A stretch of DNA of 64,000 nucleotides from IMG/VR virus record IMGVR_UViG_3300044814_000107, positions 3,224-67,223 of that record; one strand, written 5' to 3'. The notes below the pieces were generated by a model. It worked only from the letters and a program-made list of their open reading frames with translations. It searched no databases and had not been told where the DNA came from. Position numbers and translations under genes: made by a program. Shown in pieces: positions 1 to 64,000 of the stretch (its first letter is position 1; the number at the start of each line of letters is the position of its first letter). The stretch comes from a virus (taxonomy: Duplodnaviria > Heunggongvirae > Uroviricota > Caudoviricetes).

Positions 1-1425
1 TGGCCGCCACCGGCGAAGGTATGGGCCGCGGTTGTATCCGTGATCGCGATGGTGGTCGTTCCAGCGGCGAGCGTCCCCGAGGCGAAGTTCCAGCACGTCG
101 CGTTGACGGCTCCGATCGTGACGTTGTCAGCGAGCGTGAGGGTGCCGCCGACGCACTGGATTACGAGAGCCTGGAGGATGGATACGGCGTTCGTGGTGAG
201 CGTGATTCCCCCCCGCCCTCGGAGGAAGAGGTTCTGGGAACCGCTTGTCGTCATTCCCGTCGCGAGCTTGAAGTCGCCGAAGCAGGAGCCCGCGACGGAA
301 AAGTTGAGGATCGGGCTGCCGGTGCAGGTGCAACTGATCGACCGGCCCATTCGCGGCATGTCCATCGTGACCGTCCGGCCCGCGACGAAAGCGTTCGAGA
401 TGATCACGTCGTCCTGCGGCAGCGGCGCGCGCGATGTCCAGCCGTGCGTGCTCCAGGTGAACGAAGCTGTGCCGGTTGCGGTCTGCGTAGCGGAGGTCGT
501 TGCGTTCGTCGTGACCGCGCCCGCGTTGCCGCCGCAATCACCGATGAAGGAGCCAGTGATGTTCGTCCACAAAGCGCTCCCCGAGTAGGCGAGGTTCATG
601 TCCCAGAAGTCGATGTCGCCGTTGATCGTGTAGTGCGATGCCGTGATCGTGCGCTGCGTCCCGACCGTGTCCGATTGGATAAGGAGCCGGTTAGCGCCGC
701 CCTGAGAGGGGCCGCCGAACACAATCGTCCCGAAGGTCGGGTTACCGGAGAGCGACCAAATCTGAGTCTTGGACGTTCCGCCTGTCCCGTAGACGATCGC
801 GGCGGCCGCAGCCGTCGAGGCAATCGTGATCGTGCCGCCCGCGGTCAGGCCCGAGTTGGCATCGAAGTTCGCGGTGTCGCTCGCCGTCGGCGCGGACGCG
901 CCCGAGGCACCACCCGTCGTTGCTGACCAGTGAGCAGTTGAGGAGTTGTCCCATGTTCCCGTCCCTCCGACCCAGAACCGCGTGACAGCCGCCCCTTCCA
1001 GCCTTGGCGTGAGAACCATCCCGCGCCGCGACTGCGTAAGCAGCGCGAGCCCGTCGCGGACCGTCCTCCGCCACCCGCCAGCCGCTTCGACCGCGCCACG
1101 GAACGCGGCCGGGATAACCGGCCTGACCTCGCGCCGCAGCCGCGCCCTGACCCGAGCTGTCCGCGACGCAGGGGCAGCGAGCGTGATCCGTCCCCCGTCG
1201 GGGAGCCGCAGGCGGCCCGTGTAGCCGCGCAACTCCAGACCAGCGGTCGGCATACCGCGCAGGTCGAGTTGCTCGTGTCCTTCGACATGGCAAACGACGA
1301 CAACGTCGTTGCCTCGGGCGTGGAGGTGGTGGAGCGGCTGGCCGCCCTCCTCCCGCGACCAGTTACGCGGGTCGCGCCACGACGACCCGCCGTGACCGAC
1401 GAGGTAGAGCCGACGCCGCGCCACG
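1..1425 (-). CDS. Gly/Thr/Ala-rich tail fibre-like or minor tail protein; partial, 3' end runs beyond the window start
   Basis: My own translation of the minus-strand frame, which is not in the ORF track because no stop falls inside the window. It is a continuous ORF of more than 470 codons reading ...GTWDNSSTAHWSATTGGASGASAPTASDTANFDANSGLTAGGTITIASTAAAAAIVYGTGGTSKTQIWSLSGNPTFGTIVFGGPSQGGANRLLIQSDTVGTQRTITASHYTINGDIDFWDMNLAYSGSALWTNITGSF... A candidate GTG start near 1423-1425 is preceded by GGAG. The plus-strand ORFs 21..926, 40..588 and 946..1224 are antisense to it. Confidence 0.55.
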
Positions 1426-1435
1426 GCGTCGGCTC

Positions 1436-2018
1436 CTACAACTCCGATGCGGTCAGGCCGTTGACGTTGATCTGCGGCGTGTCGCCATTCGCGACGACCG
1501 TCGACGTGATCGAACCCCAGAAGCGGATGTTCCCCGCCCCGATCGTGGCCGAGTCGAGAACAGCGATGAACGTGCAGGTCGTCGGCCCCGACCCGGCGGC
1601 CGGCCAAGTGATCGCCGTCGCGTTCTGGATGTTCGACCCTCCCGACGACGCCGGGAAGTTCGTCGTGTTCGACGTGACCGTCACGCGGGTATAGCCCGTG
1701 TAGGCCGCCTCCCCCGCCGTCGCGCCCGTCGACGTCTTGTCGAGCGTCGCCGTCCAGAGCGCGAAGAACTGCGACGCCGGCGCGGTCAGCGCGGTCGCGT
1801 TCCACTCCATGTTCAGGACCTTCGTGATCCAGTCGTTCGACTTGCCGGACGCGAAGACGACGAGATCGCGGAGCGACCTGAACCTCGGCCGGAAGACGAG
1901 GACCGCGCCGCCACGGCCGCGGAGGCGGTCACGGATCCGCCGACGGTAGATCGCGCGGTAGTCGAGCCCGTCCGCGCCGTGCCAATCGACCAGTGCCGGG
2001 TCGAGAGCGAATCCGTCC
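1436..2018 (-). CDS. putative minor tail or structural protein with a Thr/Gly/Ala-rich C-terminus
   Basis: Track ORF 1436..2158, trimmed to the internal start MDGFALDPALVDW. Its start overlaps the stop of the upstream gene at 2020. The C-terminal half has fibre-like composition (ITWPAAGSGPTTCTFIAVLDSATIGAGNIRFWGSI). Confidence 0.5.
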
Positions 2019-2019
2019 A

Positions 2020-2490
2020 TTACTGCCCACCTCCCTTGCTGCGGAGCTCGTCGAGGAACGTCTTCATCGGGCCGAGTTCCTCCTCGGTGACGCGGATCCC
2101 GTCCGAGCCGTCCTCGAGGTTGAACGACGCGAACCGCTGGTGCTTGCGGTCGTGCCACGACAGGTCGCCGTCCTCGGCGAGGTAATACGTGCCGCCGTCG
2201 TCGAGGTAGAGCTTCTGGTCCGGAATGTGGAACGGTGCCTCCTCGATTGCGGCGAGCGCTTCCTTCGCGTTCTCGAGCTGGTCGGCGGTGAACTGCCCGC
2301 CCCCGAGCGCGGCCCGCTTCTCCCAGAGCTCGACCTGCGCCTGCACGCCGGCGATGGCGGCCTGCTTCGCGTCAGTGTCCTCGATGACCGAGTAGTGGTA
2401 CCCGCCGTCGAGGAGGCGTCCGTCCGGCCCCTCGACGGTTCCGCCGGGGCTGACGTAGCAGGTAGGACCTTCGTACTTCACTGTCGCCAT
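2020..2490 (-). CDS. hypothetical phage protein
   Basis: Track ORF 2020..2619, trimmed to MATVKYEGPTCYV. A GGAGGGACGA sequence lies immediately 5' of that ATG. The amino-acid composition is protein-like. Confidence 0.55.
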   Translation of the reverse strand: MATVKYEGPTCYVSPGGTVEGPDGRLLDGGYHYSVIEDTDAKQAAIAGVQAQVELWEKRAALGGGQFTADQLENAKEALAAIEEAPFHIPDQKLYLDDGGTYYLAEDGDLSWHDRKHQRFASFNLEDGSDGIRVTEEELGPMKTFLDELRSKGGGQ

Positions 2491-2501
2491 TCGTCCCTCC
2501 T

Positions 2502-3158
2502 CTACGTGACCGGGAAGGTCTGGTAGCCGCAGGCGGCGTCGGGAATCGAGTCGGTGAGGAACCCGCCTCCGAGCTGCTTCGCCTCCTCCGGCAGGTCTCC
2601 GAAGATCCCGAGGCCCCACTCGCTGTTACCGCGAGAGAAGCCGCTCATCTTCGGCTGGTTGAAGTCGTTCTGGAGCGTGTCGGCCCCGACCGACCAGAAC
2701 GAGGACGGCCAGATCCAGTGGACGAACGGGAACGTCGCGTCCTGCCGGTCCTCGTTCCATCCCGTCTGCCAGCCCTCGAAGCAGACGTTCGGCTGCGCCG
2801 CGACGGAACAGTCGAAGGCGTTGTCGTTGAACCAGTGCCCGATCAGGTCACCGCCCGACAGGATCGCGGACGACCCGGTGAGCATCTCGAACAGGCCCCA
2901 CTCGAGCGCCGCGAGGTCGAGCTCGAAGTCGAACCGCTTCAGCTTGTCGAAGCCGCGGTACGTGGCGATGATGCAGTCGCAGCCGCCGATCAGGTCGGAG
3001 TCCTTGCCCGCGACGTACACGGGGGTGACGCCGAGCTGGATCGGCTTGTCCGAGACGTAGACGTTGTTCGGCCCGCTCATCGGCGAGCCGTCGTCGTTCA
3101 GACGGGTTGCCCTTACGCGGCACAAATGGATGGCCGCGAGGCACTCGTTTACAGCCAT
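2502..3158 (-). CDS. hypothetical virion-associated protein
   Basis: An AGGAGGTAAAGCG sequence lies 5' of the ATG at 3158. The 218-aa product is Trp-rich and protein-like. Confidence 0.6.
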   Translation of the reverse strand: MAVNECLAAIHLCRVRATRLNDDGSPMSGPNNVYVSDKPIQLGVTPVYVAGKDSDLIGGCDCIIATYRGFDKLKRFDFELDLAALEWGLFEMLTGSSAILSGGDLIGHWFNDNAFDCSVAAQPNVCFEGWQTGWNEDRQDATFPFVHWIWPSSFWSVGADTLQNDFNQPKMSGFSRGNSEWGLGIFGDLPEEAKQLGGGFLTDSIPDAACGYQTFPVT

Positions 3159-3243
3159 CGCTTTACCTCCTGGTTATGCCGGCGTTCCGGCTGATTTCCA
3201 ACGAGTCCGACCGACCCGTCAGCGAAAAGCGCGAGGGCGTTCA

Positions 3244-4272
3244 TCAGGAGCACCCCGTCATGCAGCGGTCGGCGAGAACCGCGACTTGGAGTTCCGTGTC
3301 CCACGTCGCTAGGGCATAGCGCTCGGCCCGGTACGTGATTCGGTTCGGGCGGCCGGTCGTCGCGCTGTCCGGGGTGCCGCGGTCGAGCGCCTGCTCGACC
3401 GTGTCCGGAACGACGAAAATCTCTGAGAGGCGGATGTCGACGGGGCCGGTCGCGTAAACCCACTCCTGCGTCCCGGTCGGTGCCCCGTGGCCGTGCGGAG
3501 TCGAGCCGGCGGCATAACCAGCGTCGGGGATGACGACGTTGCCGTTGATCGTCCGGATGACGCCGCCCTTGTTGTCGACCGTGAAGCGCTCGCGCAGCGC
3601 GGTCGCGAACTGCGGCGAGCAGTGGATGATCCCGAACCTCTCGCTGAGCCCGATCTGCTTCTCGAGCAGCGCGAGCGCGTTCGCTGCGCTCGTCGCTGTA
3701 TCGCCGGTCGGGAAGATGCAGTTCGAGTTCGCGTCCGACAGGTGCGGAGACAGCGGATCGGCCTCGCCGAACATGAGCTGCCGGGCGAGCGCCGCCGACT
3801 GCACGGCGGTCAGCGCAACGACCGCGCGCGCCTTGAAAGCCCCTTGGTCCCAGACCTTCGACGACGCGCAGGTCTCGGCGATGTAGAGCGTCGTCGCGGA
3901 GAACTGCGGATGCTCGAGATCGGTGCCGAAGTCCTTCTCTCCCGGGCCCGCCGTTTCCGCGTTCGAGTTACACGGCTCGTAGAGCTGGCCTTGGCCAGCG
4001 GGGTAGGGGTAGACGTCGACGCCGTTGAGCCAGCGAATATCGCCGGTAGTAGCGGGGAGGCTCCCCTCGGCCTGTAGCCGAGCGATCGCCTCGTCCATCG
4101 TCTCGCCGGTCGAGGAGAGGTCGTTCAGGTCTTCCGTCCCGTCAGCGGTGTCGACGATGATCCGAACGCCGGCCGCTGGAGCTGAGGCGGCCTGGATCAG
4201 GCCGTAGATCGGTGGGATGGGAGGAGGGCCGTCGATCCTCTCGAGCGGCCCATACCCGACTTGATTAGCCAC
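3244..4272 (-). CDS. putative HK97-fold major capsid protein
   Basis: The 342-aa product has a C-terminal region typical of HK97-like capsid proteins (GGVIRTINGNVVIPDAGY...GPVDIRLSEIFVVPD...NRITYRAERYALATWDTELQVAVLAD). Confidence 0.5.
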   Translation of the reverse strand: MANQVGYGPLERIDGPPPIPPIYGLIQAASAPAAGVRIIVDTADGTEDLNDLSSTGETMDEAIARLQAEGSLPATTGDIRWLNGVDVYPYPAGQGQLYEPCNSNAETAGPGEKDFGTDLEHPQFSATTLYIAETCASSKVWDQGAFKARAVVALTAVQSAALARQLMFGEADPLSPHLSDANSNCIFPTGDTATSAANALALLEKQIGLSERFGIIHCSPQFATALRERFTVDNKGGVIRTINGNVVIPDAGYAAGSTPHGHGAPTGTQEWVYATGPVDIRLSEIFVVPDTVEQALDRGTPDSATTGRPNRITYRAERYALATWDTELQVAVLADRCMTGCS

Positions 4273-4314
4273 GGTCCCTCCTCCCTCGTCCCAGTTCTCT
4301 CAGGTCTCCTCGGG

Positions 4315-6060
4315 TTAGCTCGTCGACCCGTAGGAGTACGGGCAGGCCGGGTTGTGCGTACCGGCCGTGATCCCCGTGTCGCACAGGGCCGAGATGACCG
4401 CGAGCGACTCGACGCCGATGAAGGCCACGTTCTCGAACGACTCGCCGAAAATCTCGAAGTCGTTCGTCGAGTTCAGGACCGAGTCGCGGACGAGGCCGAG
4501 CTCGAGCGTGCCGCCGTCGAGGTACAGGAACGACCCCTCGGGGAAGAGGTACCAGACGACGTCCGTCGGGAAGGTCTCGAGGTTCCCCGCGTTCTGGACG
4601 TCGAACTCCTGATGCCGGTTCGCGGCCGAGTCGATGTAGAACGTCGGCTCGACGCCGCCGGCGCGCAGCAGCGCGACGAACTTGTCCTGCGTCATCTCGA
4701 ACCGCTGGAACTGCGAGCGGTAGACGTCGGAGACGAGCAGGTCGAGGACCCACATCGGGAGCATGACGCGAAGGACGGCCCCCGGGTCCATGCGGTGCCT
4801 CGACCGCATTCCGGCCGCAGCGACGAGGATCTGCGAGAGCAGGCTCGCCGAGGCGCCGAGGCCGAGGCTGTCGGCGGTGACGGCCGTCGAGTTCGAGTCG
4901 ATGCCCGTCAGGAGCATCCTCTCCGCGAGGCGCGCGTGCGCCGCGAGGACGAGGTTGTTCCACTGCGCGACGCGCTCGGGGAAGGTGCGGGCACCGAGGT
5001 TCCCGAAGCGCAGGCAGTGGTAGAGGATCTCGACGTCGGTCTCGGTGAAGGCCGGACAGTCGACCGACTGGCAGGTCTTCGTCGCTCCCGCGGCGTCCTG
5101 GCCCGCCGTGAGCTGGCCGACGCCCGTCGTGATCGCCGAGAGCGCCGCCGGGCGAGCCGCCCGGATGCCGCCCCTGTCGGCGTTGAACGCCGGCAGCGCC
5201 GCGCGCACGGGGCGCTCGGCGACGGAGATCATCTGGAGGTTGTAGTACGGCGTCACCGGGGCGCAGAGGCCCCCGGACGCGACGAGCGACCCGCCGGACT
5301 GCTTCCGGCGCAGCTCGAAGTTCGACCGGATCTCGTGGTCGCTGACGACCGCAGCGATCAGAGCGGCCGTCGCCTCTTCGTCGAGGCCGATGAGCTTCCG
5401 GTCCTCGGGGTAGAGGTCGGACCAGTTGGCGACGGCGATCGAAACGTTGTCGGCGCCCTCCGGCATGTTGTCACCGAAGGAGCGGCGCCGCGAGATCATC
5501 GTGCGCGCGACGTCGGCCATCGACTCGAACGTCGAACCGAGCGACCTGTCGCCCGCCCCGGCAGCGGCGGTGAGCGGCACCATCGCCACCGACTCGACCG
5601 GCGCGGCCGCCCTTGAGCGTGCCGGGGCCGTGCCGCGACGCCGCGTGGCGCTCGCGGTGACCGCCTCGGGCTCCGCCGCGCCCTCCGCGGCGAGTGCGGC
5701 GATCTCCGCCGCTGCGGCCTCCGCCTCGGCGGGGACCTCGTCGCCCTCGGCGGGGACCTCGTCGCCCTCGGCGGGCGTCTCCTCGGCGGGGACCTCGTCG
5801 CCCTCGGCCGGGACCTCGTCGCCCTCGGCGGCGGGCTCTTCCGCCTCGAACGCGGCGGCGAGCGAACGCGCCTCCTTGACGGCCGCGATGGCCGTCTCGA
5901 CCTCGGCCTTGAGCTGCTCGTACGGCCGCTGGTCGGTCACGAACTCCGCCGGCGACTCGCTTACCTCGGAGAGGCGTGCGGTCGCGGCGTCGATGAAACT
6001 CTGGAGCCCGGCGGCATCGAGTGCGCCGAGGTCCTCCGGAATCTGGAAAAGCGGGTCCAT
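4315..6060 (-). CDS. capsid/scaffold-like structural protein with an N-terminal acidic coiled-coil repeat domain
   Basis: Track ORF 4315..6390, trimmed to MDPLFQIPEDL, where GAGGAGG precedes the ATG. The N-terminus carries AEGDEVP heptad repeats. The C-terminal ~330 aa are capsid-like (DFEIFGESFENVAFIGVESLAVISAL). Confidence 0.5.
   Translation of the reverse strand: MDPLFQIPEDLGALDAAGLQSFIDAATARLSEVSESPAEFVTDQRPYEQLKAEVETAIAAVKEARSLAAAFEAEEPAAEGDEVPAEGDEVPAEETPAEGDEVPAEGDEVPAEAEAAAAEIAALAAEGAAEPEAVTASATRRRGTAPARSRAAAPVESVAMVPLTAAAGAGDRSLGSTFESMADVARTMISRRRSFGDNMPEGADNVSIAVANWSDLYPEDRKLIGLDEEATAALIAAVVSDHEIRSNFELRRKQSGGSLVASGGLCAPVTPYYNLQMISVAERPVRAALPAFNADRGGIRAARPAALSAITTGVGQLTAGQDAAGATKTCQSVDCPAFTETDVEILYHCLRFGNLGARTFPERVAQWNNLVLAAHARLAERMLLTGIDSNSTAVTADSLGLGASASLLSQILVAAAGMRSRHRMDPGAVLRVMLPMWVLDLLVSDVYRSQFQRFEMTQDKFVALLRAGGVEPTFYIDSAANRHQEFDVQNAGNLETFPTDVVWYLFPEGSFLYLDGGTLELGLVRDSVLNSTNDFEIFGESFENVAFIGVESLAVISALCDTGITAGTHNPACPYSYGSTS
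5738..5830. repeat. tandem 21-bp repeats, at least 4 copies
   Basis: ggggacctcgtcgccctcggc is repeated in tandem. On the minus strand this encodes (P)AEGDEVP repeats inside the 4315..6060 CDS. Confidence 0.7.
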
Positions 6061-6440
6061 CTGCGAAGCCTCCTCTGCTGAACGCAGGACTGAGTTGGGT
6101 CGTGCTGACTCGGTTCGGCGCTCGGCGGCTATGTCGCCTCGCTGACGGGGAGCAACTCTGTCGCTCGATCCGGTAGCGGGAGTAAAGCACGGGCTATCCG
6201 TCGCGCCTCCGTCTCCCCGCGGGGGTATGCTCCTCGGCCGTGATCCCCGTCCTCGTTCTGAACCATTGCGTCGCGAACTCGGCCTTCGAGCCGAAGGGTC
6301 GCTGGACGGCCGAGGACGGCCGGATCGAGTCGGGCCGAACCGAACAACGGGATCTCTGCGAGGGAAGTAGGCGGCGGGCGCAGAGGCCAACAGCGCTGCT
6401 CGCGCTCACCCTGTCCTAACCCACCCGAAGGAGGCCACGA

Positions 6441-6692
6441 ATGGTCACTCGCTCCGGGGCGGGGCGGGGCCTTCGGAGCTTCCGACTCACCGACGTTCCG
6501 CAGGGCATCCGTTCCGCCGCCCTCGACAATCTGCTTCGTACTGAAGGCTCGAGCGACGGGATGCTCGTGCCGTCGTTCAGCCTGTCCGAGCGGATCGCGC
6601 TCGGCATCGCCGCCGACCGGCCGAGCGACCGCGTCTACTGGGTCTCGGCTGAGGCGTGGGAGAAGGCGTCGAAGAAGCGGAGCTGGCGATGA
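6441..6692 (+). CDS. hypothetical small protein
   Basis: AAGGAGG precedes the ATG. The stop overlaps the RNase H start (ATGA). This is a plus-strand pair inside minus-strand territory. Confidence 0.45.
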   Translation: MVTRSGAGRGLRSFRLTDVPQGIRSAALDNLLRTEGSSDGMLVPSFSLSERIALGIAADRPSDRVYWVSAEAWEKASKKRSWR

Positions 6693-7297
6693 CGACGTGG
6701 GAGGTGTGGACCGACGGGTCGTGCAAGTGCGTCGGCGACGGCTCGAGGGGAGATACTCCGAAGGGCGGTGTGGGCTTCGGCGGATGGGCCGCGATCGTCG
6801 AGCACGGCAGCGACGGGTTCGTCCTGCGCGGCCGAGAGTCGGAGACGACGAACGTCGAGATGGAGCTCCGAGCGATGATCGAGGGTCTGCGCGAGGTCGC
6901 CGACGGCGAGCGCGTCATCCTGCATACGGACTCGACCGTGGCGCTGGCGGTGCGCGAACGCTGGCAGCGCGAGGATCGGCTTCCACATCGCCCGGGCGTG
7001 CATCGGAACGGCCGACCGATCCACTGGAAGCTCTGGCTCGAGCTGATGGCCGAGTACGACCGCGTCGACGTCGAGGTTCGGCTCATCGGCAAGGGGCCGA
7101 ACGCCGTCCACTCCCGCGCGCACGCCTACGCCGGCGCGGAGGCTAAGGCGGGAGCGGGGAATCTGCCGAGACACCTCGTCCCGCTCGACGAGGCCGACCG
7201 GCGAATCCTCGGCGAGCGGTTCCGCCGCGACGTACGCGCGTGGCGGGACCGCCAGAACCAAACGACGGCGCGTCCGCTCCCTAGCTCGACCAGTTGA
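6689..7297 (+). CDS. ribonuclease HI
   Basis: The product shows the RNase H catalytic motifs: EVWTDGSC, TTNVEMELRAMIEGL and ILHTDSTVA. Track ORF 6656..7297 was trimmed to MTTWEV. Confidence 0.8.
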   Translation: MTTWEVWTDGSCKCVGDGSRGDTPKGGVGFGGWAAIVEHGSDGFVLRGRESETTNVEMELRAMIEGLREVADGERVILHTDSTVALAVRERWQREDRLPHRPGVHRNGRPIHWKLWLELMAEYDRVDVEVRLIGKGPNAVHSRAHAYAGAEAKAGAGNLPRHLVPLDEADRRILGERFRRDVRAWRDRQNQTTARPLPSSTS

Positions 7298-7952
7298 TCG
7301 CGGTCGCGTCGCAGCCGTAGTCGGGGTCGTCACCGATGAAGAAGTAGGCGCGCCGGTGGGGGTCGAGGCCGTCGCCGACGCGCCTGTTCCCGTTCATCAC
7401 GGAAGGCTCGGTATCGGGATGCTCGACGAGCGAGGGGACAGACGCGAGCATCGGCGTCTTGATCTGCGCGAGGAACCGGCCGACGATCTCGTCGTCCGCC
7501 GACCACGGGCGAGCCAGATTCGCGGCGTCGTACCAGGCGAGCAGACGGGCAGCGAGCTCGGCGGGCCACAGGCTCGCGACGACCGGCGCCCACGTCCCGA
7601 GCGGCAGTTCCGCCCACGCCGCGCCGGCGACGCGAGCCCGGTAGATCGCGTTCGTGTACGAGGTCGGCTTGCCGGGGACGAAGAAGGCGAGCGGCCGGTC
7701 TGGCCTCGCGGCAGCCGCCATCTCGACGCCCTCGAGCAGTCGGCCGCAGATCAGAACGTCCTCCTGCAGGATAAGGACGCTCCCTGCGTCCTCGCTCAGG
7801 CCGCGCTCTAGGCAGGCTCGGTAGGTCCGCCACGGAGACCGATGCGGAGAATCGGGGTCTGGGTCGTAGACAATCTCCGCCTCGCCGAGGCACTCGAGTA
7901 GTCCCTCGGCGAGGTCAGAGCGGGCAGGGTGCGCCTGGATCAGGCACTTCAC
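7281..7952 (-). CDS. hypothetical protein
   Basis: Track ORF 7281..8279, trimmed to the GTG (VKCLIQAHP) that overlaps the stop of the AAA ATPase gene as GTGA. The region upstream of that GTG in the same frame is Arg-rich and looks like noise. Confidence 0.45.
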   Translation of the reverse strand: MKCLIQAHPARSDLAEGLLECLGEAEIVYDPDPDSPHRSPWRTYRACLERGLSEDAGSVLILQEDVLICGRLLEGVEMAAAARPDRPLAFFVPGKPTSYTNAIYRARVAGAAWAELPLGTWAPVVASLWPAELAARLLAWYDAANLARPWSADDEIVGRFLAQIKTPMLASVPSLVEHPDTEPSVMNGNRRVGDGLDPHRRAYFFIGDDPDYGCDATAINWSS

Positions 7953-9544
7953 GCGCGACGTGCGAGCGCGAGCGCGCCGTCGATCGCGTCGAACGCTCGC
8001 TCGGCGAGCGACGCACGCGGAGCCTTGAACCCCAGCGCGGTGGGCCGAATCGCGAGCGGCCGGGTAGCGAGCGCCAGGACGCGCTCGTACGCCTCCTCCG
8101 ACCCTGGTACCGGCCAGACCTGCTCCCAGCCTTCGCCCTCGGGGGTGTTCGCCTCGGAGTCGCAGTCGAAGTTCTCGACGCCGTCGATCGCGAGGAACGC
8201 GGCCTCGGCCGCGTCGTGCTCGTCGTTCGACGTCCAGTCGGCGTGGTTCCAGAAGACCGCCTTCGCCTCGGCGTTCCACGAGGTCTCGCCGTAGCCGCCC
8301 TCAGGCGCGTGCTCGCTCGCGACCGCTTGGATCGCGGAAACGACATCGGTAGCCGCGGCAGCGGTGAGAGCCTCTTCCTCGGCCGGCTCATCGACAGGCT
8401 CGAGCGGCGCCGCTCCCTCGCCGACGTCCGCGTAGAGCTCCGCGAGCGTCGTCCCCGTAGCCGGTTCGCTCCCGAGCCACTCCGCCGCCTCCTCATCCGT
8501 CATCGGAGAGAAGACGATCTGCGAGGCGCACCGGCCGGGTCTGCGGACTGCCGCGTTCAGTTCGCCGAGCTCGTCGTTCGTCGTCACGAGAACGAGGACG
8601 CGGAGTCCCTGCCCGATCAGACCGTCGACGACGTTCAGGAGCCGCGAGAGACCCTGCCCGTACTTCTCCTTCGCGCCGGCCGAAAGCAGTTCGCCGGTGT
8701 CCTCGAGGATCAGGACGCGCCACTTCCCCTCGGGGGCCGCCTCAGAGACGACATCCCCGCCGGGCTCGCTGAGCGCCTCGTACGAGTCGGAGAGAAGGAC
8801 TTCGACCATGTAGGACGCGCTCTCGACGAAGAAGGCGTCCGGGTCGGTGATGTAGTGGAACTCTGCCCAGGGGAGCCACTCCGAGACGAGCGCGCGCAGC
8901 GCCCACGTCTTCCCCGTTCCTGGGGGTCCCTGCCAGAGCAGGAGCAGGCCACCCTTCCCCGGCTCGAACGACCGCATGACGCCGTCGAGTTCGTCGCGGA
9001 CGACCGCCGAGTAGTTGCGGCTGATCGTGTCCCAAGGGGAGGCGTCGATCATCCGGAGCCGACGCTCCGGCCCGTACTTGCCGTGCATCCAGAACGTGAC
9101 TGGGACGCGGTCGTCGGTCGCGTCAAGATAGGTCGCCGGGTAGAGCGTCTGGAACATCGACATCGACTGCTGGACCGATGCCGTCGACGCGCCGGCCAGC
9201 GTCGCGCCTGCCCAGCCCGAGCAGACCTTGACGAGCGCGAGCGTCCCGTCGGGAAGCCGGTAGAACGCTTGGCTGCCCTCCCGAAACAGTTCGCCGCGAA
9301 CGCCGCCGACGAAGTGGCCGTCGTACGGCCAGCTCCCCGAGTCGATCGTCGTGAGGCCGGACTCCATGACCGCCGCCTGAAAGAGGCGGTGCGCGTGTCC
9401 CCCGTAGAGCATGTCGTACGTCGGGAGAAGCCCAGGCGCGCCAGCGGCGACGAGAGCCTGCTCGAGCGCCGCCGCTCGAGGCGAGACGAAGGCGTCCGGC
9501 ACGCGCAGGGGCGCGTACCGGAGCTTGGCGCGTCCGCGCGGCAC
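7949..9544 (-). CDS. AAA+ ATPase
   Basis: A Walker A motif (GPPGTGKT), a Walker B-like motif (RVLILEDTGE) and a sensor-2-like motif (RRPGRCASQ) are present. The GTG start lies 3 nt after the stop of the upstream 812-aa gene. Confidence 0.8.
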   Translation of the reverse strand: MPRGRAKLRYAPLRVPDAFVSPRAAALEQALVAAGAPGLLPTYDMLYGGHAHRLFQAAVMESGLTTIDSGSWPYDGHFVGGVRGELFREGSQAFYRLPDGTLALVKVCSGWAGATLAGASTASVQQSMSMFQTLYPATYLDATDDRVPVTFWMHGKYGPERRLRMIDASPWDTISRNYSAVVRDELDGVMRSFEPGKGGLLLLWQGPPGTGKTWALRALVSEWLPWAEFHYITDPDAFFVESASYMVEVLLSDSYEALSEPGGDVVSEAAPEGKWRVLILEDTGELLSAGAKEKYGQGLSRLLNVVDGLIGQGLRVLVLVTTNDELGELNAAVRRPGRCASQIVFSPMTDEEAAEWLGSEPATGTTLAELYADVGEGAAPLEPVDEPAEEEALTAAAATDVVSAIQAVASEHAPEGGYGETSWNAEAKAVFWNHADWTSNDEHDAAEAAFLAIDGVENFDCDSEANTPEGEGWEQVWPVPGSEEAYERVLALATRPLAIRPTALGFKAPRASLAERAFDAIDGALALARRA

Positions 9545-9547
9545 GGC

Positions 9548-11986
9548 CTAGACCTCGGCCTGCGCCGTGAGCTCGCGAATCTCGGCCTCCTGCTCCGCCG
9601 AGATCCCCTCGAGGAGGATCCCCGCGGCGGTCAGCGTCACGACCTCCGCGTTCTCGCCGTCCGAGACCCCGAGCGCGTGCTGCCGCGGTACCGGAAATCC
9701 CGGCACGTTCACGGCGAGCAGAGCGATGAGCTCGAGGTTGCCGTCGACGCCGCGCCAATCTCCCGAGACGGTCGCGCCGCGCAGCAGGCGCAGCTTCTCC
9801 TCCGAGAGTTCCGGGCTGATCGCGCCGGCGAACCAGCCGCCGAACTCGTCCTCGCCGAAGTTGACGTGCGCTACGACGGTTCCCGTGTGGTCGTAGTGCC
9901 GGGTCGCCTGCTGGCGGGAGAGTCGCTGGCCGGCGTGCGCCGTATCGAGCGTGATCTTGCCGACCGCGAGCTGCTCGCCGTCCTCGCACTCGATCTCGCC
10001 GAGACGGAAGTAGGCGTATTCGGTCTCCGAGTGGGGAGCCGTGACGCACCCGTCGAACGAGAGGTGGCAGGTCTCCCACTCCCAGGCGTGGCCATAGACG
10101 CGACCATCGGGCGTGATCGTCATAGGCGTCAGCTCGGTCAGCTCGGGGTTCTGGAACCACTCGGCGGGCGGCGTAACCGGCGCGAGACCAGCAGCGGCCG
10201 CCGTCAGCGCGGTCGCAGCCTCGACCGCCTCGATGATCTCCGTGATCGGAGGGACGGTCTCGATGGTTTCCTCGGTGCAGCCGCAGTCGAACTCGACGCC
10301 GGACGCGACGAGCGCATCGCAGTCGACCTCGAACTCACTGGTCATTCCCTCGAAGCGGTAGAGCGGAGCGCCGGCGGACGCTGCGAGCGCGATGCTCGCT
10401 CCGCCGAACGCCGGGAACGGGCAGACGGTCGCCATACCGATGACGCCCTTCGTAATGACGAGGATCATCTGCTCGTCGCCGCCGAACAGGCGCTCGACAG
10501 CCTCCTCGAGCGACGGCGGCTCGCCGGCGGGAACCCACTCGCCGTCCTCGCCCTGCTGCGCGATCCAGTCCCCGTCGTCGCCGAACCAGTCGGAGCGCGG
10601 ACCGCGTTCCCACTCGAGCGGCGCGATGTCCACGCTCAGGCCGGTCAGCTCCTTCTCGGCGACCATCCTGGCAATCTGCTGGCCGTACTCCTCCTTCGAG
10701 AAGACGCCGGCCGCCTTGACGAGCTCTCCCTCGCGCCAGAGCTGGTCGATCCGGCCCGCGACCTTCGCGCCGTCGTGGCCGCCTTCCGCGGACGTCTCGA
10801 TCATCGCCATCAGGGTCAGCGGCAGATCGCGCGACCCCTCGTCGGGCGGCAGGATCAGCGCGCCTGGCGCGAACGCGCGGCCGTCCTCGGTCAGGACTCC
10901 CTCGGGCACGAACGTCGCCGTCCACGGGATCGACCCGTCGGTCGGCCGCGCCGTGTCGGCGGGTGCCGGAGTTGGCTCGCCGCTCGGCCCCGGCAGGATC
11001 TCGGCCGGCTCGTGCTCGGCCGGGATCGCGGGAGCGGTCGCCCCGTCCGCCAGTACGACGTCGCGAAGGGCGAAGCGGAACTTCGCCGACGCGGACATCA
11101 CGTCGGCGTCGTCGGGACTCTCGATCCAGCCGCTCTCGACGGTGACCCAGTCGGAGCGGTCGGAGAGGACGGGCTCGCCAACCCCGTCGATCGTGATGGG
11201 CGCGACGAAGTAGTCATCGCCGTCGCAGATCAGAACCTTGTCGAGCTTCACGCCGGCGTCGATCGCGCGCGGCCCGTCGAACGGCTCGCACCATTCGCTC
11301 GCGTAGCCGTCGCTGCGGCCACCCGAGAGGGTGTGGTTCACATCGCAGAGCAGGTCGACGAAGCCGTCCTCCGGCCCCCATGCGACGTCGCCGGCTGCGG
11401 CCTCGAGCGCGAGCAGCGTCCGGCGCGCGATGCGCGCGATCTCCTGCTCGCACCCCTCGAGGTCGGGCCTGACCGCGACCATCGCCGCGGCGAGAGCCTG
11501 TACGTCGGGCTCGGACTCGGGGTAGGCGAACTCGCCGCACCGGCAGGTGCCGCGGCCGTCCTCGTGAGCGCAGGTTCCGCCGGCGCCGGAGTGTTCGGAG
11601 AAGGGATGAGTGCAGGAGCAGCGGACGGCGGCCTGGTACGCCTCGAGCGCCTTGAGCGCCTCGTCCTCCGGCTGCATCTTCGCGCCGGGCTGGTTCTCCT
11701 TCAGCCGCTTGTCGGGCTTCGTCGCGGGGTTCGGCTTACCGCCGAGTTCGAGAGGGGCGAGCGCCTCGGCGAGCTGCGCGCGCTGCTCATCGGTGAGATC
11801 CGCGCCGATGACGAGCTCCTCGGAGTCGTCGGGAACGCCGACCTCGGTTGCGGCTGCGACGAGTTCGCGGATCTGCGCGATGTCCTCGGCCCCGAGGCGC
11901 TCGGTGCCCTGGACCCTGCGGCCGGCCGCGCGCCGTGCGCGCCTCCGGTCCTGCGCGTTCCCTCCACTGACGGTGCGACGGGCCAT
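9548..11986 (-). CDS. large hypothetical phage protein (812 aa) with an N-terminal Cys/His cluster
   Basis: GAAGGAGGAACGGG precedes the ATG at 11986. The product is an acidic 812-aa protein with a CSCTHPFSEHSGAGGTCAHEDGRGTCRCGEF cluster. It sits between the MuF-like gene and the AAA ATPase in the head-gene region. Its function cannot be assigned from sequence. Confidence 0.6.
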   Translation of the reverse strand: MARRTVSGGNAQDRRRARRAAGRRVQGTERLGAEDIAQIRELVAAATEVGVPDDSEELVIGADLTDEQRAQLAEALAPLELGGKPNPATKPDKRLKENQPGAKMQPEDEALKALEAYQAAVRCSCTHPFSEHSGAGGTCAHEDGRGTCRCGEFAYPESEPDVQALAAAMVAVRPDLEGCEQEIARIARRTLLALEAAAGDVAWGPEDGFVDLLCDVNHTLSGGRSDGYASEWCEPFDGPRAIDAGVKLDKVLICDGDDYFVAPITIDGVGEPVLSDRSDWVTVESGWIESPDDADVMSASAKFRFALRDVVLADGATAPAIPAEHEPAEILPGPSGEPTPAPADTARPTDGSIPWTATFVPEGVLTEDGRAFAPGALILPPDEGSRDLPLTLMAMIETSAEGGHDGAKVAGRIDQLWREGELVKAAGVFSKEEYGQQIARMVAEKELTGLSVDIAPLEWERGPRSDWFGDDGDWIAQQGEDGEWVPAGEPPSLEEAVERLFGGDEQMILVITKGVIGMATVCPFPAFGGASIALAASAGAPLYRFEGMTSEFEVDCDALVASGVEFDCGCTEETIETVPPITEIIEAVEAATALTAAAAGLAPVTPPAEWFQNPELTELTPMTITPDGRVYGHAWEWETCHLSFDGCVTAPHSETEYAYFRLGEIECEDGEQLAVGKITLDTAHAGQRLSRQQATRHYDHTGTVVAHVNFGEDEFGGWFAGAISPELSEEKLRLLRGATVSGDWRGVDGNLELIALLAVNVPGFPVPRQHALGVSDGENAEVVTLTAAGILLEGISAEQEAEIRELTAQAEV

Positions 11987-12095
11987 CCCGTTCCTCCTTC
12001 TTCAGGAGCGCTCCCTGCTCGGGAGTTGCTCGAATCGAGGAGGTTCTAGCACGGGAACTCCGCCGCGACCAGCCGCGCAGCGGAGTTCAGGGGAG

Positions 12096-12277
12096 GATCA
12101 GGCCGCGCTACGTTCGTCCGGGTCGACGCCGTGCTGGTAGACGAGGTGCTGCCTGAGGTTCCAGACAGCCGACTCTCGTGAGGAGCGGAGAAACTGGCGA
12201 CCGCAGTCCTCGACCTCGCAGCACGCGACGTAACGCTTCGCGACGGGGTCGTAGGTGACGTTCAGTTCGCGAGCCAC
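12096..12277 (-). CDS. possible small Cys-containing protein (about 59 aa)
   Basis: Own translation, below the track length threshold. A GTG start sits directly after the TAG of the upstream gene. The product reads VARELNVTYDPVAKRYVACCEVEDCGRQFLRSS... Confidence 0.25.
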
Positions 12278-12628
12278 CTAGACCTCCTCCGCGAGCGCGA
12301 TGGTCCACTTGCCCGCGTCGAGCGCCGGCGTATTCCCCGTGCCCTGACCGACCTCGATACACCCGGTCAGGTCGCGCACGACGTCCTCCGTCGCGAACGG
12401 CGCGTCGGGGGGAAGCTCGACGTTCAGGTGGACCAAGATCGTCCTCGGGACCGCGATCAGCGTCGCCCCGGAGACGGGGCAGCAGTGGGTCGTCCCGTGC
12501 CGCGGCTCCTTCAGACGGAGATCCCCGCGCCAGTAGTCAATGACCTCGAACTCCACCTTGCCGTAGCGGGAGTCCCTGACCTTCGACCCGATGGGGAACT
12601 GTTCGCTCAGATCAGACTGCGTGTGCAT
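12278..12628 (-). CDS. hypothetical protein
   Basis: GAGGAGG precedes the ATG at 12628. The 116-aa product is protein-like. Confidence 0.55.
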   Translation of the reverse strand: MHTQSDLSEQFPIGSKVRDSRYGKVEFEVIDYWRGDLRLKEPRHGTTHCCPVSGATLIAVPRTILVHLNVELPPDAPFATEDVVRDLTGCIEVGQGTGNTPALDAGKWTIALAEEV

Positions 12629-12861
12629 CCTCGCCTCCTCTCGGGTCTTCGCGAGCGGCGCAGAGGCGGCCGCGCACGGACTCGAGCAGCTCGAGCGGCC
12701 CAGCAGGAAGGCCGTCGAGACGATCCAGCGTCTCCACCGGAAACAGACACGGGGAGTAGAATCGAGCCGTGGCTGAGCCGCAGAAGAAGAAGGACGAGAT
12801 CGGAGAGCTCCTCGCTGAGGACGAGAACGCGACCGTCGTCGAGGGGCAGCAGGAAGCCTGG

Positions 12862-13152
12862 CTACTGACGGGCGACGCCGTCAAGATCGCCCACGACGCG
12901 CTGCCCGTCCCGAAGCGCAAATAGACGCGGCTTCCCGCTTACCTTCTGACGGACGAGCTCGAGTACGCCCTCGCCGCTCGTCGGCTCCTCCCATCCCGGC
13001 GACATCGCGCGCAGCGACCCGACGAGGACGGGTGGCCCGTACGAGTCCATGAGCAGGTCGTAGACGCGGCCGAGTTCTTGGCCGTCCGAGTCTGAGCCGA
13101 CGTCGACGAGATAGCGGTGGTCGCCCTGCTGCGCGATGATCTTGACGTCCAT
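12862..13152 (-). CDS. hypothetical protein
   Basis: The ATG at 13152 overlaps the stop of the upstream gene (ATGA). The sequence is protein-like. Confidence 0.5.
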   Translation of the reverse strand: MDVKIIAQQGDHRYLVDVGSDSDGQELGRVYDLLMDSYGPPVLVGSLRAMSPGWEEPTSGEGVLELVRQKVSGKPRLFALRDGQRVVGDLDGVARQ

Positions 13153-13631
13153 CAGATGTCCCCCAGGAAGTCCGCGTCGTGCGCGACGAACGCGGCGCTG
13201 CGGACGAGAGAGTCGAGGATGACGGTTCGCTCGTTGGCGCGCTTCGCGATGTCGCGTAGTTCCTTCGCGACATCGACGCTGGTCGGCGTCTCAGGCAGAT
13301 TCGTCTGGACGACCTGCTCGCCCTCGTAGTTCGCCGAGAGCGAGGTCAGCGCCTCGACGGCGTCCTTTAGCGACTGCGCGTGCTCGCGGCTGATGATCAG
13401 GTCGCGGTCCGGGGTGATCCCGCCGATGTCCGCAGTCGTAAGGCCTCCGTGGAGCTCGACCTCGACGTACTGCATCACGTCGGGAAGCGAGCCGTCCTCG
13501 GCGGCTTGAAGGATGTCGAAGTTCCCGGCCCAAGAGCCGATGCCGGGACTTGCGAGCGATGTCGGCGAGAGGTGGTTGGCGAGACCCTCGCGGTACGAAT
13601 CGCCCATCGCGAAGGTCGCGCGGCTGTTCAC
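13152..13631 (-). CDS. hypothetical protein
   Basis: The 159-aa product is protein-like. It is the first gene downstream of the IS insertion site. Confidence 0.55.
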   Translation of the reverse strand: MNSRATFAMGDSYREGLANHLSPTSLASPGIGSWAGNFDILQAAEDGSLPDVMQYVEVELHGGLTTADIGGITPDRDLIISREHAQSLKDAVEALTSLSANYEGEQVVQTNLPETPTSVDVAKELRDIAKRANERTVILDSLVRSAAFVAHDADFLGDI

Positions 13632-13762
13632 GGCCGGGTTGAGGTTGACGATGATGTCGCCATACTCGCCGACAGCGCCACCCTCGTTCGCGGTCCCGGC
13701 GAGGTAGCCATAGATCGGGGATGACTTACTTGACTAACCCCGAGAGGCAAGAGAGGCATAGG

Positions 13763-14482
13763 ATGGCACCTGTTCGGTGCCGTCAACCGCAGGAGGTTCC
13801 CTTGACGCTTCTCTACGACTCGTTCGGTGTTCGCCGTGTGTGGATCGACGTGAACTTCTGGCCCGAACTCCGTGACTTCCGACCAGGGGAACTATCGCAG
13901 CTCTACGCCCATCTCAACTCTGACGATCTCTTCTTGTCGTGCGACCTGAACTCCAACCAGGGCGCACGATTCGATGGGGAGCAATGGGCCTACGACATTA
14001 CGAGCGACCGGCTTGCGCTCAGATGCTTCGGCTACGAGTCCGTTGAACATCTACGTGGCCGTATCCGCGAAATGCTCAGAGGCACCCGAGAGTTCTTTGC
14101 GCCTCGCCGCGTCGCCTTCTTCGTCGATGAAGTTCGGATGTTCGGGGTCGTCCCGGATGACCGCGACCGTCCTATCGGCGAAGTCGTGCGCAAGCGTCTC
14201 CTGCGGGGAACGAAGGCCGAGGAGCTTGAGGGGCTGCCAGGACTCGTCGGCGCCGGTCTGCGGCTCGTAGGAGATACGGACGAGTTCCATTGGCATGCCA
14301 ACATTGAGCCCCCGCATGGCTCCTATGGCGTTCTCGGGCTGGGTGTAGAGGCTTACTTCACGCCGGATGTTGAACCGCCCACGCCCGAGACAGACATTGA
14401 GAGAATCAGCGGACAGGTCGATACTGCGTATACGTTTCTAAACGACCAAGTGAGGGAGTTTGCTAGCAAGCTCTTTCACTAG
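13763..14482 (+). CDS. hypothetical protein (IS cargo)
   Basis: Track ORF 13721..14482, trimmed to MAPVRCRQ, which is preceded by gagaggcatagg. The product is protein-like, with no recognisable family. Confidence 0.5.
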   Translation: MAPVRCRQPQEVPLTLLYDSFGVRRVWIDVNFWPELRDFRPGELSQLYAHLNSDDLFLSCDLNSNQGARFDGEQWAYDITSDRLALRCFGYESVEHLRGRIREMLRGTREFFAPRRVAFFVDEVRMFGVVPDDRDRPIGEVVRKRLLRGTKAEELEGLPGLVGAGLRLVGDTDEFHWHANIEPPHGSYGVLGLGVEAYFTPDVEPPTPETDIERISGQVDTAYTFLNDQVREFASKLFH

Positions 14483-14499
14483 AACAGGAGGAACGGAAG

Positions 14500-14658
14500 A
14501 TGGGTACAGCACGGATCCAGGACGCGGCGATTTCTGCTGCGCGCCGGAAGCGAACTCAGCGGCTCCGCGAGGAGCAGCGCGAGGACTGGGATCGCTTCAA
14601 GAGCTTGACGCGGACGCTCGTCCGCACGCCGAAAGACAAGACCCCCAAGTCCTAGCTA
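14500..14658 (+). CDS. possible small basic protein (52 aa)
   Basis: Own translation. AGGAGGAACGGAAG precedes the ATG. The product reads MGTARIQDAAISAARRKRTQRLREEQREDWDRFKSL... Confidence 0.3.
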
Positions 14659-14668
14659 GTGCGGCTAG

Positions 14669-14890
14669 CTAGCGAAGAACGCCAGAAGCGCGGAGTTGCC
14701 TCAGCGCGTTAGCGGCGATCCGATTCGTGCGCTCGATCTCTGGGCGCCTGCGACGCATCTGATCGCGCGCAGCGCGAAGCGAAGCCTCGTTGTCCCGAAG
14801 CTGTCGCTGAACGCGGGCCAAGAGTTCGCGATCGGATGCGGTCACGAGAGACAGAGTATCGGCGGAAGGGCGGCCTCGGTCAAGAGTCAC
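14669..14890 (-). CDS. small coiled-coil protein
   Basis: AAGGAGG precedes a GTG start that overlaps the upstream stop (GTGA). Confidence 0.4.
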   Translation of the reverse strand: MTLDRGRPSADTLSLVTASDRELLARVQRQLRDNEASLRAARDQMRRRRPEIERTNRIAANALRQLRASGVLR

Positions 14891-15408
14891 AGTTCCTCCT
14901 TAAGCCGAGCAATTTCAACCAGAGCGGCTTGGTAATTCGTGTTCAGGTCGGCAATCAGCTGATCCGACTGTTCGACGCGCTCTTCAAGTTCGGTGCGGCG
15001 GTCGAACTCCTCCTCCCACCATCCCTGCCACTGTTCGACGGCGCCCCGAAGATCCTCAAACGCCTGCGTCTCCAGGGGTCCGAACTTGGACATCCAGTGG
15101 CCCGCCTTACCCCGCTTCCAGAACGAGATGACCATGAATATCGCGGCGACCGCAAGGACGCCGGCGGCGGAGAGCAGGACGAGGCGCGCGGCGAACAACA
15201 CCAGGTTGTTCGCGAAGATGACGTCGATGAAGTTCGGGTTCTTCTGCAGCGGGTGCTGATTGGGGTAGACCCGGTACACAAGTAGTGCGACGGGAGCCAG
15301 GAGTACAAGAAGGGCCACGGCTCCTCTGACAGGATGCTGCTGTTCGGCCGCCTGCGGTTCGGCCTCGGAGCCAGCGTCAGGCAGACCAGCAGCGGGCGGC
15401 TCAACCAT
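14887..15408 (-). CDS. membrane protein with a C-terminal coiled coil
   Basis: Two hydrophobic helices (AVALLVLLAPVALLVY and LLSAAGVLAVAAIFMVISF) are followed by a coiled-coil tail. Confidence 0.5.
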   Translation of the reverse strand: MVEPPAAGLPDAGSEAEPQAAEQQHPVRGAVALLVLLAPVALLVYRVYPNQHPLQKNPNFIDVIFANNLVLFAARLVLLSAAGVLAVAAIFMVISFWKRGKAGHWMSKFGPLETQAFEDLRGAVEQWQGWWEEEFDRRTELEERVEQSDQLIADLNTNYQAALVEIARLKEEL

Positions 15409-15451
15409 GCGGGACCGAGCCTACTACCCGCACCGGTCAATTTCGCCTAGA

Positions 15452-15532
15452 GGTGCGGCCCCGGAAGGATTCGAACCTTCGACCGTCCCCTGAGACCAGC
15501 AGGGCGCTCTGTCCACTGAGCTACGGGGCCGC
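15452..15532 (-). tRNA. tRNA-Thr (anticodon GGT)
   Basis: Minus-strand sequence GCGGCCCCGTAGCTCAGTGGACAGAGCGCCCTGCTGGTCTCAGGGG...GGTTCGAATCCTTCCGGGGCCGCACC. The acceptor stem is a perfect 7 bp, the D-arm is canonical, the anticodon loop is CTGGTCT and the T-loop is GGTTCGAATCC. It lies inside the IS insertion. Confidence 0.75.
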
Positions 15533-15716
15533 TGCGGTCCACAGGCTACGAAGTGGTGCGGACGGAACCCCGCGCAAAGGTCCTGCAAATGAGGCACTGT
15601 TGCGCCGTCCGGTTGAGGGACCTAAACTCTGTTTGCCTGAGACCAGCGTTCTAGGCGCTGAGCTGCGGGGCATTCCCGTTGCACAGCGGAGCGGCCCTGC
15701 GGGGCCGCTCCAACGT

Positions 15717-16229
15717 CTAGGAGGCGGTGAGTTCGAGCCAGGTCAGGCGTCGGCCGAACGCTGTGCCGAGTACGGCGGCGAAGCGGTCGTAGTCGGTGAG
15801 CTTGCGGAGGTTGTAGGCGAGCGTCCGCTCGTCCAAGTACCGGTTCAGGTGTGCCGGATCGACGCTGATGTACGTGCCGTACAGCGACCGCTTCAAGACC
15901 GACCAGAAGTTCTCGATGGTGTTCGTGTGGGTATCGCCGTCCACGTAGCCGTTCATGTGGTTGATGGACGAGTGCTTGAAGCCGTACTCCCAGAGCGCGT
16001 CGTAGGCGCGAGCATTGTCCGTGTAGACGGTCGCTCCGCGCTCGACGGTGTTGACCACATGGCCTTTGAGCGATTGGTGCCCCGCGTCAGGGACGACGCT
16101 CGCGCGGACTTCGCCGCCGCGCTCGACGGCCCCAACGACGACCGTCTTGCTCTTGCGAGTGGCCCTCTGGCGAGCGTTCATCTTCGCGGCCTTCGCGCCG
16201 ACGAACGTTTCGTCAAAAGGGGTATCCAC
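15717..16229 (-). pseudogene. IS1595 (ISXO2-like) transposase, C-terminal DDE fragment
   Basis: The ORF resumes at FDETFVGAKAAKMNARQRATRK...GHVVNTVERGATVYTDNARAY. It is separated from the N-terminal fragment by the MITE-like insertion. Confidence 0.8.
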
Positions 16230-16418
16230 TTACGTGGCCCGATTGTGACGTGGCCCGATTGTGCTGGGAAACGTCGCAACACTTAGACATCGAGTCCTCC
16301 GTGGCAGATGAAGCGCAGGCAGCCAAACTTGCCGCAGCGAGGACAGATGAACCAGCGCCCCACCATCGGATTGGTTCTCCCGGTACTCGCTGAATGGGTC
16401 ATCTAAGTGGATACCCCC
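16217..16418. mobile_element. MITE-like miniature insertion (~200 bp) splitting the transposase gene
   Basis: Terminal inverted repeats aaaggggtatccactta and taagtggataccccctt are flanked by a direct repeat tttcgtcaa. An internal 14-bp direct repeat gtggcccgattgtg occurs twice. The insertion site falls exactly at the EIDE/TFVG junction of the transposase. Confidence 0.55.
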
Positions 16419-16827
16419 TTTCGTCAATCTCGACCTCACCGCTGAACTTCTCGAAGCTCCCGCGCCGCATCGCTTCGCGGACCCGATGGAGGACGAACCA
16501 CGCCGACTTCTGAGTGATCCCGAGCGACCGGCCGAGTTCATGCGAGCTGATCCCGTTCTTCGAGTTCGCAACCAGCCAGATAGCCGGAAGCCACTTGTCG
16601 AAGCCGAGCGCGGAGTCCTCGAAGATCGTGCCGACCTTGACGCTGAACTGCCGCTTGCAGGACTTGCACTTCCACCTGCGCTGATTGGCCAGGTAGGAGT
16701 GTTCGGGAGCGCCGCAGGACGGGCAGACAGGGCCATCGGGCCAACGCAGATCGGCCACGAACTTGGTGGCTACGTCGAGGTTGGAGAAGTAGCGGATCAC
16801 TTCGAGGAGGTTCGTGGGTTCGTTCAT
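16399..16827 (-). pseudogene. IS1595 (ISXO2-like) transposase, N-terminal zinc-ribbon fragment
   Basis: The product reads PDGPVCPSCGAPEHSYLANQRRWKCKSCKRQFSVKVGTIFE and ends ...SGEVEIDERGYPLR* at the MITE boundary. Confidence 0.8.
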
Positions 16828-16900
16828 AAGGGTTACTCTACTACCTCACGGCTGGTTAGTCAAGTAAGTCATCCCCCATAGATCGGACGCTTCTCCGGCG

Positions 16901-18307
16901 TCACATAGCGGTCGTAGCCGAACATTCTGCGCTCGGACTCAGCTCGCCCCGCGACCATGTTGGGAGTGACGCCGGGGGGCCATACGTCAGGACGCACCGG
17001 CAAGCGCAGACCTCTCCCGGATCGCCGTCCGGGTCGCCGGGGAACTGGAGCTGGTCCTCGCCGACCTGGAAGGTTCCGTCAAGCTCGACCGTCTGGCCGT
17101 CGAGGCCGGCGTAGAGCTCGTGGCGGGGGTATTTCGCGCCCGGCGCTGTCCGCCACGTCTTCGAGTAGTTCTGGCCGGTCGCGCCGGCGACGAGCTGCGT
17201 CGCGGCGAGCGAGCCACCATTTGCGGCGCCCGCCAACTCTGTACGCGCAATCAGCGTCGCCCTGGTCGCGGACGCGGCCTTCATCCCGGCGCGGATCGCG
17301 GTCGCTGTCTGCGGGATCGTGAGGCCGTTCTGATAGGCGGACTGGATGATCCGCATGACGTTGAGCTGCGTCGTCTCCGCGATGCTCGTGATCTGGCTGG
17401 CGCTCTGCGCCAAGACCCTCGCGGTCAGCGGGTTCGTCACGTCCCACGAGAGGCCCGCCTGCTCGAGCGCCGGCGTCATCGTCTGCTCGATCATCGCCTT
17501 GCGGACGGGCTCGGTCTTCTGCAGGAGATCGGCGACGAGCTGGTCGACGTCGATGACCTCGTCGGGGAACGGTGCCGACCACGTCGGCGGCTCGCCGGCA
17601 GCGGTCAGCGACGGCACGCCCACGAGCGGGACAACGACCTCCTCGCTATCGCCGCGCACGACGTGGATCGCGTCGAAGTGGAGCGGCTTCCCCGCGGCGC
17701 GCTCGATCGCCGCGTCCCGCTCCTCGGTCGAGGGGTCGGAGTGGACGGTGATATGAGCGGCGAATCCGTGCTGCCTGCCGTAGTCGATCCGCGCCTCGAG
17801 CAGCGCCTCGGTGACGGCGACGCGGAGCTCGACGAGGCCGCGCACGTCGGGGAGCAGGATCCCGACGCCGGGGAAGAGGCCGTAGCCGCCGACGACGCCG
17901 GTCAGCGGGGCGAGCGAGGCGGCGACCGGCCGTAGCGCGTCCGCGATCTCCTCGAGCGGCTGCTCCGTCTGGCCGAGATAGGCGAGCGTCACGTGAAGAC
18001 GCGCCGGCGGATCTCCGTCGGGATCGGCGATCGCCTCAGCCTCGTCGAAGCGGGGCCGCAGGCAGACCATCGTCGCGGTCGCCGAGACGTTCTCGTTCCC
18101 AGCCGCGGCGGTCAGGTGGTTCGTCGCCTTCTGCTCGAAACGGTGCGCGGCGCGCGCACCGGCGCGCGCGAGGATCGGGACTAGAACCCTCGCGAGTCTC
18201 CCCTCGAGAGCGTCTACGCGCTCCTGCGCCGCCGCCAGGACATCGTTGTGCTGTGCGGGGGTCACCCGTACGGCCTTCCTCCGAGCTGTCGACGCAGCCC
18301 TAGCCAC
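16901..18307 (-). CDS. MuF-like head morphogenesis protein with an N-terminal 2H-phosphoesterase-like domain
   Basis: AAGGAG precedes the GTG start. The C-terminus matches the Phage_Mu_F domain (ARTELAGAANGG...YSKTWRTAPGAKYPRHELYAGLDGQTVELDGTFQV). The N-terminus has the paired HxT motifs of a 2H phosphoesterase (LHVTLAYLG and AAHITVH). Confidence 0.75.
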   Translation of the reverse strand: MARAASTARRKAVRVTPAQHNDVLAAAQERVDALEGRLARVLVPILARAGARAAHRFEQKATNHLTAAAGNENVSATATMVCLRPRFDEAEAIADPDGDPPARLHVTLAYLGQTEQPLEEIADALRPVAASLAPLTGVVGGYGLFPGVGILLPDVRGLVELRVAVTEALLEARIDYGRQHGFAAHITVHSDPSTEERDAAIERAAGKPLHFDAIHVVRGDSEEVVVPLVGVPSLTAAGEPPTWSAPFPDEVIDVDQLVADLLQKTEPVRKAMIEQTMTPALEQAGLSWDVTNPLTARVLAQSASQITSIAETTQLNVMRIIQSAYQNGLTIPQTATAIRAGMKAASATRATLIARTELAGAANGGSLAATQLVAGATGQNYSKTWRTAPGAKYPRHELYAGLDGQTVELDGTFQVGEDQLQFPGDPDGDPGEVCACRCVLTYGPPASLPTWSRGELSPSAECSATTAM

Positions 18308-18314
18308 GGCTCGA

Positions 18315-21300
18315 CTACTCCTTGCGGGCGAGGACGCCGGAGACGTAGGTGGCGAACTGCGGAGGCAGCGGAGCCGGTGACTCGTCGTAGAGCGTCCGGG
18401 CCGCGTGACGCTCGACCTGCTCGAGCAGAACGGCTACCTGATCCGCGCGGAGGTTCCAGCTCGAAAGCGTCTCCTCGAGGACCCCGCGCGCGCCCGCGAT
18501 CAGCTCGCGCTCCGACGTTCCGAGTGCCCGCGTCCTCTCCGGCCCCAGCCGCGCGGCGACAATCTGGTTAGGTACGCCGTCGATCAGCTTCTCGCTGTCC
18601 CTGTCGCGCTTGGCGAGGGAGCGGAGTCGACTTCCCGCGAGCTCGCGGCAGCGCCGAAGCGCCAGGTCGGCCGCGCCGACGACCCTCGCCGCCTCGAGCG
18701 CCGACCCGACGACGCTCGAGATCGGTTCCTCGGCCGCGCTCTTCCCCGCGGGCGGTCCGGGCTCGACCTCGGCCCCGACTGCAGGCCCTTGCGACGCGCC
18801 CTCGGTGCCAGTCGCGGAGACGATCTCGCCGCCCTGCGGTTCGATGCCTCCCGACTTGATGGACGGGATGCCGTAGAGCGCGAGGCTGCCGTCGCGGACG
18901 GCGACGCCGATCATCTCGTTCAGCTCGTCGTCTGAGGGCGCGTCCACGTCGTCGAACCCCTTCGCCTTCCGCAAGGCTGCCTTCCCGATCGCGCGCGACT
19001 GGTAGGCGTCGAGCGCGTCCTTGCCGCGATCCGGATGGTTCACGACGTCGGTCGCGTCGTACTTGATCGCGAACTCCGCCCAGTCCTCCCGGCCGCTCGC
19101 GCGCATCTCGGGGCCGAAGTAGGAGGCGGTCAGGTCGTTCACGAGCTGGTTCGACGCCGGCTGGCCGTGAGCCTTCCACGTCTGGTCGTCGACGAGCCAT
19201 CCCGTGTTCCCGGTGAAGAAGACCTTGCCGTTGCGGCGCGCGAACCATGTGTGGTTCGGCGTGACTGGGCACCAGACGATCCCGTCGTAGAAGACGATCC
19301 GGTCGGTCGCGCCGTCAATCCCCTCCCGACGCGCGTGCTCCGCGGCCTTCACCGGCCGGACGCTCTTGGTCTCTAGCCCGTGAACTACGACTCCTCCACC
19401 GCTCTCGTGACGAGAAACGGCGCAACCCGCGAGGATGCACGCCAACTCGAAGGCGTCGAGTCCGTCGCCGTCCTTCTGCCAGATGTCGATGCGGCCCTGC
19501 GAGTAGTGCCAGCCGTCAGCCGCGCAGGAGACGGCGACGAAGATTTGGAGCTGTTCAAAGGTCAGCGCGCGGATGAAGTCGAGCGAGACGCGCTTCTTCG
19601 GCGCGACCACAAACAGATCCTTTGCGGCGTACTGGTTCAGTCGGAAGACGGTGATCGCGCCGCCGTGGCTCGACTCGTTCGACTGCTCGGCCTCGCGCCA
19701 GGCGGGCGCGGACGAGCCGCGCAGCGTGTCGCTGGCGGGGCCGTAGAGACGGCCGAGCAATTCGCGGATCTGCACGACCCGTTCTGGGTTCCTCGTGTGC
19801 GACTGAGAGATGGTCACGTTGCCGCCGATGCTCCCTTCCGTCCAGAACCAGGCGACCAGCCGCACGAAGTCGGACGAGTACGTCGCCTCCTCGGGCGCAG
19901 CGTGCGGCGCGGCGGTGATGATCGAGTGCTTCGCGGCCAGCTCAGCCGAGGTCGTCCACTCTCGGACAAACGGGATTCCTTCGCGCACCGCCCGCGACCG
20001 AGCTTGTGAACGCGCCGCCATGTCAAGAAGCCACGCCTCCTCCTCGGTTAGCTCTCCTCCGACCGTCACGACTATCGGATCGACGACTGCGTTCTCGTCG
20101 ATCGAGCCCGGACATAGGACGGGCCAGCGATGCGGAAGCGTCGTCAGCGAGGAGTGCGTCCGGCTCCGCAATTCGCGCATCGGCTCTCTCTGCGCCTCGG
20201 CGCGATAGATGTCCTGCACGGGCTGCCACTCCGACGCGCCAGTCTCATGGTTCAGCGTCAGAACCTCATCGCCCACGTCGAACTCGTTGTAGTGCCGCCA
20301 ACCCCCAGCCGTCAGGATCTCCGTCTCCTCGTCAACGCACCAGTGATTCGCGTCGGTCATCCCGAGCAGGATCTCGGGAGGCATATCGACTCCGAGCGCG
20401 ATCCGCTTCACGCACTCGTAGCGGAGGCCAGTCTCGGGGTAGAGCTGCGTCGGGTCGATGACCTGGATATGCCGGATCCCTCTCTCCACGGCTTCCGTCG
20501 AGCCGCGAATGACGAGCGGGACGATCTGCGACGCTGCGCCCTCGTTCGCGATCGGGGCCATCATCGCGTTCTTCAGGTCGCGCAGGAACGGGTCCTCCTC
20601 GATGTCCTCGCCGGGTGTGGCCTCGAGCGGCGCGTGCGAGAAGTCCTCCGAGATCGCGAGGATGCCGCTGCCGGCGAGCCGCGACCGGCCGCGCGCCCGG
20701 ACGGCGCGTGTCAGGATCAGTAGCTCCTCGCAGAGGTCGAGGACGCCCTTCATCGGCGAGTCGGCGAGCATCGAGTAGCGCGGGTGGCGGCGCCAGAGCC
20801 GGTAGACGACCGCTTGGTCACCAAGCGGCTCGAAGTCCTCGTCCGCAGCCTCGTAGAGCTGCTCGGCGGCCATCGACGGTGCCCTGTACCGCGTGTAGAT
20901 GCCGGACTGGACGCGAAGCTCGTCGGTCGAGAGCATCTCCCACTGCTCTTGGCCCGTATCGGGATCGGTCGAGCAGAGGAGGTACGTCTCGCCGGCGATG
21001 AACATGAGTCGGCCGTACGAGCTCAGCAGGCCCTCGCGACCGCCACCCGGATCTTGGATCCGCTCGAGTGCGGCGACCGCGTCTGGATCGTCGGTCTCCT
21101 CCCACTCGCCCTTCGCGTTCTTCTTCGCCGGGTAGAGCCGCAGGAGAGACATCATCCGCGCGTAGAACTGCGAGGCGTACCAGATTTCGCCGATCTGGTC
21201 GTAGTAGGAGAACGAGCGCGCCTGCCACGGCTGGATCAGCCGCCGCATCTGGTCGCTGTCTTGGTGGGTGACGCGGAAGCCGGCCGCAGTCAGCCCCTCG

Positions 21301-21365
21301 AGGCCCAGTCCGGAGGCGTTCGGATTACCCGTGCCGTAAGACTTCCGACGCGAGAAGAACCCCAT
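18315..21365 (-). CDS. portal protein interrupted by an intein (1016-aa precursor)
   Basis: The flanking (extein) regions resemble an SPP1 gp6-type portal (SFSYYDQIGEIWYASQFYARMM ... ETGLRYECVKRIALGVDMPPEILLGMTDANHW / TGWLVDDQTWKAHGQ). The intein shows block A (CVDEETEILTAGGW), block B (TLPHRW), a LAGLIDADG-like segment (LVAWFWTEGSIGGN) and blocks F/G (IVWCPVTPNHTWFARRNGKVFFTGN, followed by Thr). Confidence 0.8.
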   Translation of the reverse strand: MGFFSRRKSYGTGNPNASGLGLEGLTAAGFRVTHQDSDQMRRLIQPWQARSFSYYDQIGEIWYASQFYARMMSLLRLYPAKKNAKGEWEETDDPDAVAALERIQDPGGGREGLLSSYGRLMFIAGETYLLCSTDPDTGQEQWEMLSTDELRVQSGIYTRYRAPSMAAEQLYEAADEDFEPLGDQAVVYRLWRRHPRYSMLADSPMKGVLDLCEELLILTRAVRARGRSRLAGSGILAISEDFSHAPLEATPGEDIEEDPFLRDLKNAMMAPIANEGAASQIVPLVIRGSTEAVERGIRHIQVIDPTQLYPETGLRYECVKRIALGVDMPPEILLGMTDANHWCVDEETEILTAGGWRHYNEFDVGDEVLTLNHETGASEWQPVQDIYRAEAQREPMRELRSRTHSSLTTLPHRWPVLCPGSIDENAVVDPIVVTVGGELTEEEAWLLDMAARSQARSRAVREGIPFVREWTTSAELAAKHSIITAAPHAAPEEATYSSDFVRLVAWFWTEGSIGGNVTISQSHTRNPERVVQIRELLGRLYGPASDTLRGSSAPAWREAEQSNESSHGGAITVFRLNQYAAKDLFVVAPKKRVSLDFIRALTFEQLQIFVAVSCAADGWHYSQGRIDIWQKDGDGLDAFELACILAGCAVSRHESGGGVVVHGLETKSVRPVKAAEHARREGIDGATDRIVFYDGIVWCPVTPNHTWFARRNGKVFFTGNTGWLVDDQTWKAHGQPASNQLVNDLTASYFGPEMRASGREDWAEFAIKYDATDVVNHPDRGKDALDAYQSRAIGKAALRKAKGFDDVDAPSDDELNEMIGVAVRDGSLALYGIPSIKSGGIEPQGGEIVSATGTEGASQGPAVGAEVEPGPPAGKSAAEEPISSVVGSALEAARVVGAADLALRRCRELAGSRLRSLAKRDRDSEKLIDGVPNQIVAARLGPERTRALGTSERELIAGARGVLEETLSSWNLRADQVAVLLEQVERHAARTLYDESPAPLPPQFATYVSGVLARKE
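19206..20339 (-). mobile_element. intein (~378 aa) with a homing-endonuclease-like domain, in the portal gene
   Basis: Coordinates were derived from the amino-acid positions of intein blocks A through G (aa 343-720 of the precursor). The ending is unusual: GN followed by Thr. Confidence 0.65.
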
Positions 21366-21370
21366 CTAGG

Positions 21371-21553
21371 TCAGGCCGCCGACGGCTCGGGCTCGGCGGC
21401 GGCTGGCTTCGGGTTCCGCTTCGGGCCGCTCCACTTGAAGCCACCCGGATCGGCACCGCGCGCCTGGTCCGGCGACCGCTGACCCCGTACGACCTGCTCG
21501 CGCGGAACCCGTTCCGCTGAGCGCTTCGAGCCACCGCAACCGCAACCGCCCAT
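21371..21553 (-). CDS. small basic protein (60 aa)
   Basis: ACAGAGGAGGAACGGG precedes the ATG. The stop abuts the portal start codon. Confidence 0.4.
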   Translation of the reverse strand: MGGCGCGGSKRSAERVPREQVVRGQRSPDQARGADPGGFKWSGPKRNPKPAAAEPEPSAA

Positions 21554-21584
21554 CCCGTTCCTCCTCTGTTTTGACCTTGGACGA

Positions 21585-21658
21585 TGGCGCCGGCGGGACT
21601 CGAACCCGCGACCTCCGGATTATGAGTCCGGCGAGCTACCGACTGCTCTACGGCGCGC
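21585..21658 (-). tRNA. tRNA-Met (anticodon CAT)
   Basis: Minus-strand sequence CGCGCCGTAGAGCAGTCGGTAGCTCGCCGGACTCATAATCCGGAGGTCGCGGGTTCGAGTCCCGCCGGCGCCA. The anticodon loop is CTCATAA. The characteristic AGSSPAG peptide appears in the overlapping spurious ORF. Confidence 0.75.
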
Positions 21659-21662
21659 ACGC

Positions 21663-21836
21663 GAGGGTACTACGGGGAACCGTTGCCGCCATCGTCGCGC
21701 TGATGCGCGTCTCCGGTCAGCGTATGCCCCTCATACTCGGCGATGTCGTTGCGGAGGCGTTCCCGCTCGTCGTCGTCGGTGGCCGCCGCGAGCTGTGCGC
21801 GGAGCTCGGCGGCGACCTCGAGCTGGTTCTTGTTCA
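21663..21836 (-). CDS. possible small protein (57 aa)
   Basis: Own translation. GGGGGGAGG precedes a GTG that overlaps the upstream stop. The product reads VNKNQLEVAAELRAQLAAATDDDERERLRNDIAEYEGHTL... Confidence 0.3.
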
Positions 21837-22298
21837 CGGGGTAGCGCCTCCCCCCTCGTACGAGTAGCCGTTCGGAGGAGCCGCGATACCGACTCCCTTC
21901 GCGGGGAACTCGTTCGTCGTGAGAAGTCCCTGTACCGCGCGCAAGCCGGCGTTCAGAGCGCCGAGGATCGCGGCGACCGCGAGCGACTTCATCGTGTTCA
22001 GGTCGGGAGCTCCGAAAGTGCCGGGCAACGTCACGACAAGTGACGCGACGAACGCCTGCAGGAACGAGTCGGCCCAGTCCCCGAACGGGCTGCCGAAGTA
22101 GCTGACGAAATCGAGCTTCGGCAGGTACGCCTGGATACCCCGCAAGAACGCGACGATCGCCGCTCCGAGCGCGGCGACGCCGAAGAGATACATCTTGCCG
22201 AGGTTCGGAGCCGCGAGGATGCCGAGTCCGTAGGTGATGAGAGCCGCGAGGAAGGCACGAATCGCCGCCCGTCCGGCTGCTCCGAGTGTCGTTGTCAC
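21834..22298 (-). CDS. multi-pass membrane protein, possibly holin-like
   Basis: Track ORF 21834..22331, trimmed to a GTG preceded by AAGGAGG. Four predicted transmembrane helices. Confidence 0.5.
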   Translation of the reverse strand: MTTTLGAAGRAAIRAFLAALITYGLGILAAPNLGKMYLFGVAALGAAIVAFLRGIQAYLPKLDFVSYFGSPFGDWADSFLQAFVASLVVTLPGTFGAPDLNTMKSLAVAAILGALNAGLRAVQGLLTTNEFPAKGVGIAAPPNGYSYEGGGATP

Positions 22299-22445
22299 CG
22301 CTGAGTCCTCCTTCTGAAGGATGGCTTGCACGCTGAGAGGCTAGTGCGCGAAGGGGTCAGCGGCTACGCGCGGTCAGGGCGCGACCGCTTGCCAGACCCC
22401 GCAACCCCGAAGGGGATTCGGTGCTAGCCGCGCCCGACAGGGACG

Positions 22446-22742
22446 CTAGCAAGCGAGCGGTGGCCGACGCGGTACGTTGTGGAACGCCCAGTAGGCGTCG
22501 GGGTCGCGCGAGGCGGGGAACTGCCCGTAGGGGATGCGTTCGCAGTGGAGGCGGTAGCCGGTCTTCGTCTCGAAGACGCCGAAGACCTCGTAGGCGCGCT
22601 CGACCTCGTCCGGGTCACCGCCCGGTCCGTCGGTCTGGACGATCACGTCGAGGAGCTGCGGGCGGCGCCTGTCGCGCGGCCAGTCGGGGAACCGCATCCA
22701 CGTCGTCGTACCGAGCGGCCGGTGGTGGCCCGGCCGGATCAT
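22446..22742 (-). CDS. hypothetical protein
   Basis: Trimmed to MIRPGHH. The start overlaps the upstream stop (ATGA). Confidence 0.45.
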   Translation of the reverse strand: MIRPGHHRPLGTTTWMRFPDWPRDRRRPQLLDVIVQTDGPGGDPDEVERAYEVFGVFETKTGYRLHCERIPYGQFPASRDPDAYWAFHNVPRRPPLAC

Positions 22743-22921
22743 CCCGGCCAGACGCCGCCGCACGCGGCGAGGAGTTCCTCGTACCGCTCCTCCCACTCGC
22801 GCGCGTCGTCGAGCTCGGTGAGCAGGTCGACGAGGACGGAGCCGATGCGCGAGTGCTTACTGCCCGGTGACGTGAAGCGCTCGGCGAGCGCGCGGATCTC
22901 GGCTTCCCGCTCGGGCGTCAC
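22739..22921 (-). CDS. hypothetical small protein
   Basis: Translationally coupled to its neighbours by GTGA and ATGA overlaps. Confidence 0.4.
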   Translation of the reverse strand: MTPEREAEIRALAERFTSPGSKHSRIGSVLVDLLTELDDAREWEERYEELLAACGGVWPG

Positions 22922-23121
22922 CCGACGCGGCGCGCGGACGGCGCGAAGAGTTTCGCCTCGACGCTGCCCGGCGCGAGGTACTCGTAGACCTCGGCACCCT
23001 GGGGCCGTACGAGACGGACGGTCCCGGTCGTTCGGACGTCGTGGCGAATCCGGGCGGCGTCTTTCTTCCAGCAGAGGACCTTCTTGCCGTCAGGCAGCGT
23101 CAGCTCGAAGGTCGCTTTCAC
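22918..23121 (-). CDS. hypothetical small protein
   Basis: The 67-aa product is protein-like. The stop overlaps the next start. Confidence 0.45.
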   Translation of the reverse strand: MKATFELTLPDGKKVLCWKKDAARIRHDVRTTGTVRLVRPQGAEVYEYLAPGSVEAKLFAPSARRVG

Positions 23122-23462
23122 GGGTCCCAGTTCTTACTGACGAGGCCGACGGCGGCGTTCAGCGCGAACGCTGCGAGGGCGTAGAGCGTCCAGCGCGGCT
23201 CCTCGAGCCAGGCGACGTAGACGCCGCAGCCGACCCAGAAGCCGGCGCACCAAGGACAGCCGAGGAACTTCGCGAGTACCGGTCGGGTGTAGGTGCCGCG
23301 CGGGTCGTCGTTGTAGACGCGGACGCCCTTGTTCCGCTCGTTCCGGCCAGAGAGCCAGTGGCGGAGCCTAACGGCGTACGGCCACTCATCCCAGCCGATG
23401 AGTCTCACGAGACGAAAGGTCCCGAGCGCGAGAACGAGCGCGACCCACGGCGACGGGATCAC
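23118..23462 (-). CDS. membrane protein with a CPWC motif (DUF1360-like)
   Basis: Track ORF 23118..23507, trimmed to the GTG (VIPSPW) that overlaps the epimerase stop as GTGA. The product contains FLGCPWCAGFWVGCGVYVAW. Confidence 0.5.
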   Translation of the reverse strand: MIPSPWVALVLALGTFRLVRLIGWDEWPYAVRLRHWLSGRNERNKGVRVYNDDPRGTYTRPVLAKFLGCPWCAGFWVGCGVYVAWLEEPRWTLYALAAFALNAAVGLVSKNWDP

Positions 23463-24345
23463 GAGACGAGCTCCGAGAGTCCGACTTCGAGCGGACGCGG
23501 GTTCCACCCGCGCAGGCCCGCGCGGATCTTCGTCGAGTCGAGACAGCTCGATCGAACCTCTCCCGGCCGCGCCGCGACGAACTCATGGCGCGACCCGAGC
23601 CGCGTAAGCAGCGAGAGAATCCGCGTCTCCGCTCCGGTGCCGACGTTGTAGACGCCGGGCAGAAGATGGCAGGCGTCGATCGTCGCCGACGCGACGTCGG
23701 ATACGTGGACGAAGTCGCGGGTCTGCTCGCCGTCGCCGTAGACGACCGGGACGAGACCCCGTTCGATCTGGTCGAGGAAGATCGCGACGACGCCGCCTTC
23801 GGCGTCCGCTCGCTGACGAGGCCCGTAGACGTTCGCGTAGCGCAGGATGACGTGACTGCAGTCGAGGCCGAGGTAGCCCTCGCCGGCGAGCTTCGAGACG
23901 GCATAGGGGGAGACTGGCTTCGGAAGGTCGATCTCCAGCGCCGGCCCTCGACAGTCGCCGTACATCGCTCCGCCCGTCGATGCGAAAACGACCTTCGCCT
24001 CGCAGAGAGCGGCCGCCTGCGCAACGCGGAGAGTGCCGAAGACGTTCGTTCGCGCGTCCTCGAACGGATCGACGACGCTGCGGGTTACGTCGGTCTGCGC
24101 CGCCAAGTGATAGATGACCTCGGGCTCGGCCTCGATGATCGCTTCGGCCGCCTCTACGGTCGCGACGTCCCGCTTCACGAAGTAGGCGGCCGACCCTACG
24201 AGGTTCTCGAGCCTGCCGGTCGAGAGGTTGTCGATCACGAGGACGTATTCGCAGCCGCGCTCGAGAAGCTGCTCGACGAGGTGCGATCCGATGAAGCCTG
24301 CGCCGCCGGTGACGACAGCGCGGCGCGGCGTTCGGCGAGAGTCCA
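23459..24345 (-). CDS. NAD-dependent epimerase/dehydratase (GalE-like)
   Basis: A Rossmann motif (VVTGGAGFIGSHLVEQL) and a catalytic YxxxK motif (YAVSKLAGE) are present. The start was approximated at the GTG of VDSRR. Track ORF 23459..24499. Confidence 0.75.
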
Positions 24346-24419
24346 CGCCCGAAGGATGCCACGAACGGCGAGAGAGCGCGGAGGGAGCCTCACGGCCCCC
24401 CTCCGCCAGGTTGGTTCCT

Positions 24420-24884
24420 CTACGCCGACGGCGTGAGGATGATCTCGCCCGAGGTCTCCTCGCTCGCGGCGACGGTGAGCGTCGCTGCGAGGTGGACATC
24501 GACGCCGTCCGAGCTGCGCGTCGAGTCGCAGGAGATGACGGTCGCGCCGAGCGCGGTCGTCAGGGTGACGACGGCGGACAGGCCGTCCGCAGCCGCCTCG
24601 ACCGTCGCGACGCTCTCGTCGCTGGACGCCCAGACCGGCACGTCGTCCGGCGCGGTCGGGTTACCGTCCACGTCGAGGAACGACGCCGCGGCGCTGAGCG
24701 GAGAGCTGGTGTCGAGGACCTGAAGGTCCATGATGGTGACTCCTTCCAGTTGATGCCAGACTATGAATCCGAGGAGGGGCGGCCCTGGCGCAGCCAACTC
24801 CACCTGTCGCGCGAGTTGCCGTAGCAGTCGCGCTACGACCGTGCCGTTGGCCTCGATGAGTTGCCGCCAAAATCCCTTGGTCAT
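24420..24884 (-). CDS. bacterial Ig-like (Big_2-type) domain protein
   Basis: The C-terminal ~100 aa have an Ig-like pattern (VWASSDESVATVEAAADGLSAVVTLTTALGATVISCDS). An alternative internal start MDLQVLD at 24731 is preceded by GGAAGGAG. Confidence 0.55.
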   Translation of the reverse strand: MTKGFWRQLIEANGTVVARLLRQLARQVELAAPGPPLLGFIVWHQLEGVTIMDLQVLDTSSPLSAAASFLDVDGNPTAPDDVPVWASSDESVATVEAAADGLSAVVTLTTALGATVISCDSTRSSDGVDVHLAATLTVAASEETSGEIILTPSA

Positions 24885-24930
24885 GACTCTCCCTCTCGAA
24901 CGCTAGACGGCCTGGCGCGATTCTAGTCCT

Positions 24931-25218
24931 TTACGACGCCCGGCGCAGCCGACCGATCAGCGCGTCGACCTCGGTGAGGTCACCCGGCCACGACCTGCGG
25001 TGCCGCATATGGCTGATGAACGAGTCCGCTTCGATGATCAGCGAGAGCAGCGCCGAGCATTCGCCGGCGCTCAGAGGCGCGCCGCCGATGATGTCCTGCA
25101 CGCCGTCCTTCAGGAGCGCGATCGCGTTCCGTTCGTCGGCTAGATCCGCCACGGTCTCCCCTCCCATCCGTCGGGCTTCGAGGCGAGCCCGTGGACGGGC
25201 CTGCCGATCCGCCACCAC
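24931..25218 (-). CDS. hypothetical protein
   Basis: Protein-like C-terminal 78 aa. The start is uncertain (25218 or 25167). Confidence 0.35.
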   Translation of the reverse strand: MVADRQARPRARLEARRMGGETVADLADERNAIALLKDGVQDIIGGAPLSAGECSALLSLIIEADSFISHMRHRRSWPGDLTEVDALIGRLRRAS

Positions 25219-25382
25219 TCGTCCCAGGAGAGATTCGTCGCGATCAGCGCCTTGAGACGCAGGTCGCCTCCGAACTCGGACGGGCCGAGATCGCTGGTCG
25301 CGAACAGCGCGGCTTCGATGTCGTCGTGGACATCCTCGAGCGTCTTCCCCTGCGGGGTCACCTGCTGCTCGTCGTCACCCAT
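25140..25382 (-). CDS. hypothetical small protein
   Basis: Track ORF 25140..25613, trimmed to MGDDEQQ, which is preceded by GGGAGG. Confidence 0.4.
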   Translation of the reverse strand: MGDDEQQVTPQGKTLEDVHDDIEAALFATSDLGPSEFGGDLRLKALIATNLSWDEWWRIGRPVHGLASKPDGWEGRPWRI

Positions 25383-26995
25383 CGCGTGCCTCCCTTCAGC
25401 CCGCCCCTTACCGGGGCGGGGTCGTAGATCAGCTCGGCGTCGGCCGCGGGGTCGCGGCGGACGAAGTGCTCGTGGTAGCTCGCGCGGATCGCCTCCTCGG
25501 GCGCGCCGTCGTAGACGCGCCAGCCGGCGCCATACATCGCGGGGAGGTTCGTCGCGGCGTAGGCAGCGCGGCCGTTCGTGATCTTCCGACAGTTCTTCGA
25601 GGCATACCCCCACGCGACGTAGTTCCCGGTAGCCGTGGTGAGACTGATGACTTCGCTTTCGCCGTCCTCTTCAACCGCAACAATCTTGTCTGGGTGGCCG
25701 ATCGTACCGCCGATCCCGCGACTGGCGAGCATTTGGTCTGCCCACGTGCTTCGCTTCTTCGGCCGGACGAGATTGGCGAATCTGACAAAGGTTTCGCGGC
25801 CACCGACTAGATGGACACCCATTTCCGCCTTGCGGTACGGGAAGCCGAAGTGGTCGAGCGCTTCGCACAGCTCCTCGTAGAGGAAAGGGTTGGCGGCCGC
25901 GCTCTGTGCGATGTGGTTTCGGTGGCCCTCGCCGTCGAACATCCCCGCGAGCCAGCCGGCTAGCCAAGCATCATCGTAGTCAGGCGACGGGAACGACGGA
26001 GTTATGACGTGGGTTAGCGACCGGCCAATGGCCGCCGTCTTGAACACTCCGCTTCCCCGTACATAGGTAGCGTCGCCAACAATGACCTCGTTTCCCTGCC
26101 CCCATCTTCCTATCCCCTGCCCCCGGCCTTGCTCTCCGCCGACAGCGATGGGGAAGCGATCCGGCCCGCGAGTACCGTAGAAGTGCTGCCGCCAAAGGTG
26201 ATCAGGCGAGCAGCGAAGACTTCGGCCGGACTCAAACTCCACACGAACGATTGGCGACTGTCGTACCGAGACGTCCGTTACAGCGGATGGCAGTAGATGG
26301 ATCTTCGTTCGCGCAGAGGAGTGTCCCCAGCCGATCACCTCGTCACCCACTCGGACATCGCCTAGATGGCGAAAAGTGAGATCGCCCATCCAGATCGGTG
26401 CCTCTGGCGGATTACAGAACTGCGCCTCGGAGCGCCACGAGAAGTGCCGGACGTTCAGGGGCGCGTCGATCGTCAGCGTGCCGCCGGTCGTCTGGGCTCC
26501 GTGGTTTCCCATCTCGATCGAGAGGTCGGGCCTCAGTCGGCACGCGACCTTCACCATCCCGTGTTTCTTCTGCCGCCAGCAGAGCTGCGCGACAGGATTC
26601 GCCGCCGGCTCGTCGACATCGGTCGCGAAGTGGTTGAAGACGAGAGCGCGCAGGATTCCGACGTCGGGGCCGAGACCGCCGAGGTAGTCGCGGATCGGCA
26701 GGTCGCAGTCGCCGTGGTGCCAGATTTCGTCGGCGTCGCAGGGCAGCACCCAGCGGTGGCCGCGCGCGAGGGCCTCCATCGCGAGCGCGGTCGTCTTCCT
26801 GTCCTGGTAGTAGCCGATCTCGGGATCGTCGCGCAGTTCGACCGGCAGCCGCTCGAGGATCTCGCGCGTCCCGTCGCTCGAGAGGTTGTCGGCGACGATG
26901 ACCTCGTCGACGTGCCAGAGCAGGTGCCGAATCGTCGTCTCGACAATATCCGCCTCGTCTTTGACGAGCATGACCGCGCAGACCGTGCCGCTCAT
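25358..26995 (-). CDS. GT2-family glycosyltransferase interrupted by an intein (545-aa precursor)
   Basis: The flanking (extein) regions carry GT-A motifs: MLVKDEADIVETTI, VADNLSSDGT and a DxD motif (PCDADEIW). The insert runs from CNPPEAPIWM to SLTTATGNYVAWGYASKN and is followed by Cys. It contains block B (RCSPDHLW) and a LAGLIDADG motif (WLAGWLAGMFDGEGH). Confidence 0.8.
   Translation of the reverse strand: MSGTVCAVMLVKDEADIVETTIRHLLWHVDEVIVADNLSSDGTREILERLPVELRDDPEIGYYQDRKTTALAMEALARGHRWVLPCDADEIWHHGDCDLPIRDYLGGLGPDVGILRALVFNHFATDVDEPAANPVAQLCWRQKKHGMVKVACRLRPDLSIEMGNHGAQTTGGTLTIDAPLNVRHFSWRSEAQFCNPPEAPIWMGDLTFRHLGDVRVGDEVIGWGHSSARTKIHLLPSAVTDVSVRQSPIVRVEFESGRSLRCSPDHLWRQHFYGTRGPDRFPIAVGGEQGRGQGIGRWGQGNEVIVGDATYVRGSGVFKTAAIGRSLTHVITPSFPSPDYDDAWLAGWLAGMFDGEGHRNHIAQSAAANPFLYEELCEALDHFGFPYRKAEMGVHLVGGRETFVRFANLVRPKKRSTWADQMLASRGIGGTIGHPDKIVAVEEDGESEVISLTTATGNYVAWGYASKNCRKITNGRAAYAATNLPAMYGAGWRVYDGAPEEAIRASYHEHFVRRDPAADAELIYDPAPVRGGLKGGTRWVTTSSR
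25592..26416 (-). mobile_element. intein (~275 aa) with a LAGLIDADG homing endonuclease, in a glycosyltransferase gene
   Basis: Positions were derived from aa 194-468 of the precursor. The penultimate residue is Lys rather than the usual His, and the +1 extein residue is Cys. Confidence 0.65.
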
Positions 26996-27681
26996 CAGCG
27001 CTTCTCCACGAGCTCGCGGACGGCGGCGCGGCCGATAGCGGCAGCGTCGCGGTATTCCGCGAGGATCGTGAACTGCTCGGTGTAGCCTTCGCCTCCGGGG
27101 ATCGACTGTGGGAGTCGCTCGTGGAAGCTATGCAGAGCCAGTCCGAGGACGCGACGTGCCGGGGTCTCGCAGAAGGCGTCGCAGGCGTATGCGAACGCGC
27201 CGTCGTCGCCGCCCCAGAGTCCGAAGCGCTCGTCGTAGCCGTGCGCTCGTTCCCATGTCGAGCGGGAGAAGACGGTGAGGAGGCCGCTGCCGCCGTGGCC
27301 GAACTGCTGGCAGTCCGCCTCGCTGAAGGTAGGCAGCCCGCGCCAGAGTGAATCGTGGAGACGGACGGTCGCGGCCCGGTCGAGGTATGCGTAGTCGCTG
27401 AAGGGGACGACGAGCCCGTCGTGCTCGCTGGCGAGTTCGATCGCCAAGTCGAGCTGCGGCAACGGCGCGACGACATCCGGGTCGAGTTGGACGATCAGGT
27501 CGTGCGACGCGGCCGAGATGGCGGCGTTCAGGCCGCGCGCCTTAGTGAACGGCTCCGGGGCTCCGACGATGAACTCGGCGCTCGGGTAACGGCTGCGCCA
27601 CCACCGCTCTACGAACTCGAACGCGCGGAGGCGGTCGGGGTCGCCGAGATCCTTCCAAGCGGTGACGATCGAGAAGTTCAC
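26995..27681 (-). CDS. glycosyltransferase-like protein (GT-A fold)
   Basis: Track ORF 26995..27834, trimmed to a GTG preceded by AGGAGGAGGG that overlaps the upstream stop (GTGA). The product contains FSIVTAWKD, LIVQLDPDV and GLWGGDDGAFAYA. Confidence 0.55.
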   Translation of the reverse strand: MNFSIVTAWKDLGDPDRLRAFEFVERWWRSRYPSAEFIVGAPEPFTKARGLNAAISAASHDLIVQLDPDVVAPLPQLDLAIELASEHDGLVVPFSDYAYLDRAATVRLHDSLWRGLPTFSEADCQQFGHGGSGLLTVFSRSTWERAHGYDERFGLWGGDDGAFAYACDAFCETPARRVLGLALHSFHERLPQSIPGGEGYTEQFTILAEYRDAAAIGRAAVRELVEKR

Positions 27682-28412
27682 GCCCTCCTCCTGAGGTCGT
27701 CGCGCTCGGCGATCCGCCACTGGTAGATGTCCGGGTGGACGAGAGAGAGCGGCAGACCATCCGGACTCGGGATCTCCGCGTAGCCCGTCGATGCCTGGAT
27801 GTCGGTGAAGAAGAGAAGGTTCTGCCGGTACCACGGCTCGACGAGTTCATCGTTCCAGAATTCGCTGCGGATGAAGTCGTGCGCGTAGAGGCCGAACGTC
27901 TCGAACTTCTCGGCCCAATACGCCGGCCACTGTTCGTTCAGGTGGCCGTGTCCGCCCTGGCCGGGGATCGCAGCGGAGAAGACGATGCGCCGCGAGACGG
28001 CACAGAGTCCCGCGACGAGGTCGTCGGCGAGCTCAGCCGGCAGGTGTTCGGCTACCTCGAGGCAGACAGCGAGGTCGAAGGTGGGACTGCCCCCGTGGAT
28101 ATGCGCGATCTCGGCGCGCTCGTCGACGACGCGGCTGGCCCAGCTCCGGGAGCGCAGATCGACCGGGAGGAAGTCGATGCGGTGGGGATCGGGGGAGCCG
28201 AACGCCTCGAACTTCCAGACGTCGATCGAGTCGTCGGCGATGAGGACGTCGCAGCCGCGGTCGAAGAACGCGCGGCCCCACCAGCCTTCGCCGCCACCGA
28301 TGTCAGCGACGGTCTTCGGGAGGATCAGCTCGTAGAGGCGTGGGACGACCGCCTCGGCGCTGCGCTGGCATCCCTCGCGAATCCGTTCGTAGACCTCCGG
28401 CGAGAACGTCAT
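27678..28412 (-). CDS. class I SAM-dependent methyltransferase
   Basis: Motif I (VADIGGGEGWWG), an acidic loop (CDVLIADDS) and a post-I motif (DLAVCLEVAEHLP) are present. Confidence 0.75.
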   Translation of the reverse strand: MTFSPEVYERIREGCQRSAEAVVPRLYELILPKTVADIGGGEGWWGRAFFDRGCDVLIADDSIDVWKFEAFGSPDPHRIDFLPVDLRSRSWASRVVDERAEIAHIHGGSPTFDLAVCLEVAEHLPAELADDLVAGLCAVSRRIVFSAAIPGQGGHGHLNEQWPAYWAEKFETFGLYAHDFIRSEFWNDELVEPWYRQNLLFFTDIQASTGYAEIPSPDGLPLSLVHPDIYQWRIAERDDLRRRA

Positions 28413-28647
28413 CGCAAAACCAACCAGGCGAAGAAGACGATCCAGAGAGTGACAAGCGCGCCGATCGCGGCGCCGAGGATGAGCGTTCCTTTGACGAGGT
28501 TACGGTAGACGTCGCGGTTCCAGCGGAAAACAGCGACCGAGTCGGAGACCCACTGGTCGAGAACCGCAGCGATGCCCTGGCGTCTGCCGTGCTGGTAGCG
28601 CTCGGCCAGCCTGACCAAGCCGCTGGTGAGGGCGTCGCGAGCCATCA
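28409..28647 (-). CDS. small membrane protein
   Basis: Track ORF 28409..28759, trimmed to MARDALTSG. The ATG overlaps the upstream stop. It has a C-terminal transmembrane helix. Confidence 0.45.
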
Positions 28648-29310
28648 GTACCCGGCCCCCGAGCGGACGCCGATGTGCTCGACCTGCGGCTCGCCGTCGC
28701 CCCAGACTCCGAAGCGGTACCCCTGACGGACGAGCTCTAGTCCGAACCGACCTTCGCACTCTGGAAGTCCGTCGTCAGGCCAAGGGTTGGAGCGCATGAA
28801 CTCTGTACGCATGAGATTCGGGTTAGTCGTTAGGTACGAGCGGTGGCGGAGCCAGCCGCGCATCGCCTCGTACTCGCCGGGGCGCGACTCGACGAGTCCG
28901 CCGGCGGCGATCTCCTGCTCGCTCACGGCGTCCCGCATCAGCGCCATCTGCGCGAGCGTGTGGTCGGAGTCGAGGACTGCCGCGAGCTCGTGGAGGTCGA
29001 GGCGGTCGAGGAAGAGGAAGTCGTGCTCGAGCCAGAAGACGTATGGGATGTCGGAGTCGCACGCCCACGTCCAGAGCTGCCCGGTCGCGCGACAGAAGCC
29101 GACCTGCGCGGGACCGCCACGCAGCGAATAGCCGTCGCGGTGGCGGACGGTCCACTCGCTCTCGAGGCTCCGGAAGATGCCGTCGCCGAGGATCCGGACG
29201 TCGGCCGGTCGTGGCGACACGTTCTCGAAGAACGACTCCAGCGTCTCGTCCAAGGTCGACATCCGGCCGTGCGTGAGGACGGCGAGCTGGTAGCGGATCG
29301 CTTCCTCCAC
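28645..29310 (-). CDS. hypothetical protein, possibly a sugar-modifying enzyme
   Basis: The GTG start lies 2 nt after the CGACGACCGTAG variant of the start-associated motif. The product is protein-like (YVFWLEHDFLFLDR). Confidence 0.5.
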   Translation of the reverse strand: MEEAIRYQLAVLTHGRMSTLDETLESFFENVSPRPADVRILGDGIFRSLESEWTVRHRDGYSLRGGPAQVGFCRATGQLWTWACDSDIPYVFWLEHDFLFLDRLDLHELAAVLDSDHTLAQMALMRDAVSEQEIAAGGLVESRPGEYEAMRGWLRHRSYLTTNPNLMRTEFMRSNPWPDDGLPECEGRFGLELVRQGYRFGVWGDGEPQVEHIGVRSGAGY

Positions 29311-29311
29311 G

Positions 29312-29323
29312 CGACGACCGTAG
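29312..29323 (-). promoter_or_regulatory. start-associated motif variant (CGACGACCGTAG), 2 nt 5' of the GTG of 28645..29310
   Basis: One mismatch from CTAC-N4-GTAG. Confidence 0.4.
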
Positions 29324-29342
29324 CGGATCGAGCAGACGGCGT

Positions 29343-29825
29343 CTACCAGCTACCGCGCGTATCGACGCTGGCCGACGGCCATTGCTCGTCGGTCAGCGCG
29401 GCGACGTAGAACCGTTCAGGCGCAAGTTCGGGATGCTGGTAGCCGAACTCGGGACGCTCGAAGAAGCCGGCAAGCGCCGGGTCGGCGAACAGCGCCGCGA
29501 AACTCAGCGTCCGGTGGCTCGTAATCTCCTCGTGCGCGCTCCGCAGCAGAGCCGTCGCGTACCCCTTCCCGCGATGGTCAGGGTCGGTGCAGACGTTCAT
29601 CACGGCTCCGACGCGGACGACCGTCGCCGCGACTCCGATGCCGGCGCCGGGCGCGCTCGACGCGCGGACGAGGACGCTGCGGTAGGCGATCCCGACGAGC
29701 GCCCGAACGTGAACGATCTGCGGGTTCTCGTCGTCGAACTCCTGCTGGACGAGGTACTTCTCCGGGCGAGGCAGGTCGTCGACGGGGCGGCCGAAGCAGA
29801 GCTCGAGGAGCTCGTCGCGATTCAC
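29343..29825 (-). CDS. GNAT family N-acetyltransferase
   Basis: GNAT motif A is present (VCTDPDHRGKGYATALL). Confidence 0.7.
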   Translation of the reverse strand: MNRDELLELCFGRPVDDLPRPEKYLVQQEFDDENPQIVHVRALVGIAYRSVLVRASSAPGAGIGVAATVVRVGAVMNVCTDPDHRGKGYATALLRSAHEEITSHRTLSFAALFADPALAGFFERPEFGYQHPELAPERFYVAALTDEQWPSASVDTRGSW

Positions 29826-29959
29826 GCTGCGAGCCTACCGAGGATCGCTCGGACGTCCCCGACTTTCAGGCCGAGCCGCTTCGCGATCATCCGCGGCGGC
29901 ATCCCGTTTCTCGTGAGGCTGAGAACGGCCTGCTCGCGTTTAGCCTGCGGCGATTTCAT
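29822..29959 (-). CDS. small HTH DNA-binding protein
   Basis: Track ORF 29822..30037, trimmed to MKSPQAKREQAVLSLTRNGMPPRMIAKRLGLKVGDVRAILGRL, which is a LuxR- or sigma-region-4-like helix-turn-helix. Confidence 0.45.
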   Translation of the reverse strand: MKSPQAKREQAVLSLTRNGMPPRMIAKRLGLKVGDVRAILGRLAA

Positions 29960-30327
29960 CCCGGCGCCGGCGCAGGGAACCGCTCGGCGGCGCGGAGCTT
30001 GATCGGCTTTGGCATCCGCAGTTTCACCTTCGCCCACTCGTGCTTACGGCGGGGTTCGTCGTCGTCTCCGGTGATCCAGTCGTCGATGCTCCAGACGAGG
30101 TAGGCGACGTTTACGACGATGCACGGGAGCGCGAGGTCGGCGATCGTGAGCAGGGGCGCAGACGTGAGCAGCGCGATCTGGGAGGCCCATACCCGGAGAT
30201 ACGTCCAGCGGAGTCGGCGCCCTAGAGGACGACTGACGTGACGGCCGCGACCGCGGCGGCGCGTGGGGCATCCGACGATGGTTCCGAGTATCGCGAGTTG
30301 GGTCGCGCCTGTGATGAGCCAGATCAT
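29956..30327 (-). CDS. membrane protein
   Basis: Three hydrophobic segments. The stop overlaps the downstream start. Confidence 0.4.
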   Translation of the reverse strand: MIWLITGATQLAILGTIVGCPTRRRGRGRHVSRPLGRRLRWTYLRVWASQIALLTSAPLLTIADLALPCIVVNVAYLVWSIDDWITGDDDEPRRKHEWAKVKLRMPKPIKLRAAERFPAPAPG

Positions 30328-30551
30328 CGCGGCGTGCGTCCCTTCTTCGCGTTACCCAGCATGGGGGTTCGCGGCGTCCGTCCGTGCGTCTTCTTCTGGT
30401 AGGCGCCGCAGCAGTACCAGCGGTCAGGGTTCGAGATCGACGGCCCCCGGCTCGTCTCGCAGCCGCAGGCGAGCGTCACCGTCGCTATCGGCTCCGCCGA
30501 CAGCCCGACGAGCTTCTGCTTCGCGTCCTTCGACCTCGGGAAGTACGTCAC
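30324..30551 (-). CDS. small Cys-rich protein
   Basis: Contains CGCETS...WYCCGAY. The gene is overlap-coupled to its neighbours. Confidence 0.3.
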   Translation of the reverse strand: MTYFPRSKDAKQKLVGLSAEPIATVTLACGCETSRGPSISNPDRWYCCGAYQKKTHGRTPRTPMLGNAKKGRTPR

Positions 30552-30717
30552 CGGAGCCGGACCGCCTCGATCTTCTCGAGGACGCCCTCGTCCTCCTCGT
30601 TGAAGTCGTGCGCGACGATCTCGTCGGGGATCGCTCGGAGTGCGGAGACGCTGCTAGCGACTTCCGCCCAGGAGACGAGGACGGTCAGTTCGTCGTCGGT
30701 GAGTAGGAGCATCCGCT

Positions 30718-31032
30718 TCACGCGGGGCTCTTCGTCTCGAGGAAGAGCGGCCCGGTATCGTCGGTCAGGACGAGACCGTGGCGCATCCCGACCGCCATCT
30801 CGCCCGAGCGCTCGACGCCGAACTGCTCCATCGCGGCCTTCAGCGACTCGAGCCGCCAGTGCGCCCCGAGCAGACCGAGCGGCGTAGAGCGGAAGGTGTG
30901 GACGCAGGGTCCCGGCCCCTCCGTCCCGCCGGGGTCGTAGTCCTCGGTGATCGCGAGCATCGCGACCGCTTCGTCAAAGCTGACCGCGACAGGCTTCTCA
31001 GCCGTCACGATCGTCACCGCGCGAGAACGCAT
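30718..31032 (-). CDS. hypothetical protein
   Basis: The 104-aa product is protein-like. Confidence 0.45.
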   Translation of the reverse strand: MRSRAVTIVTAEKPVAVSFDEAVAMLAITEDYDPGGTEGPGPCVHTFRSTPLGLLGAHWRLESLKAAMEQFGVERSGEMAVGMRHGLVLTDDTGPLFLETKSPA

Positions 31033-31336
31033 CGACAGCGAGAGCGGCCGCTTCCTCGTCGTCCGAGTTGCCCTTCTCCCACACGGGCGAGATCCAGAGG
31101 GCGTACTCGATCAGGAGAGCGCGTTCCCGTTCCCGCGCTCGCTCGACCTCGGCGGTCCCGGCGCGCTCGCGATACTCGGTGATCGCGCGGTCGATGCCGT
31201 CGCCGAGCAGCGCCCCCGTCGTACCGACGTAGAAGACGCCGTCCTTCTGCCAGGCGAAGAGGTAGATCCCAGCGACGAGACCCAGCTCGTACGGCGAGAG
31301 CGGCTGGTGCTTCTCGATGGCCTCTTCGTATCTCAT
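30998..31336 (-). CDS. hypothetical protein
   Basis: The ATG lies 2 nt downstream of the CTACGGTCGTAGCG motif, and there is no separate Shine-Dalgarno sequence. Confidence 0.5.
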   Translation of the reverse strand: MRYEEAIEKHQPLSPYELGLVAGIYLFAWQKDGVFYVGTTGALLGDGIDRAITEYRERAGTAEVERARERERALLIEYALWISPVWEKGNSDDEEAAALAVDAFSRGDDRDG

Positions 31337-31338
31337 CG

Positions 31339-31350
31339 CTACGACCGTAG
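31339..31350 (-). promoter_or_regulatory. start-associated motif CTACGGTCGTAG(CG), 2 nt 5' of the ATG of 30998..31336
   Basis: Exact 12-mer. No separate Shine-Dalgarno sequence. Confidence 0.55.
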
Positions 31351-31533
31351 CCTACCCGAGTCAGTCGCGCCCATCCGCTCGTTCGCCTCGTCGATCTCGG
31401 CGTTCTCGCGCTCGAGCTGACGGACGTGTTCGAGGTTGGAGAGGCGCCGCTGCCGACGGCGCCTCCTCCACATGAGCCCGATCAGGATGGCCCCGAAGTT
31501 CAGGGTGCCGGCCAGATCGAGAACGAGTCTCAC
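31339..31533 (-). CDS. small membrane/coiled-coil protein
   Basis: An N-terminal transmembrane helix is followed by an Arg-rich stretch and a coiled coil. Confidence 0.3.
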   Translation of the reverse strand: MRLVLDLAGTLNFGAILIGLMWRRRRRQRRLSNLEHVRQLERENAEIDEANERMGATDSGRLRS

Positions 31534-31537
31534 CGTC

Positions 31538-32443
31538 TTACTTCTTCGCCGCCGAGTCGCCGAGCGTCCCGAGGAACGCGGGACAAGAGGCGTTCGCGCA
31601 GTAGATGACCTCGGCCTTCGGGCTCAGATGCTCGAGCGCCCGGAGCTTGAGAACCTCGGGGAAGTTCTGCAGCGCGTGACCGACGAGCGAGATCGACGCC
31701 GCCTGACCCTCGGCGAACTGGATGGCCTGCTGCGCCTCGGCGTGCGCCTGCGCGACCTTCGCCTGCGCCTGCTGCGCCTTCTGGACCTGTACCTGCTTGG
31801 CGGTGATCGCGTTCTGATACGCCTGCGAGAAGCCGATGTTCTGGATGAAGAAGTCGGTCACCGTGATCGAGTACGGGGCGAGTTCCTGCTTCAGACGTGC
31901 GAGAGTGTCGCGGCGGAGCTGCTCCCGGTGGTTCGTGATGTCGATCGTGTGGTAGGTCGCGGTGACCTCCTTGAAGTCCTGCAGGACCCGCGAGTCGACG
32001 AGCTTCTGCTTCCAGCTCGGCCCGACGTTCTTGTAGAGGGTGAAGACGTGCTGCGGGTCGACCTCGTAGTTGATCGCCAGGTTCGCCGTGATCTCCTGCT
32101 GGTCGTTCGTGACCGCGGAGTTCTCGGCACCGAGGACGAAGTCCTCGCGCTGGATCTGTACCGACTCCTTGACGATCGACGTCCAGGGAGCCTTGGCGAT
32201 CAGACCGGGCTGGGTCTTTACGCCGGTCAGTTTCCCAGCGAAGTTGTAGACGAGGCCGACCTGCCCCGTCCCGAGCAACGCGAACGAGGAGGCGAGCGTA
32301 AGAACGACCTCGGCGAGGAGCGCGAGGATAACAGTGATTGCGCCACCAAAGCGGCCGTCGGTGCCCTTCGCGGCTGCGACGAAGACGAAGAGACCGATCG
32401 CTCCGATGACGACGAAGATGACGGTGAGTACGAGCCAGACCAT
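31538..32443 (-). CDS. SPFH/Band-7 (prohibitin/HflC-like) domain membrane protein
   Basis: An N-terminal transmembrane helix precedes an SPFH core (GQVGLVYNFAGKLTGVKTQPGL...PWTSIVKESVQIQ...) and an AQ-rich coiled coil. GAAGGAGGG precedes the ATG. Confidence 0.85.
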   Translation of the reverse strand: MVWLVLTVIFVVIGAIGLFVFVAAAKGTDGRFGGAITVILALLAEVVLTLASSFALLGTGQVGLVYNFAGKLTGVKTQPGLIAKAPWTSIVKESVQIQREDFVLGAENSAVTNDQQEITANLAINYEVDPQHVFTLYKNVGPSWKQKLVDSRVLQDFKEVTATYHTIDITNHREQLRRDTLARLKQELAPYSITVTDFFIQNIGFSQAYQNAITAKQVQVQKAQQAQAKVAQAHAEAQQAIQFAEGQAASISLVGHALQNFPEVLKLRALEHLSPKAEVIYCANASCPAFLGTLGDSAAKK

Positions 32444-32467
32444 TGACCCTCCTTCGGGGGATTAGGA

Positions 32468-32479
32468 CTACGACCGTAG
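32468..32479 (-). promoter_or_regulatory. CTACGGTCGTAG motif, 24 nt 5' of the SPFH gene start
   Basis: Exact 12-mer, followed by GAAGGAGGG and then the ATG. Confidence 0.5.
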
Positions 32480-32601
32480 TAGTTCGGTCGGACGGCGTTT
32501 AGGGGATGACACCGAGGCCGAGCTAGACTGCCCCGCATGATCCTCTGGATTCTCGTAGTGGCCGTGATCGTGGTGCTGCTCGTGCTCCTCGCCAAGCACC
32601 T

Positions 32602-32853
32602 TTAGGCGGTACGCCACTTCCGGCGCTCGTGTGCGGCGATCTCGCGCGGGACAGCCTCACGATCCTGCTTCGCCTGGATCGCCGCGCGATGGATCAGCGA
32701 GCGCGCGAGCTTCGACGTCCTGCAGAGGCTACCTCGCGCGAAGACGAGCAGCGACCAGAAGACGATCCCGAGAGCCAAGCGGAAACGGATGATCTGGCGG
32801 CTGCTGAACTTCTCGGCGAGGAGACGGGCGAGCGGCGGATCAGGCTGCGGCAT
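32602..32853 (-). CDS. small membrane protein
   Basis: Track ORF 32602..32949, trimmed to MPQPDPPLARLL, which contains a transmembrane helix. Confidence 0.35.
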   Translation of the reverse strand: MPQPDPPLARLLAEKFSSRQIIRFRLALGIVFWSLLVFARGSLCRTSKLARSLIHRAAIQAKQDREAVPREIAAHERRKWRTA

Positions 32854-33541
32854 CAGCGATCCTCGCGAGGTGGTCGGCCCAGATCGCCGCGTAGGGCGAC
32901 TGGTCGACGTTCCGGCCGCTCGAGCTGACGTAGGCGCGGTACACGGCATCGGGAGCGTACACGAGGTGCGCGCCGGCGTCGAAGCAGCGGAGCCAGAGGT
33001 CGTAATCTTCGAGCGAAGACAGCTCCGTCCCGTCGTCGGTGCAGCCGCGGAACCCGCCGACCCGCTCGAACAGATCGCGGTGAACGGCCGTCCCGATGAC
33101 GCACTCGTTCAGCTCGGGCCACCGGCCCTGCTGCGGGATCCCGACGTACGGGTCGAAGCGGAGGCCGCGCGCGGTCTGCCGAACGTACTGGACGGCAGGG
33201 ATGAGCAGCGGCGGCGTCACCCAGAGCTCCTCGTAGTAGTCGTCGTCCTCCCATATCCCCGAGGGGTTGCGCTCGAGCGCGCAGTCGATCTCGCAGAGGA
33301 AGTTCTCGTCGAGCTCGTCGTCGGCGTCGAGGAAGATCAGCCACTCGGCGGCCGCGTTCGCCGCGGCGGCGTTCCGGGCCGCGGAGACCGTCAGCTCCGG
33401 GTAGTGCTCGACGACGATCTGCGGCCGATCCCCTTGCCCGTCGCGCTGCTTCTCGGCGGACGGGTGCGCGCGCGACCACGCGAGGTCGGACCACGGGTGT
33501 GCGTTCCCGCAGGTCGCGATGACGATGGCGAAGCGCGTCAC
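32840..33541 (-). CDS. GT2-family glycosyltransferase
   Basis: GT-A motifs are present: FAIVIATCGN, LIFLDADDEL (DxD) and EDYDLWLRC. Confidence 0.75.
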   Translation of the reverse strand: MTRFAIVIATCGNAHPWSDLAWSRAHPSAEKQRDGQGDRPQIVVEHYPELTVSAARNAAAANAAAEWLIFLDADDELDENFLCEIDCALERNPSGIWEDDDYYEELWVTPPLLIPAVQYVRQTARGLRFDPYVGIPQQGRWPELNECVIGTAVHRDLFERVGGFRGCTDDGTELSSLEDYDLWLRCFDAGAHLVYAPDAVYRAYVSSSGRNVDQSPYAAIWADHLARIADAAA

Positions 33542-34125
33542 GGCGTGGCCGTCGCTGCTGCCTCGGCCGCATGTTCCGGCCGTACGACGACGATCACGCT
33601 GGGGTTGGGCGGCGGCAGGAAAGCCTCTAGCCAGAGCACATGCTGGACTAGGAGGCGGGGGTCGTTACGGCCGTTTCTCAGTCGGATAAGTTCGCCCTCG
33701 CGGGGTACTCCTGACAGGACAACCTCCTGCCGTTCGCCGTCGGGATAGAGCAGAACGACCGGAGTAGCTTCCTGCACGGGCAGCTTCGAGGTTCCCGCGT
33801 CGCCCTCGGCGACAAGCCTTGCGACCTCCTTCGTGCCCTTGGCGGCCTCTTGCGCCAACCGCGTCGTCTCCGACTGCGCGGCCAACAGCAGCGCCGCTGC
33901 CTTCTCCGCCGTCCTCGCGACCTCCTCGCGCTGGCGCTGCTCCTCAGCCTTCGCCGCCTCTTCACGCTGCGACCTTCGGGTTTCGGCCTTCGCCTGCGCG
34001 CGCAGAAGCAACAGCGGTCCAGTGATGACGCCGCCCGCCGTAATGACTCCGGCCAGCACGACCCACAGGGGATCGACGCCGGGCGGGGTGATAGCAGAGA
34101 TGAGGAACGCACCTACGCCGACCAT
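33538..34125 (-). CDS. membrane protein with an EAAK-rich coiled coil
   Basis: Two N-terminal transmembrane helices, then AKAETRRSQREEAAKAEEQRQREE. Confidence 0.5.
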   Translation of the reverse strand: MVGVGAFLISAITPPGVDPLWVVLAGVITAGGVITGPLLLLRAQAKAETRRSQREEAAKAEEQRQREEVARTAEKAAALLLAAQSETTRLAQEAAKGTKEVARLVAEGDAGTSKLPVQEATPVVLLYPDGERQEVVLSGVPREGELIRLRNGRNDPRLLVQHVLWLEAFLPPPNPSVIVVVRPEHAAEAAATATP

Positions 34126-34325
34126 TCCCGCGGGACTTTACCCACCGCGGCGGTGGCCCTACAGGTCTGTCGTCCGACGCGCCCAGACGGAGAGAACGAC
34201 CATGAGGGCAGCGAAGGCGAGTTCGACGCCGCGGGTACGCCACGTCATCCACGGCACGATCACCGCCATAATCGTCGGGACGACAGCGGCGAGCCACGCC
34301 GACCGACAGTAGTACCGAAGCTCGC

Positions 34326-34580
34326 TCACCGCTCGTACTCCCGCGAGTCCCTTCCGAGCGTGACCTCGGCGCCGCACTCGTGCAGTCGCGCGGCCAGATC
34401 CTCGCCTGAAATGATCTCGCCAGCGAACCGGAAGACGGCCCCGTCGCGCTCGTACCGCGCGTACCGAACCGGCTCCTCGCCGACGCAACGCCACGTCTCC
34501 TCGAAGCCCTCGACCGGCAGCTCGGCGATGTGGCCGTCGCACGGGCCACCGATCAGACGGAACGCCTCGAGGCGGGTCAT
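34326..34580 (-). CDS. hypothetical small protein
   Basis: GGAAGGAGACGA precedes the ATG. The 84-aa product is protein-like. Confidence 0.5.
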   Translation of the reverse strand: MTRLEAFRLIGGPCDGHIAELPVEGFEETWRCVGEEPVRYARYERDGAVFRFAGEIISGEDLAARLHECGAEVTLGRDSREYER

Positions 34581-34867
34581 TCGTCTCCTTCCAAGTCGCT
34601 TTCGTCGAGCCAGCCGCGCTCCGGGTCGTTCTCGTCCTGAACGCCAACGAACGCGACGACTCGCCGGCCGTTCTCTAGTGCTCGGCGCCGCCAGTCGCGC
34701 AGGAGTGCGTCAGCCTCCTCGAGCGCCCTCCGCAGCGACGGGTACGTCGCGTCGCGCTCCGGGTTACCGTCGGCTTGGACGACGTAGACGCCGAACTCTC
34801 CGAGCTCGTCGTACTGCTGTGGGTAGCCCGCCTGGGGGCATCCGGTACCGAGAGCGATGCGAGTCAC
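34577..34867 (-). CDS. hypothetical protein
   Basis: This is the C-terminal 96 codons of track ORF 34577..35398, starting from the GTG at VTRIALGTG. That GTG overlaps the stop of the Zn-ribbon ORF (GTGA). The upstream part of the track ORF is Arg-rich noise. Confidence 0.4.
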   Translation of the reverse strand: MTRIALGTGCPQAGYPQQYDELGEFGVYVVQADGNPERDATYPSLRRALEEADALLRDWRRRALENGRRVVAFVGVQDENDPERGWLDESDLEGDE

Positions 34868-35017
34868 GGCCGGACCTCGTACGTCGGCGGGATCGCGGTC
34901 GCGACGCGCAGCGGGAGACTCCCGTCGACGACGACGCAGCCCGACTCCGAGCAGCGGACGTGGTCGAGCGGCGGATGGCCGCAGTACGGGCAGGGGTCGA
35001 GCAGGCCGGCGCGCTTC
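34862..35017 (-). CDS. possible small zinc-ribbon protein (about 51 aa)
   Basis: Own translation gives MKRAGLLDPCPYCGHPPLDHVRCSESGCVVVDG... The frame assignment is uncertain because of a homopolymer run at about 34920. Confidence 0.3.
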
Positions 35018-35550
35018 ATCGCTTCGTAGAACTCGACGATCGCGGCGGCCGCGCGCTCGACGACCGGCCCGAAGGCGAGTCCGAACTTGCTTCTCGAGCT
35101 CGCGGAACGCCTGCGTCATCCGGATCATCGCGCGGCGCGCCTCGCCGCCGACCCGGCCGCGCTCGCCGCCGACCCGGCCGCGCTCGACCCCGACGCGCCA
35201 GATCAGGACGAACCAGAAGACGAGAACGCCGACGATGATCGCGAAGGTCAGCACGTCGCCTCCGAACGACGATCCCCTCGGACGTTGAAGTTCGGGTGCG
35301 AGCGCCGCCAGAGCGCCCGAGCCAGCTTCCGTCGAACCCCGCGCTCGGTAAGCGCTGTAACGCTCTGCACGAGACGCGGCTTCACGCCGTCGATCCACTC
35401 GTTACCCCACGGAGGAGGACAGTGGAAAATCTCGCCGACCCAGAGGAGCCAGCCCTTACGCCGATAGCGGCGCCGATACGTCCACTCGCGGCTCACGTCG
35501 CGTCCCAGCGCGCGCGGCGCTCGGCGAGTTTCTCGGCGATACGCTCGATC

Positions 35551-36027
35551 TCAGCGGCCTCGCCCCAGCAGAACGCGCCCGGGAGGAGGTCGTACGGGCC
35601 GCGAAGAAGATCCTCCAACGGAGGGTTCGGCACGACGGTCGGCGGGGCGAATGGGTCGAGCGCGAGAACCTCGGCGAGCGTTCCCCTGCCAGACGAAGAC
35701 GAGCCCGCCGAGGAACCCGGCCGGCCGCGCGACGACGCGGATCTGGCGCTCTTCGTCTGAGGCTCCGGTGTCGTCGAGTCCCATCGCCTGCTGCCCGTAC
35801 TCGAGCACTACGGCGTAGCAGAGAAGCCCATCCTTCACGGCCTTCAGGAAGTCGAGCGGGCCATCGGACGACGGGAAGCGGTGCGGCGTGTCGTCGTTCT
35901 GGCAGTTGAGCGGCAGGCCGGTCTCCTTGTCCGTGAACTGGACCTTGTCCGGCTCGTCGTTCCAGGGACCGGCGCCCCACTCGCTCTTGTCGACGGTCGT
36001 GTAGACGCGCTCGGCGGCGTTACCCAT
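35551..36027 (-). CDS. hypothetical protein
   Basis: Track ORF 35551..36069, trimmed to MGNAAERVYTTVDKSEWGAGPWNDEPDKVQF. The sequence is protein-like. The C-terminal extent is uncertain. Confidence 0.5.
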   Translation of the reverse strand: MGNAAERVYTTVDKSEWGAGPWNDEPDKVQFTDKETGLPLNCQNDDTPHRFPSSDGPLDFLKAVKDGLLCYAVVLEYGQQAMGLDDTGASDEERQIRVVARPAGFLGGLVFVWQGNARRGSRARPIRPADRRAEPSVGGSSSRPVRPPPGRVLLGRGR

Positions 36028-36379
36028 CGCGGAGTCTCTCGCCGAACGCCTGCCCCGCCGCCATCGCACTATCGGGCGTCACCTTGTCGGCTAGATCGGG
36101 ACCGCCGAAGATCGGGTGCGCTGTCTGGAACAAGCGCAGCAGCTCGACCATCGTGTCGTGGCCGTAGTAGCCGCAGAGGTCGCAGAGGTAGCCGACGTTC
36201 GCGTCGGCGTACTCGGTATGGGCGCGGTACGCCTCCATGAAGGCGTCGGCCGTCCGCTGCCGATCCTCAGGGTCGGGCAATTTCCGGATCGCGTCCATCG
36301 CGTTCGCGATGTCGCCGAAGGTGGCGAGCGTTTCTCCCTGCCACTCGAACTGTGCCATCGGTACCTCCGTCGTCGTCAT
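36020..36379 (-). CDS. hypothetical protein
   Basis: The ATG lies 3 nt downstream of the CTACGGTCGTAGCG motif. An internal alternative start MAQFEWQ is preceded by GGAGG. Confidence 0.55.
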   Translation of the reverse strand: MTTTEVPMAQFEWQGETLATFGDIANAMDAIRKLPDPEDRQRTADAFMEAYRAHTEYADANVGYLCDLCGYYGHDTMVELLRLFQTAHPIFGGPDLADKVTPDSAMAAGQAFGERLRDG

Positions 36380-36382
36380 TCG

Positions 36383-36394
36383 CTACGACCGTAG
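36383..36394 (-). promoter_or_regulatory. start-associated motif CTACGGTCGTAGCGA, immediately 5' of the ATG at 36379
   Basis: Exact 12-mer. Confidence 0.55.
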
Positions 36395-36411
36395 CCTACC
36401 GGACGGACGGA

Positions 36412-37926
36412 TCAGGAACGAACGCCACGACGCGGCATACGGCGCGGATCCCACAGACGCCGGCGCTCCTCGAACAGCGCCCCGTCCTCCTGGATCGTCG
36501 CTTGCCCGATCCGGTAGGTCTCGTCGTCGTCTGCCTTCGACCAAGCGGGATGGAGATGCTCGACGATCGCGTCGTGCGCGTGCGCGTAGGTGCCACGTAT
36601 CTGAGCCGTCTGGACAAACTCGTCGTCGCAGTTGCGGCTTGCATATCCGTGAGCGATGTAGTTGCCGCTACTCGTCGTCATAGAAACAACCTCACCCTCA
36701 CCGTCAGGGTGGACGGAGACGATCCGGTCGCGACGACCGAATCTGCGCGCCCCGATCTTCTCGCCTCGCAGACGCGACCTGCCACGCGCTCGCCATCCGA
36801 CGATCAACTCCTCTAGTTTGGCCCGCTTCGTTGGCTCCACCCGGAGCAGAAAGTCGAGGTATCCCTGACGACCCCCTTGCAGGTTGAAATAGGTCATCCC
36901 GTGGTGCTGTTGCTGTGAGTACCGCTTCTCCGTTACAGGGATCTCGAGCATCTCGCACACGTGTCGTACGCGATCAACGATCTCTTCGTTCCGAAGGTGG
37001 CTCTGTGCGGCAACAATTAGACCCGATCCTTCGCCATCGTAGATACCAGCGAGCCAGCCGGCCTCACGCTCTAGGCCAGCAGGGATCGGCTTCGGCTCGT
37101 CGGCCACGTGTAGCAGCAGCGCACCAGGGTGAGGAGTCACCCACTGTCGATCCGGCTGTTTATCTAGGAGTGCAGGAGTCCACCACGCATTCAGCCAACG
37201 GTGATCGGGTGTGCAGCGAAACTCGCGCCCCGATTCCATGACCACCCGCACGAGCTCGGCATGACGTCTCTGCACGCTGAGGACATCCGCGAAGCAAAGA
37301 CTCCTCCTCGGAGATCCGACAGTCGGTCGCGCTGCTGCGTTGTATTCCCACCCGATTACTCGATCGCCTACCTCGATCTCCCCGAGAGGCGTAAAGGAGC
37401 AGTCGGCCATCCAGATAGGTGCCTCGGGCGGGTTGCAGTACCAATGCCCATACACCTCCGGGAGGATCCGGGTCGGGTCGTCGATGACGCCGCCGCAGGC
37501 GAGGTAGTCGCGATGCACGAGCGGGTGCGTCGAGTGGACGCCCGAGAGGACGCGCCGGTTCCCGAGGTCGTTCGTGCCGACGACGCAGGCGCCGAACGGG
37601 TGCCGGGAGGCGGCTCGTAGGCACGCCTCGAACCAGCCGTCGTGGAAGAGGAGGTCGGAGGCGGCGAGCAGGATCCAGTCCTCGCTCATCAGATCGTAGG
37701 CGCGGTTGTGCTTCCGAGCCCAGTCCGCGCGACACGGCTGCTCCCACGGGACGACGACAACTTCTTCGCCGGTCGATCGGCACGCCTCGATCGTCTCGTC
37801 GTCGCCGGGCGAACAGGAGAACAGGATCCGCGCGTGGGGAGCTGTCGCTCGAGCTGAACGCGCGGTCTCGACGCAGCGCTCGGGCCGGCCGAGAGTCGGA
37901 ATCGAGATAAGCAGCGACGGCGTCAT
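36412..37926 (-). CDS. glycosyltransferase-like protein interrupted by an intein (504-aa precursor)
   Basis: The N-extein carries GT-A-like motifs (ISIPTLGRPERC and ILFSCSPGDDET). The insert begins CNPPEAPIWM and ends GNYIAHGYASRN, followed by Cys. It contains block B (RCTPDHRW) and a LAGLIDADG motif (WLAGIYDGEGSG). This is a paralog of the intein in 25358..26995. Confidence 0.75.
   Translation of the reverse strand: MTPSLLISIPTLGRPERCVETARSARATAPHARILFSCSPGDDETIEACRSTGEEVVVVPWEQPCRADWARKHNRAYDLMSEDWILLAASDLLFHDGWFEACLRAASRHPFGACVVGTNDLGNRRVLSGVHSTHPLVHRDYLACGGVIDDPTRILPEVYGHWYCNPPEAPIWMADCSFTPLGEIEVGDRVIGWEYNAAARPTVGSPRRSLCFADVLSVQRRHAELVRVVMESGREFRCTPDHRWLNAWWTPALLDKQPDRQWVTPHPGALLLHVADEPKPIPAGLEREAGWLAGIYDGEGSGLIVAAQSHLRNEEIVDRVRHVCEMLEIPVTEKRYSQQQHHGMTYFNLQGGRQGYLDFLLRVEPTKRAKLEELIVGWRARGRSRLRGEKIGARRFGRRDRIVSVHPDGEGEVVSMTTSSGNYIAHGYASRNCDDEFVQTAQIRGTYAHAHDAIVEHLHPAWSKADDDETYRIGQATIQEDGALFEERRRLWDPRRMPRRGVRS
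36631..37437 (-). mobile_element. intein (~269 aa) with a LAGLIDADG homing endonuclease, in the second glycosyltransferase gene
   Basis: Positions were derived from aa 164-432 of the precursor. Its N-terminal and C-terminal blocks are identical to those of the intein at 25592..26416. Confidence 0.6.
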
Positions 37927-38002
37927 TCGAAGAACCCGCCGCCGCAGCCCGCCGCGATCAGCACGACCGCGGTGAACAGAACGACGGCGGGTAAACCGAG
38001 TC

Positions 38003-38848
38003 TCACGCCGAGGATGCCTCCCCCGCGCCCTCAGACGCCGCCTGCGTCCCGCCGCCGCTGCCGCCGGTGATCGCGGTCAGGTCGGCCTCGAGCGCCGACA
38101 GATCGAATCCTGCGGGCGAGGAGTCCTTCCCGCCGAAGAAGTCAGGAGAGAGCAGGGCGTAGACCTCGTCGACGTACTCGGCGAAGAAGGCGTTCGTCAT
38201 CTTCAGGACGCCGCCCCACGTCACGACGACGAGAGAGTCCTCGTCGTAACCGACGATCGGGACCGCGTGGCCGCCCCACGATCCCGGCTGGCTCCGCTCC
38301 GGATCGTCCGCGACGACGTCCCAGACCGGCTGGCCCTGCGCCGTCAGCGGCAGCCCGACGCCGATGTAGACGCCGCCGAACAGCGCGATCGCGGCCTTCA
38401 CGAGCTCGAGGTTCGACGCCTCGACGCCTGCGTACGCGGTGATCTTGTCCACCCACGTCGTTCCGGCGGCGATGCCCTGCTTCCGCCAGTAGTTGAGAAC
38501 GTCGATCTCCGACCGGCCGTTGTCGTCGCTGCCGGTCGCCCAATACACACCGACCACGTCGGCGTCACCCATCGTCTTGAGACCGCCAGCGGCGGCGCTC
38601 CACGCCTGGACCATGTGGCCCGAAGCGGCGCAGGTGCAGTCGCCGAGCGAGTCGTTGTCGTACATCGGCCACGACGGGACGTCCGAGTAGAAGTCGGTCG
38701 TCAGCGGCGTCGCGGGGAGTACGACGGCCTCGTCGACGTACTTGGCGAGGCGCAGTTTCGGTGGCTCGGCGGGCTTGATGCGGCCGAGGCGGAGATGTCC
38801 GAAGTCGCCGTGCTCGGCGAACTCGGGATGGATAGCGAGCTCGATCAT
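38003..38848 (-). CDS. papain-like (C1-type) cysteine peptidase
   Basis: Track ORF 38003..38947, trimmed to MIELAIHPEF. A catalytic Cys motif (GDCTCAASGH) and a His motif (WGGHAVPIVGYDEDSLVVVTWG) are present. It may be a lysis or virion peptidase. Confidence 0.6.
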   Translation of the reverse strand: MIELAIHPEFAEHGDFGHLRLGRIKPAEPPKLRLAKYVDEAVVLPATPLTTDFYSDVPSWPMYDNDSLGDCTCAASGHMVQAWSAAAGGLKTMGDADVVGVYWATGSDDNGRSEIDVLNYWRKQGIAAGTTWVDKITAYAGVEASNLELVKAAIALFGGVYIGVGLPLTAQGQPVWDVVADDPERSQPGSWGGHAVPIVGYDEDSLVVVTWGGVLKMTNAFFAEYVDEVYALLSPDFFGGKDSSPAGFDLSALEADLTAITGGSGGGTQAASEGAGEASSA

Positions 38849-39089
38849 GCTGCTGGGTCTCCTTCCGGTAGTGCCCTGGGGAGGGCTAGGCGTAGGGGCG
38901 TGACGACGGGCGTCGATCGTTTCCGATTCGTTCGCGCCTGGCGGCACGACGGCGAAGGTGTCGCGGAAGGCGTCGAGGCTGTCGGCGAACTCGCGCGCGT
39001 CCGCGGCGAGCCGCTCGAGTACGCGGGCGTCATCCTGAGAGAGCGCCGGGCGGATCCGGTACGAAGATGCCTCCGACCTGCACGGGCGC

Positions 39090-39250
39090 GAACGCTAGCA
39101 ACTCCTACGGACGTAGTTCAACTCAGAGCGGCGGCTTGTCTCGCGAGGAACGGAAGCGAGGACGTTGCGGCGAGGGGAACCTTTCCACTTTGGGTTTGTG
39201 GCGCCCGAAGAAGTGGCCTCCCTCGTGGGAGTCGCTGCCGCCGCTCTGAG
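39090..39250 (-). ncRNA. structured intergenic element with nested hairpins, candidate regulatory or non-coding RNA
   Basis: An outer 14-bp stem (ctcagagcggcggc paired with gccgccgctctgag) encloses inner stems (ccactt paired with aagtgg, and cgaggggaa paired with tccctcg). It has no coding potential. It lies between the peptidase gene and the upstream Zn-finger gene. Confidence 0.3.
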
Positions 39251-39261
39251 TATTCGAGATC

Positions 39262-39621
39262 CTACGTCGCAGGCGCGCCCTTGCGGCGGAAGATCGGACG
39301 GACCCCGCTCATCCAGACGCTCCGGTACGTCTTGATCAGGAAGTCGTTGACAACCGCGTACGCCGGTAGGTCTTCCAGAGACGACGCCGAGATCGTCGCC
39401 TTCAAGTCCTGCTCGAGTTCGCCGGCCTTCGTCAGAACGTCGTTCAGCGGTACCTGCCCCGCGATGTCTGCCACGTCACCCGACGCCCTGACTTCCTCTG
39501 CGGCCCATCGGTGTAATCCCGAGACATGCACCAAGCATTTGGTCATCGGGAACTGTGACTTCTTGTATCCACAGTCGACACACCGGATCGTGCCGGCAGG
39601 AGACACGGAGGGATCAGGCAT
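39262..39621 (-). CDS. small zinc-finger protein
   Basis: AAGGAAG precedes the ATG. The product contains CVDCGYKKSQFPMTKC. Confidence 0.5.
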   Translation of the reverse strand: MPDPSVSPAGTIRCVDCGYKKSQFPMTKCLVHVSGLHRWAAEEVRASGDVADIAGQVPLNDVLTKAGELEQDLKATISASSLEDLPAYAVVNDFLIKTYRSVWMSGVRPIFRRKGAPAT

Positions 39622-40141
39622 CGGACTTCCTTTGCAGCCGGTCGATCTCAGCGGCGATCAGCGCTCCGGCCTTTACGAGTTCGCGCTTGCGGTCGTAGGG
39701 CGTCCGCTTGTACCAGCGCCCCGCCCACGGCCAGAGCGGAGGGATCGTCACGCCGTCGAGCAGCGAGCGCGTCGGGAAGCGCACAGGCTCAGAAGCGTCA
39801 CCGCCGTCCGGTATCGCGTAGCAGGCTGCGGCGAGAGCAAGCTCGCCCTGGTCGTGGAGGTCGTCGTGATCCGGCGTCCATCCCTCCGCGTCGATCTGAC
39901 GTTGCCGTTCGGTGGCGATCAACTCAACTCCCGACGGTTCGGCGGGAGACACGGACACGGCAGCGGGATCGGAACGCGCCACAACGAACAGGTCTAAGCT
40001 CTCAGCGACGGTATGGAGCGCCGCGCCGCGGGCCTCGTGCTCGGTTCCCGCATCGACAGTGAAGCCGCCGCAGTCAAGCGTCACATCCCACGTAGCTGCT
40101 TCAGGGTCGCTCACGGTAGAGCGGGAATCAGGCGCGGTCAC
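39614..40141 (-). CDS. hypothetical protein
   Basis: GGGAGG precedes the GTG start. The 175-aa product is protein-like. Confidence 0.5.
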   Translation of the reverse strand: MTAPDSRSTVSDPEAATWDVTLDCGGFTVDAGTEHEARGAALHTVAESLDLFVVARSDPAAVSVSPAEPSGVELIATERQRQIDAEGWTPDHDDLHDQGELALAAACYAIPDGGDASEPVRFPTRSLLDGVTIPPLWPWAGRWYKRTPYDRKRELVKAGALIAAEIDRLQRKSDA

Positions 40142-40400
40142 GAGACTCAGCCTCCCGATGTAGCTTGCGGCCGAAGTCGAACGCTTCCCACGGAGGGCGG
40201 CGCGTGACGATGAACCGAGCGCCGTTAGGGGGCCACTCGCGGTACTGCGCCGCGATGTAGAACCGCCGCAGGAACCACGGCAGGCGGTCGATCATCCAAT
40301 GCAGAGGATCGCGGAATCGGTCAAGGCGCGGCTTCACATCGGTCGTGTGATCGAACCACGGGCAGCGCGGTGCGGTAGAGCGGGGATCGTCAGCGGCCAT
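40128..40400 (-). CDS. hypothetical small protein
   Basis: Track ORF 40128..40442, trimmed to MAADDP, which is preceded by GGGAGG. Confidence 0.4.
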   Translation of the reverse strand: MAADDPRSTAPRCPWFDHTTDVKPRLDRFRDPLHWMIDRLPWFLRRFYIAAQYREWPPNGARFIVTRRPPWEAFDFGRKLHREAESRDRA

Positions 40401-40557
40401 GCTCAGCCTCCCTCTCCTTCGCCATCGTCTCCAGACGGTCAAGCGTCCAGAACGCCTCCGGCTGCCGAGCGTGAGCGCCGCGCGGGAACCCGAAGATGCG
40501 GAGATACGCGCCGAGACGCCGAACCCACGGGCGGGGAACGTCAGCGGGGCGCTCAGA
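40390..40557 (-). CDS. possible small protein (about 56 aa)
   Basis: Own reading of the C-terminal part of track ORF 40390..41232. A GTG start is preceded by GAAGGAGG. The product reads VSERPADVPRPWVRRLGAYLRIFGFP... Confidence 0.3.
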   Translation of the reverse strand, partial: SERPADVPRPWVRRLGAYLRIFGFPRGAHARQPEAFWTLDRLETMAKEREAEHGR

Positions 40558-40601
40558 CACGGCGCAGCCTCCTTCGCAGGCCCTTGTTCCAGGGGTCGAT
40601 G

Positions 40602-42226
40602 TCAGATCCTTTCGGCGATGAAGTCGCTCAGGATGTTCGGAGTCGCGGTGTCCATGCCAACCACGTCCATCATCCCCGCGTCGTTCGGGTCGGCGATCGA
40701 GAAGCCGTTCGAGACCATCCCGACGACAGCGCAGCGCGCGTCGATCTGCGACGAACGCCGGTACTGGTCGAGGGCCTGCTTCGGATGGATCGAGCCGGCC
40801 CACGTCTCGCTGTCGGTCAGGACGACGAACGAGTCGAAGTCCTTCCCCTGCTGCTGCGCGTAGAGCATCGGGAGCGCGCAGTCCGTCCCGCCGAACGGCA
40901 GGCCCGTGACCGTCCGTACGGCGTCGTCGAGCCGCTGCCGCGACGAGAGGCCGAGCGGCGTCAGAGCGGTATCGCCGCCGAACGTCGAGTAGCGGCCGGT
41001 CTTCGACGTGAAGCCGACGACCTCGCAGTCCTTCTCCTTCGCGAGCGTGACGAGCGCGAGCGCGGCCGACGCGCCGCGGGGCGTCAGCGGCGAACCGGCG
41101 ACGTTCCCCGAGGCCATCGACCCGGAGACGTCGAGCGCGAGCAGGATCCGCTTCCCCGTCGCCTCGACGTTGTCGAACGCGAGGTAGAACGCCGCGTCGA
41201 GCGCGTCGATGACGACCGGCAGCGGAGTCCACGTGTTCGTACTCCGCATCCCGTGGCCGACCCCGTACGTCGCGAGCGCGACGAGCAGCGCCAGCGGATG
41301 CAGGCGCGACTTCCGGATCCGCTCGCCGTCGGCGAGCTGCTCGACGACGAGCTTCCGGTAGTCGCCCTCGAGGACCCCGAGGCGCGTCATGTTCGCGAGG
41401 TTCCGCGTCAGCGCGTGGATCGGCATCCCCCCGTCGAGGAGCGCGCGCCAGACCTCCGGATCGGTCAGGTGCTCCGTCTTCAGCGCCTCACGCGGAAGGA
41501 CGTATTCGCGGCAGAGCGACGCGGTCTGCGCCGGCGTCTCGGCCCGCTGTGCCCGCTCGAAGCCGTTCACGATGAGCGTGTTGTCCGAGAGCGGCGTCTT
41601 CTCCGACCCGCCGACGATCCAGGCGAAGAGCTGGTCGAGCTCGGAGCCGCGCTCGGGCGTCGGCTTCGCGAGGCGGAGCAGGTCGCGGTGCGACCAGCCG
41701 TCGCGCTGCCGGTACTTCACGGCGTCGTACGCGAGCGAGGAGACGCCCTTCGTCTCGTACCAGTTCCGGATCGCCCACTTCGCCGTCCGGCCCCAGCCGC
41801 GCTGCGTCTCGAGGTACGTCGCGAAGTGGTACAGGTGCGTCCCGATGCGCGCGACGAGCGGCAGCGCCTCGGCGGCCGCCTTCTTCGTCGCCTTGTCGCC
41901 GGCCGAGATCGCGACGGCCAGCGCGAAGAGCGCCGGGTCGTTCGAGGGTGCGCGACCGGCCTGCGATACCTGGACGATCTCGGCAACGAGGCGCTCGCCG
42001 TCCTGCTGCGCGAGCTCGCGGAGCGCGCCGACGTTCTCGCGGGTCAGGTCACGCTCGGTCGCGTAGTACGACCCGCCCTCGGAGCCGAGGATCAGGAAGC
42101 GCCGGAGGCGCGTCCAGCCGTCGACGGCCCAGACGAACCCGCCGGCCGAGTTCTCGACCTGGCCGGGCTCCATCGGCTCGTCCTGCGGGGTCTGAAGGGT
42201 CGAACCGTGCTTCTCGAGGTAGCTCA
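40602..42226 (-). CDS. rsr: Ro60 ortholog (Rsr; TROVE domain plus vWA/MIDAS)
   Basis: Track ORF 40602..42668, trimmed to MSYLEKHG, which is preceded by GGAGA. The product has a TROVE region followed by a C-terminal vWA domain with a MIDAS motif (ILLALDVSGSMASG). Confidence 0.85.
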
Positions 42227-42379
42227 TCTCGGTCTCCAATCGGCAGAGGGAACGGGACGTCGCGGACGAGATGTGGGAGTCGGATCGGGCGAGCGTCACG
42301 CCCATGCTCCGTTGCGAGGTAACCGACCTAGCCCTCCGGTCCAGCGACAGCGGGGAGACTACCTGACGCAGCGGTCGTA

Positions 42380-43168
42380 GTCGAGGGGGCGAGTAACGCG
42401 ACGGTGTCGGACTCCTGCCAGCTTCAGCAGCCGGTGATAACCGACGGGGTGCCGCTCCGGCCCACCTCTTCTGTCTCTGCCGAGAGACGTCAGGGAGAGT
42501 ACCGCGCGGGCGAGGAACTGACGGCCGAGTCCATCCGATCCCGAGGGATCGTACGGCGGGAGTCGAACCCGCTTTACCAGATAACCGGCTACGTCTCCGG
42601 CCCAGCGCTCGAGCCAGCGTACCGCCCGCGCAGATCCCTCGTTCGAGGGATTCTCTCGATCTCGGCACGTTCCGATCTATCCGACATGGATACAGAAGAA
42701 GAGATCGAGATCATCCCGGGCCGCTGCGTCGTCTGCGACGGGCCGGCCGAGGAGGACGGCGGACTCCTGTTCTGCGAGTTCTGCCCCGCCGTCGACGACG
42801 AAGCGAGAGGTGGAAGGCTGAAGTTGCGCGGGCGAGGTGTCGAAATCGGGTTTAGCGCTCTTCCAGTTGAGCTACCGCCCGCCGAAGCGGAACGACCGGG
42901 GATCGAACCCGGATCTCTCCTTTAGCAGAGGTAACCGATTCCGTTCGGCCCAGCGCGACGCCCAGCCTAGCAGGGCTGTCTCGTCGGCGTCGCGCTTGAG
43001 CGAGGAAGGAGTGCAGTGCGCGGGCGAGATTATCGAGGACCGGGTTTTAGGCGTCCTGTGCCACTTAGACGACGTCGCCCGAAGGCTACGGCGGGAGTCG
43101 AACCCGCGTCTCCCCCTCCAGATGGGTAACCGGATCTCGGCCGGCCCAGCGCGACGCGGACTCTATCA
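42380..43168 (-). ncRNA. cluster of about four tRNA-like, Y RNA-like repeats upstream of rsr
   Basis: The minus strand carries repeated canonical T-arms (GCGGGTTCGACTCCCGC and CCGGGTTCGATCCCCGG). There is one acceptor-plus-D-arm module (GCGGGCGGTAGCTCAACTGGAAGAGCGC...CGCCCGC). Conserved GCGCTGGGCC and GGTTA(C/T)C blocks recur in each unit. The units do not fold as complete cloverleaves, because the anticodon arm is missing, which fits the tRNA-mimic domain described for bacterial and phage Y RNAs. Boundaries are not resolved. Confidence 0.5.
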
Positions 43169-43169
43169 G

Positions 43170-43251
43170 CGGAAGGTGAAGGAGTCGAACCCTCGGGCAT
43201 TACCCCGGCCTGGTTTTCGAGACCAGTTTGCTCCCACGAGCGCCACCCTCC
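43170..43251 (-). tRNA. tRNA-Ser (anticodon CGA)
   Basis: Minus-strand sequence GGAGGGTGGCGCTCGTGGGAGCAAACTGGTCTCGAAAACCAGGCCGGGGTAATGCCCGAGGGTTCGACTCCTTCACCTTCCG. The acceptor stem is 7 bp including one G-U pair. The anticodon stem is CTGGT/ACCAG with loop CTCGAAA. The variable arm is long. Confidence 0.7.
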
Positions 43252-43263
43252 AGGGAAGCGGCG

Positions 43264-43521
43264 TCATTCTGCCTCCATTGTGTAGACGATCTGCAAGGGG
43301 TTCAGGAACGCCCGCCTCGGCGGAGCGCCGTGGACGATCCCGATGAGGCGCGGCTTCGAGCGGACACGAACTCCGAACCAGCGATGGACGCGGATGACCG
43401 TGCGCCAGTAGAACGTACCCAGCATCGCCCTCTGCCAGCGACGGTTGAACGAACGGTACGAATCGGAAACGGTAAAGGTGATCCCGTCCCCCATGCGTAC
43501 CAGCGTCGATCGCCTAGCCAC
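43264..43521 (-). CDS. hypothetical protein
   Basis: An 85-aa ORF downstream of the HNH gene. Support is only moderate. Confidence 0.35.
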   Translation of the reverse strand: MARRSTLVRMGDGITFTVSDSYRSFNRRWQRAMLGTFYWRTVIRVHRWFGVRVRSKPRLIGIVHGAPPRRAFLNPLQIVYTMEAE

Positions 43522-43885
43522 GGGAGGCCACGGTCTGTTCGGGCAGCGGAAGAACTCCCGCCTCTTGTTGTCGCCGCCATGTTCGCTCGCGGTGGCAGTT
43601 CGCGCAGACGACGTCGCACATCGCGATCTCGGCGAGGAGACGCGCGAGCGAACCGCCCTTGTGGGCCAGCTCGCAGATGCCGCTCGTCTTAGGTTCGCCC
43701 GGTCGGTGATCGAGATCCATCACGTAATGCGGGTACGAGTGGCCGCAGTCTTGGCAGGGCTTCGCCTTCGCCTCCCTGACGACAGCGGCGTTCCGCGCCT
43801 TGACTCGGTTGCGCGTCCGCGGCCTGTTCTCACGCGCCCACTTCGCCTGCGCCTCTCGTTGCCGGTCCTCGTCCTTGTACGGCAT
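43514..43885 (-). CDS. HNH endonuclease
   Basis: HNH motifs are present: CQDCGHSYPHYVMDLDHRPGEPK and CANCHRER. Confidence 0.8.
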   Translation of the reverse strand: MPYKDEDRQREAQAKWARENRPRTRNRVKARNAAVVREAKAKPCQDCGHSYPHYVMDLDHRPGEPKTSGICELAHKGGSLARLLAEIAMCDVVCANCHRERTWRRQQEAGVLPLPEQTVASRG

Positions 43886-43912
43886 CCCCGCACCGCAGTC
43901 TAACGGGTTATA

Positions 43913-43996
43913 CGGCGGGCGAGGGAGTCGAACCCTCTCAGCCTTGCGACCTCACGCGGCTAGCAACCGCGGCTCGTCACCGTGCGAGCACCCGCC
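43913..43996 (-). tRNA. tRNA-Ser (anticodon GCT)
   Basis: Minus-strand sequence GGCGGGTGCTCGCACGGTGACGAGCCGCGGTTGCTAGCCGCGTGAGGTCGCAAGGCTGAGAGGGTTCGACTCCCTCGCCCGCCG. The anticodon stem is CGCGG/CCGCG with loop TTGCTAG. The variable arm is long. Confidence 0.7.
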
Positions 43997-44049
43997 GTAG
44001 TCGGCTAGGCAGATGACGAACTGAAGACCGCGAACCTCACGCCGGCGAG

Positions 44050-44198
44050 TCTAGCTGTGACGAGCGCTCTCGGCGACGATCTTCCTTGCTGCGCCACGGC
44101 TTGACCTCGGCGTTGCAGTTCGAGCATCGTCCTTCGACGATCTTGCAGCGGCCACCCTTCTCCGGGCAGAACGTAACCTCGCCGAGGAATCGCATGTG
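44050..44198 (-). CDS. possible small zinc-ribbon protein (about 49 aa)
   Basis: Own translation gives MRFLGEVTFCPEKGGRCKIVEGRCSNCNAEVKPW..., directly after the stop of the upstream gene. Confidence 0.3.
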
Positions 44199-44206
44199 GC
44201 CGTCGA

Positions 44207-44782
44207 TCAGAAGAGGTCGTCTCCCATCCCGAGGCCGCGCTTGCGTTCCGGCCGTTCGAGCATCGCGAGGTCTACGGACGGCATCAGTTCGTCGACCGAC
44301 GGCATCGTCTCGAGGAATCCGAGCGCCGCGTCGCTGGTCAGGCCGGCGCGGACGAGCTGCGTCTGCACCTCGAGAAGCTGCCGGTCGATCTCGGCGACCG
44401 CCGTCCGTTCGCTCGCCTCGATCCGCTTATACGCCGCGCGGCGGAGGTCGTTCTGCTCGAACGCGACCGCGACCGGCCCCTGCGCCTGCCACGAGAACGC
44501 GAGCCGAGGCGCAAAGCCGGCCGGGATCCCGAGTTCCGCGCAGCGCTGCGCGACCTTCTCCTGCGCCTCGTCGACCGCCTTCTTTGCCTCCTCGACGGCC
44601 TCCTTCCAGACGTCGTCGCGGTTGTAGTCGTAATGGGTCAGGAGCTCCTGCTCGAACATGGCCTTCAGATCGGAAGAGCGGCGCTTCGCGTCACTCTTCG
44701 CGACCCTGGCCCGCTCGCGGGCGAGTCGGCGAAGGTCCTCGCGCTCGCCCTTCGTCATCGGTTTCTGCTCGGGCTCAGACAC
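44207..44782 (-). CDS. hypothetical coiled-coil protein
   Basis: Track ORF 44207..44911, trimmed to a GTG preceded by GGAGGAG (VSEPEQKPMTKGERE). Confidence 0.5.
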   Translation of the reverse strand: MSEPEQKPMTKGEREDLRRLARERARVAKSDAKRRSSDLKAMFEQELLTHYDYNRDDVWKEAVEEAKKAVDEAQEKVAQRCAELGIPAGFAPRLAFSWQAQGPVAVAFEQNDLRRAAYKRIEASERTAVAEIDRQLLEVQTQLVRAGLTSDAALGFLETMPSVDELMPSVDLAMLERPERKRGLGMGDDLF

Positions 44783-45122
44783 GGCTCCTCCATAGCATCG
44801 GCCTCTGGCCCTCGATCTGGATGCGCTCGACCGCGCCGCGCTTCTCGAGCGCTCGGAGGCGAGGGTGGAGCTGGTAGCCGAGGGTCTTGATTCCCTCGTC
44901 CTTCGCCTCACCCAGCGCGAGCAGGCGAGCGCCGAGCGGCTCTTCTGTGCCGCGCGCGTCCGTTCCCCACTCGAAGTCGTATCCGTGCCGGTCGCTCCAA
45001 CGATCGAAGGCTCGCTGCCGGATGCGATCAGCGATCTCGTTGGCCGAGAGCGGCCCGTTCTCCAGCACGGCGAGGATCTCGCGGTCGTCCGCGCGAAGGG
45101 TCACCTGCGTACTGGTCGTCAC
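44775..45122 (-). CDS. putative winged-helix DNA-binding protein
   Basis: The product reads LRADDREILAVLENGPLSANEIADRIRQ. The GTG start overlaps the upstream stop (GTGA). Confidence 0.45.
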   Translation of the reverse strand: MTTSTQVTLRADDREILAVLENGPLSANEIADRIRQRAFDRWSDRHGYDFEWGTDARGTEEPLGARLLALGEAKDEGIKTLGYQLHPRLRALEKRGAVERIQIEGQRPMLWRSRV

Positions 45123-45385
45123 CGTCTGCCGCTGCCGCGCGCGATGTACCCGCCAAGCTCGGCCGTGCCGGTCTTCCGGTCGAAGACGGGAACACCGGCA
45201 CCACGGATCGCGTCGTCGTCGGCGATCTGCGCCGTCGTCCGCGCGCCCTGGCGGCGCCTACCCCTCGAAACGGCAGACTCGTACCCGGGAGCTTCGCGGC
45301 CGGCGATCAGGCCGTCGTCGTCGTCGCGGTTGACGCCGGGGATCCGGCTCTTCGTGAAGAACAGACCGCGAGGAAGTTTCGGCAC
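45119..45385 (-). CDS. hypothetical small protein
   Basis: The GTG start lies 8 nt after the TerL stop. The stop overlaps the next start. Confidence 0.35.
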   Translation of the reverse strand: MPKLPRGLFFTKSRIPGVNRDDDDGLIAGREAPGYESAVSRGRRRQGARTTAQIADDDAIRGAGVPVFDRKTGTAELGGYIARGSGRR

Positions 45386-45395
45386 GCCGAGAAGT

Positions 45396-48002
45396 CTAGT
45401 AGTCGTGGACGCCGGCGCCCATCGGGACGATCCCCGGAATGTCGCCCTTCGCGACGAACGAGCCGTGCGGCGCCGTCGCTGGCTTCCACATCTTCAGCTC
45501 CCAGAACCCCCAGACGAGCGCGTCCATGCGGTTCGGAGACTCGTCCGCGGGCGTCCAGGTCGTCATCTCGTCCTCGAGCTCGGGGAAGGCGCCGACGTGC
45601 CGGATCGTCGCCTGCTTCTCGTGCTCCACGTCGGAGAAGTAGAGGGCCGAGATCGGCTCCGCCCTGGTGCGCTTCCCGCGGCTGGCCGTGACGAGCCTGA
45701 CGGGGACCGTCGAGTCGTACCCCTTGATCGTCAGCTCGACCATCTCGCCGCCGTTGTTCGACTCGGCGACGATCTTGTCCGCCTTCCAGTCGTGGAAGGC
45801 GTCGACGCTCGCGGCCGCCCACGCCTTCGGGCCACCCTTGATCTGCGTGCGGTCGTCGAGGACGTACCCGAGACCGTCTTCGCCGAGCCCGACGACGACG
45901 ATCCCGGCCGCGTCGGCCGACTCGCCTGACGTCGTGTTCGGGTCGACGCCGACCACGATCTTTCGCATCCGGTCGCCCCACTCGTCCCGCAGCGCCGCGA
46001 CCCGCTGCCAGCCACCCTGAACGACCGGCGCTTCGACGCGGATAGCGTCGATCGCCGCGCGCGTCCAGAGCGCCCCCTCGACGTCCTCGAGCAGTTCGGC
46101 CTCGATCTCCTGCCGGCCCGTCCGCGTCCCCTCAAGCGGCGCGACGACCTCCTGCCACCAAACGTCCGAGAGGTTCTCGCGGTTCTCGTACGACGAGCCG
46201 CGGACGAGGACGTACGCGGCTCGCGTCTTCGTCAGTTCGACCAGCTCGCGCGTCAGCCGGTTCGCCTTCGGCGTCGACGTCAGCACCGCCCGCGGATGCA
46301 CGCCGAGGCGCAGACCCAGCGTCATGTTCGACCACGTCGTGTCCATCTGCGACCCGACAGCCGCGCCCTTCGCCGCGTCCTTCCACGACGAGGTCTCCTC
46401 GCACCATGCGTAGTGGTGCTGCGGGCCTCGGAGCCGGTTAGGCTCCTCCGACCCGAACCCCTTGTAGATCGTCCCGTTCGCGAGGGTCAGCTCGAGCAGA
46501 GACTTGTTCCAGGCGACGCTGCGCGACCCGCCGAGCAGCTCCGAATCGGCGAAGACGGAGAGCAGGCCGGTCTCGCCCTCGAAACAGGTAGCGCGGACAT
46601 CGCCGAGCGTCGGCGCGATCACCGCGATCCGGCGCCGCGGAGCTTCGAGGCCGCGCGCCCTGGCCCACTGCGCCGCGCTGACCGTGTTGTGGGTCGGAAT
46701 CATCGCGTCCCCGGCGAGGTAGATCCGGTGAGGCGAGCCGACGGCGACGCAGTACATCGGCAGATCGACGCCTGTCGGCTCGATATTCACGATCATCCGG
46801 TGAAGCGACCGGAACGCCTGCCGCCCGAGCGGCCGACACCGATCGGCCTTGCGAGGGAGCCGGAAGACGGGCAGCGTCGGCCGCCACGTTACGCGATAGC
46901 GGCGCTTGCACTCGCGGCCGTTCAGGAAGGACGGACCGTCGGAGAGGGACGGCTTCTGGCCTAGCGACGTCGCGAGTTCCATCACAGCCTCCGCGAGCTG
47001 CGGGAGAGACGACGCGAACTCGACGTGCGAGGTCTGCGCGACAGCATGTCCGTCCGAATCCATGAGCCCCTGCAAGAGCGCGAGTCTCTGCGCGATAGAC
47101 CCGCGCAGGTACGCGGCCGGGACGTGCTTATTACCGAGCAGCCCCTCCTCCCTGAGAAGTCCGCGCAGACCGCGCGTACCGACGTCATTCGGATGCGAGA
47201 GTCGCCGGGGCGAGAACGCGGCAGCCTCCTTGAAGAACGACGTCTGGTCGTCCGGATGAATCGTTAGCTGCCCCGAGATCGTCGTCCCATCGCCGAGCCA
47301 GTAGCCGAGGACGTACGGGTCGATCGGCAGGTCAGCCTCGGGAAGGTCGAGCGGTGCCGCGACCGGGATCGAGTGGTTCAGGTCACCGCGGACGCCTCTC
47401 CGCAAATCGAACGCGAGCTGCGCGGTCGTACGAACGCGCGGCCCCGGACCGTCCTCGACCCTCTGCGGCTCCCTGTCGCGCCTCCACGCCCGCCGTACGC
47501 GCCACGCAGGCCAGTCATCCGGAAGCCGCGTCGAGTCCTCATAGGCCGACCGGAGATACGCCTTCCGCGCCGCCTTATCCCATGTCGTCCACTGGTGATC
47601 GGCGCAGGCGAGGATCGAGCTCCCGTCCGAGAACGTCAACCGATACGCCTCGACGATGCGACGCTCCGACTTCCAAGTAACGCGCGTCGGGCACCCCTGC
47701 TCGTCGAGCAGAAGATCGCCTACCCGCACGTCGCGCATCGTCACCCACCCGGACGGCGTCGGAAGCCGCGTCTCCTCGTGCAGGAGCTTCCCGAAGCCGC
47801 GGCCGGCCATCAGGTACCAGAACACCCAGTCGCCCGCAGGCGCGAGCTGCTTCGGCCTGGCGCGGTACCGCCAGTTCGTCAGGGCCCGACGGGATAGCTC
47901 GTCGGGAGAGATGTTCGACTTCGCAGCCTCGTCCGCGAGCCACGCGCGTCGCTGCTCCGGCGCGAACCCGGCGACCCGCTCGAGCAGGGACTCCTCGGTC
48001 AC
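45396..48002 (-). CDS. terminase large subunit with a P-loop intein (868-aa precursor)
   Basis: The Walker A motif AGRGFGK is split before its final Thr by an insert that runs from LLHEETRLPTPSG to MIPTHN. The insert contains block B (CADHQW) and a LAGLIDADG-like segment (LGYWLGDGTT). The C-extein has nuclease-like residues (VVGVDPNTTSGESADAAGIVVVG) typical of a terminase nuclease domain. Confidence 0.85.
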   Translation of the reverse strand: MTEESLLERVAGFAPEQRRAWLADEAAKSNISPDELSRRALTNWRYRARPKQLAPAGDWVFWYLMAGRGFGKLLHEETRLPTPSGWVTMRDVRVGDLLLDEQGCPTRVTWKSERRIVEAYRLTFSDGSSILACADHQWTTWDKAARKAYLRSAYEDSTRLPDDWPAWRVRRAWRRDREPQRVEDGPGPRVRTTAQLAFDLRRGVRGDLNHSIPVAAPLDLPEADLPIDPYVLGYWLGDGTTISGQLTIHPDDQTSFFKEAAAFSPRRLSHPNDVGTRGLRGLLREEGLLGNKHVPAAYLRGSIAQRLALLQGLMDSDGHAVAQTSHVEFASSLPQLAEAVMELATSLGQKPSLSDGPSFLNGRECKRRYRVTWRPTLPVFRLPRKADRCRPLGRQAFRSLHRMIVNIEPTGVDLPMYCVAVGSPHRIYLAGDAMIPTHNTVSAAQWARARGLEAPRRRIAVIAPTLGDVRATCFEGETGLLSVFADSELLGGSRSVAWNKSLLELTLANGTIYKGFGSEEPNRLRGPQHHYAWCEETSSWKDAAKGAAVGSQMDTTWSNMTLGLRLGVHPRAVLTSTPKANRLTRELVELTKTRAAYVLVRGSSYENRENLSDVWWQEVVAPLEGTRTGRQEIEAELLEDVEGALWTRAAIDAIRVEAPVVQGGWQRVAALRDEWGDRMRKIVVGVDPNTTSGESADAAGIVVVGLGEDGLGYVLDDRTQIKGGPKAWAAASVDAFHDWKADKIVAESNNGGEMVELTIKGYDSTVPVRLVTASRGKRTRAEPISALYFSDVEHEKQATIRHVGAFPELEDEMTTWTPADESPNRMDALVWGFWELKMWKPATAPHGSFVAKGDIPGIVPMGAGVHDY
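46686..47786 (-). mobile_element. class-3-like intein (~367 aa) with a LAGLIDADG domain, in the TerL P-loop
   Basis: It has a non-nucleophilic Leu at position 1, the WCT signature residues (Trp after the block B His, Cys in block F at MYCVAV, Thr in block G at PTHN), and Thr as the +1 residue. Confidence 0.6.
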
Positions 48003-48490
48003 CCGCCGGCGGTCTGGCGGGCAGCCTCGCGCGCGTCCCTGCGCCGGCGCGCATCCGCGATCTCGTCGCAGCGACGCTCGAGCCGCTCAGCGATCGACTC
48101 GTCCTGAACGAGCTCGAGGTCGAGCGGGTCGCTGTCGTCGATCGGGACGAACTCCGCCGGCCTGCCCCAGCCGCGCTCGGCGAGGATCTTCGAGACCGCG
48201 AGCCGGTCACCGATCGAGACCGGCTCGTACGTCGTCTCCTTCTCGCCGGTCGGCTCGCCCTTCGCGTTCACGACGGTGCGCTGCGTTCGGAGCTCGCCGG
48301 AGAGGACAGCTCCCCAGAAGCCGACGAGGCTCTCGCCGTCGTCGCCGATGGTCTCGCGGACGCGGGATGCGAGGCCCTTCTTGCGGCCTCCGGGGTTGCC
48401 GGAGACGCCCTTCTCGAAGGGGCGGCCGACCGTCGCTGTTCTTGGGCTGTTCTCAGCGGGCGGTTCGGCTTGATCAAGCGGTTCGCGCAT
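47999..48490 (-). CDS. putative terminase small subunit
   Basis: It sits immediately upstream of TerL with an ATGA overlap. A GNPGGRKKG-type motif (FEKGVSGNPGGRKKG) is present. The CTAC-CCTC-GTAG motif lies 5 nt upstream of the ATG. Confidence 0.5.
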   Translation of the reverse strand: MREPLDQAEPPAENSPRTATVGRPFEKGVSGNPGGRKKGLASRVRETIGDDGESLVGFWGAVLSGELRTQRTVVNAKGEPTGEKETTYEPVSIGDRLAVSKILAERGWGRPAEFVPIDDSDPLDLELVQDESIAERLERRCDEIADARRRRDAREAARQTAGG

Positions 48491-48495
48491 TGGGA

Positions 48496-48507
48496 CTACG
48501 AGGGTAG
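48496..48507 (-). promoter_or_regulatory. CTAC-CCTC-GTAG variant, 5 nt 5' of the terminase small subunit ATG
   Basis: Same arms as the canonical motif, with a different 4-nt spacer. Confidence 0.4.
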
Positions 48508-48625
48508 CGCGCGAGGGGGTGAGCGGGCAAGTCCGCCGGCTTATCGGCGCTTCGACTTAGCGATCCCGATGATGCGGCCGTCACGGACGTAGAGGGTCAG
48601 TCGCCCAGCTACGTTCGTAGCACTT

Positions 48626-50221
48626 TCAGGCTACTCGGCGGCGTTTGTCGCGGGCGATAGCGGCGCTGATGAGGTCAGACGCCTCGCCCTTCGTCAGGCC
48701 GTCCGTGACCGGGATCCCGTGCTGGTGGAGGAACGCGACCTGCTTCCCGGACGGCGGCTTGGCCCTCCACGGAGCGGTCTTGTCGACGAGAGCCTTCACG
48801 CTGCTGTCCTGGTTACTGCGGAGGAACTCTTCGGCGACGCCCATCGCGTATCCGATGTCGAGTCCTTCGCCGAGGCTGACGTTGCGGCCACCCTTCTCGC
48901 GGCGTATCGCGTCCCATCGTTCGGCGGGTCGCGGGTGGAGGAAGATGTCGCCGAGGTCGCCGAGGTTGAGGAGCCAGCTTCCGTCCTCGAGGCGGAGCCA
49001 GTTGAGGTCCTTCCGCTCGAAGAGGTTCGCGACCTCCATGCCCGCGCCGCTGGCGGTCGGGTCCCAGAGGCCGGCGAGTTTCGCGGGGCCCTGCGCCAGG
49101 ATGCGAACGGCCCCTTCCTTTTCGCAGGATCCGGGCCGGAGGCCGAACATCTTCGGCAGCGACATGATGTCGAGGCGGTCGCTGTTTCCGACGAGGTCGA
49201 GGACGACGAGGTCGTCCTTGCCGGGGTGGAGGCGCGTGCCGCGGCCGACCATCTGGACGTAGAGCGGTCGGCTGCGCGTCGGGCGGGCGACGATGATGCA
49301 GCCGACGGATGGCTCGTCGTATCCCTCGGTTAGGACCATCGCGTTCGCGACGACGCGCGTCTCGCCTGATGCGAACCTGTCGAGGACGGCCCGACGGTCG
49401 GAGATGTCCATGAGTCCGTCGACGGCCTCGGCCGGGACTCCTGCGGCGCTGAACGTGGCCGCCATCTGGTGTGCGGCGACGACGGTCGGGGTGAAGATGA
49501 TCGCTTTGCGGCCGTCCGCGTGTTCGAGGTAGGAGTTCGCCGCGACTGAGTAGGCGTGCGTGGCGTTGAGCATCCCTTCGACGTCGCGGCCGACGAAGTC
49601 GCCTCGGCTGACGCGGAGCTTGCCCATGTCGTAGGCGAGCCGGACGGCGTAGGCGCGGACGTCGACGAGGTATCCAGCGGCGATCATTTCGCGGATGTCC
49701 TTGAAGTAGACGACACGCTCCCAGACGGCTCCGAGGCCGACCCTGTCTCCTCGCTCGAGGGTCGCGCTGACGCCAACGAGCAGCGAACCCGGCGCGCGGG
49801 CGTCGATGATCCGACGGTAGGTGGCGGCGACGGCGTGGTGGGCCTCGTCGATCACGGCCGTCGCGAACAGGTCGAAGGGGAACTCGTCGATTCTGCGCTG
49901 CCGGGAGAGCGACTGAACGCTGGCGATCACGACGTCGTGGTCGATGTCGTTGGTGCCCGCCTGGACGAATCCGATGTCGACCGCTGGGTTGATCTCCCGG
50001 TACTTGTCCGCCGCTTGGCGGAGTAGCTCGTCCCTGTGCGCGAGGATCAGCGTCCGGCCGAGGTGCTTCCGCTCCTCCGCGAGCTGCGAGAAGACGATCG
50101 TCTTGCCTGTCCCCGTCGGGAGTCCGACCGCTGGTGCCATGCAGCCATCGGCCGCGGCGGCGTGAATCGCATCTACGGCTTCTCGCTGGTACGGCCGAAG
50201 CCGGATCGTCGGAACGGTCAC
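48626..50221 (-). CDS. SF2 DEAD/DEAH-box helicase
   Basis: Motif I (LPTGTGKT), motif II (DEAHH), a SAT-like motif and motif VI (QMVGRGTR) are present. The GTG start lies 2 nt after the CTACGGTCGTAGCG motif. Confidence 0.8.
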   Translation of the reverse strand: MTVPTIRLRPYQREAVDAIHAAAADGCMAPAVGLPTGTGKTIVFSQLAEERKHLGRTLILAHRDELLRQAADKYREINPAVDIGFVQAGTNDIDHDVVIASVQSLSRQRRIDEFPFDLFATAVIDEAHHAVAATYRRIIDARAPGSLLVGVSATLERGDRVGLGAVWERVVYFKDIREMIAAGYLVDVRAYAVRLAYDMGKLRVSRGDFVGRDVEGMLNATHAYSVAANSYLEHADGRKAIIFTPTVVAAHQMAATFSAAGVPAEAVDGLMDISDRRAVLDRFASGETRVVANAMVLTEGYDEPSVGCIIVARPTRSRPLYVQMVGRGTRLHPGKDDLVVLDLVGNSDRLDIMSLPKMFGLRPGSCEKEGAVRILAQGPAKLAGLWDPTASGAGMEVANLFERKDLNWLRLEDGSWLLNLGDLGDIFLHPRPAERWDAIRREKGGRNVSLGEGLDIGYAMGVAEEFLRSNQDSSVKALVDKTAPWRAKPPSGKQVAFLHQHGIPVTDGLTKGEASDLISAAIARDKRRRVA

Positions 50222-50223
50222 CG

Positions 50224-50235
50224 CTACGACCGTAG
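50224..50235 (-). promoter_or_regulatory. start-associated motif CTACGGTCGTAGCG, immediately 5' of the helicase GTG
   Basis: Exact 12-mer. Confidence 0.55.
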
Positions 50236-50472
50236 CGCAGCGGTCGGACGGGATCTACGCAGCGCGGAGGAGTTCGAGCTCTTCGAGTTCGACAACGGAC
50301 TCGGGCAGCAGTCGCAGCGGCACCTTGAAGTCCTGCTCGACCTCGTGACGGATCATGGGAAGGTTCCGCCGGCGCGTCTCCGCGTCGATCCGTCTACGGA
50401 TCTCGTCGAGCTCCGGAACGGTGAGGGATCGCCTGTCGATGCGTGGAGTTGAGCAGATCCATCGGCCGGACG

Positions 50473-50841
50473 CTAGGCAACGCGCGCCGCGCGCCGCTCG
50501 AGCTGCTCGGCACGCTGACGGAGCCGACGCCGCTCGCACTCCCTCCGGCCCGAGGCGTAGACGTGCCGGTGACGGCAAGGCGGCAGGTCGCCGCGGAACG
50601 CGCGCATCAGCCGGGCGAGCATCTCGACCTGCGGGTGATGGTGGGCGCACGCGGTCACGCAGTTGTCCTCGTCGAGAGCGAGGTCGGGGCGCTGCTCGCG
50701 CGGGATCAGGTGATGGACGTGGAGGACGCCGCGGCAGTCCCCGCCGAGGAGACGGGCGACACTACAGCGGCCAGCGTCGCGCGCGAGAACGCGCTCGCGG
50801 ACGAGCTTCCACTCGGGTGAGGTGAGGAACGGGTCTGTCAC
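50473..50841 (-). CDS. HNH endonuclease
   Basis: HNH motifs are present: CRGVLHVHHLIPREQ and NCVTACAHHH. Confidence 0.75.
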   Translation of the reverse strand: MTDPFLTSPEWKLVRERVLARDAGRCSVARLLGGDCRGVLHVHHLIPREQRPDLALDEDNCVTACAHHHPQVEMLARLMRAFRGDLPPCRHRHVYASGRRECERRRLRQRAEQLERRAARVA

Positions 50842-50948
50842 AGCGGATCACCGCTAGGAGGATGCCCGACCCGTCGGACAGCAAAACGCCCATAGCGAGC
50901 GCGACGAGCCACAAGCAGGGCCGGTAGAGACTCTACGCCGTGCAGCGA

Positions 50949-51929
50949 TCAGAACGCGACGAGCGGCTCGAAGATCGGCAGCGACTCCTGGTTCGCCTCG
51001 TCCCCAGCAGCAGCGACGTTCTTCACGGCCTGCCGGTAGTAGCTCGGCTTCAACTCGACGCCGATCCCGAAGCGGCCGTTCTGGACGGCCGAGTAGACCT
51101 CCGACCCGACCCCCATGAATGGCGTCAAGACTCGCTCGCCGGGATTCGACCAGAGCACTACAGCCCGGTCGATCACGTCGAGTTGGAGCGGATGAACGTG
51201 CTTCTCGTCCTCGTCGTCGCGGGCCTCACGGAACGGGAGCACACGGTCGAGCCGCACGTCGTCCCAGAACGCGGATGCGTACTGTCGCCAGATCCAGTGC
51301 GAGTAGCGGTTCTCGGTCTGCTTGCCGTCGTAGCCGCGGTAGCGGAGCAGGTCCTCGGGGATAGATCGTTCGCCGGCGTAGTCCAGTAGGCCGTTCGGGT
51401 GTTCCACCGGGACGGGGTTTTCGCCGGCGCTGCGGAAGACGAGGAGGTAGTCGGCCGAGGCGACCGAGCAGCGCGTCGCGTCCTCGACGACTGTCCGGTG
51501 CGTGAGTCCCTTCACCATCGTCCGGTTGCGAACGGTGAGCGGCTCCTTCCAGACGTGGTAGCGGGCGACGTAGTCGAACCCGAGCTCGCGGTGGAGGCGG
51601 ATGATGTCGCCAGGGAAGTCCGTCAGGCCGTCGCCCTTGCCGGTGTTCCCGGTCGGCACGTCCATGCAGTGAACGCAGCTCATCCGACCCGGCATCGTCG
51701 CGCGACCGATCTCCTCAACAAAGAAGCGGTAGTGGTCGAAGAACTCGTCGTAGTCGCGGCTGTTCGAGAGATCCCGCTCGCTCGACGTGTACTGGTAGAG
51801 ACCCGCGAACGGCGGCGAGTAGATCGACAAATGGATCGACCCGTCAGGCAGAGACGGCATAACCTCCATCGCATCGCCGCAGTAGAGGGCGTATCGCTCG
51901 GTGAGCGTCTGGTCTACGACTTGAGCCAT
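50949..51929 (-). CDS. DNA methyltransferase (beta-class N6A/N4C; motif IV SPPF)
   Basis: Track ORF 50949..52367, trimmed to MAQVVDQTL. Motif IV (IYSPPFAG) precedes a C-terminal motif I (VLTPFMGVGSEVYSAVQNGRFGIGVEL), which is the permuted beta-class order. Confidence 0.75.
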   Translation of the reverse strand: MAQVVDQTLTERYALYCGDAMEVMPSLPDGSIHLSIYSPPFAGLYQYTSSERDLSNSRDYDEFFDHYRFFVEEIGRATMPGRMSCVHCMDVPTGNTGKGDGLTDFPGDIIRLHRELGFDYVARYHVWKEPLTVRNRTMVKGLTHRTVVEDATRCSVASADYLLVFRSAGENPVPVEHPNGLLDYAGERSIPEDLLRYRGYDGKQTENRYSHWIWRQYASAFWDDVRLDRVLPFREARDDEDEKHVHPLQLDVIDRAVVLWSNPGERVLTPFMGVGSEVYSAVQNGRFGIGVELKPSYYRQAVKNVAAAGDEANQESLPIFEPLVAF

Positions 51930-53317
51930 GCGGGTACCTCCATCGTGGTCTCGTAGGTTTGGGAGCGGGCGACATCGGTGGCGTCTCGCATGTGCGAGAC
52001 GAGAGCGTCGAACATCCGGTCGGCCTGCGCCGCCTTCCGCTCGAGGCTCCGTAGCGTCGACTCGCCGCCCGTCGTCGTGATGACATCGACGCGGACGGGG
52101 CGCGTCTGGCCGAACCGCCAGCTCCGGCGTACGGCTTGGTAGAACTGCTCGTAGGAGTGGTTCGGGAAGTACGTCATCCGGGCGCAGTGCTGCCAGTTCA
52201 AACCCCACGCTCCGATCGCGGGCTTTGTAACGAGAACGCGGATCTCGCCCCGCCCGAACGCGGCCAGCTTCTCCTCCTTCGCGTCGAGCGAATCGGCGCC
52301 CGAGACCTGGACTGCCCCGTCGATGAGCCGCGAGAGCAGGTCTCCCTCGTCGTTTAGCTGACACCACGCGACTCCGCTGTCGGCGCCTGCGAGCAGCTCG
52401 GCCGCGCGGTCGCAGCGCTCCTCGAGCGTCCGTCGCGCCTCCTCGCGCTCCTCGTTCAGACCTTGCGCCGGCAGATCGAAGAGTTGCCCCTCCCGCGGCC
52501 TGTTCGCGGCGATGATGTGGTCTACCTGCTCAAGTGGGGGAAGTACGAACTGGTCATCGGAGTAGCCGAGATCCGACGGCTTCCGCATCGACCGCGCCCA
52601 CGACGCGACCCAGCGCCAGAACGGGTCCTCAGCGTGGCCCTTGAAGCGCCAGTTCTCGCCGCCACGCGGACGCCACCGGCCACCCATCGACTGAGAGGTC
52701 TTCTCCTTGTTCGTGAAGAACCGAGAGAGCATGTCCATGTGGCCGAGATAGCCAAGCGCCTCGCTCGACGTACCGAGCTCGATGTAGTCGTTCGGCGCAG
52801 CCGTAGCGGTACAGAGAAGGCGGTAGGGAGTCTTGCGGACGAACTCAGTCACGGCCTGTCGGCGCACCCCGTCGAACGCCTTGATCGCGCTCGACTCATC
52901 GCAGACCACCGCTCCGAAGTCGCCCCGGTCGAATAGGTGAAGACGCTCGTAGTTCGCAACTGTGATTCCGGCTGCGATCTTCCCGTCGCGAGAGACAGCC
53001 GCCTCGATCCCGAACTTCTCTGCTTCCCCCTCGGTCTGGTATCCGACGGCGAGAGGCGTCAAAAGGAGAACGGGTTTCCCAGTCGCGCGGCGGGCGTTCT
53101 CTGCCCAGACGAGCTGCATCGGCGTCTTGCCGAGTCCGCAGTCAGCGAAGATCGCTGCTCGGCCCCGAGATACAGCCCACCTTACGAGGTCAGCCTGGAA
53201 GGGGTAGAGGAAGTCGGGCATCCACTCCGGGTCGAAGCCGCTCGCGGCGTCGAGTTGCGTCTTCCTCTCAAGGAAGTCGAGGTAGGTCGCGATCTCCTTC
53301 TGGGACGAGGACGCCAT
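51914..53317 (-). CDS. SF2 helicase-domain protein (possible partner of the methyltransferase)
   Basis: Motif I (ADCGLGKT), motif II (VCDESS), a TAT motif and a helicase-C motif (WRFGQTRPV) are present. The ATG lies 3 nt after the CTACGGTCGTAG motif. The 3' end overlaps the methyltransferase start. Confidence 0.7.
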   Translation of the reverse strand: MASSSQKEIATYLDFLERKTQLDAASGFDPEWMPDFLYPFQADLVRWAVSRGRAAIFADCGLGKTPMQLVWAENARRATGKPVLLLTPLAVGYQTEGEAEKFGIEAAVSRDGKIAAGITVANYERLHLFDRGDFGAVVCDESSAIKAFDGVRRQAVTEFVRKTPYRLLCTATAAPNDYIELGTSSEALGYLGHMDMLSRFFTNKEKTSQSMGGRWRPRGGENWRFKGHAEDPFWRWVASWARSMRKPSDLGYSDDQFVLPPLEQVDHIIAANRPREGQLFDLPAQGLNEEREEARRTLEERCDRAAELLAGADSGVAWCQLNDEGDLLSRLIDGAVQVSGADSLDAKEEKLAAFGRGEIRVLVTKPAIGAWGLNWQHCARMTYFPNHSYEQFYQAVRRSWRFGQTRPVRVDVITTTGGESTLRSLERKAAQADRMFDALVSHMRDATDVARSQTYETTMEVPAWLKS

Positions 53318-53320
53318 TAG

Positions 53321-53332
53321 CTACGACCGTAG
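53321..53332 (-). promoter_or_regulatory. start-associated motif CTACGGTCGTAGCTA, immediately 5' of the ATG at 53317
   Basis: Exact 12-mer. Confidence 0.55.
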
Positions 53333-53358
53333 CGTAAAGATCGGCCGGACAGGGGCCA

Positions 53359-53940
53359 CTACTCGCCCGTTCCTTCTACGTCTAGCTGGGGATGGCCCCT
53401 CAGTGCTTTCGCGCGGGATCTCCTACCCGCCCGCTTATCGGCTGTCGGGCTGAGTCCCATGAAGAACCCCGGCTGCACTCTCCACGCCTCCCATGCTCGG
53501 CCGACAGCGCCCGATCCAGGGAAGAGGTCATCAAGCAGATCGTCAGGTCGAGCGCCGAGCCACTCGAAGATCCAGCGCGAGAACGCTTCGGGCTTCTGCC
53601 CGATGACGTAGCTTTCGGGGATCGGACGCCACGTAAAGCCCTCGGTCTCGCAGTGGATCCAGTCGCGCAGATCCGCCGGCGGGCGGGCGCTTGAGACGAT
53701 CACCGGCTCCCAGCCGTAGCGGACGGTGTTCTTCACCCAGGCGAGAACACGTACTCCGGGCGGGCAGAGAGCGAGTATGTCTCTCAGCGCGGCAGCGCTG
53801 GTCGAGAGCGCCCAGCCGTCGTAGCCGACGAGCCGCTCGAGGAGCTCGACGTGGTCGACCTCGCCCGCGTAGTCCGGGTGGTCCGCGTACAGGTGGGCCT
53901 TCCCAGGGTACGGCGGATCGGCGTAGGCGAGTAGTAGTGG
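53359..53940 (-). CDS. MT-A70 family N6-adenine methyltransferase
   Basis: Track ORF 53359..54294, with the start placed downstream of the CTACGACCGTAG motif at the GTG of VPNEAPLLL. The catalytic motif is DPPY (LLLAYADPPYPG). Confidence 0.65.
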   Translation of the reverse strand, partial: PLLLAYADPPYPGKAHLYADHPDYAGEVDHVELLERLVGYDGWALSTSAAALRDILALCPPGVRVLAWVKNTVRYGWEPVIVSSARPPADLRDWIHCETEGFTWRPIPESYVIGQKPEAFSRWIFEWLGARPDDLLDDLFPGSGAVGRAWEAWRVQPGFFMGLSPTADKRAGRRSRAKALRGHPQLDVEGTGE

Positions 53941-53984
53941 CGCTTCGTTCGGCACGACAGGACGGTACTCGGCACCCCGGACAA

Positions 53985-53996
53985 CTACGGTCGTAG
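53985..53996 (-). promoter_or_regulatory. CTACGACCGTAG motif, about 40 nt 5' of the proposed MT-A70 gene start
   Basis: Exact 12-mer in the opposite centre orientation. Confidence 0.45.
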
Positions 53997-54038
53997 CGAA
54001 TAGTTCACGCAGGCAGTAGTCGCAGGTTTTCGTCTCGC

Positions 54039-55979
54039 TCAGAGAACCCCCGTCAGAGTCAGTCGGCCTAGCCACAACCCTACTTGCTCCGAGACCTGAA
54101 CCTGAACGGAGTTCCCGAGGATGCGGAGTTGAGCCGTCCGCGGGATGTCGACGTCGCTGACCCAGCCCGCGGGGAAGCCGAGCATCCACTCGACGAAGGC
54201 TGGGGCTAGTCGTCCCTGTTCGTCGGTAGGAGCGGGAGCTGGCCGTCCGAGGATTCGCTCCCATCGGTCGACGGCGGGTCCGTAGACGCCCCATTCGACG
54301 TTTCCTCGTTCACCGCGCTCGAGAGCGTCGGACCGCCCGTCCCGAACCTCTGCCCCTTGCTCCCCTTCTCCCCGTCGGAGCTCATCGGGGTCGGCAGCAG
54401 CTTCTTCGTCCTGCCCCGGTTCGGCCGGCCCATCGTGTCCGTCCCCGTCTCGTTTCTGCGGCTCTCGCCGTGCGTCAGCGCCGCCCGCAGTTCGCCTCCC
54501 GCGCCCGGGTTCTCCTCGTTCGCGACCGGCGTCGGCAACAGGGTCGGCTGCTCGCCCTCCTGCGTGAACGGCGTTTCGGAGATCGTCTCGCGCATCGAGA
54601 TCGCCGTCCCGAGCGGCAGAGTCGCCTTCTGGCCCGACGGTCGGCGTCCCGACTGCGACATCGCGCCCCTCTCCTGCCTGCCCCCGTCCCCGTCCGCAGC
54701 CTGCGGCGTCGGCAGCAGCCGCGGCGTCCTCGAGTCGCCTGTCTGGATCGCGTCCGTCAGGCTCACCCCCGAATGCGCCCTCGACCCCTCCAGATTCCGT
54801 GAGCCGCTCGCCTCCGAGTCCCCCGCCGTCGGCGTCGGAAGGAGTTTCCCGTCCACCTGCTGACGGCGAATCTCCGGTCCCAGTAGTCGACGGAACCCGT
54901 CCGGCCTCTCTCCGTCGCCGCCCGTCTGCGCCGTCGGGGTCGGTAGTAGTTTCCCCACGGCCGCGTCCGCCGCAATGAGGTTCAGCGGTGGCGAGTTCCT
55001 CTCCCGCTGCGACGGCCCCGCCGTGTTCTCGCCGTCCTGCGTCGTCGGCGTCGGCAGCAGCCGGTCTACCTCCCGAAGGCTCGGCCCCCCGTCCCTCGTC
55101 TCGCCGTCCGTCAGGCCCCGGCTGTCCGAGACGACCGGCGTCGGCAGCAGCCTTACCTCGGCCGCGATCGCGTCCGGCAGTTCGACCGATCGCTTCCCGC
55201 GCGTCCCCTCGTGCTCCCTCGACGCCGCCCGCTCCGGATCCGCCATCGAGTTCTCCGGCCTCCGACCCAGCCACGCGCCCGGCGTCGGCAGCAGATCCTC
55301 CTCGCCCTTCGGGAGGAGCGCCGGGACCGTCCTCGAGAGCGTCCGCTGCGTCATCCACTTCCGGCCCGGCAGCCACAGCCGGTGAAGCGGATCGTCCGGA
55401 TCCAGGTGCGTCCGGAACTCCTCGAGGAACTCCCCCGTCGGCGTCGACTCCTGCGCCGACGGGGTCGGCAGAAGGAAGTCGGGCGATGAGGAACCATCGG
55501 TCTCGGCCGTGAGGCGCTCCGACATCGGCAGCTCGCAGGCAGTCGTAGGCCCACCGATAGCCGAGCGCGGCCAGGTCGGCGCAGACCACTCCGAGAGCAG
55601 ATTCTCCTGCATCGAGGCGTAGGCCGGCCGCTGTTCGGATTCCGGGGACGTTCTCGAGGACGACGTAGCGGGGACGAAGCGCGCGAAGGGCGTCGGCGAC
55701 TCCGAACCAGACCTGGCCGTGGTCGCCCTCGATCCCGGCTCGGCGCCCGGCGAGGCTGTAGTCGGGGCAGGGGAACCCGGCGGCGAGGAGATCGACTCGC
55801 TCGACGGTGGACCAATCTCGAAAGAGGTCTCCATGATTCGGTACTCCAGGGTAGTGGGTTTCGAGGACGGTGGCCGCGGCCGGGTCGGGCTCCGCGAACC
55901 ACGCCCACTGGATGCCGAGCGCCTGCTCGAGGCCGAGGTCGAGACCACCGCCTCCCGAGCAGAGCGACCCGCCGATCAT
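54039..55979 (-). CDS. Dcm-like DNA cytosine-5 methyltransferase with an aberrant ~1-kb variable region
   Basis: Motif I (LCSGGGGLDLGL), motif IV (FPCPDYS), motif VI (ENVPG), motif VIII (HGRDRWFLIA), motif IX (FVEWMLGFP) and motif X (GNSVQVQ) are all in this frame. The intervening ~330 codons are low-complexity Gly/Arg/Asp/Ala-rich. In the +1 frame (track ORF 54206..55948) the same DNA encodes at least 10 LLPTP repeats. Confidence 0.55.
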   Translation of the reverse strand: MIGGSLCSGGGGLDLGLEQALGIQWAWFAEPDPAAATVLETHYPGVPNHGDLFRDWSTVERVDLLAAGFPCPDYSLAGRRAGIEGDHGQVWFGVADALRALRPRYVVLENVPGIRTAAGLRLDAGESALGVVCADLAALGYRWAYDCLRAADVGAPHGRDRWFLIARLPSADPVGAGVDADGGVPRGVPDAPGSGRSASPAVAAGPEVDDAADALEDGPGAPPEGRGGSAADAGRVAGSEAGELDGGSGAGGVEGARGDAREAIGRTAGRDRGRGKAAADAGRLGQPGPDGRRDEGRGAEPSGGRPAAADADDAGRREHGGAVAAGEELATAEPHCGGRGRGETTTDPDGADGRRRREAGRVPSTTGTGDSPSAGGRETPSDADGGGLGGERLTESGGVEGAFGGEPDGRDPDRRLEDAAAAADAAGCGRGRGQAGEGRDVAVGTPTVGPEGDSAARDGDLDARDDLRNAVHAGGRAADPVADAGRERGEPGRGRRTAGGADARREPQKRDGDGHDGPAEPGQDEEAAADPDELRRGEGEQGAEVRDGRSDALERGERGNVEWGVYGPAVDRWERILGRPAPAPTDEQGRLAPAFVEWMLGFPAGWVSDVDIPRTAQLRILGNSVQVQVSEQVGLWLGRLTLTGVL

Positions 55980-56220
55980 CGCGCGGAGAGAGGGATCTGG
56001 AACGGGGAGTCTGGCGGCGACGTGAACGCGGGTTCGCCGACGATCTCGGTTCGTTCCTCGTCGGAGAGCAGACGGGCGTCGAAGCAGACCTTGACCTCGT
56101 GGAGGACGCAGAGTTCGTGGGCGATCTTGCTCTTCTCGATCCCTGCGGCATCAGCTTCGGCCATCATCAAGCGGACGAGAGCCGTCTCCTCCTCCGTGTA
56201 TTCAGCGACTCGGCCGCTGT
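55976..56220 (-). CDS. hypothetical small protein
   Basis: This is the C-terminal ~80 codons of track ORF 55976..56557, from the GTG (VEIEFPKDSG) that lies about 25 nt downstream of the CTACGACCGTAG motif. Confidence 0.35.
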
Positions 56221-56274
56221 CCTTAGGGAACTCGATCTCCACGAAGGGGTGACCGTAGCCGCCTTCTCGGACGG

Positions 56275-56286
56275 CTACGGTCGTAG
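56275..56286 (-). promoter_or_regulatory. CTACGACCGTAG motif, about 25 nt 5' of the GTG of 55976..56220
   Basis: Exact 12-mer, with a half-site (gaccgtagcc) 15 nt away. Confidence 0.45.
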
Positions 56287-56289
56287 GAC

Positions 56290-56616
56290 TTACAGCGACG
56301 ACGGGCTTGCGCCGGCGACGGCCATCGCGCGGCGAACCCCGCCGATCATCGCCAGCGTGCGAGCTTCGATGCCGAACGCCCGCTCGAGCTGGAGCGAGAG
56401 GTGGTAGAGCCTGCGCCCGAGCCGCCGGTCGAGGTCGGAGGCGTAGGCTCCGGTCGAGTCGTATTCGATCTCGACCATCTTCGCCCAGAACGCGGCGAAG
56501 CGATCCCAGTCGAAGTGGACTCCTTCGTTCTCGACGTACTCCTCGCAGCGGGCGCACCCGTCGACGAGGAACTCGTCGCGCTCGTCCGGGCTCGGGTGGG
56601 CGATGTGGGTCGTCAC
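56290..56616 (-). CDS. hypothetical protein
   Basis: The GTG start (VTTHIAHP) overlaps the upstream stop (GTGA). The sequence is protein-like. Confidence 0.45.
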   Translation of the reverse strand: MTTHIAHPSPDERDEFLVDGCARCEEYVENEGVHFDWDRFAAFWAKMVEIEYDSTGAYASDLDRRLGRRLYHLSLQLERAFGIEARTLAMIGGVRRAMAVAGASPSSL

Positions 56617-57002
56617 CGGACGCACCGGACCGAGATCGTGTACGTCATCTCGGGAATCGCGGTCGGCGGCGGGTTCGGGACCTCGATGTAGCCCTTCGCC
56701 CTCCGAACGCCCTTCAGGACGGCGCTGACCTTGCGACCGACGGGAGTCAGGATCGGCGACTGCTGCCAGCCGCCGCGCCGCGCCTTGTAGGTGAGCCAGA
56801 CTTGGAAGCTGTCCGTCGGGATCCGCGACAGGACGATCCTGCCCGACCTCCTGTGGCAGACGAGCCGTGCTGACGTCCTGCAGGGGAGGTTGTCCCCGTT
56901 GCCGGAGCAGGTCACGGTCTGGCTCGTCGAGGATGACCGCGCGAGCGCGGCCGGGACGAGAACGAGCGCGGCCAGGGCCGCGAGTACGACGAGATTCTTC
57001 AT
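56613..57002 (-). CDS. secreted protein or lipoprotein with a signal peptide
   Basis: Track ORF 56613..57329, trimmed to MKNLVVLAALAALVLVPAALARSSS, which is preceded by AAGGAG. The mature part contains Cys residues. Confidence 0.5.
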   Translation of the reverse strand: MKNLVVLAALAALVLVPAALARSSSTSQTVTCSGNGDNLPCRTSARLVCHRRSGRIVLSRIPTDSFQVWLTYKARRGGWQQSPILTPVGRKVSAVLKGVRRAKGYIEVPNPPPTAIPEMTYTISVRCVR

Positions 57003-57433
57003 TTCACTTCTCCTTCTTGGTCGTGGGGGAATCGGGTTCGGGCGCCGACTGGTTGCGCCCAGCCGGCGCGAAGCGCCTCCCAGACGCGGTCTCGGATCCA
57101 GTCGACGCTGTTCGGGAAGCCGCAGACCTCGGCCCAGCCGTCGAGGATCGCTTCGACGTTCGCATCGGGTAGCGGGCCGTCGAACGGCGGGATGACGCAG
57201 AGCAGTTCGGTCGTCCCGTCGCCGAGGCGGAGCAGGTAGAGCTCGCCGGGGTCGGCGGATGTCGGACCGCGTCCGAGGGGGCCGATCCATGTCAGCCGGT
57301 AGTGGTCGCGGCCCGAGCCGCCGCGCCACAGGACTCCGAACTCGTAGCCGTCCTCCATGTAGCCGCCGTCCGTTCGGGGCTGGATCTGGCGGTTCCGCAG
57401 CAGGTCGGCGAGGGTGGGGAAGATGACGCTCAC
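56999..57433 (-). CDS. hypothetical protein
   Basis: Trimmed to a GTG preceded by GGAGG (VSVIFPTL). The stop overlaps the next start. Confidence 0.5.
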   Translation of the reverse strand: MSVIFPTLADLLRNRQIQPRTDGGYMEDGYEFGVLWRGGSGRDHYRLTWIGPLGRGPTSADPGELYLLRLGDGTTELLCVIPPFDGPLPDANVEAILDGWAEVCGFPNSVDWIRDRVWEALRAGWAQPVGARTRFPHDQEGEVK

Positions 57434-57645
57434 GACTCGCCTCCGTGCGAGCGGATGTACTCGAGAGCCTCCTCGGGACTGATGAACGCGAACGGGGTCG
57501 CGTCGATCTCGGCCGCCTTCAGGCCGTGCTGCGCGATACAGATGCGGCAGACCCACCACTGTCCGATCGCGCCGACGGTGACCTTGACCGGCTCGTCCCA
57601 CTCGATCTCCGGGTAGCTGTCGCGGAGTTCCTGTACGGAGATCAC
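57430..57645 (-). CDS. hypothetical small protein
   Basis: Coupled to its neighbours by GTGA overlaps at both ends. The 71-aa product is protein-like. Confidence 0.45.
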   Translation of the reverse strand: MISVQELRDSYPEIEWDEPVKVTVGAIGQWWVCRICIAQHGLKAAEIDATPFAFISPEEALEYIRSHGGES

Positions 57646-58106
57646 TGGTCGCGTCCGATCCGCGGGCTGAGCAGACCGCCGCGGCTGAGTTCAGCCCCGA
57701 GCGGGTAGTGCGCGTCCGTCCTGCGGCGTCCCTTCCCGGGCGAGTTCACGATCTTCGCGAGGTGACGCTCGACGAGCGCCTCCCGCAGGCCCGGCTCGAA
57801 CTCGTAGGGAACGCCGCCGGGCCAGAGCTCGTGTGTATCGCGGAGCCCGAGCCCGTCGTCGACAACGTGGACGAACCAGCGATCGCCGGCGCGGTTACAC
57901 GCCCGCCAGATCGTCGCGCCGAACGACGTATCCTCCTCGTCGGCGCGAGCGGCCATGACTTCCCCGACTCGCGCGAGGCCGCGCTCGTAGACCTCTCCGG
58001 CCGCATCCTTATCGGGGAACTCGAAGGCGAAGACGTCGACGCGGTCGATCATCTCCGTCAGGGTTTCGACGCCCCGAGCGAGGCGTTCAGTGTTGGTGGT
58101 TTCCAT
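57642..58106 (-). CDS. hypothetical protein
   Basis: GGAAGGAGAG precedes the ATG. Confidence 0.55.
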   Translation of the reverse strand: METTNTERLARGVETLTEMIDRVDVFAFEFPDKDAAGEVYERGLARVGEVMAARADEEDTSFGATIWRACNRAGDRWFVHVVDDGLGLRDTHELWPGGVPYEFEPGLREALVERHLAKIVNSPGKGRRRTDAHYPLGAELSRGGLLSPRIGRDQ

Positions 58107-58411
58107 CAGTGTTCTCTCCTTCCGGCCGTAGGACGGCCTATGGTCGTTTCTCTTTCAGGTCGGTGCCAGCAGGGGATTAGCCAGCGGCCGGCGACAGCGT
58201 CGAGGACGCCGATCGCGCCGAGGTCGCAGAGCCGCCGGCCGTGCTCGGCCTCGTCCGCGTCGAGCTGGCGGAGCGCCGGCCCGAGCCCCTCGAAGTCGGT
58301 CGCGGCGACGACGCGGAGTCGTTTCCCGACCCGCGCGTAGATGCGGAGACGATGCTCCTCGTCGAGCGGGTAGAGCGCCGTCGACGGAATCACGTAGGTC
58401 GGGCGCGCCAT
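58106..58411 (-). CDS. hypothetical protein
   Basis: Track ORF 58106..58543, trimmed to MARPTYVIP. The start overlaps the upstream stop (TGATG). Confidence 0.45.
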   Translation of the reverse strand: MARPTYVIPSTALYPLDEEHRLRIYARVGKRLRVVAATDFEGLGPALRQLDADEAEHGRRLCDLGAIGVLDAVAGRWLIPCWHRPERETTIGRPTAGRREH

Positions 58412-58890
58412 CAGATGTCGCGCCCCCGTTCGCGAAGTACCGAGACCAGCTCGGCCTCGGCGCAGGCGTCGATTAGCAGGATCGCCCACCGGAGCGCCGC
58501 GAGCTCCTCGCGGGTGCGGTCGGCGTCGCGGCGCGGATCCCACTCCGCGAGGCGACGCTCGAGCCGGTCCCGTCGGCGATCAAGCGCCGCGCGGTAGTCC
58601 CGCTCGCGCTTCCTGAGCTGCGGCACCGCCTCGTTCGGGAGTTTCACCATCGCCAGCGCCGGGTCGTCGATGGTGCTGTCGCGCCTGACCTCCTGCGCGG
58701 ACTGGAGACAGCGAAGGCACCACGCTATGCGGGCGCTATTCGCCTCTCGCCTCGTTACCGGCCGAAGACTGATCGCCGTTCCGCAGAACGGCTGGCCGGC
58801 GTCGTCCAGCAGGTGCAGGTCGAGGGTGTGGCCGCGCGAGGCGACCACACCCTCGTACCCGCCGAACCACGTCAGGGACTTCGTCGCCAT
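58411..58890 (-). CDS. hypothetical protein
   Basis: GGAGACG precedes the ATG. The 159-aa product is protein-like. Confidence 0.5.
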   Translation of the reverse strand: MATKSLTWFGGYEGVVASRGHTLDLHLLDDAGQPFCGTAISLRPVTRREANSARIAWCLRCLQSAQEVRRDSTIDDPALAMVKLPNEAVPQLRKRERDYRAALDRRRDRLERRLAEWDPRRDADRTREELAALRWAILLIDACAEAELVSVLRERGRDI

Positions 58891-59672
58891 TAGGCCGACG
58901 TCTCCTCCGCGGTCGAAACGGCGGCGGCCGCGATTGCAAGCGCGTGCGCGACCTTCGGTACGTCCGCCTTACGGCTGACCGTCCGGGTCAGACCCCACTT
59001 CGTCTCGTGGAAGCCCGCTCCCGCAGGGAGGCTTTCCATGACCGCCATCAGCGGCTTCGGGATCTTCACCGGCTGGCCGGTCGCGCGGCCCTTCTCGAGA
59101 TACGCGAACGCCTTCTTCCCGACCAGCAGCCGGGTCATTCCGGAGGCGTTCGTCGCGACCTCGACGCCAGCGACGCGCTCCTTTACCGCTGCGATCAGGA
59201 CGGCCGCGAGATCCTCGCCGCCCTCCTGCCGCTTCTGCGGCGTCTTCTTCGTGGTCGTATTCTCCGCCACGGAGTCCTCCTTCGTAGGGGTGGTAGGCGG
59301 GGGAGCCTCACTAGCGACGCGGCGAGAGCGGTAGCGACTGCTAGCGGTCGTCGGGCGTTCGCCTTGAAGGTCTGCTCCCCCGTTAGGCCGACCGCGACTG
59401 CGGCCGACCGCCGAGCGACCCGTCCCGGCGAGGGAGAACGGGTCGCTCGGCGCTCGGTCGATGTTGTTGGGGCCGTAGATGTTGACGTTTCCGTGACCGT
59501 CGGCGTCCGTACGGCCGACGACCTTGCCTGACGGATCGCGGACGTAGAAGCTCGCCTCGACGCCGCCGCGCGTGGCCTCGTTCGCGACCGTGATCGCGGC
59601 GGACAGGCCGAGAGCAGCGCTCTCGGCCTTCCTGTCCACCTCGGGTCCGGTGACGGTGTACCGAGCCTTCAC
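58890..59672 (-). CDS. hypothetical two-domain protein
   Basis: Track ORF 58890..59873, trimmed to a GTG preceded by GAGGAG (VKARYTVTGPEV). A Pro/Thr-rich linker separates two domains. The C-terminal domain contains LLVGKKAFAYLEKGRATGQPVKIP. Confidence 0.5.
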   Translation of the reverse strand: MKARYTVTGPEVDRKAESAALGLSAAITVANEATRGGVEASFYVRDPSGKVVGRTDADGHGNVNIYGPNNIDRAPSDPFSLAGTGRSAVGRSRGRPNGGADLQGERPTTASSRYRSRRVASEAPPPTTPTKEDSVAENTTTKKTPQKRQEGGEDLAAVLIAAVKERVAGVEVATNASGMTRLLVGKKAFAYLEKGRATGQPVKIPKPLMAVMESLPAGAGFHETKWGLTRTVSRKADVPKVAHALAIAAAAVSTAEETSA

Positions 59673-60355
59673 GAAGTGCTCCTCGGGTCGTCCAGCGAGC
59701 GGACGGGGTTCCGCTCGAAGAACCGAACGTAGAGCTGCTCGAGCTCGGCGACGTCGAATCGCTCGCGCGGTACCCCGATCCGCTCGAAGTCGGCGCGGTC
59801 GAGGACGTGCGCTGCGAGTTTCGCTGCGTCGCCCTGCTCGACGACCGGGTCGCAGTCGGGGCAGGCGGCCCAATACTCATCTTGGACGATTGTGGCGACG
59901 CCCGATCCGACCTCCGGACGCCCCGGGGAGGCGATGAGGATGTCCTCGACGAGATGGCCGTCGGTCGTGTACGTGACGACGTTCTCCCCGAGCAGGTGGC
60001 AACAGAAGTCGCAGACGCCTCCCTCCGCGACGTTCTGTGCCGCCCACTCGTTCGCGTCGGCTGCTGCGCGGTCGATGAACTCCTGCGGGTTCCGGGCGTG
60101 CCGCTTCTCGACGCTCGTCCTGACGTTCTCGCGGACAGACTCGATCTCCTCCTCGGAGTAGCCGAGGTCGGCGACACCGTCGATCCCTTGCTTCCCGCCG
60201 ACGACGTCGATCTCGTACTGCCAATCCTCGCCGGACTTGAGCGTCAGTTCGCAGCGACAGCGATGGGACTCCGCCGACAGGAAGGCCGCGTGCGGCTTCC
60301 TGATGGCGTAGCGGTTCCCCGAGGGGTAGACGGCGACGACCTGAAACTCGGCCAC
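59669..60355 (-). CDS. hypothetical Cys-containing protein
   Basis: The 228-aa product is protein-like (CRCELT...CDFCCHLL...CPDCDP). The stop overlaps the next GTG. Confidence 0.5.
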   Translation of the reverse strand: MAEFQVVAVYPSGNRYAIRKPHAAFLSAESHRCRCELTLKSGEDWQYEIDVVGGKQGIDGVADLGYSEEEIESVRENVRTSVEKRHARNPQEFIDRAAADANEWAAQNVAEGGVCDFCCHLLGENVVTYTTDGHLVEDILIASPGRPEVGSGVATIVQDEYWAACPDCDPVVEQGDAAKLAAHVLDRADFERIGVPRERFDVAELEQLYVRFFERNPVRSLDDPRSTS

Positions 60356-60727
60356 CTAGACCGCCCCCTCGTCCTTCGCGCGGGCCTCGTCCGAGGCGCG
60401 GTCGAAACGCTCGACCGTCTTCACGATCCCCTCAACCGCGCGGTCGCGCGCCTCGAGGACATCGCGTCCGCTCCGTTCGAGGACGTACTCCGGAGAACCC
60501 TTCGTCCCCGGTTCTACCTCGGTGCGCGAGGGGACGTACGAGTTGTAGAAGTCGCGATGCCCCTCGGGGCCGAGTGCGATCTCTCCCGCTTCGAGCAGGC
60601 GGTCGGCCGTCCGTCCGACGTGGCCTTCGAGGTGCCACGCGAGTCCGGTATCGACCAGCTCTTGGTAACAGGCGACGACCTCCTCCTCGGAGGCCGTCTC
60701 GTCGTAGAGCGCAGTCAGGTCGGCCAT
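60356..60727 (-). CDS. hypothetical protein
   Basis: GGAGGCGAGC precedes the ATG. Confidence 0.5.
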   Translation of the reverse strand: MADLTALYDETASEEEVVACYQELVDTGLAWHLEGHVGRTADRLLEAGEIALGPEGHRDFYNSYVPSRTEVEPGTKGSPEYVLERSGRDVLEARDRAVEGIVKTVERFDRASDEARAKDEGAV

Positions 60728-61015
60728 CTAGCTCGCCTCCCCGGGAGCGCCGAGGTACTCGATCCGACGCGCGACGACGGCGAAGTGGCCGTCTGTCGAC
60801 TGGATTCGTCCGTCGATGGCGATACGCCGACCCTTCGAGAGGTACTGGCTAGCGAGTTCGGCCTGCCTGCCGAAAGTCTCGACAGAGATTAGGTCAGTAC
60901 CGCCAGCGCTGGTCGGGCGGTCGACCGCGAGGGTGAAGGTTGCCTTCGCCTCGCTGCCGACGCCTTCAGCCTCTACGTCGGTCGTCAGGTTACCGATCAG
61001 GGTGACGAGGTTCAT
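60728..61015 (-). CDS. short SSB-like OB-fold protein
   Basis: The product reads MNLVTLIGNLTTDVE...FTLAVDR...ETFGRQAELASQYLSKGRRIAIDGRIQS. This pattern resembles the SSB N-terminal OB fold. Confidence 0.6.
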   Translation of the reverse strand: MNLVTLIGNLTTDVEAEGVGSEAKATFTLAVDRPTSAGGTDLISVETFGRQAELASQYLSKGRRIAIDGRIQSTDGHFAVVARRIEYLGAPGEAS

Positions 61016-61440
61016 GCCGCCACCGCCGCCCAGACCCGCGCCTCGTAGCCGCGATCGTCGATAGTCCCGCGTCCGCGCCGCGACGCGACGAGCGAGGGTG
61101 CCGCTTCGACGGCCTTCCGCAGTTTCGTAACAGCGAGCGGGTCGCTCCCTGTCTTCTGCGTCGCGACCGTGTCGATCCCGAGCGCTCTCGCCCGGTCGCA
61201 GAGCGCGTAGTACGCCTCTGGCGTGATAAACGAATCGGCCAGCGAGGACAGGTCTGCCCTGCGGACCCTCTCGCGGATTAGCTGGCCGTCGACGTAGAAG
61301 TCGGCGGTCAGGAACCGCGACGCCGCGCCGTTGTCGGTCGCGTCGTTCATCAGCGTCCGGGCCGCGACGACCGCAGACTCCGGATTCTCCGCCTCGGCTG
61401 TATCGCCGTTCGAGAGGCGGATCTCGATCATGGTTTCCAT
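61012..61440 (-). CDS. hypothetical protein
   Basis: The 142-aa product is protein-like. The stop overlaps the SSB-like gene start (ATGA). Confidence 0.5.
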   Translation of the reverse strand: METMIEIRLSNGDTAEAENPESAVVAARTLMNDATDNGAASRFLTADFYVDGQLIRERVRRADLSSLADSFITPEAYYALCDRARALGIDTVATQKTGSDPLAVTKLRKAVEAAPSLVASRRGRGTIDDRGYEARVWAAVAA

Positions 61441-61572
61441 CTGTTTGCCCTACTTTCCGCCCCGTCCCCGGGGCCGTTGTTATCTGCTGTTGTTGTAACA
61501 GGTTCGTAGCGTCACCGCCAGCCGCAAGACGAGTTATCTAGCGGAATACGAGGCTACGTCGTAGCGTTACTC

Positions 61573-61800
61573 TCAGGTCGTCGCCGCGAGAAGCGCGTCG
61601 CGCAGGTCAGCCCACGCGCTCGTCTCAGGCAGCGACGTAAAGAGGCGGTCGCATATCTCGCGGGGAGACTCCCCCCGGCGGATCGCGACGCAGTAGACGC
61701 TCGCCAGAAGGAAGGCGTCAGCGATCTCCGGCTCCTGCTCGAGCAGAGCCGTTGTCGACCGGAGAACCGCGTTGCCCTTCTCCTCGGTCTCGGTGTCCAT
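61573..61800 (-). CDS. hypothetical small protein
   Basis: This is the C-terminal 75 aa of track ORF 61573..62049 (MDTETEEKGN...). The upstream part is Arg/Pro-rich noise. Confidence 0.35.
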   Translation of the reverse strand: MDTETEEKGNAVLRSTTALLEQEPEIADAFLLASVYCVAIRRGESPREICDRLFTSLPETSAWADLRDALLAATT

Positions 61801-61877
61801 CGAAGCGGCCGGCTGCGAGTCGAACGCGCTGATCCCGACTGGATCGTCGGGCTGCCCCCGTGGGCTCGGCCGCGTGG

Positions 61878-62519
61878 TCAGGCTATCGCGCGCTTCGGAT
61901 ACGGGCGGCGGCGCAGCTCGACGAGCTCGCGCATATCCGAGTCGAGCGGCATTTCGTAGCGGTATTTCCCCGGCATCGTCCGGGTCGGCGTCGTGGCGAG
62001 TCGGCCGCTCTCGCGGAGGTCGTAGTAGACGCCCTTCTTGTGCCTCCACCGGCCACCGACGAAGTATTCGACGACGCTCGCGGACTGGCCGGTGAAGATC
62101 CAGTTGCCCGCCTGGTAGATCCCGCCGACGTGGTCCTGCGACGGGTCGGCGAACGAGACGACGAGACGGAGGCCAGGGTTCGACCGCTTCAAGAAGCGGA
62201 GCGCGATCGCGACGATCTTCGAGACCGGCGCGTCATGCTCGCGGAGCGCTACCCGCGTCAGCTCGCAGACCTCCGTGTGGTCGAGGTCGAACTGCCGGCC
62301 GAGGTGCGGGGACGCGCCGCGGGAGAAGATCACGACGCCCTTGAAGTGTTCGTCCTCCCAGACGCCGACGATGACGAGTTTCCCGGTCGGCAGGACGCCG
62401 GCGTAGTGCCAGCGAGTGCAGGCGAACTCGGCGGCCGCGTGGTCGGCAAAAGCGAGGCGGAGGGCTCCTCCGGAGGAGCGTTCAGTGGCACCCTCGAGCC
62501 ATTCGCGCTCGCTCGGCAT
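61878..62519 (-). CDS. conserved phage protein of unknown function
   Basis: Trimmed to MPSEREW. The product is protein-like (WHYAGVLPTGKLVIVGVWEDEHFKGVVIFSRG...YQAGNWIFTGQS). Confidence 0.5.
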   Translation of the reverse strand: MPSEREWLEGATERSSGGALRLAFADHAAAEFACTRWHYAGVLPTGKLVIVGVWEDEHFKGVVIFSRGASPHLGRQFDLDHTEVCELTRVALREHDAPVSKIVAIALRFLKRSNPGLRLVVSFADPSQDHVGGIYQAGNWIFTGQSASVVEYFVGGRWRHKKGVYYDLRESGRLATTPTRTMPGKYRYEMPLDSDMRELVELRRRPYPKRAIA

Positions 62520-62535
62520 CCCTTCGCCGTCAGAG

Positions 62536-62841
62536 CTAGCCACGCTGTACCACGTCCTCTCTGACGATGCCGGTCATCGGTTCGCTCTGGCCGATCGCGC
62601 CGCACTTCGTACAAGCAAAGCGCAGGACGCCCTCGACGAGCGGGATACCGTGAACGTGCGGCCTGTCGGAGTCGCGGTACTCGTTCGTCTGACGCCATAC
62701 ATGCTCGCAGGCGGCAGACGGGGTGTAGCCGGCGCACTCGCACGGGCCGCGCTTCGGATCGGCGAAAGCGTGGAGGCAGCGCCGACCCCGCGTGAAGGCG
62801 TGATCGCTTTCGGGATGCCCACACTCGCAAGCGGACTCGCT
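62536..62841 (-). CDS. small Cys-rich (zinc-binding) protein
   Basis: This is the C-terminal 102 codons of track ORF 62536..63489 (MSESACECGHPESDH...CECAGY...CEHVW...CTKCG). The ATG overlaps the ParB-like gene stop (ATGA). Confidence 0.4.
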   Translation of the reverse strand, partial: SESACECGHPESDHAFTRGRRCLHAFADPKRGPCECAGYTPSAACEHVWRQTNEYRDSDRPHVHGIPLVEGVLRFACTKCGAIGQSEPMTGIVREDVVQRG

Positions 62842-63482
62842 CATGTGCGCTCGGCCGCCTCGCGGACCGCCCGTACGACCGCCTCCGCCGCCGTCTCGAG
62901 GCCCCACTCGCGGCGCAGGATCGAGACGTGTCGGGCGAAGTCCTGGCGACCCTCGCGCGAGAGAAGCAGCGGTACCTCGAACGTCTCCGGAAGCGGGGAG
63001 CGCGCGTCGAGCGCCGGGACCCCTTCGACCTCGGGGAACTGTGGGTCGGCGAGGAACGCGAGCCGTTCGGCGAGCTCGGCGGCGTCCTCCTGCGAGTAGC
63101 CGGTCCCCTCGAAGTTGGCGAGGTCGGCTAGCTGCGCGGCGAGCAGCTCCTCGTCGAAGCCACCGGCGCGCCCGGTCGCGTTGTCGCCGACGAGGTAGGC
63201 GCGAGCTTCCTCCTCGTTCGCGAACTGGTTCGGGATCGCGGCGATGTGCGTCCAGCCGAGAGACCGAGCCGCAGCGACGCGGGTGTGGCCGGCGACGATG
63301 CGCGAGCCGTCGACGCTGATTGGGAGCACCTGCCCGAATCGGGCGAGCGAGCGCGAGACGAGTTCGACATCGCCTTGGTTCGGGTTGCCGGGCCACGGCT
63401 CGAGCGAGTCGATCTCGACGAGGAACCGCTTCAGATCCGCGGCGCCGTTCCAGACCTTCGGCTTCGTACGAGGAGGCGTCAC
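62841..63482 (-). CDS. ParB-like nuclease domain protein
   Basis: Track ORF 62841..63788, trimmed to the GTG (VTPPRTKPKVW) that overlaps the upstream stop (GTGA). The product carries a ParB/Srx N-terminal domain motif (LVEIDSLEPWPGNPNQGDVELVSRSLARFGQVLPISVDGSRIVAGHTRVAAAR). Confidence 0.7.
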   Translation of the reverse strand: MTPPRTKPKVWNGAADLKRFLVEIDSLEPWPGNPNQGDVELVSRSLARFGQVLPISVDGSRIVAGHTRVAAARSLGWTHIAAIPNQFANEEEARAYLVGDNATGRAGGFDEELLAAQLADLANFEGTGYSQEDAAELAERLAFLADPQFPEVEGVPALDARSPLPETFEVPLLLSREGRQDFARHVSILRREWGLETAAEAVVRAVREAAERT

Positions 63483-63727
63483 AAGGCACCCAGGAGCCAC
63501 GTAGCGACCCGGTAGAGGCCGACGAAGGCTGCGAGCAGGAGAACCGCCACCAGCGCGTAGACGAGCAGTACGAAGGCCCGGCCGACGACCGCCCCGACGA
63601 CCGAACCGATGGCGGCGCTCAGCGGCGCGCGGGCGCGGTTGCGCGCCTTCTCCTGCAGCTTCGCTACGCGCGCCCCGATCTCGGGATCGTCGGCGCCGCC
63701 GATCATCGGCACGTCGTCCTTCTTCAC
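63479..63727 (-). CDS. small membrane protein
   Basis: The GTG start overlaps the stop of the upstream partial gene (GTGA). It has C-terminal transmembrane helices (FVLLVYALVAVLLLAAFVGLY). Confidence 0.4.
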   Translation of the reverse strand: MKKDDVPMIGGADDPEIGARVAKLQEKARNRARAPLSAAIGSVVGAVVGRAFVLLVYALVAVLLLAAFVGLYRVATWLLGAL

Positions 63728-64000
63728 GCGACATACCCCACCGGCTCGACGCCGGTCTCGCGGATCCACGCGCCGCCGATCCGTTCACCGTGCTTCCCGC
63801 CGAGGTCGATGCAGAGCACGAACGGCTCGTCCGGCTCGAATCCTTCCGGGCGACCGTCCACGAAGCGAGCGTCGTCGGCGTCGCGGCCGAGAGCCTTCAT
63901 GTCCTTGATGCGAGCCGGCTGGCCCTGAACGCGGAAGACCACGCCGGGCGTGTGCCCGACGATCTGCGAGAACCCGGCCGTGGACTTCGGCTCCTGCCAG
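63724..64000 (-). CDS. metallophosphoesterase (calcineurin-like); partial, 5' end beyond the window
   Basis: The minus-strand frame is open to the window end and reads ...SQIVGHTPGVVFRVQGQ...FVLCIDLGGKHGERIGGAWIRE, which contains the GHT(P) motif of the phosphoesterase C-terminal region. Confidence 0.5.
   Translation of the reverse strand, partial: WQEPKSTAGFSQIVGHTPGVVFRVQGQPARIKDMKALGRDADDARFVDGRPEGFEPDEPFVLCIDLGGKHGERIGGAWIRETGVEPVGYVA

Follow-up and report, generated by a model that had tools for sequence, protein, structure and literature searches.

The window (the whole stretch of 64,000 nucleotides analysed) is part of a phage genome of at least 92 kb with 68% GC. Its 48.6-63.5 kb interval is the early DNA-metabolism region of the phage. 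All genes of this island are encoded on the minus strand; the small terminase gene and an intein-containing large terminase gene lie downstream of them. The features are:

48626..50221 (-): RadD-like SF2 helicase, 531 aa; Pfam ResIII E 1e-25, Helicase_C E 2e-14.
50473..50841 (-): HNH endonuclease, 122 aa; PF01844 E 9.3e-6.
50949..51929 (-): beta-class N6/N4 DNA methyltransferase, 326 aa, motif IV SPPF; PF01555 E 8.8e-12.
51914..53317 (-): second SF2 helicase, 467 aa, partner of the methyltransferase; phrog_62 E 4.6e-53, phrog_16 E 1.6e-22.
53359..53955 (-): DPPY...FPGSG protein, 198 aa, predicted beta-class amino-methyltransferase fold; AlphaFold and Foldseek.
53985..53997 (no strand): one copy of the 13-bp palindrome GCTACGGTCGTAG; palindrome match search.
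54039..55979 (-): C5 methyltransferase ORF-A, 646 aa; PF00145 E 1.5e-34.
54206..55612 (-): ORF-B, 468 aa if started at ATG 55612; nested in the +1 frame of ORF-A.
60728..61015 (-): short SSB-like OB-fold protein, 95 aa; PF00436 E 1.3e-15.
61878..62543 (-): Mom-family DNA-modification protein, 221 aa; PF25680 E 5.8e-40.
62841..63482 (-): ParB-like N-terminal-domain protein, 213 aa; phrog_723 E 3.3e-29.

Five predicted DNA-modifying enzymes are encoded within 12 kb (50949-62543): the SPPF beta-class methyltransferase, the DPPY protein with a beta-class fold, the C5 methyltransferase, the Mom-family protein and the product of the array ORF embedded in the C5 gene. An earlier note on this DNA had described a dense modification island; the density is real and exceeds the count given there, but the gene list needed correction for the HNH genes, the MT-A70 assignment and a likeness to DarB. 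One HNH gene, not two, was found in 48000-64000 by Pfam and motif scan; the second (HNH_3) occurs only past base 64000, on a longer Logan contig. The Mom-family gene, which covers PF25680 at full length (profile positions 2-202 of 202) and matches phrog_1384 'Mom-like DNA modification protein' (E 1.7e-45), was absent from that note, as was the two-frame structure of the C5 gene. The other genes named there agree with the matches listed above: both SF2 helicases, the beta-class methyltransferase overlapping one of them, the Dcm-like methyltransferase (N-terminal half only), the SSB-like protein and the ParB-like nuclease, the last as a ParB-like protein. The RadD-like helicase also matches NCBIfam RadD (E 6.5e-45, below the family cut-off). 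The ParB-like protein matches TIGR00180 (E 5.6e-4, below cut-off) and appears in the precomputed table of the identical Logan contig as a gene call with a merely 'faint' Pfam ParB_N. The HNH, SSB, ParB-like and RadD-like genes are of the usual kinds that serve replication, recombination or packaging in the early region of a phage.

The beta-class methyltransferase spans the whole PF01555 profile (positions 1-221 of 221) and matches phrog_67 (E 5.9e-32). It truly begins at ATG 51929, behind a GGAGG, and its first 16 nt are shared with the 3' end of the second helicase gene. This helicase has no match in Pfam and is found by tblastn in 312 phage records, in several of which it adjoins or is fused with a methyltransferase. 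Helicase, methyltransferase and RadD-like helicase all have homologues in Synechococcus phage S-H1 (57, 64 and 38% identity), where the methyltransferase is annotated 'adenine-specific methyltransferase' and the RadD-like gene lies directly 3' of it. The pair is part of a conserved trio, and a DNA-metabolism module explains this no less well than an anti-restriction device does; conservation across distant phages may point to a replication-linked role. The resemblance to P1 DarB proposed earlier is limited to the joint presence of methyltransferase and SF2 helicase domains in a phage. Direct comparison gave no significant similarity (best blastp E 0.099), the order here is reversed (helicase first), the methyltransferase is beta-class with an SPPF motif, and two small proteins (467 and 326 aa) stand against the 2,255 aa of DarB.

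The product of 53359-53955 has no match in Pfam, PHROGs, NCBIfam or PDB sequences. Its family has over 5,800 members, among which the motifs ADPPYPG and GSG do not vary. For its AF2 model (pLDDT 78), the top Foldseek hits are the beta-class N6-adenine enzymes CcrM, M1.HpyAVI and RsrI (E about 1e-3, weak TM-score of 0.4-0.5), and MT-A70-clade structures rank below them. Its former label, MT-A70 methyltransferase, had no profile match behind it; on the model, the product is best described as an unclassified DPPY protein with a predicted beta-class methyltransferase fold.

The C5 gene appears to use two overlapping frames. PF00145 matches only the N-terminal part of ORF-A (aa 5-168). Motifs I-VIII lie at 55979-55482; a 396-aa G/A/D/E/R-rich stretch without stops follows, then WGxY and motifs IX-X at 54302-54039. 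Frame translations place motifs I-VIII and IX-X in one frame and nine different LLPTP units in the +1 frame, starting at 55474, 55294, 55150, 55060, 54949, 54844, 54718, 54541 and 54400. The ORF-B frame matches phrog_1008 'DNA methyltransferase' (E 2.9e-20), has a GC3 of at least 0.9 and is covered by database ORFs P0001 and P0241. The gene sequence is identical in a second assembly (Logan contig), which excludes an assembly error.

The offset recurs elsewhere. It is +1 and directly after motif VIII in 14/14 loci (window, L001, L003-L008, L048-L051, Gordonia phage Upyo gp54/gp53 and Arthrobacter phage Colucci gp82/gp83), with spacers at the junction that differ only by multiples of three. The two-frame layout persists in 12 or more metagenomic lineages as well as in cultured phages. 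In-frame relatives show an ancestral order of catalytic part, units, motifs IX-X. In L001, L004, L005, Upyo and Colucci, motifs IX-X follow the array in the non-catalytic frame. In the window and seven other loci they are back in the catalytic frame, which makes the array ORF (440-540 codons, 9-11 units) fully nested and not just a downstream ORF.

Selection acts on both frames. Substitutions in the first unit (B3 0.39, B1 0.16, B2 0.09) have the pattern expected of purifying selection in frame B. Across the array, frame A is free of stops in 8/8 loci with motifs IX-X in frame A and is closed in 3/3 loci with these motifs in frame B (8/8 versus 0/3 open, exact P 0.006). It is kept open over 390-480 codons. 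Codon-shuffle P values range from 0.0024 to 0.26 per locus (window, 0.004; Fisher-combined over the 8 loci, 3.4e-6). Residues of frame A across the array are not conserved in the substitution analysis.

A +1-frame ATG (55612 in the window) lies 107 nt before motif VIII in 7/7 loci of the window's clade. Six invariant-residue degenerate codons, within the eight that follow it, have invariant A/T third positions; elsewhere in the genome, degenerate sites of invariant residues differ pairwise by 0.44-0.46. No Shine-Dalgarno sequence precedes ATG 55612. In L008 an in-frame TAG comes after the conserved ATG, and the sequence from there to the first unit offers no ATG, GTG or TTG. ORF-B presumably starts at its own ATG; the offset common to all loci could reflect common descent, or +1 ribosomal frameshifting instead of a separate start.

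The units (LLPTPxAxDxxGG) are short and Gly/Pro/Thr-rich. AlphaFold gives them no confident fold (pLDDT 35-69), and their profile has no match in PDB. Counterparts of 8/9 window units are found at other positions in other arrays, at 0.6-0.9 of the self-alignment score, and unit types are kept across loci diverged to about 40% identity. Position and modularity make them candidate recognition modules.

The reading preferred here, to which an even chance is given, is a dense self-marking enzyme set whose C5 enzyme is made from two overlapping genes, one for a catalytic subunit and one for a modular recognition subunit. ORF-A (55979-54039) would supply the catalytic core, its motifs I-VIII and IX-X being joined by a disordered, acidic, Gly/Ala-rich linker of about 400 residues. 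ORF-B (about 55612-54206), nested in the +1 frame of this linker and presumably translated from its own ATG, would provide the nine units in place of a target-recognition domain. The two polypeptides would assemble in the manner of M.AquI and M.EcoHK31I, both natural two-chain enzymes, and the units may direct methylation to several different sequences.

The multispecific C5 enzymes of Bacillus phages (SPR, phi3T, rho11s, H2, phiBssHII) are phage-borne, with different tandem modules between motifs VIII and IX that are shuffled between relatives, as in the arrays here. They carry 3-5 modules, against 9-11 units here; these units, unlike theirs, are short, Gly/Pro/Thr-rich, without a confident fold and in another reading frame, and their multispecificity is only presumed. 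The likeness is one of layout; literature on these enzymes is compiled in PMC8936443. In M.EcoHK31I, a two-chain C5 enzyme of E. coli, the beta chain is encoded inside the alpha gene in another frame (PMC2836561), so that a second polypeptide needed by the methyltransferase lies, as proposed here, wholly within the main gene. However, in that enzyme the nested chain, a small one, bears motif IX and leaves the recognition domain on the large chain, whereas here the nested ORF carries the whole repeat array in the recognition-domain position, and motifs IX-X are on the outer chain, behind the disordered linker. In M.AquI the alpha chain has motifs I-VIII, and the beta chain has part of the variable region and motifs IX-X (PMC3404938). 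The split after motif VIII, in the variable region, is the same, and the five loci with motifs IX-X outside the catalytic frame share this layout; the window and its seven counterparts differ in the return of IX-X to the catalytic frame.

A single C5 polypeptide could instead be made by recoding, with a +1 shift just after motif VIII and, in window-type genes, a -1 shift back just before WGxY; the product would be an ordinary enzyme with catalytic part, recognition array and motifs IX-X in sequence. The constant position and phase of the offset, the L008 sequence without a canonical start for a separate product and the candidate ATG without a Shine-Dalgarno sequence all favour this, and for the terminase of a Streptomyces phage there is a proposal of recoding (PMC10732093). 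Yet no slippery or rare-codon motif is conserved across loci at either junction, and the LLPTP codons of L048 and L051 share nucleotides with motif VIII itself. We know of no gene with two consecutive programmed frameshifts. Recoding also leaves unexplained why frame A is stop-free and why synonymous sites are frozen at the upstream ATG, and it is judged unlikely. The layout might also be an inherited defect, either a decaying pseudogene or a gene in which only ORF-A matters, the second frame being a by-product of high GC. Long spurious ORFs do occur in high-GC DNA, the background stop density is merely 0.0094 per codon in the +2 frame, and the units have no AlphaFold fold. Against this stand the purifying pattern and GC3 of frame B, the conserved unit types, an openness of frame A that beats codon shuffles and tracks the position of IX-X, the persistence of the layout across lineages and the identical second assembly; a defect is highly improbable.

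The cluster, with its methyltransferases, helicases, ParB-like protein, SSB and HNH, may, finally, serve mainly replication, recombination, packaging or gene timing, methylation being a regulatory or self-marking signal. This is consistent with the place of the genes in the early and replication region beside the terminase genes, with the trio kept from cyanophages to this high-GC phage and with the HNH gene, since HNH genes near phage terminase genes are typically packaging-related. The palindrome also has island copies at 48496-48508, 50224-50236 and 53321-53333, which closely precede terS, the RadD-like helicase and the second helicase, and gives 19 matches at 12 sites (up to 2 mismatches), where 2.5 are expected and 100 shuffles gave no more than 7; its recurrence before several genes suggests coordinated regulation. 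However, five modification genes seem more than regulation needs, and anti-restriction is an established function both of Mom in phage Mu and of the multi-module C5 enzymes of Bacillus phages. The window gene is like Mu Mom in matching the family profile at full length, and family membership is what this match shows. A mainly replicative or regulatory role is considered somewhat unlikely.

With a self-marking enzyme set, the target is probably the phage's own DNA, which the beta-class SPPF methyltransferase coupled to its helicase, the DPPY protein and the Mom-family protein probably mark as well. Heavy methylation is a liability on hosts that restrict methylated DNA. Orphan phage methyltransferases and Mom typically serve to protect the phage against restriction by its host. 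An anti-restriction function of the cluster is plausible; methylation of several sequences would protect the phage against many restriction systems.

The Dcm-like methyltransferase proposed in the earlier note is a C5 methyltransferase (PF00145, 54039-55979), and its recognisable parts lie in two frames of the same strand. Frame A is the catalytic frame; frame B is its +1 frame and carries nine units, each starting with LLPTP (the array).

Parts of the C5 methyltransferase gene
55979-54039, minus strand: ORF-A, the open reading frame in frame A
55979-55482, minus strand: motifs I-VIII, frame A
about 55612-54206, minus strand: ORF-B, frame B, with the array
54302-54039, minus strand: WGxY and motifs IX-X (FVEWMLG, GNSV), in frame A again

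The C5 motifs SLCSGGGGLD, GFPCP, ENV and RDRWF follow in order in frame A, where PF00145 is matched on aa 5-168 (E 1.5e-34); motif IV reads PCP, its usual form being PCQ. Three-frame translation places motifs I-VIII in frame A, and the 393 codons after motif VIII have their meaningful reading in frame B, which matches a phage DNA-methyltransferase family (E 2.9e-20). Motifs I-VIII, the variable region and motifs IX-X are not continuous in any single frame; the VIII-IX region homologous to relatives lies in frame A+1. Third-position GC over the array is at least 0.9 in frame B versus about 0.55 in frame A of the same DNA. Read in frame A, the array gives 22-26% Gly, 16-22% Ala and 7-11% hydrophobic residues with a net charge of -10 to -45, the composition predicted for a disordered tether. 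One-frame relatives (database proteins P0005, P0007, P0009, P0013, P0015 and P0016; mycobacteriophages Filuzino, DillTech15 and Seagreen; Arthrobacter phage MidnightRain) show the ancestral order: catalytic part, then units, then motifs IX-X. A sequencing or assembly error was ruled out by an identical second assembly, although both assemblies may share their reads. Over window 44206-64000, the Logan assembly of SRR24887271 shows 100% identity. Viral contigs scanned with the N-terminal part of the C5 methyltransferase, in repaired form, gave no match.

The window was compared with seven loci of the GFPCPDYS sub-type (L001, L003, L004, L005, L006, L007, L008), four of the GFPCQ sub-type (L048-L051) and two cultured phages, the Gordonia phage Upyo and the Arthrobacter phage Colucci. 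The first unit starts 0-16 codons after motif VIII, in the +1 frame, in 14/14 loci including the window; two of the loci have LLPTP codons that overlap with motif VIII.

Layouts of the C5 methyltransferase genes
Nested (window, L003, L007, L008, L048-L051): motifs IX-X in frame A, which is in every case regained just before WGxY; 2 to 11 units
Two-part (L001, L004, L005, Upyo gp54/gp53, Colucci gp82/gp83): motifs IX-X in frame B; a stop ends frame A 12-126 codons past motif VIII
Mixed (L006 and database proteins P0003 and P0004): units split between both frames

Each gene of the pairs Upyo gp54/gp53 and Colucci gp82/gp83 is annotated as a DNA methylase or methyltransferase. Relatives of the array were found by tblastn in 33 Arthrobacter phage records, and at least 12 database proteins, called 'hypothetical' and lacking domains, are nested-type ORFs in frame B, whose ends are +1 shadows of catalytic motifs. 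In Upyo (MT521997) an intact first unit, VLPTPTVGNGTGGNLTRSG.., is found at 1501-1590, upstream of the annotated GTG of gp53, in the same frame and overlapping the end of gp54; the annotated start of gp53 probably lies too far downstream. In L005 (JGI 3300065926, about 2520-3147) the C5 gene contains, between motif VI and motif VIII, an inserted LAGLIDADG-type ORF (..AAGLVDGEGC..) that shares the frame of the frame-B ORF.

Both frames are constrained by selection. Among five loci, the difference rates in the first unit at frame-B codon positions 1, 2 and 3 are 0.16, 0.09 and 0.39, the pattern that marks frame B as being under purifying selection; the frame-A residues within this unit are not conserved among these loci. 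Frame A is stop-free over the whole array in 8/8 loci with motifs IX-X in frame A, the third frame having 3-11 stops. When frame-B codons were shuffled, a stop-free frame A had a per-locus P of 0.0024 to 0.26 (Fisher-combined P 3.4e-6). In the metagenomic loci with motifs IX-X in frame B, frame A is closed (3/3; association 8/0 versus 0/3, P 0.006). The overlapped stretch of the outer gene seems to be selected only for staying open. The open frame B upstream of the junction was discarded as evidence in itself, 75 stop-free codons having a probability of about 0.19.

Frame B could be entered by a start of its own or by ribosomal frameshifting from frame A. A frame-B ATG stands 107 nt before motif VIII in 7/7 sequenced loci of the window's sub-type, and from this ATG the next six degenerate codons for invariant residues have invariant A/T third positions (GAT GCA .. 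GAR TCT GCT .. GGA); in the rest of the catalytic part, synonymous sites differ at 0.44-0.46. These frozen synonymous sites are a nucleotide-level constraint where the internal start would be. The GFPCQ sub-type, Upyo and Colucci have a different +1-frame ATG, 53 nt before motif VIII, made by a rare TAT Tyr codon. Frameshifting would not account for these frozen sites, and neither a conserved slippery sequence nor a conserved rare codon was found at either junction across the loci. Against internal initiation count the lack of a Shine-Dalgarno sequence at the conserved frame-B ATG and the locus L008, where a TAG follows the ATG and no other canonical start is found. Where other candidate starts have Shine-Dalgarno-like runs, the frame-A residues IEGE account for them. 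With the start-site constraint and the absence of a shift motif set against the missing Shine-Dalgarno sequence and L008, a C5 enzyme made of two separately initiated polypeptides is favoured, with confidence evenly balanced, and frameshifting is kept as a live, rather improbable rival. Upstream of the junction, the frame-B sequence was also compared with the linker that in-frame relatives have (a weak match, 12 bits); homology between the two was dropped because the frame-B N-termini are the +1 shadow of conserved catalytic motifs (for example, ENVPGLL read as RxCQGSL).

Two-chain C5 enzymes are known, namely M.AquI and M.EcoHK31I (PMC3404938, PMC2836561); the small chain of M.EcoHK31I is encoded in another frame inside the large gene (PMC2836561). 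The window is like M.EcoHK31I in that its frame-B ORF (55612-54206) lies wholly inside ORF-A (55979-54039) and both frames are selected. It differs in that the nested chain of M.EcoHK31I supplies motif IX, whereas the nested ORF of the window consists of LLPTP units only and motif IX is in ORF-A. In M.AquI the alpha chain ends past motif VIII and the beta chain has the remaining variable region with motifs IX-X, a split that the two-part relatives (L001, L004, L005, Upyo, Colucci) fit; in the window, by contrast, motifs IX-X are in the catalytic frame and frame A is stop-free. Compared with both enzymes, the nested ORF here has 440-540 codons and carries the whole array, with motifs IX-X on the catalytic chain. 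The multispecific C5 enzymes of Bacillus phages (literature cited in PMC8936443) carry several differing modules in a row between motifs VIII and IX, as does the window, and the modular shuffling of the units resembles their tandem recognition domains. No description of the nested array layout was found in the literature searched.

The recognition domain of a C5 enzyme can sit only between motifs VIII and IX (PMC3404938). The units fill this interval, and in-frame relatives hold nothing else there. All nine units of the window are different; 8 are matched, at 0.6-0.9 of the self-alignment score, by units that occupy other positions in other arrays, and unit 1 almost always leads the array. Position and modularity thus point to the units as putative recognition modules. 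An AlphaFold model of an in-frame homologue has low confidence over the units, a unit profile found nothing among PDB sequences, and a full-length homologue aligns to M.HhaI and M.HaeIII over the catalytic part only. The recognition loop of M.HhaI reads TLSAYGGG, to which PTPTAxDGxGG of the units may be similar.

The C5 gene belongs to a dense modification cluster, as the earlier note had reported, and the cluster is richer in modification genes than was claimed. All credible genes of the flagged span (48626-63482) are on the minus strand.

Other genes of the flagged span and the adjoining terminase genes
45396-48002, minus strand: large terminase with LAGLIDADG intein (Pfam Terminase_6C, LAGLIDADG_3, Hom_end, weak Hint_2)
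47999-48490, minus strand: small terminase-like gene (terS), downstream of the span in the direction of transcription
48626-50221, minus strand: SF2 helicase, RadD-like
50473-50841, minus strand: HNH nuclease (PF01844, 26.1 bits versus a cut-off of 21.4)
50949-51929, minus strand: beta-class N6/N4 methyltransferase (PF01555, E 8.8e-12, profile positions 1-221 of 221)
51914-53317, minus strand: second SF2 helicase (phrog_62, E 4.6e-53)
53359-53955, minus strand: DPPY protein
60728-61015, minus strand: SSB-like protein
61878-62543, minus strand: Mom-family protein (PF25680, E 5.8e-40, 137.6 bits versus a gathering score of 27.1, full-length match over positions 2-202 of 202; phrog_1384, E 1.7e-45)
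62841-63482, minus strand: ParB-like protein (PHROG ParB-like families, E 3e-29)

Both SF2 helicases and the SSB-like protein announced in the earlier note are present. The two HNH nucleases are reduced to one, no second being found in the span by Pfam or motif scan. The ParB-like assignment comes from the PHROG families; NCBIfam TIGR00180 gives 19.7 bits versus a cut-off of 58.45, and Pfam has no hit at 0.01. In the related phage of locus L003 (3723-4910) a single 395-aa protein combines a ParB-like domain with an N6_N4 methyltransferase domain; the ParB-like protein of the window has no methyltransferase part.

The N6/N4 methyltransferase does start inside the helicase gene: its ATG at 51929 follows GGAGG, with a 16-nt overlap with the end of the helicase gene. 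Its SPPF (motif IV) lies near the N-terminus, before motif I; an SPPF motif IV is typical of N4-cytosine enzymes. The likeness to a split DarB, the methyltransferase-helicase antirestriction protein of P1, did not hold: blastp and phmmer against DarB (AF234172) gave no significant match, and the order is helicase then methyltransferase, in two genes. The helicase of the pair is found in 312 phage records, including Mycobacterium, Flavobacterium, Arthrobacter and Pseudomonas phages and cyanophages, where it often adjoins or is fused to a methyltransferase. In Synechococcus phage S-H1 (MK105819, 3995-7337) the two genes overlap likewise and a RadD-like helicase comes next; the three proteins have 57, 64 and 38% identity to those of the window. 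The pair is a widespread conserved module and, by sequence comparison, not a split DarB; the occurrence of the trio in a marine cyanophage and in a 68% GC phage implies that the module was exchanged between very distant phage-host systems.

The label MT-A70, given to the DPPY protein in the earlier note, has to be withdrawn: PF05063 is not matched at E 0.01, and motif IV is DPPY, not of the DPPW type. No match to this protein was found in any sequence library searched. The top-ranking structural matches of its AlphaFold model (pLDDT 78) are beta-class N6-adenine DNA methyltransferases, at TM-scores that are only 0.4-0.5, and MT-A70-clade structures (AMT1, METTL4, MTA1) rank below CcrM and M1.HpyAVI. 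On this predicted fold, 'beta-class methyltransferase-like' is justified and 'MT-A70' is not. The family, a candidate minimal beta-class DNA methyltransferase family, has over 5,800 uncharacterised members about 190 aa long, in which the motifs ADPPYPG and GSG are invariant. Its members (including P0121-P0240) are highly conserved (60-70% identity), with no Pfam model or name.

The Mom-family gene is absent from the earlier note. For its product and the predicted methyltransferases, restriction self-protection would be the most likely role; the helicases, SSB, ParB-like protein and HNH more plausibly belong to the ordinary gene set of the early region. The portal, head-morphogenesis, major head and major tail genes lie farther downstream than the terminase genes; since terminase and structural genes are downstream of it, the span is the early DNA-metabolism region of a tailed phage. 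The GC content of the window is 65-71%. Database copies of the span proteins come from a 92-kb JGI contig, and megablast gave no DNA-level match of the whole span to known phages.

Some further features were observed. The portal gene (18315-21365) is about 24 kb away from the terminase genes (45396-48002); numerous unrelated genes separate them, and tailed phages do not usually have this order. A 702-aa protein (40602-42710, minus strand; phrog_850 'RNA-binding protein', E 5e-84) is encoded between the terminase and portal genes, near two tRNA-Ser; the Rfam scan of the window found tRNAs only and no other RNA family near this gene. The 13-bp palindrome GCTACGGTCGTAG has 12 sites in the window (19 strand-matches versus 2.5 expected), most of them 3-30 nt upstream of minus-strand starts, including those of terS, both helicases and the DPPY gene, and may be a phage promoter, operator or start-associated signal.

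tRNA genes and palindrome sites in the window
15455-15530: tRNA-Thr-GGT, reaches the Rfam gathering score
21585-21657: tRNA-Met-CAT, reaches the Rfam gathering score
43169-43251: tRNA-Ser-CGA, ARAGORN only, below the Rfam gathering score
43912-43997: tRNA-Ser-GCT, ARAGORN only, below the Rfam gathering score
24833, 29312, 31339, 32468, 36383, 39104, 48496, 48609, 50224, 53321, 53985, 56274: palindrome GCTACGGTCGTAG

By itself, a cluster of methyltransferases is nothing unusual in a phage; the unusual part is the C5 gene. In many phage lineages, some 1.2 kb of DNA seems to stay open and to be used in two frames. Gene-calling programs divide this gene or misinterpret it, as domain-less hypotheticals (P0001, P0017, P0025 and relatives) or, in cultured phages, as two 'DNA methylase' genes. 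It is tentatively proposed, with more doubt than confidence, that in a widespread actinophage C5 family the recognition region has become a separate, exchangeable specificity subunit: a gene of 1.2-1.5 kb nested in the +1 frame, with 9-11 shuffled candidate modules, far more multispecific than the Bacillus phage enzymes, the frame-A read-through being only a disordered tether. If true, this would be among the longest same-strand dual-coding regions known in phage and would bring the logic of Type-I-like specificity subunits to C5 enzymes. An array that is a detachable modular specificity subunit would offer a natural system to reprogram C5 methylation via unit swaps, would extend the short list of nested overlapping genes known in phages by a long one under selection, and would explain how soil phages cope with hosts of many restriction systems.

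Follow-up and report, generated by a model that had tools for sequence, protein, structure and literature searches.

How can a DNA (cytosine-5) methyltransferase be produced from a locus that carries its catalytic motifs in one reading frame and an array of repeats, resembling a recognition region, in another? The question is raised by the open reading frame (ORF) 54039..55979 on the minus strand of the 64,000-nucleotide stretch of DNA from a virus of the Caudoviricetes; this whole stretch is referred to below as the window. A first-pass annotation, made from the sequence alone, had described this two-frame layout and listed four possible causes, namely programmed frameshifting, a recently decayed pseudogene, sequencing indels in homopolymers and an overlapping embedded gene. 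The last of these is the best-supported reading: from the comparisons described below, we regard it as probable that the locus specifies a two-polypeptide DNA (cytosine-5) methyltransferase encoded by two fully overlapping genes, which we call alpha (frame A) and beta (frame B, +1 to alpha). A megablast search of the locus against the GenBank phages gave no match; an exact-sequence query with the gene call P0001 yielded no contig, and scanning viral, metagenome and genome contig collections with the N-domain brought up no identical locus.

The alpha ORF (54039..55979, minus strand) encodes 646 amino acids organised as a catalytic N-domain, a filler and a C-terminal module, and its start ATG overlaps the stop codon of the upstream ORF (ATGA). 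Amino acids 5-168 match PF00145 (E 1.5e-34). As initially described, motifs I, IV, VI, VIII, IX and X of the C5 methyltransferases all occur in frame A, in the canonical order. The N-terminal catalytic domain (55482..55979, minus strand; aa 1-166) carries motif I LCSGGGGLD (55964-55938), motif IV GFPCPDYS (55778-55755), motif VI LENVPG (55658-55641) and motif VIII PHGRDRWF (55514-55491), and it is 57-81% identical to the N-domains of nine relatives (L001-L009). The C-terminal module (54042..54302, minus strand) comprises the WGVYGPAVDRWE helix, motif IX FVEWMLGFPAGW (54197-54162) and motif X LGNSVQV (54119-54099), and is 60-74% identical to the C-modules of relatives. In a PDB sequence search, the in-frame homologue P0039 matched the chains of M.HhaI and M.HaeIII. 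The TRD expected between motifs VIII and IX of the same polypeptide was not found in alpha, the cassettes that occupy this place being in frame B. Their frame-A reading is the alpha filler (54303..55481, minus strand), about 390 residues that are predicted to be disordered and whose composition over the 392 residues that separate the two groups of motifs (22% G, 18% A, 13% R, 12% D) agrees with the description of this ~1 kb as Gly/Arg/Asp/Ala filler. In the AlphaFold2 model of alpha, residues 1-170 and 560-646 form a confident core (pLDDT 92-98), and residues 175-550 a disordered insert (pLDDT 30-46).

Read in frame B, the same DNA encodes nine LLPTP cassettes of 30-60 amino acids each (U1-U9; 54302..55474, minus strand), whose units start at 55474, 55294, 55150, 55060, 54949, 54844, 54718, 54541 and 54400. 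The DNA pattern CTNCTNCCNACNCC occurs eight times in the window, for 0.2 expected, and all eight occurrences lie within 54387-55474 on the minus strand, in a single frame. At least ten repeats had been announced; nine of them stand, and the tenth turned out to be an LLPTN in the tail of the ORF, where frame B is the +1 reading of the C-module. For all cassettes other than U5, other proteins contain orthologous cassettes that differ in their ordinal position. U5 looks degenerate and has an odd GC-by-position profile. We considered it as a frame-C relic and rejected the idea, since its frame-C translation matches a known cassette over seven residues only and frame B matches better. Local in-and-out frame switches within the array occur in P0004 and P0012. 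In short relatives, one to three such units make up the whole interval between motifs VIII and IX, and in single-frame relatives the same cassettes are part of a single methyltransferase chain, flanked by its motifs VIII and IX. From such comparisons of sequence, we infer that the LLPTP cassettes are tandem target-recognition modules. The PDB sequence search gave no alignment between the cassette region and solved TRDs, and in the AlphaFold2 model of P0065 only the first unit reached moderate confidence, the later cassettes being of low confidence.

Across this middle region, frame B is the frame under purifying selection, in agreement with the earlier impression that the repeat-containing frame is the selected one. 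First, its GC content by codon position is 0.68/0.58/0.90. Second, the nucleotide differences from relatives number 29/19/77 at frame-B positions 1/2/3. Third, the amino-acid identity to relatives is 0.78-0.85 in frame B versus 0.46-0.59 for the same DNA read in frame A, the alpha filler thus not being conserved as a protein.

The two frames meet at two junctions, close to the positions (around 55450 and around 54250) where the frame transitions had been expected. At junction 1 (55470..55490, minus strand; offset +1), RWFLIA, where the conserved N-terminal part of alpha ends, meets DFLLPTP of the first cassette, with the transition at 55482/55480; at junction 2 (54296..54310, minus strand; offset -1), the end of U9, SSAVNEE, meets NVEWGVY, where the alpha C-module starts, with the transition at about 54302. 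The statement that the gene needs two frame changes holds if a single polypeptide is required; such a requirement does not follow, because two-subunit C5 methyltransferases are known (PMC2836561, PMC3404938).

Programmed recoding, with a +1 shift after motif VIII and a -1 shift before the C-module, would turn the locus into one canonical methyltransferase. This single-chain product would be the simplest protein, and the correspondingly repaired chimera aligns end to end with homologues that use a single frame, among them P0009, P0013 and that of Mycobacterium phage Filuzino (98-100% coverage). Furthermore, the offset is always +1 and always lies between motif VIII and the first cassette, as conserved frameshift sites behave. 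The junctions themselves argue against it. In nine loci compared, the interval from RWF.VA to LLPTP spans 2-14 codons, is variable in both sequence and length, and contains no common slippery motif; the candidate GCC-C-GAC of the window (a Ty3-like slippery site or hungry codon) was rejected, being absent from the relatives. No consistent zero-frame stop that might stimulate shifting was found near junction 1, the first frame-A stop after it ranging in position from 16 codons to none. Junction 2, which reads GAG GAA ACG, lacks an X XXY YYZ heptamer, and folding of the RNA that follows either junction is no more stable than that of shuffled sequences (z about -1.0, similar to the -0.2 of a control segment).

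Three other features, which recoding leaves unexplained, lead us to favour overlapping genes over frameshifting. First, frame A lacks stops. Over the embedded ORF of the window we counted 0 frame-A stops, for 4.5-5.4 expected from codon shuffles (P 0.002-0.004), a single-locus P that is softer than it appears because the codon-shuffle null overestimates frame-A stops about two-fold, as judged on loci where frame A need not stay open. None of the 30 loci that have motif X in frame 0 behind a +1 region has a frame-0 stop, versus about 106 expected in total from the same type of shuffles (Fisher p 3e-26). Relatives with the C-module in frame B have 1-7 frame-A stops. Second, the beta frame is open far upstream of the junction, for 108-190 codons in the four measurable loci (GC 0.42-0.59), and low-GC (42%) phages have a Shine-Dalgarno motif and an ATG at least 100 codons upstream. 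Third, synonymous sites appear constrained over the last 60 codons of the N-domain. The GC3 of alpha drops from 0.81 to 0.68 over the beta head in the window, and it is 0.63-0.73 over these 60 codons versus 0.81-0.91 upstream in 7 of the 10 shifted loci examined. The exceptions are L001, L009 and L016, which start from a low upstream GC3 and show no drop; in the in-frame relative L010, GC3 stays at 0.97 in that stretch. Similarly, the fraction of synonymous differences (frame A) in the window's clade is 0.20 over the beta head versus 0.40 upstream. The possibility that the beta head is out-of-frame noise was discarded, as both the GC3 and the synonymous-site tests argue for constraint. Taking both sides together, we consider recoding unlikely.

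Returning to the overlapping genes, the beta ORF (54206..55834, minus strand; the corresponding frame-B entry of the ORF list is 54206..55948) would encode 542 amino acids from the ATG at 55834, arranged as a head, the nine cassettes and a tail. It lies wholly within alpha (55834..54206 inside 55979..54039), in the +1 frame, and the JGI gene call P0001 is identical to it across 439 amino acids. The beta head (55475..55834, minus strand) is dual-coded with alpha motifs IV-VIII, and its conserved part, MQENLLSEWSAPTWPRSAIGGPTTACELPMSERLTAETDGSSSPDF, occupies about 55606..55475 (minus strand). Of all parts of beta, the start codon is the one assigned with least certainty. The candidate ATG at 55834 (minus strand) opens a METS sequence common to P0122 and L001 and is preceded, 9 nt upstream, by a putative Shine-Dalgarno motif, GGAG (55844..55847, minus strand). 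This GGAG-9 nt-ATG arrangement (55847-55832), which also occurs in L001 and P0122, is weak as a Shine-Dalgarno signal; its GGAG is encoded by the rare alpha codons CCT GGA GTA (P-G-V), and L020 has AGGAG from the same alpha position (P-G-V), 15 nt upstream of its beta ATG. Two alternative starts on the minus strand are the ATG at 55606 (MQENLL; alpha codon 125), which has no Shine-Dalgarno-like motif, and the ATG at 55519 (MSERLT; alpha codon 154), chosen by the JGI gene caller for P0001. The start position is not conserved in the window's clade, with candidates at alpha columns 49, 62, 85-88 and 125. In other relatives the start signals are clear, a Shine-Dalgarno motif preceding an ATG as GAGGAG-8 nt-ATG (L033), GGGAGGTG-10-ATG (Paenibacillus phage Jacopo), GAGGAAG-9-ATG (Salmonella phage SEN4) and GGGAGGGG-5-ATG (L037). 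At the other end, the beta tail (54206..54301, minus strand), which reads TSNGASTDPPSTDGSESSDGQLPLLPTNRDD and then stops, is the +1 reading of the start of the alpha C-module. Its TAG stop arises from the alpha codons CGA CTA (R-L), and L004, L005, L037, L038 and L016 have their beta stop at that alpha position too. Elsewhere in the window, the ORFs 50949..52367 and 51914..53317 were considered as another nested pair and set aside, since they overlap only because the downstream methylase ORF is extended upstream.

The comparison with the methyltransferases of related phages, recommended in the first-pass annotation, was performed on 52 distinct loci that were found by N-domain similarity, have a placeable motif IX and are not phylogenetically independent. 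The recognition units and motif IX are in +1 and motif X is in frame 0 in 26 of the 52 loci (GC 0.34-0.69). The window's type, with units in +1 and both IX and X in frame 0, accounts for 9/52; units, IX and X are all in +1 in 6/52, and a single frame holds everything in 5/52. Two loci are mixed, and four, in which motif X was not found, are incompletely classed, three of them having IX in +1. No locus among the 52 has its units in +2 relative to the N-domain, two of them showing a single stray motif match there. Altogether, the recognition region is +1 to the catalytic N-domain in about 90% of the classifiable relatives, which include cultured phages of Arthrobacter, Gordonia, Paenibacillus and Salmonella. 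In Paenibacillus phage Jacopo, gp57 is nested in gp56 at +1 and both are annotated as DNA methyltransferase; a published comparison of Paenibacillus phages lists two cytosine methyltransferase genes, with no remark on nesting (PMC6070908). Arthrobacter phage PrincessTrina (gp81/gp82) and Gordonia phage Upyo (gp54/gp53) have the corresponding regions annotated as two genes with an offset of +1, and gp42 of Salmonella phage SEN4 contains an unannotated +1 ORF of 282 codons. Like the window, Jacopo, PrincessTrina and Upyo have an offset of +1 from the N-domain to the (L/W)PTP units; unlike the window and its nine cassettes, they have 1-6 units, and their beta carries motif IX (Jacopo) or IX-X (PrincessTrina and Upyo). 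L010 has a non-overlapping head, for which we considered an origin by frame-shifted duplication of the 3' end of the N-domain; this proposal is unsupported, the -1 reading having no similarity to the N-domain. The census also bears on recoding: as relatives return to frame 0 before IX, between IX and X, or not at all, recoding would need several independent -1 sites.

Could the window instead hold a dead or dying copy of a gene whose two-frame layout is genuine in the family? Starting from an M.AquI-like ancestor with two ORFs, of the kind seen in L001, a one-base change near 54302 might have separated motifs IX-X, the long frame A then being a by-product of high GC content. L001, the closest N-domain relative (81% identity), does have its C-module in frame B, the high GC3 of frame B makes frame-A stops rare, and the degenerate look of U5 and the frame switches in the arrays of P0004 and P0012 point in the same direction. 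However, L001 has 7 frame-A stops over the stretch where the window has none, for about 5 expected, and the cassettes and both catalytic ends of the window are intact and under purifying selection. Moreover, nine loci share the layout, the five closest with the same beta stop, and the eight besides the window, which include the diverged L004/5, L037, L038, L041, L011 and L016, all keep frame A open. A recently decayed pseudogene, as had been envisaged, is on these grounds improbable.

Beta might also be an independent protein, for example a DNA-binding or anti-restriction protein, leaving alpha devoid of a recognition domain and either inactive or non-specific. We found no Pfam family for beta, and many of those inspected among the 1252 cluster representatives that match it in public data were called as stand-alone ORFs. 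Against this, the single-frame relatives join the same cassettes to the catalytic motifs in one chain, and every beta in the loci examined accompanied an alpha N-domain, which makes this explanation very improbable. Finally, two compensating indels, one inserted and one deleted base at the short A run of junction 2 (GAGGAAACG) and the CCC of junction 1, would restore a single frame, but sequencing indels in homopolymers are excluded because independent assemblies from JGI, Logan and ENA, made in different projects, show the same offsets, as do the finished genomes of cultured phages. The identity of the JGI gene call P0001 over 439 amino acids also speaks against an artefact, which is hardly conceivable.

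According to the two-gene reading that we favour, both polypeptides would be translated in this phage. Alpha would provide the catalytic core, with motifs I-VIII at its N-terminus and IX-X at its C-terminus. The roughly 390 disordered and unconstrained residues that join them would have no other reason to exist than the need for frame A to read through the embedded gene. Beta (~540 amino acids) would initiate inside alpha and would consist of the dual-coded head followed by nine different LLPTP cassettes. By analogy with M.EcoHK31I and M.AquI, the two chains would associate non-covalently, though the docking of the window's beta on alpha is less obvious than that of their counterparts because it lacks motif IX. 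The cassette array may allow one catalytic core to methylate several targets, and the phage DNA would therefore be protected from several host restriction systems. More tentatively, and as a proposal about which we are rather evenly divided with some leaning to doubt, a 1.6-kb gene nested at +1 in another could be translated together with it, the inner gene encoding a detachable nine-cassette specificity subunit and the outer one a tethered catalytic core, whose tether is constrained only to lack stops.

Should both products be made, long nested genes could be maintained in phages, with one frame selected for its sequence and the other for its openness, and few fully nested gene pairs as long as this one would be known from viruses of bacteria. 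A large number of phage methyltransferase genes would then carry a wrong annotation, appearing either as one gene whose low-complexity middle is unexplained or as a truncated methylase next to a 'hypothetical protein'. The two-subunit C5 methyltransferases would grow from M.EcoHK31I and M.AquI to a large phage family, and the +1 lock between catalytic domain and recognition region would be ancient and phage-wide, with M.EcoHK31I as its only studied example. The association of one catalytic core with swappable recognition cassettes would make a natural modular scaffold, which bears on the simultaneous evasion of many restriction systems by phages and on the engineering of targeted DNA methylation, a purpose for which M.EcoHK31I has already been used (PMC2836561). 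A separate specificity subunit of this kind would be the C5-methyltransferase counterpart to that of the Type I systems.

To our knowledge, the nested two-gene layout has so far been demonstrated for one C5 methyltransferase only, M.EcoHK31I. [quoted passage not shown] Compared with this published description, the window has the same C5 methyltransferase layout with beta nested in alpha in another frame, and the 26 relatives whose nested +1 ORF includes motif IX, X being in frame 0, match the M.EcoHK31I split. The window itself departs from it, with motifs IX and X both in frame A, a beta devoid of any catalytic motif, a beta of ~540 amino acids with nine cassettes where that of M.EcoHK31I is small, and an alpha with a disordered read-through of ~390 residues.

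M.AquI of Agmenellum quadruplicatum (CYCGRG; Karreman & de Waard 1990) has, in the account given within PMC3404938, two subunits split in the variable region, the larger with motifs I-VIII and the smaller with IX-X. That detached parts can work together is also indicated by the fragments of M.BspRI, M.BsuRI, M.HhaI and M.SssI, which complement each other (PMC2836561, PMC3404938). L001, L003, L006, L008, PrincessTrina (gp81/82) and Upyo (gp54/53) have IX-X in the second ORF, as in M.AquI. Unlike M.AquI, the window has motifs IX-X back in the alpha frame, and its beta, which covers the first 31 codons of the C-module out of frame and then stops, is a nested rather than a downstream partner.

The term multispecific has been applied to C5 methyltransferases (PMC8936443). 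The window's array can be set beside those of phage enzymes of this kind. In work from the Trautner laboratory, the enzymes of the Bacillus phages SPR, phi3T, rho11s and H2 were reportedly found to carry tandem TRDs between motifs VIII and IX, each responsible for one specificity. These enzymes are single polypeptides with 3-4 domains. The nine cassettes of the window differ from one another, and eight have orthologues that change places among relatives; unlike the Bacillus phage enzymes, the window would carry its putative recognition cassettes on a separate, nested ORF.

The minus-strand locus combines two overlapping reading frames. ORF A (alpha; 54039..55979, 646 aa, frame A) starts with a C5 DNA methyltransferase domain (the N-domain; PF00145 match at aa 5-168, E 1.5e-34) possessing motifs I, IV, VI and VIII, and is closed by a C-terminal module (C-module) of the usual kind (WGVYGPAVDRWE; motif IX, FVEWMLGFPAGW; motif X, LGNSVQV). 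The 392 residues in between comprise 22% Gly, 18% Ala, 13% Arg and 12% Asp. In the AlphaFold2 prediction (alignment of 52 homologues), where residues 1-170 and 560-646 have a pLDDT of 92-98 and residues 175-550 a pLDDT of 30-46, alpha is modelled as a normal catalytic core carrying a long disordered insert. The start codon of alpha and the TGA that ends the upstream ORF 55976..56557 overlap as ATGA (55976-55979, minus strand), which suggests translational coupling inside a minus-strand operon.

ORF B (beta; 55834..54206, minus strand, 542 aa) is nested in alpha in the +1 frame (frame B). Its nine cassettes (U1-U9) lie between a head that is dual-coded with alpha and a 31-residue tail, which is a mere +1 reading of the WGVY..GRL segment of alpha. 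The start of beta is most plausibly ATG 55834, which is common to the relatives L001 and P0122 and lies 9 nt 3' of a candidate GGAG spelled by rare alpha codons (CCT GGA GTA); the later ATG 55606 and ATG 55519 are possible starts. The stop (TAG, 54208-54206) occupies an identical position relative to the alpha codons in L004, L005, L037, L038 and L016. The cassettes carry nine LLPTP units, 30-60 residues apart, and the 64-kb window has eight matches to the back-translated pattern CTNCTNCCNACNCC (0.2 expected), every one of them between 54387 and 55474 on the minus strand.

By the GC content at each codon position (frame B GC3 of 0.90), it is frame B that codes between ~55480 and ~54300. Nucleotide differences with three relatives fall mostly on frame-B third positions (29/19/77 at positions 1/2/3), and the amino-acid identity of the same DNA is 0.78-0.85 when read in B versus 0.46-0.59 when read in A. 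Hence, from the frame mapping, the GC by position and the comparison with relatives, the first-pass annotation was correct in placing the repeats in another frame than the catalytic motifs and in regarding the repeat frame as the selected one, with two small adjustments: the real units are nine instead of at least ten, the tenth being the LLPTN of the tail, and the two frame switches, put at ~55450 and ~54250, occur at 55482/55480 (junction 1) and ~54302 (junction 2).

A search with a chimera joining the N-domain, the cassettes and the C-module in one frame matched full-length single-frame homologues, such as P0009 and that of Mycobacterium phage Filuzino, and many plain frame-B gene calls. 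We mapped the frames on the DNA of ten relatives from this search, nine of them close (N-domain 57-81% identical). The comparison with related phages, which the first-pass annotation had recommended, placed the first LLPTP units +1 to the N-domain in all nine close relatives. The return to frame 0 varies: it never occurs in L001, L003, L006 and L008, follows two or three units in L007 and L009, and just precedes the C-module, as in the window, in L004 and L005. A census of loci collected by N-domain similarity from viral, metagenomic and genomic contigs gave 52 distinct loci where motif IX could be placed (GC 0.34-0.73). The units and motif IX are in +1 and motif X in frame 0 in 26 loci; nine are of the window's type; in six, +1 holds the units and both motifs; five use one frame throughout; two are mixed, and four, where motif X was not found, are not fully classified (IX in +1 in three). 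The units are in +2 in none of the 52 loci, two of which have a single stray motif match there. At 1.63 kb, the window beta exceeds every other nested ORF measured in the 30 loci of the nested and window types. The offset is also present in finished genomes of cultured phages, where it is annotated as two methylase genes in +1 (Arthrobacter phage PrincessTrina gp81/gp82, Gordonia phage Upyo gp54/gp53) or as a gene wholly within another in the +1 frame (Paenibacillus phage Jacopo gp57 in gp56), or is left unannotated (a 282-codon +1 ORF within Salmonella phage SEN4 gp42). The two-frame layout is neither an artefact nor a private accident; the observation is genuine and applies more widely than could be seen from the window.

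Gene callers have deposited both frame readings as proteins. Apparent conserved motifs in L020, L032, L033, L137, L139 and public protein databases generally are frame-shifted readings of each other: F(L/P)AS..V.PGSEEA..T.TSG of beta ORFs is the +1 reading of GFPCQPHS.AGKR.G, and EP..GRV..G...RVDRL of small alpha ORFs the -1 reading of P.WVEWLMG.P.GWTDL. L006 (JGI contig Ga0616346_0011782) carries at 2537-3051, between motifs VI and VII of the N-domain, a 513-nt insertion encoding a single-motif LAGLIDADG homing endonuclease (YAAGLVDGEGCLYI), which is read in the +1 frame as an uninterrupted part of the beta ORF (P0010); frame A is open across it too.

We propose that the locus is probably a nested two-gene methyltransferase: alpha would form the catalytic core and contain a read-through linker, and beta would be a recognition subunit with several cassettes; both frames would be translated, the subunits would associate and the cassettes would confer specificity. 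The alternative that double programmed frameshifting joins the frames into one protein is unlikely, from the following lines of evidence. First, a double frameshift does not require an open frame A, yet frame 0 is stop-free across the +1 region in 30/30 loci with motif X (with or without IX) in frame 0 behind it, whereas ~106 stops in total are expected when the codons of the embedded ORF are shuffled (Fisher p 3e-26; this null is apparently about two-fold too high, and the 30 loci are related to one another). Relatives needing no frame A past motif VIII have 1-7 stops there. This openness is decisive across the family and suggestive for the window taken alone (0 stops versus 4.5-5.4 expected). 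Second, in the four phages (42-59% GC) that allowed this distance to be measured, frame B stays open for 108-190 codons 5' of the junction, which cannot be chance, and its starts have good initiation signals: GAGGAG-8 nt-ATG (L033), GGGAGGTG-10-ATG (Jacopo), GAGGAAG-9-ATG (SEN4) and, in the high-GC L037, GGGAGGGG-5-ATG, spelled by a run of rare alpha codons. Third, the last ~60 N-domain codons bear dual-coding signatures in the window's clade: of the ten shifted loci examined, seven have an alpha GC3 of 0.63-0.73 there, down from 0.81-0.91 upstream (L001, L009 and L016, where upstream GC3 is already low, show no fall), synonymous differences among identical residues fall from 0.40 to 0.20, and GC3 stays at 0.97 in the in-frame relative L010. 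Fourth, junction 1 (RWF.VA to LLPTP) varies in sequence and length among relatives, which share neither a slippery motif nor a nearby stop there, junction 2 lacks a -1 heptamer, and the RNA 3' of both folds no better than shuffles. An 11-bp hairpin (CCCCGUCGGCG / CGCCGACGGGG; 55429-55463, minus strand) stands just 3' of junction 1, arising from the U1 codons for PSA and TPTG; its segment has a folding z of -1.0, no better than shuffles.

Recent inactivation of this copy of a two-ORF enzyme is improbable to much the same degree as frameshifting, and a separate function of beta alone appears quite improbable. That the locus is an artefact is barely credible.

Regarding the cassettes of the proposed recognition subunit, all but U5 have clear counterparts at other ordinal positions in other proteins (U2 at unit 2/6, 5/10 or 3/9; U4 at unit 3/9, 6/7 or 8/10), and the TTQD..GPSQ..RNS.PLN type is found even in the 62%-GC nested locus L059. 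The array is therefore a set of shuffled modules. The target-recognition domain of C5 methyltransferases sits between motifs VIII and IX. As short relatives have nothing but 1-3 cassette-type units in that place, the cassettes are probably recognition modules. AlphaFold2 placed the first unit alone, with moderate confidence, in the in-frame homologue P0065, and a PDB sequence search gave no match to the cassette region. Among 120 homologues, no cassette closely resembles U5 (LLPTPTAQTGGDGERPDGFRRLLGPEIRRQQVDGK; 54845-54949, minus strand), which has an atypical GC profile (maximum at frame-B position 1) and a weak match to the TAEDGERGQ..GPSLRGAV cassette; U5 may be a decaying module. In L007 (P0004), L008 (P0012) and L009 (P0003), single cassettes within one ORF leave the cassette frame for the Gly/Asp/Ala filler frame and then return; such compensating changes seem to be tolerated.

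The window belongs to a phage (large terminase, portal, helicases). Directly downstream of the locus, on the minus strand, stand a DPPY-motif ORF (53359 to ~54036; no Pfam or PHROG match), a SNF2-like helicase (51914..53317) and an N6_N4 DNA methylase (50949..51911; PF01555). With the locus itself, the PF01555 methylase and the DPPY-motif ORF, this phage has at least two, probably three, side-by-side DNA methyltransferases.

Two natural two-polypeptide C5 methyltransferases have been described, M.AquI and M.EcoHK31I (PMC2836561, PMC3404938). M.AquI has motifs I-VIII on alpha and IX-X on beta (PMC3404938); in M.EcoHK31I, the beta gene lies wholly inside the alpha gene in another frame, both chains are needed, and internal Met codons of beta are usable as starts (PMC2836561, PMC3404938). 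Complementation also occurs between detached fragments of monomeric C5 methyltransferases (PMC3404938). In the literature searched, without claim to completeness, we came across no account of this arrangement as something general among phage methyltransferases. The M.EcoHK31I layout (motif IX on the nested ORF and X in frame 0), likened by the published description of the enzyme, is the commonest in our census; that of M.AquI is found in six relatives. The window differs from both as a third form, with motifs IX and X both on alpha and a beta made purely of head and cassettes.
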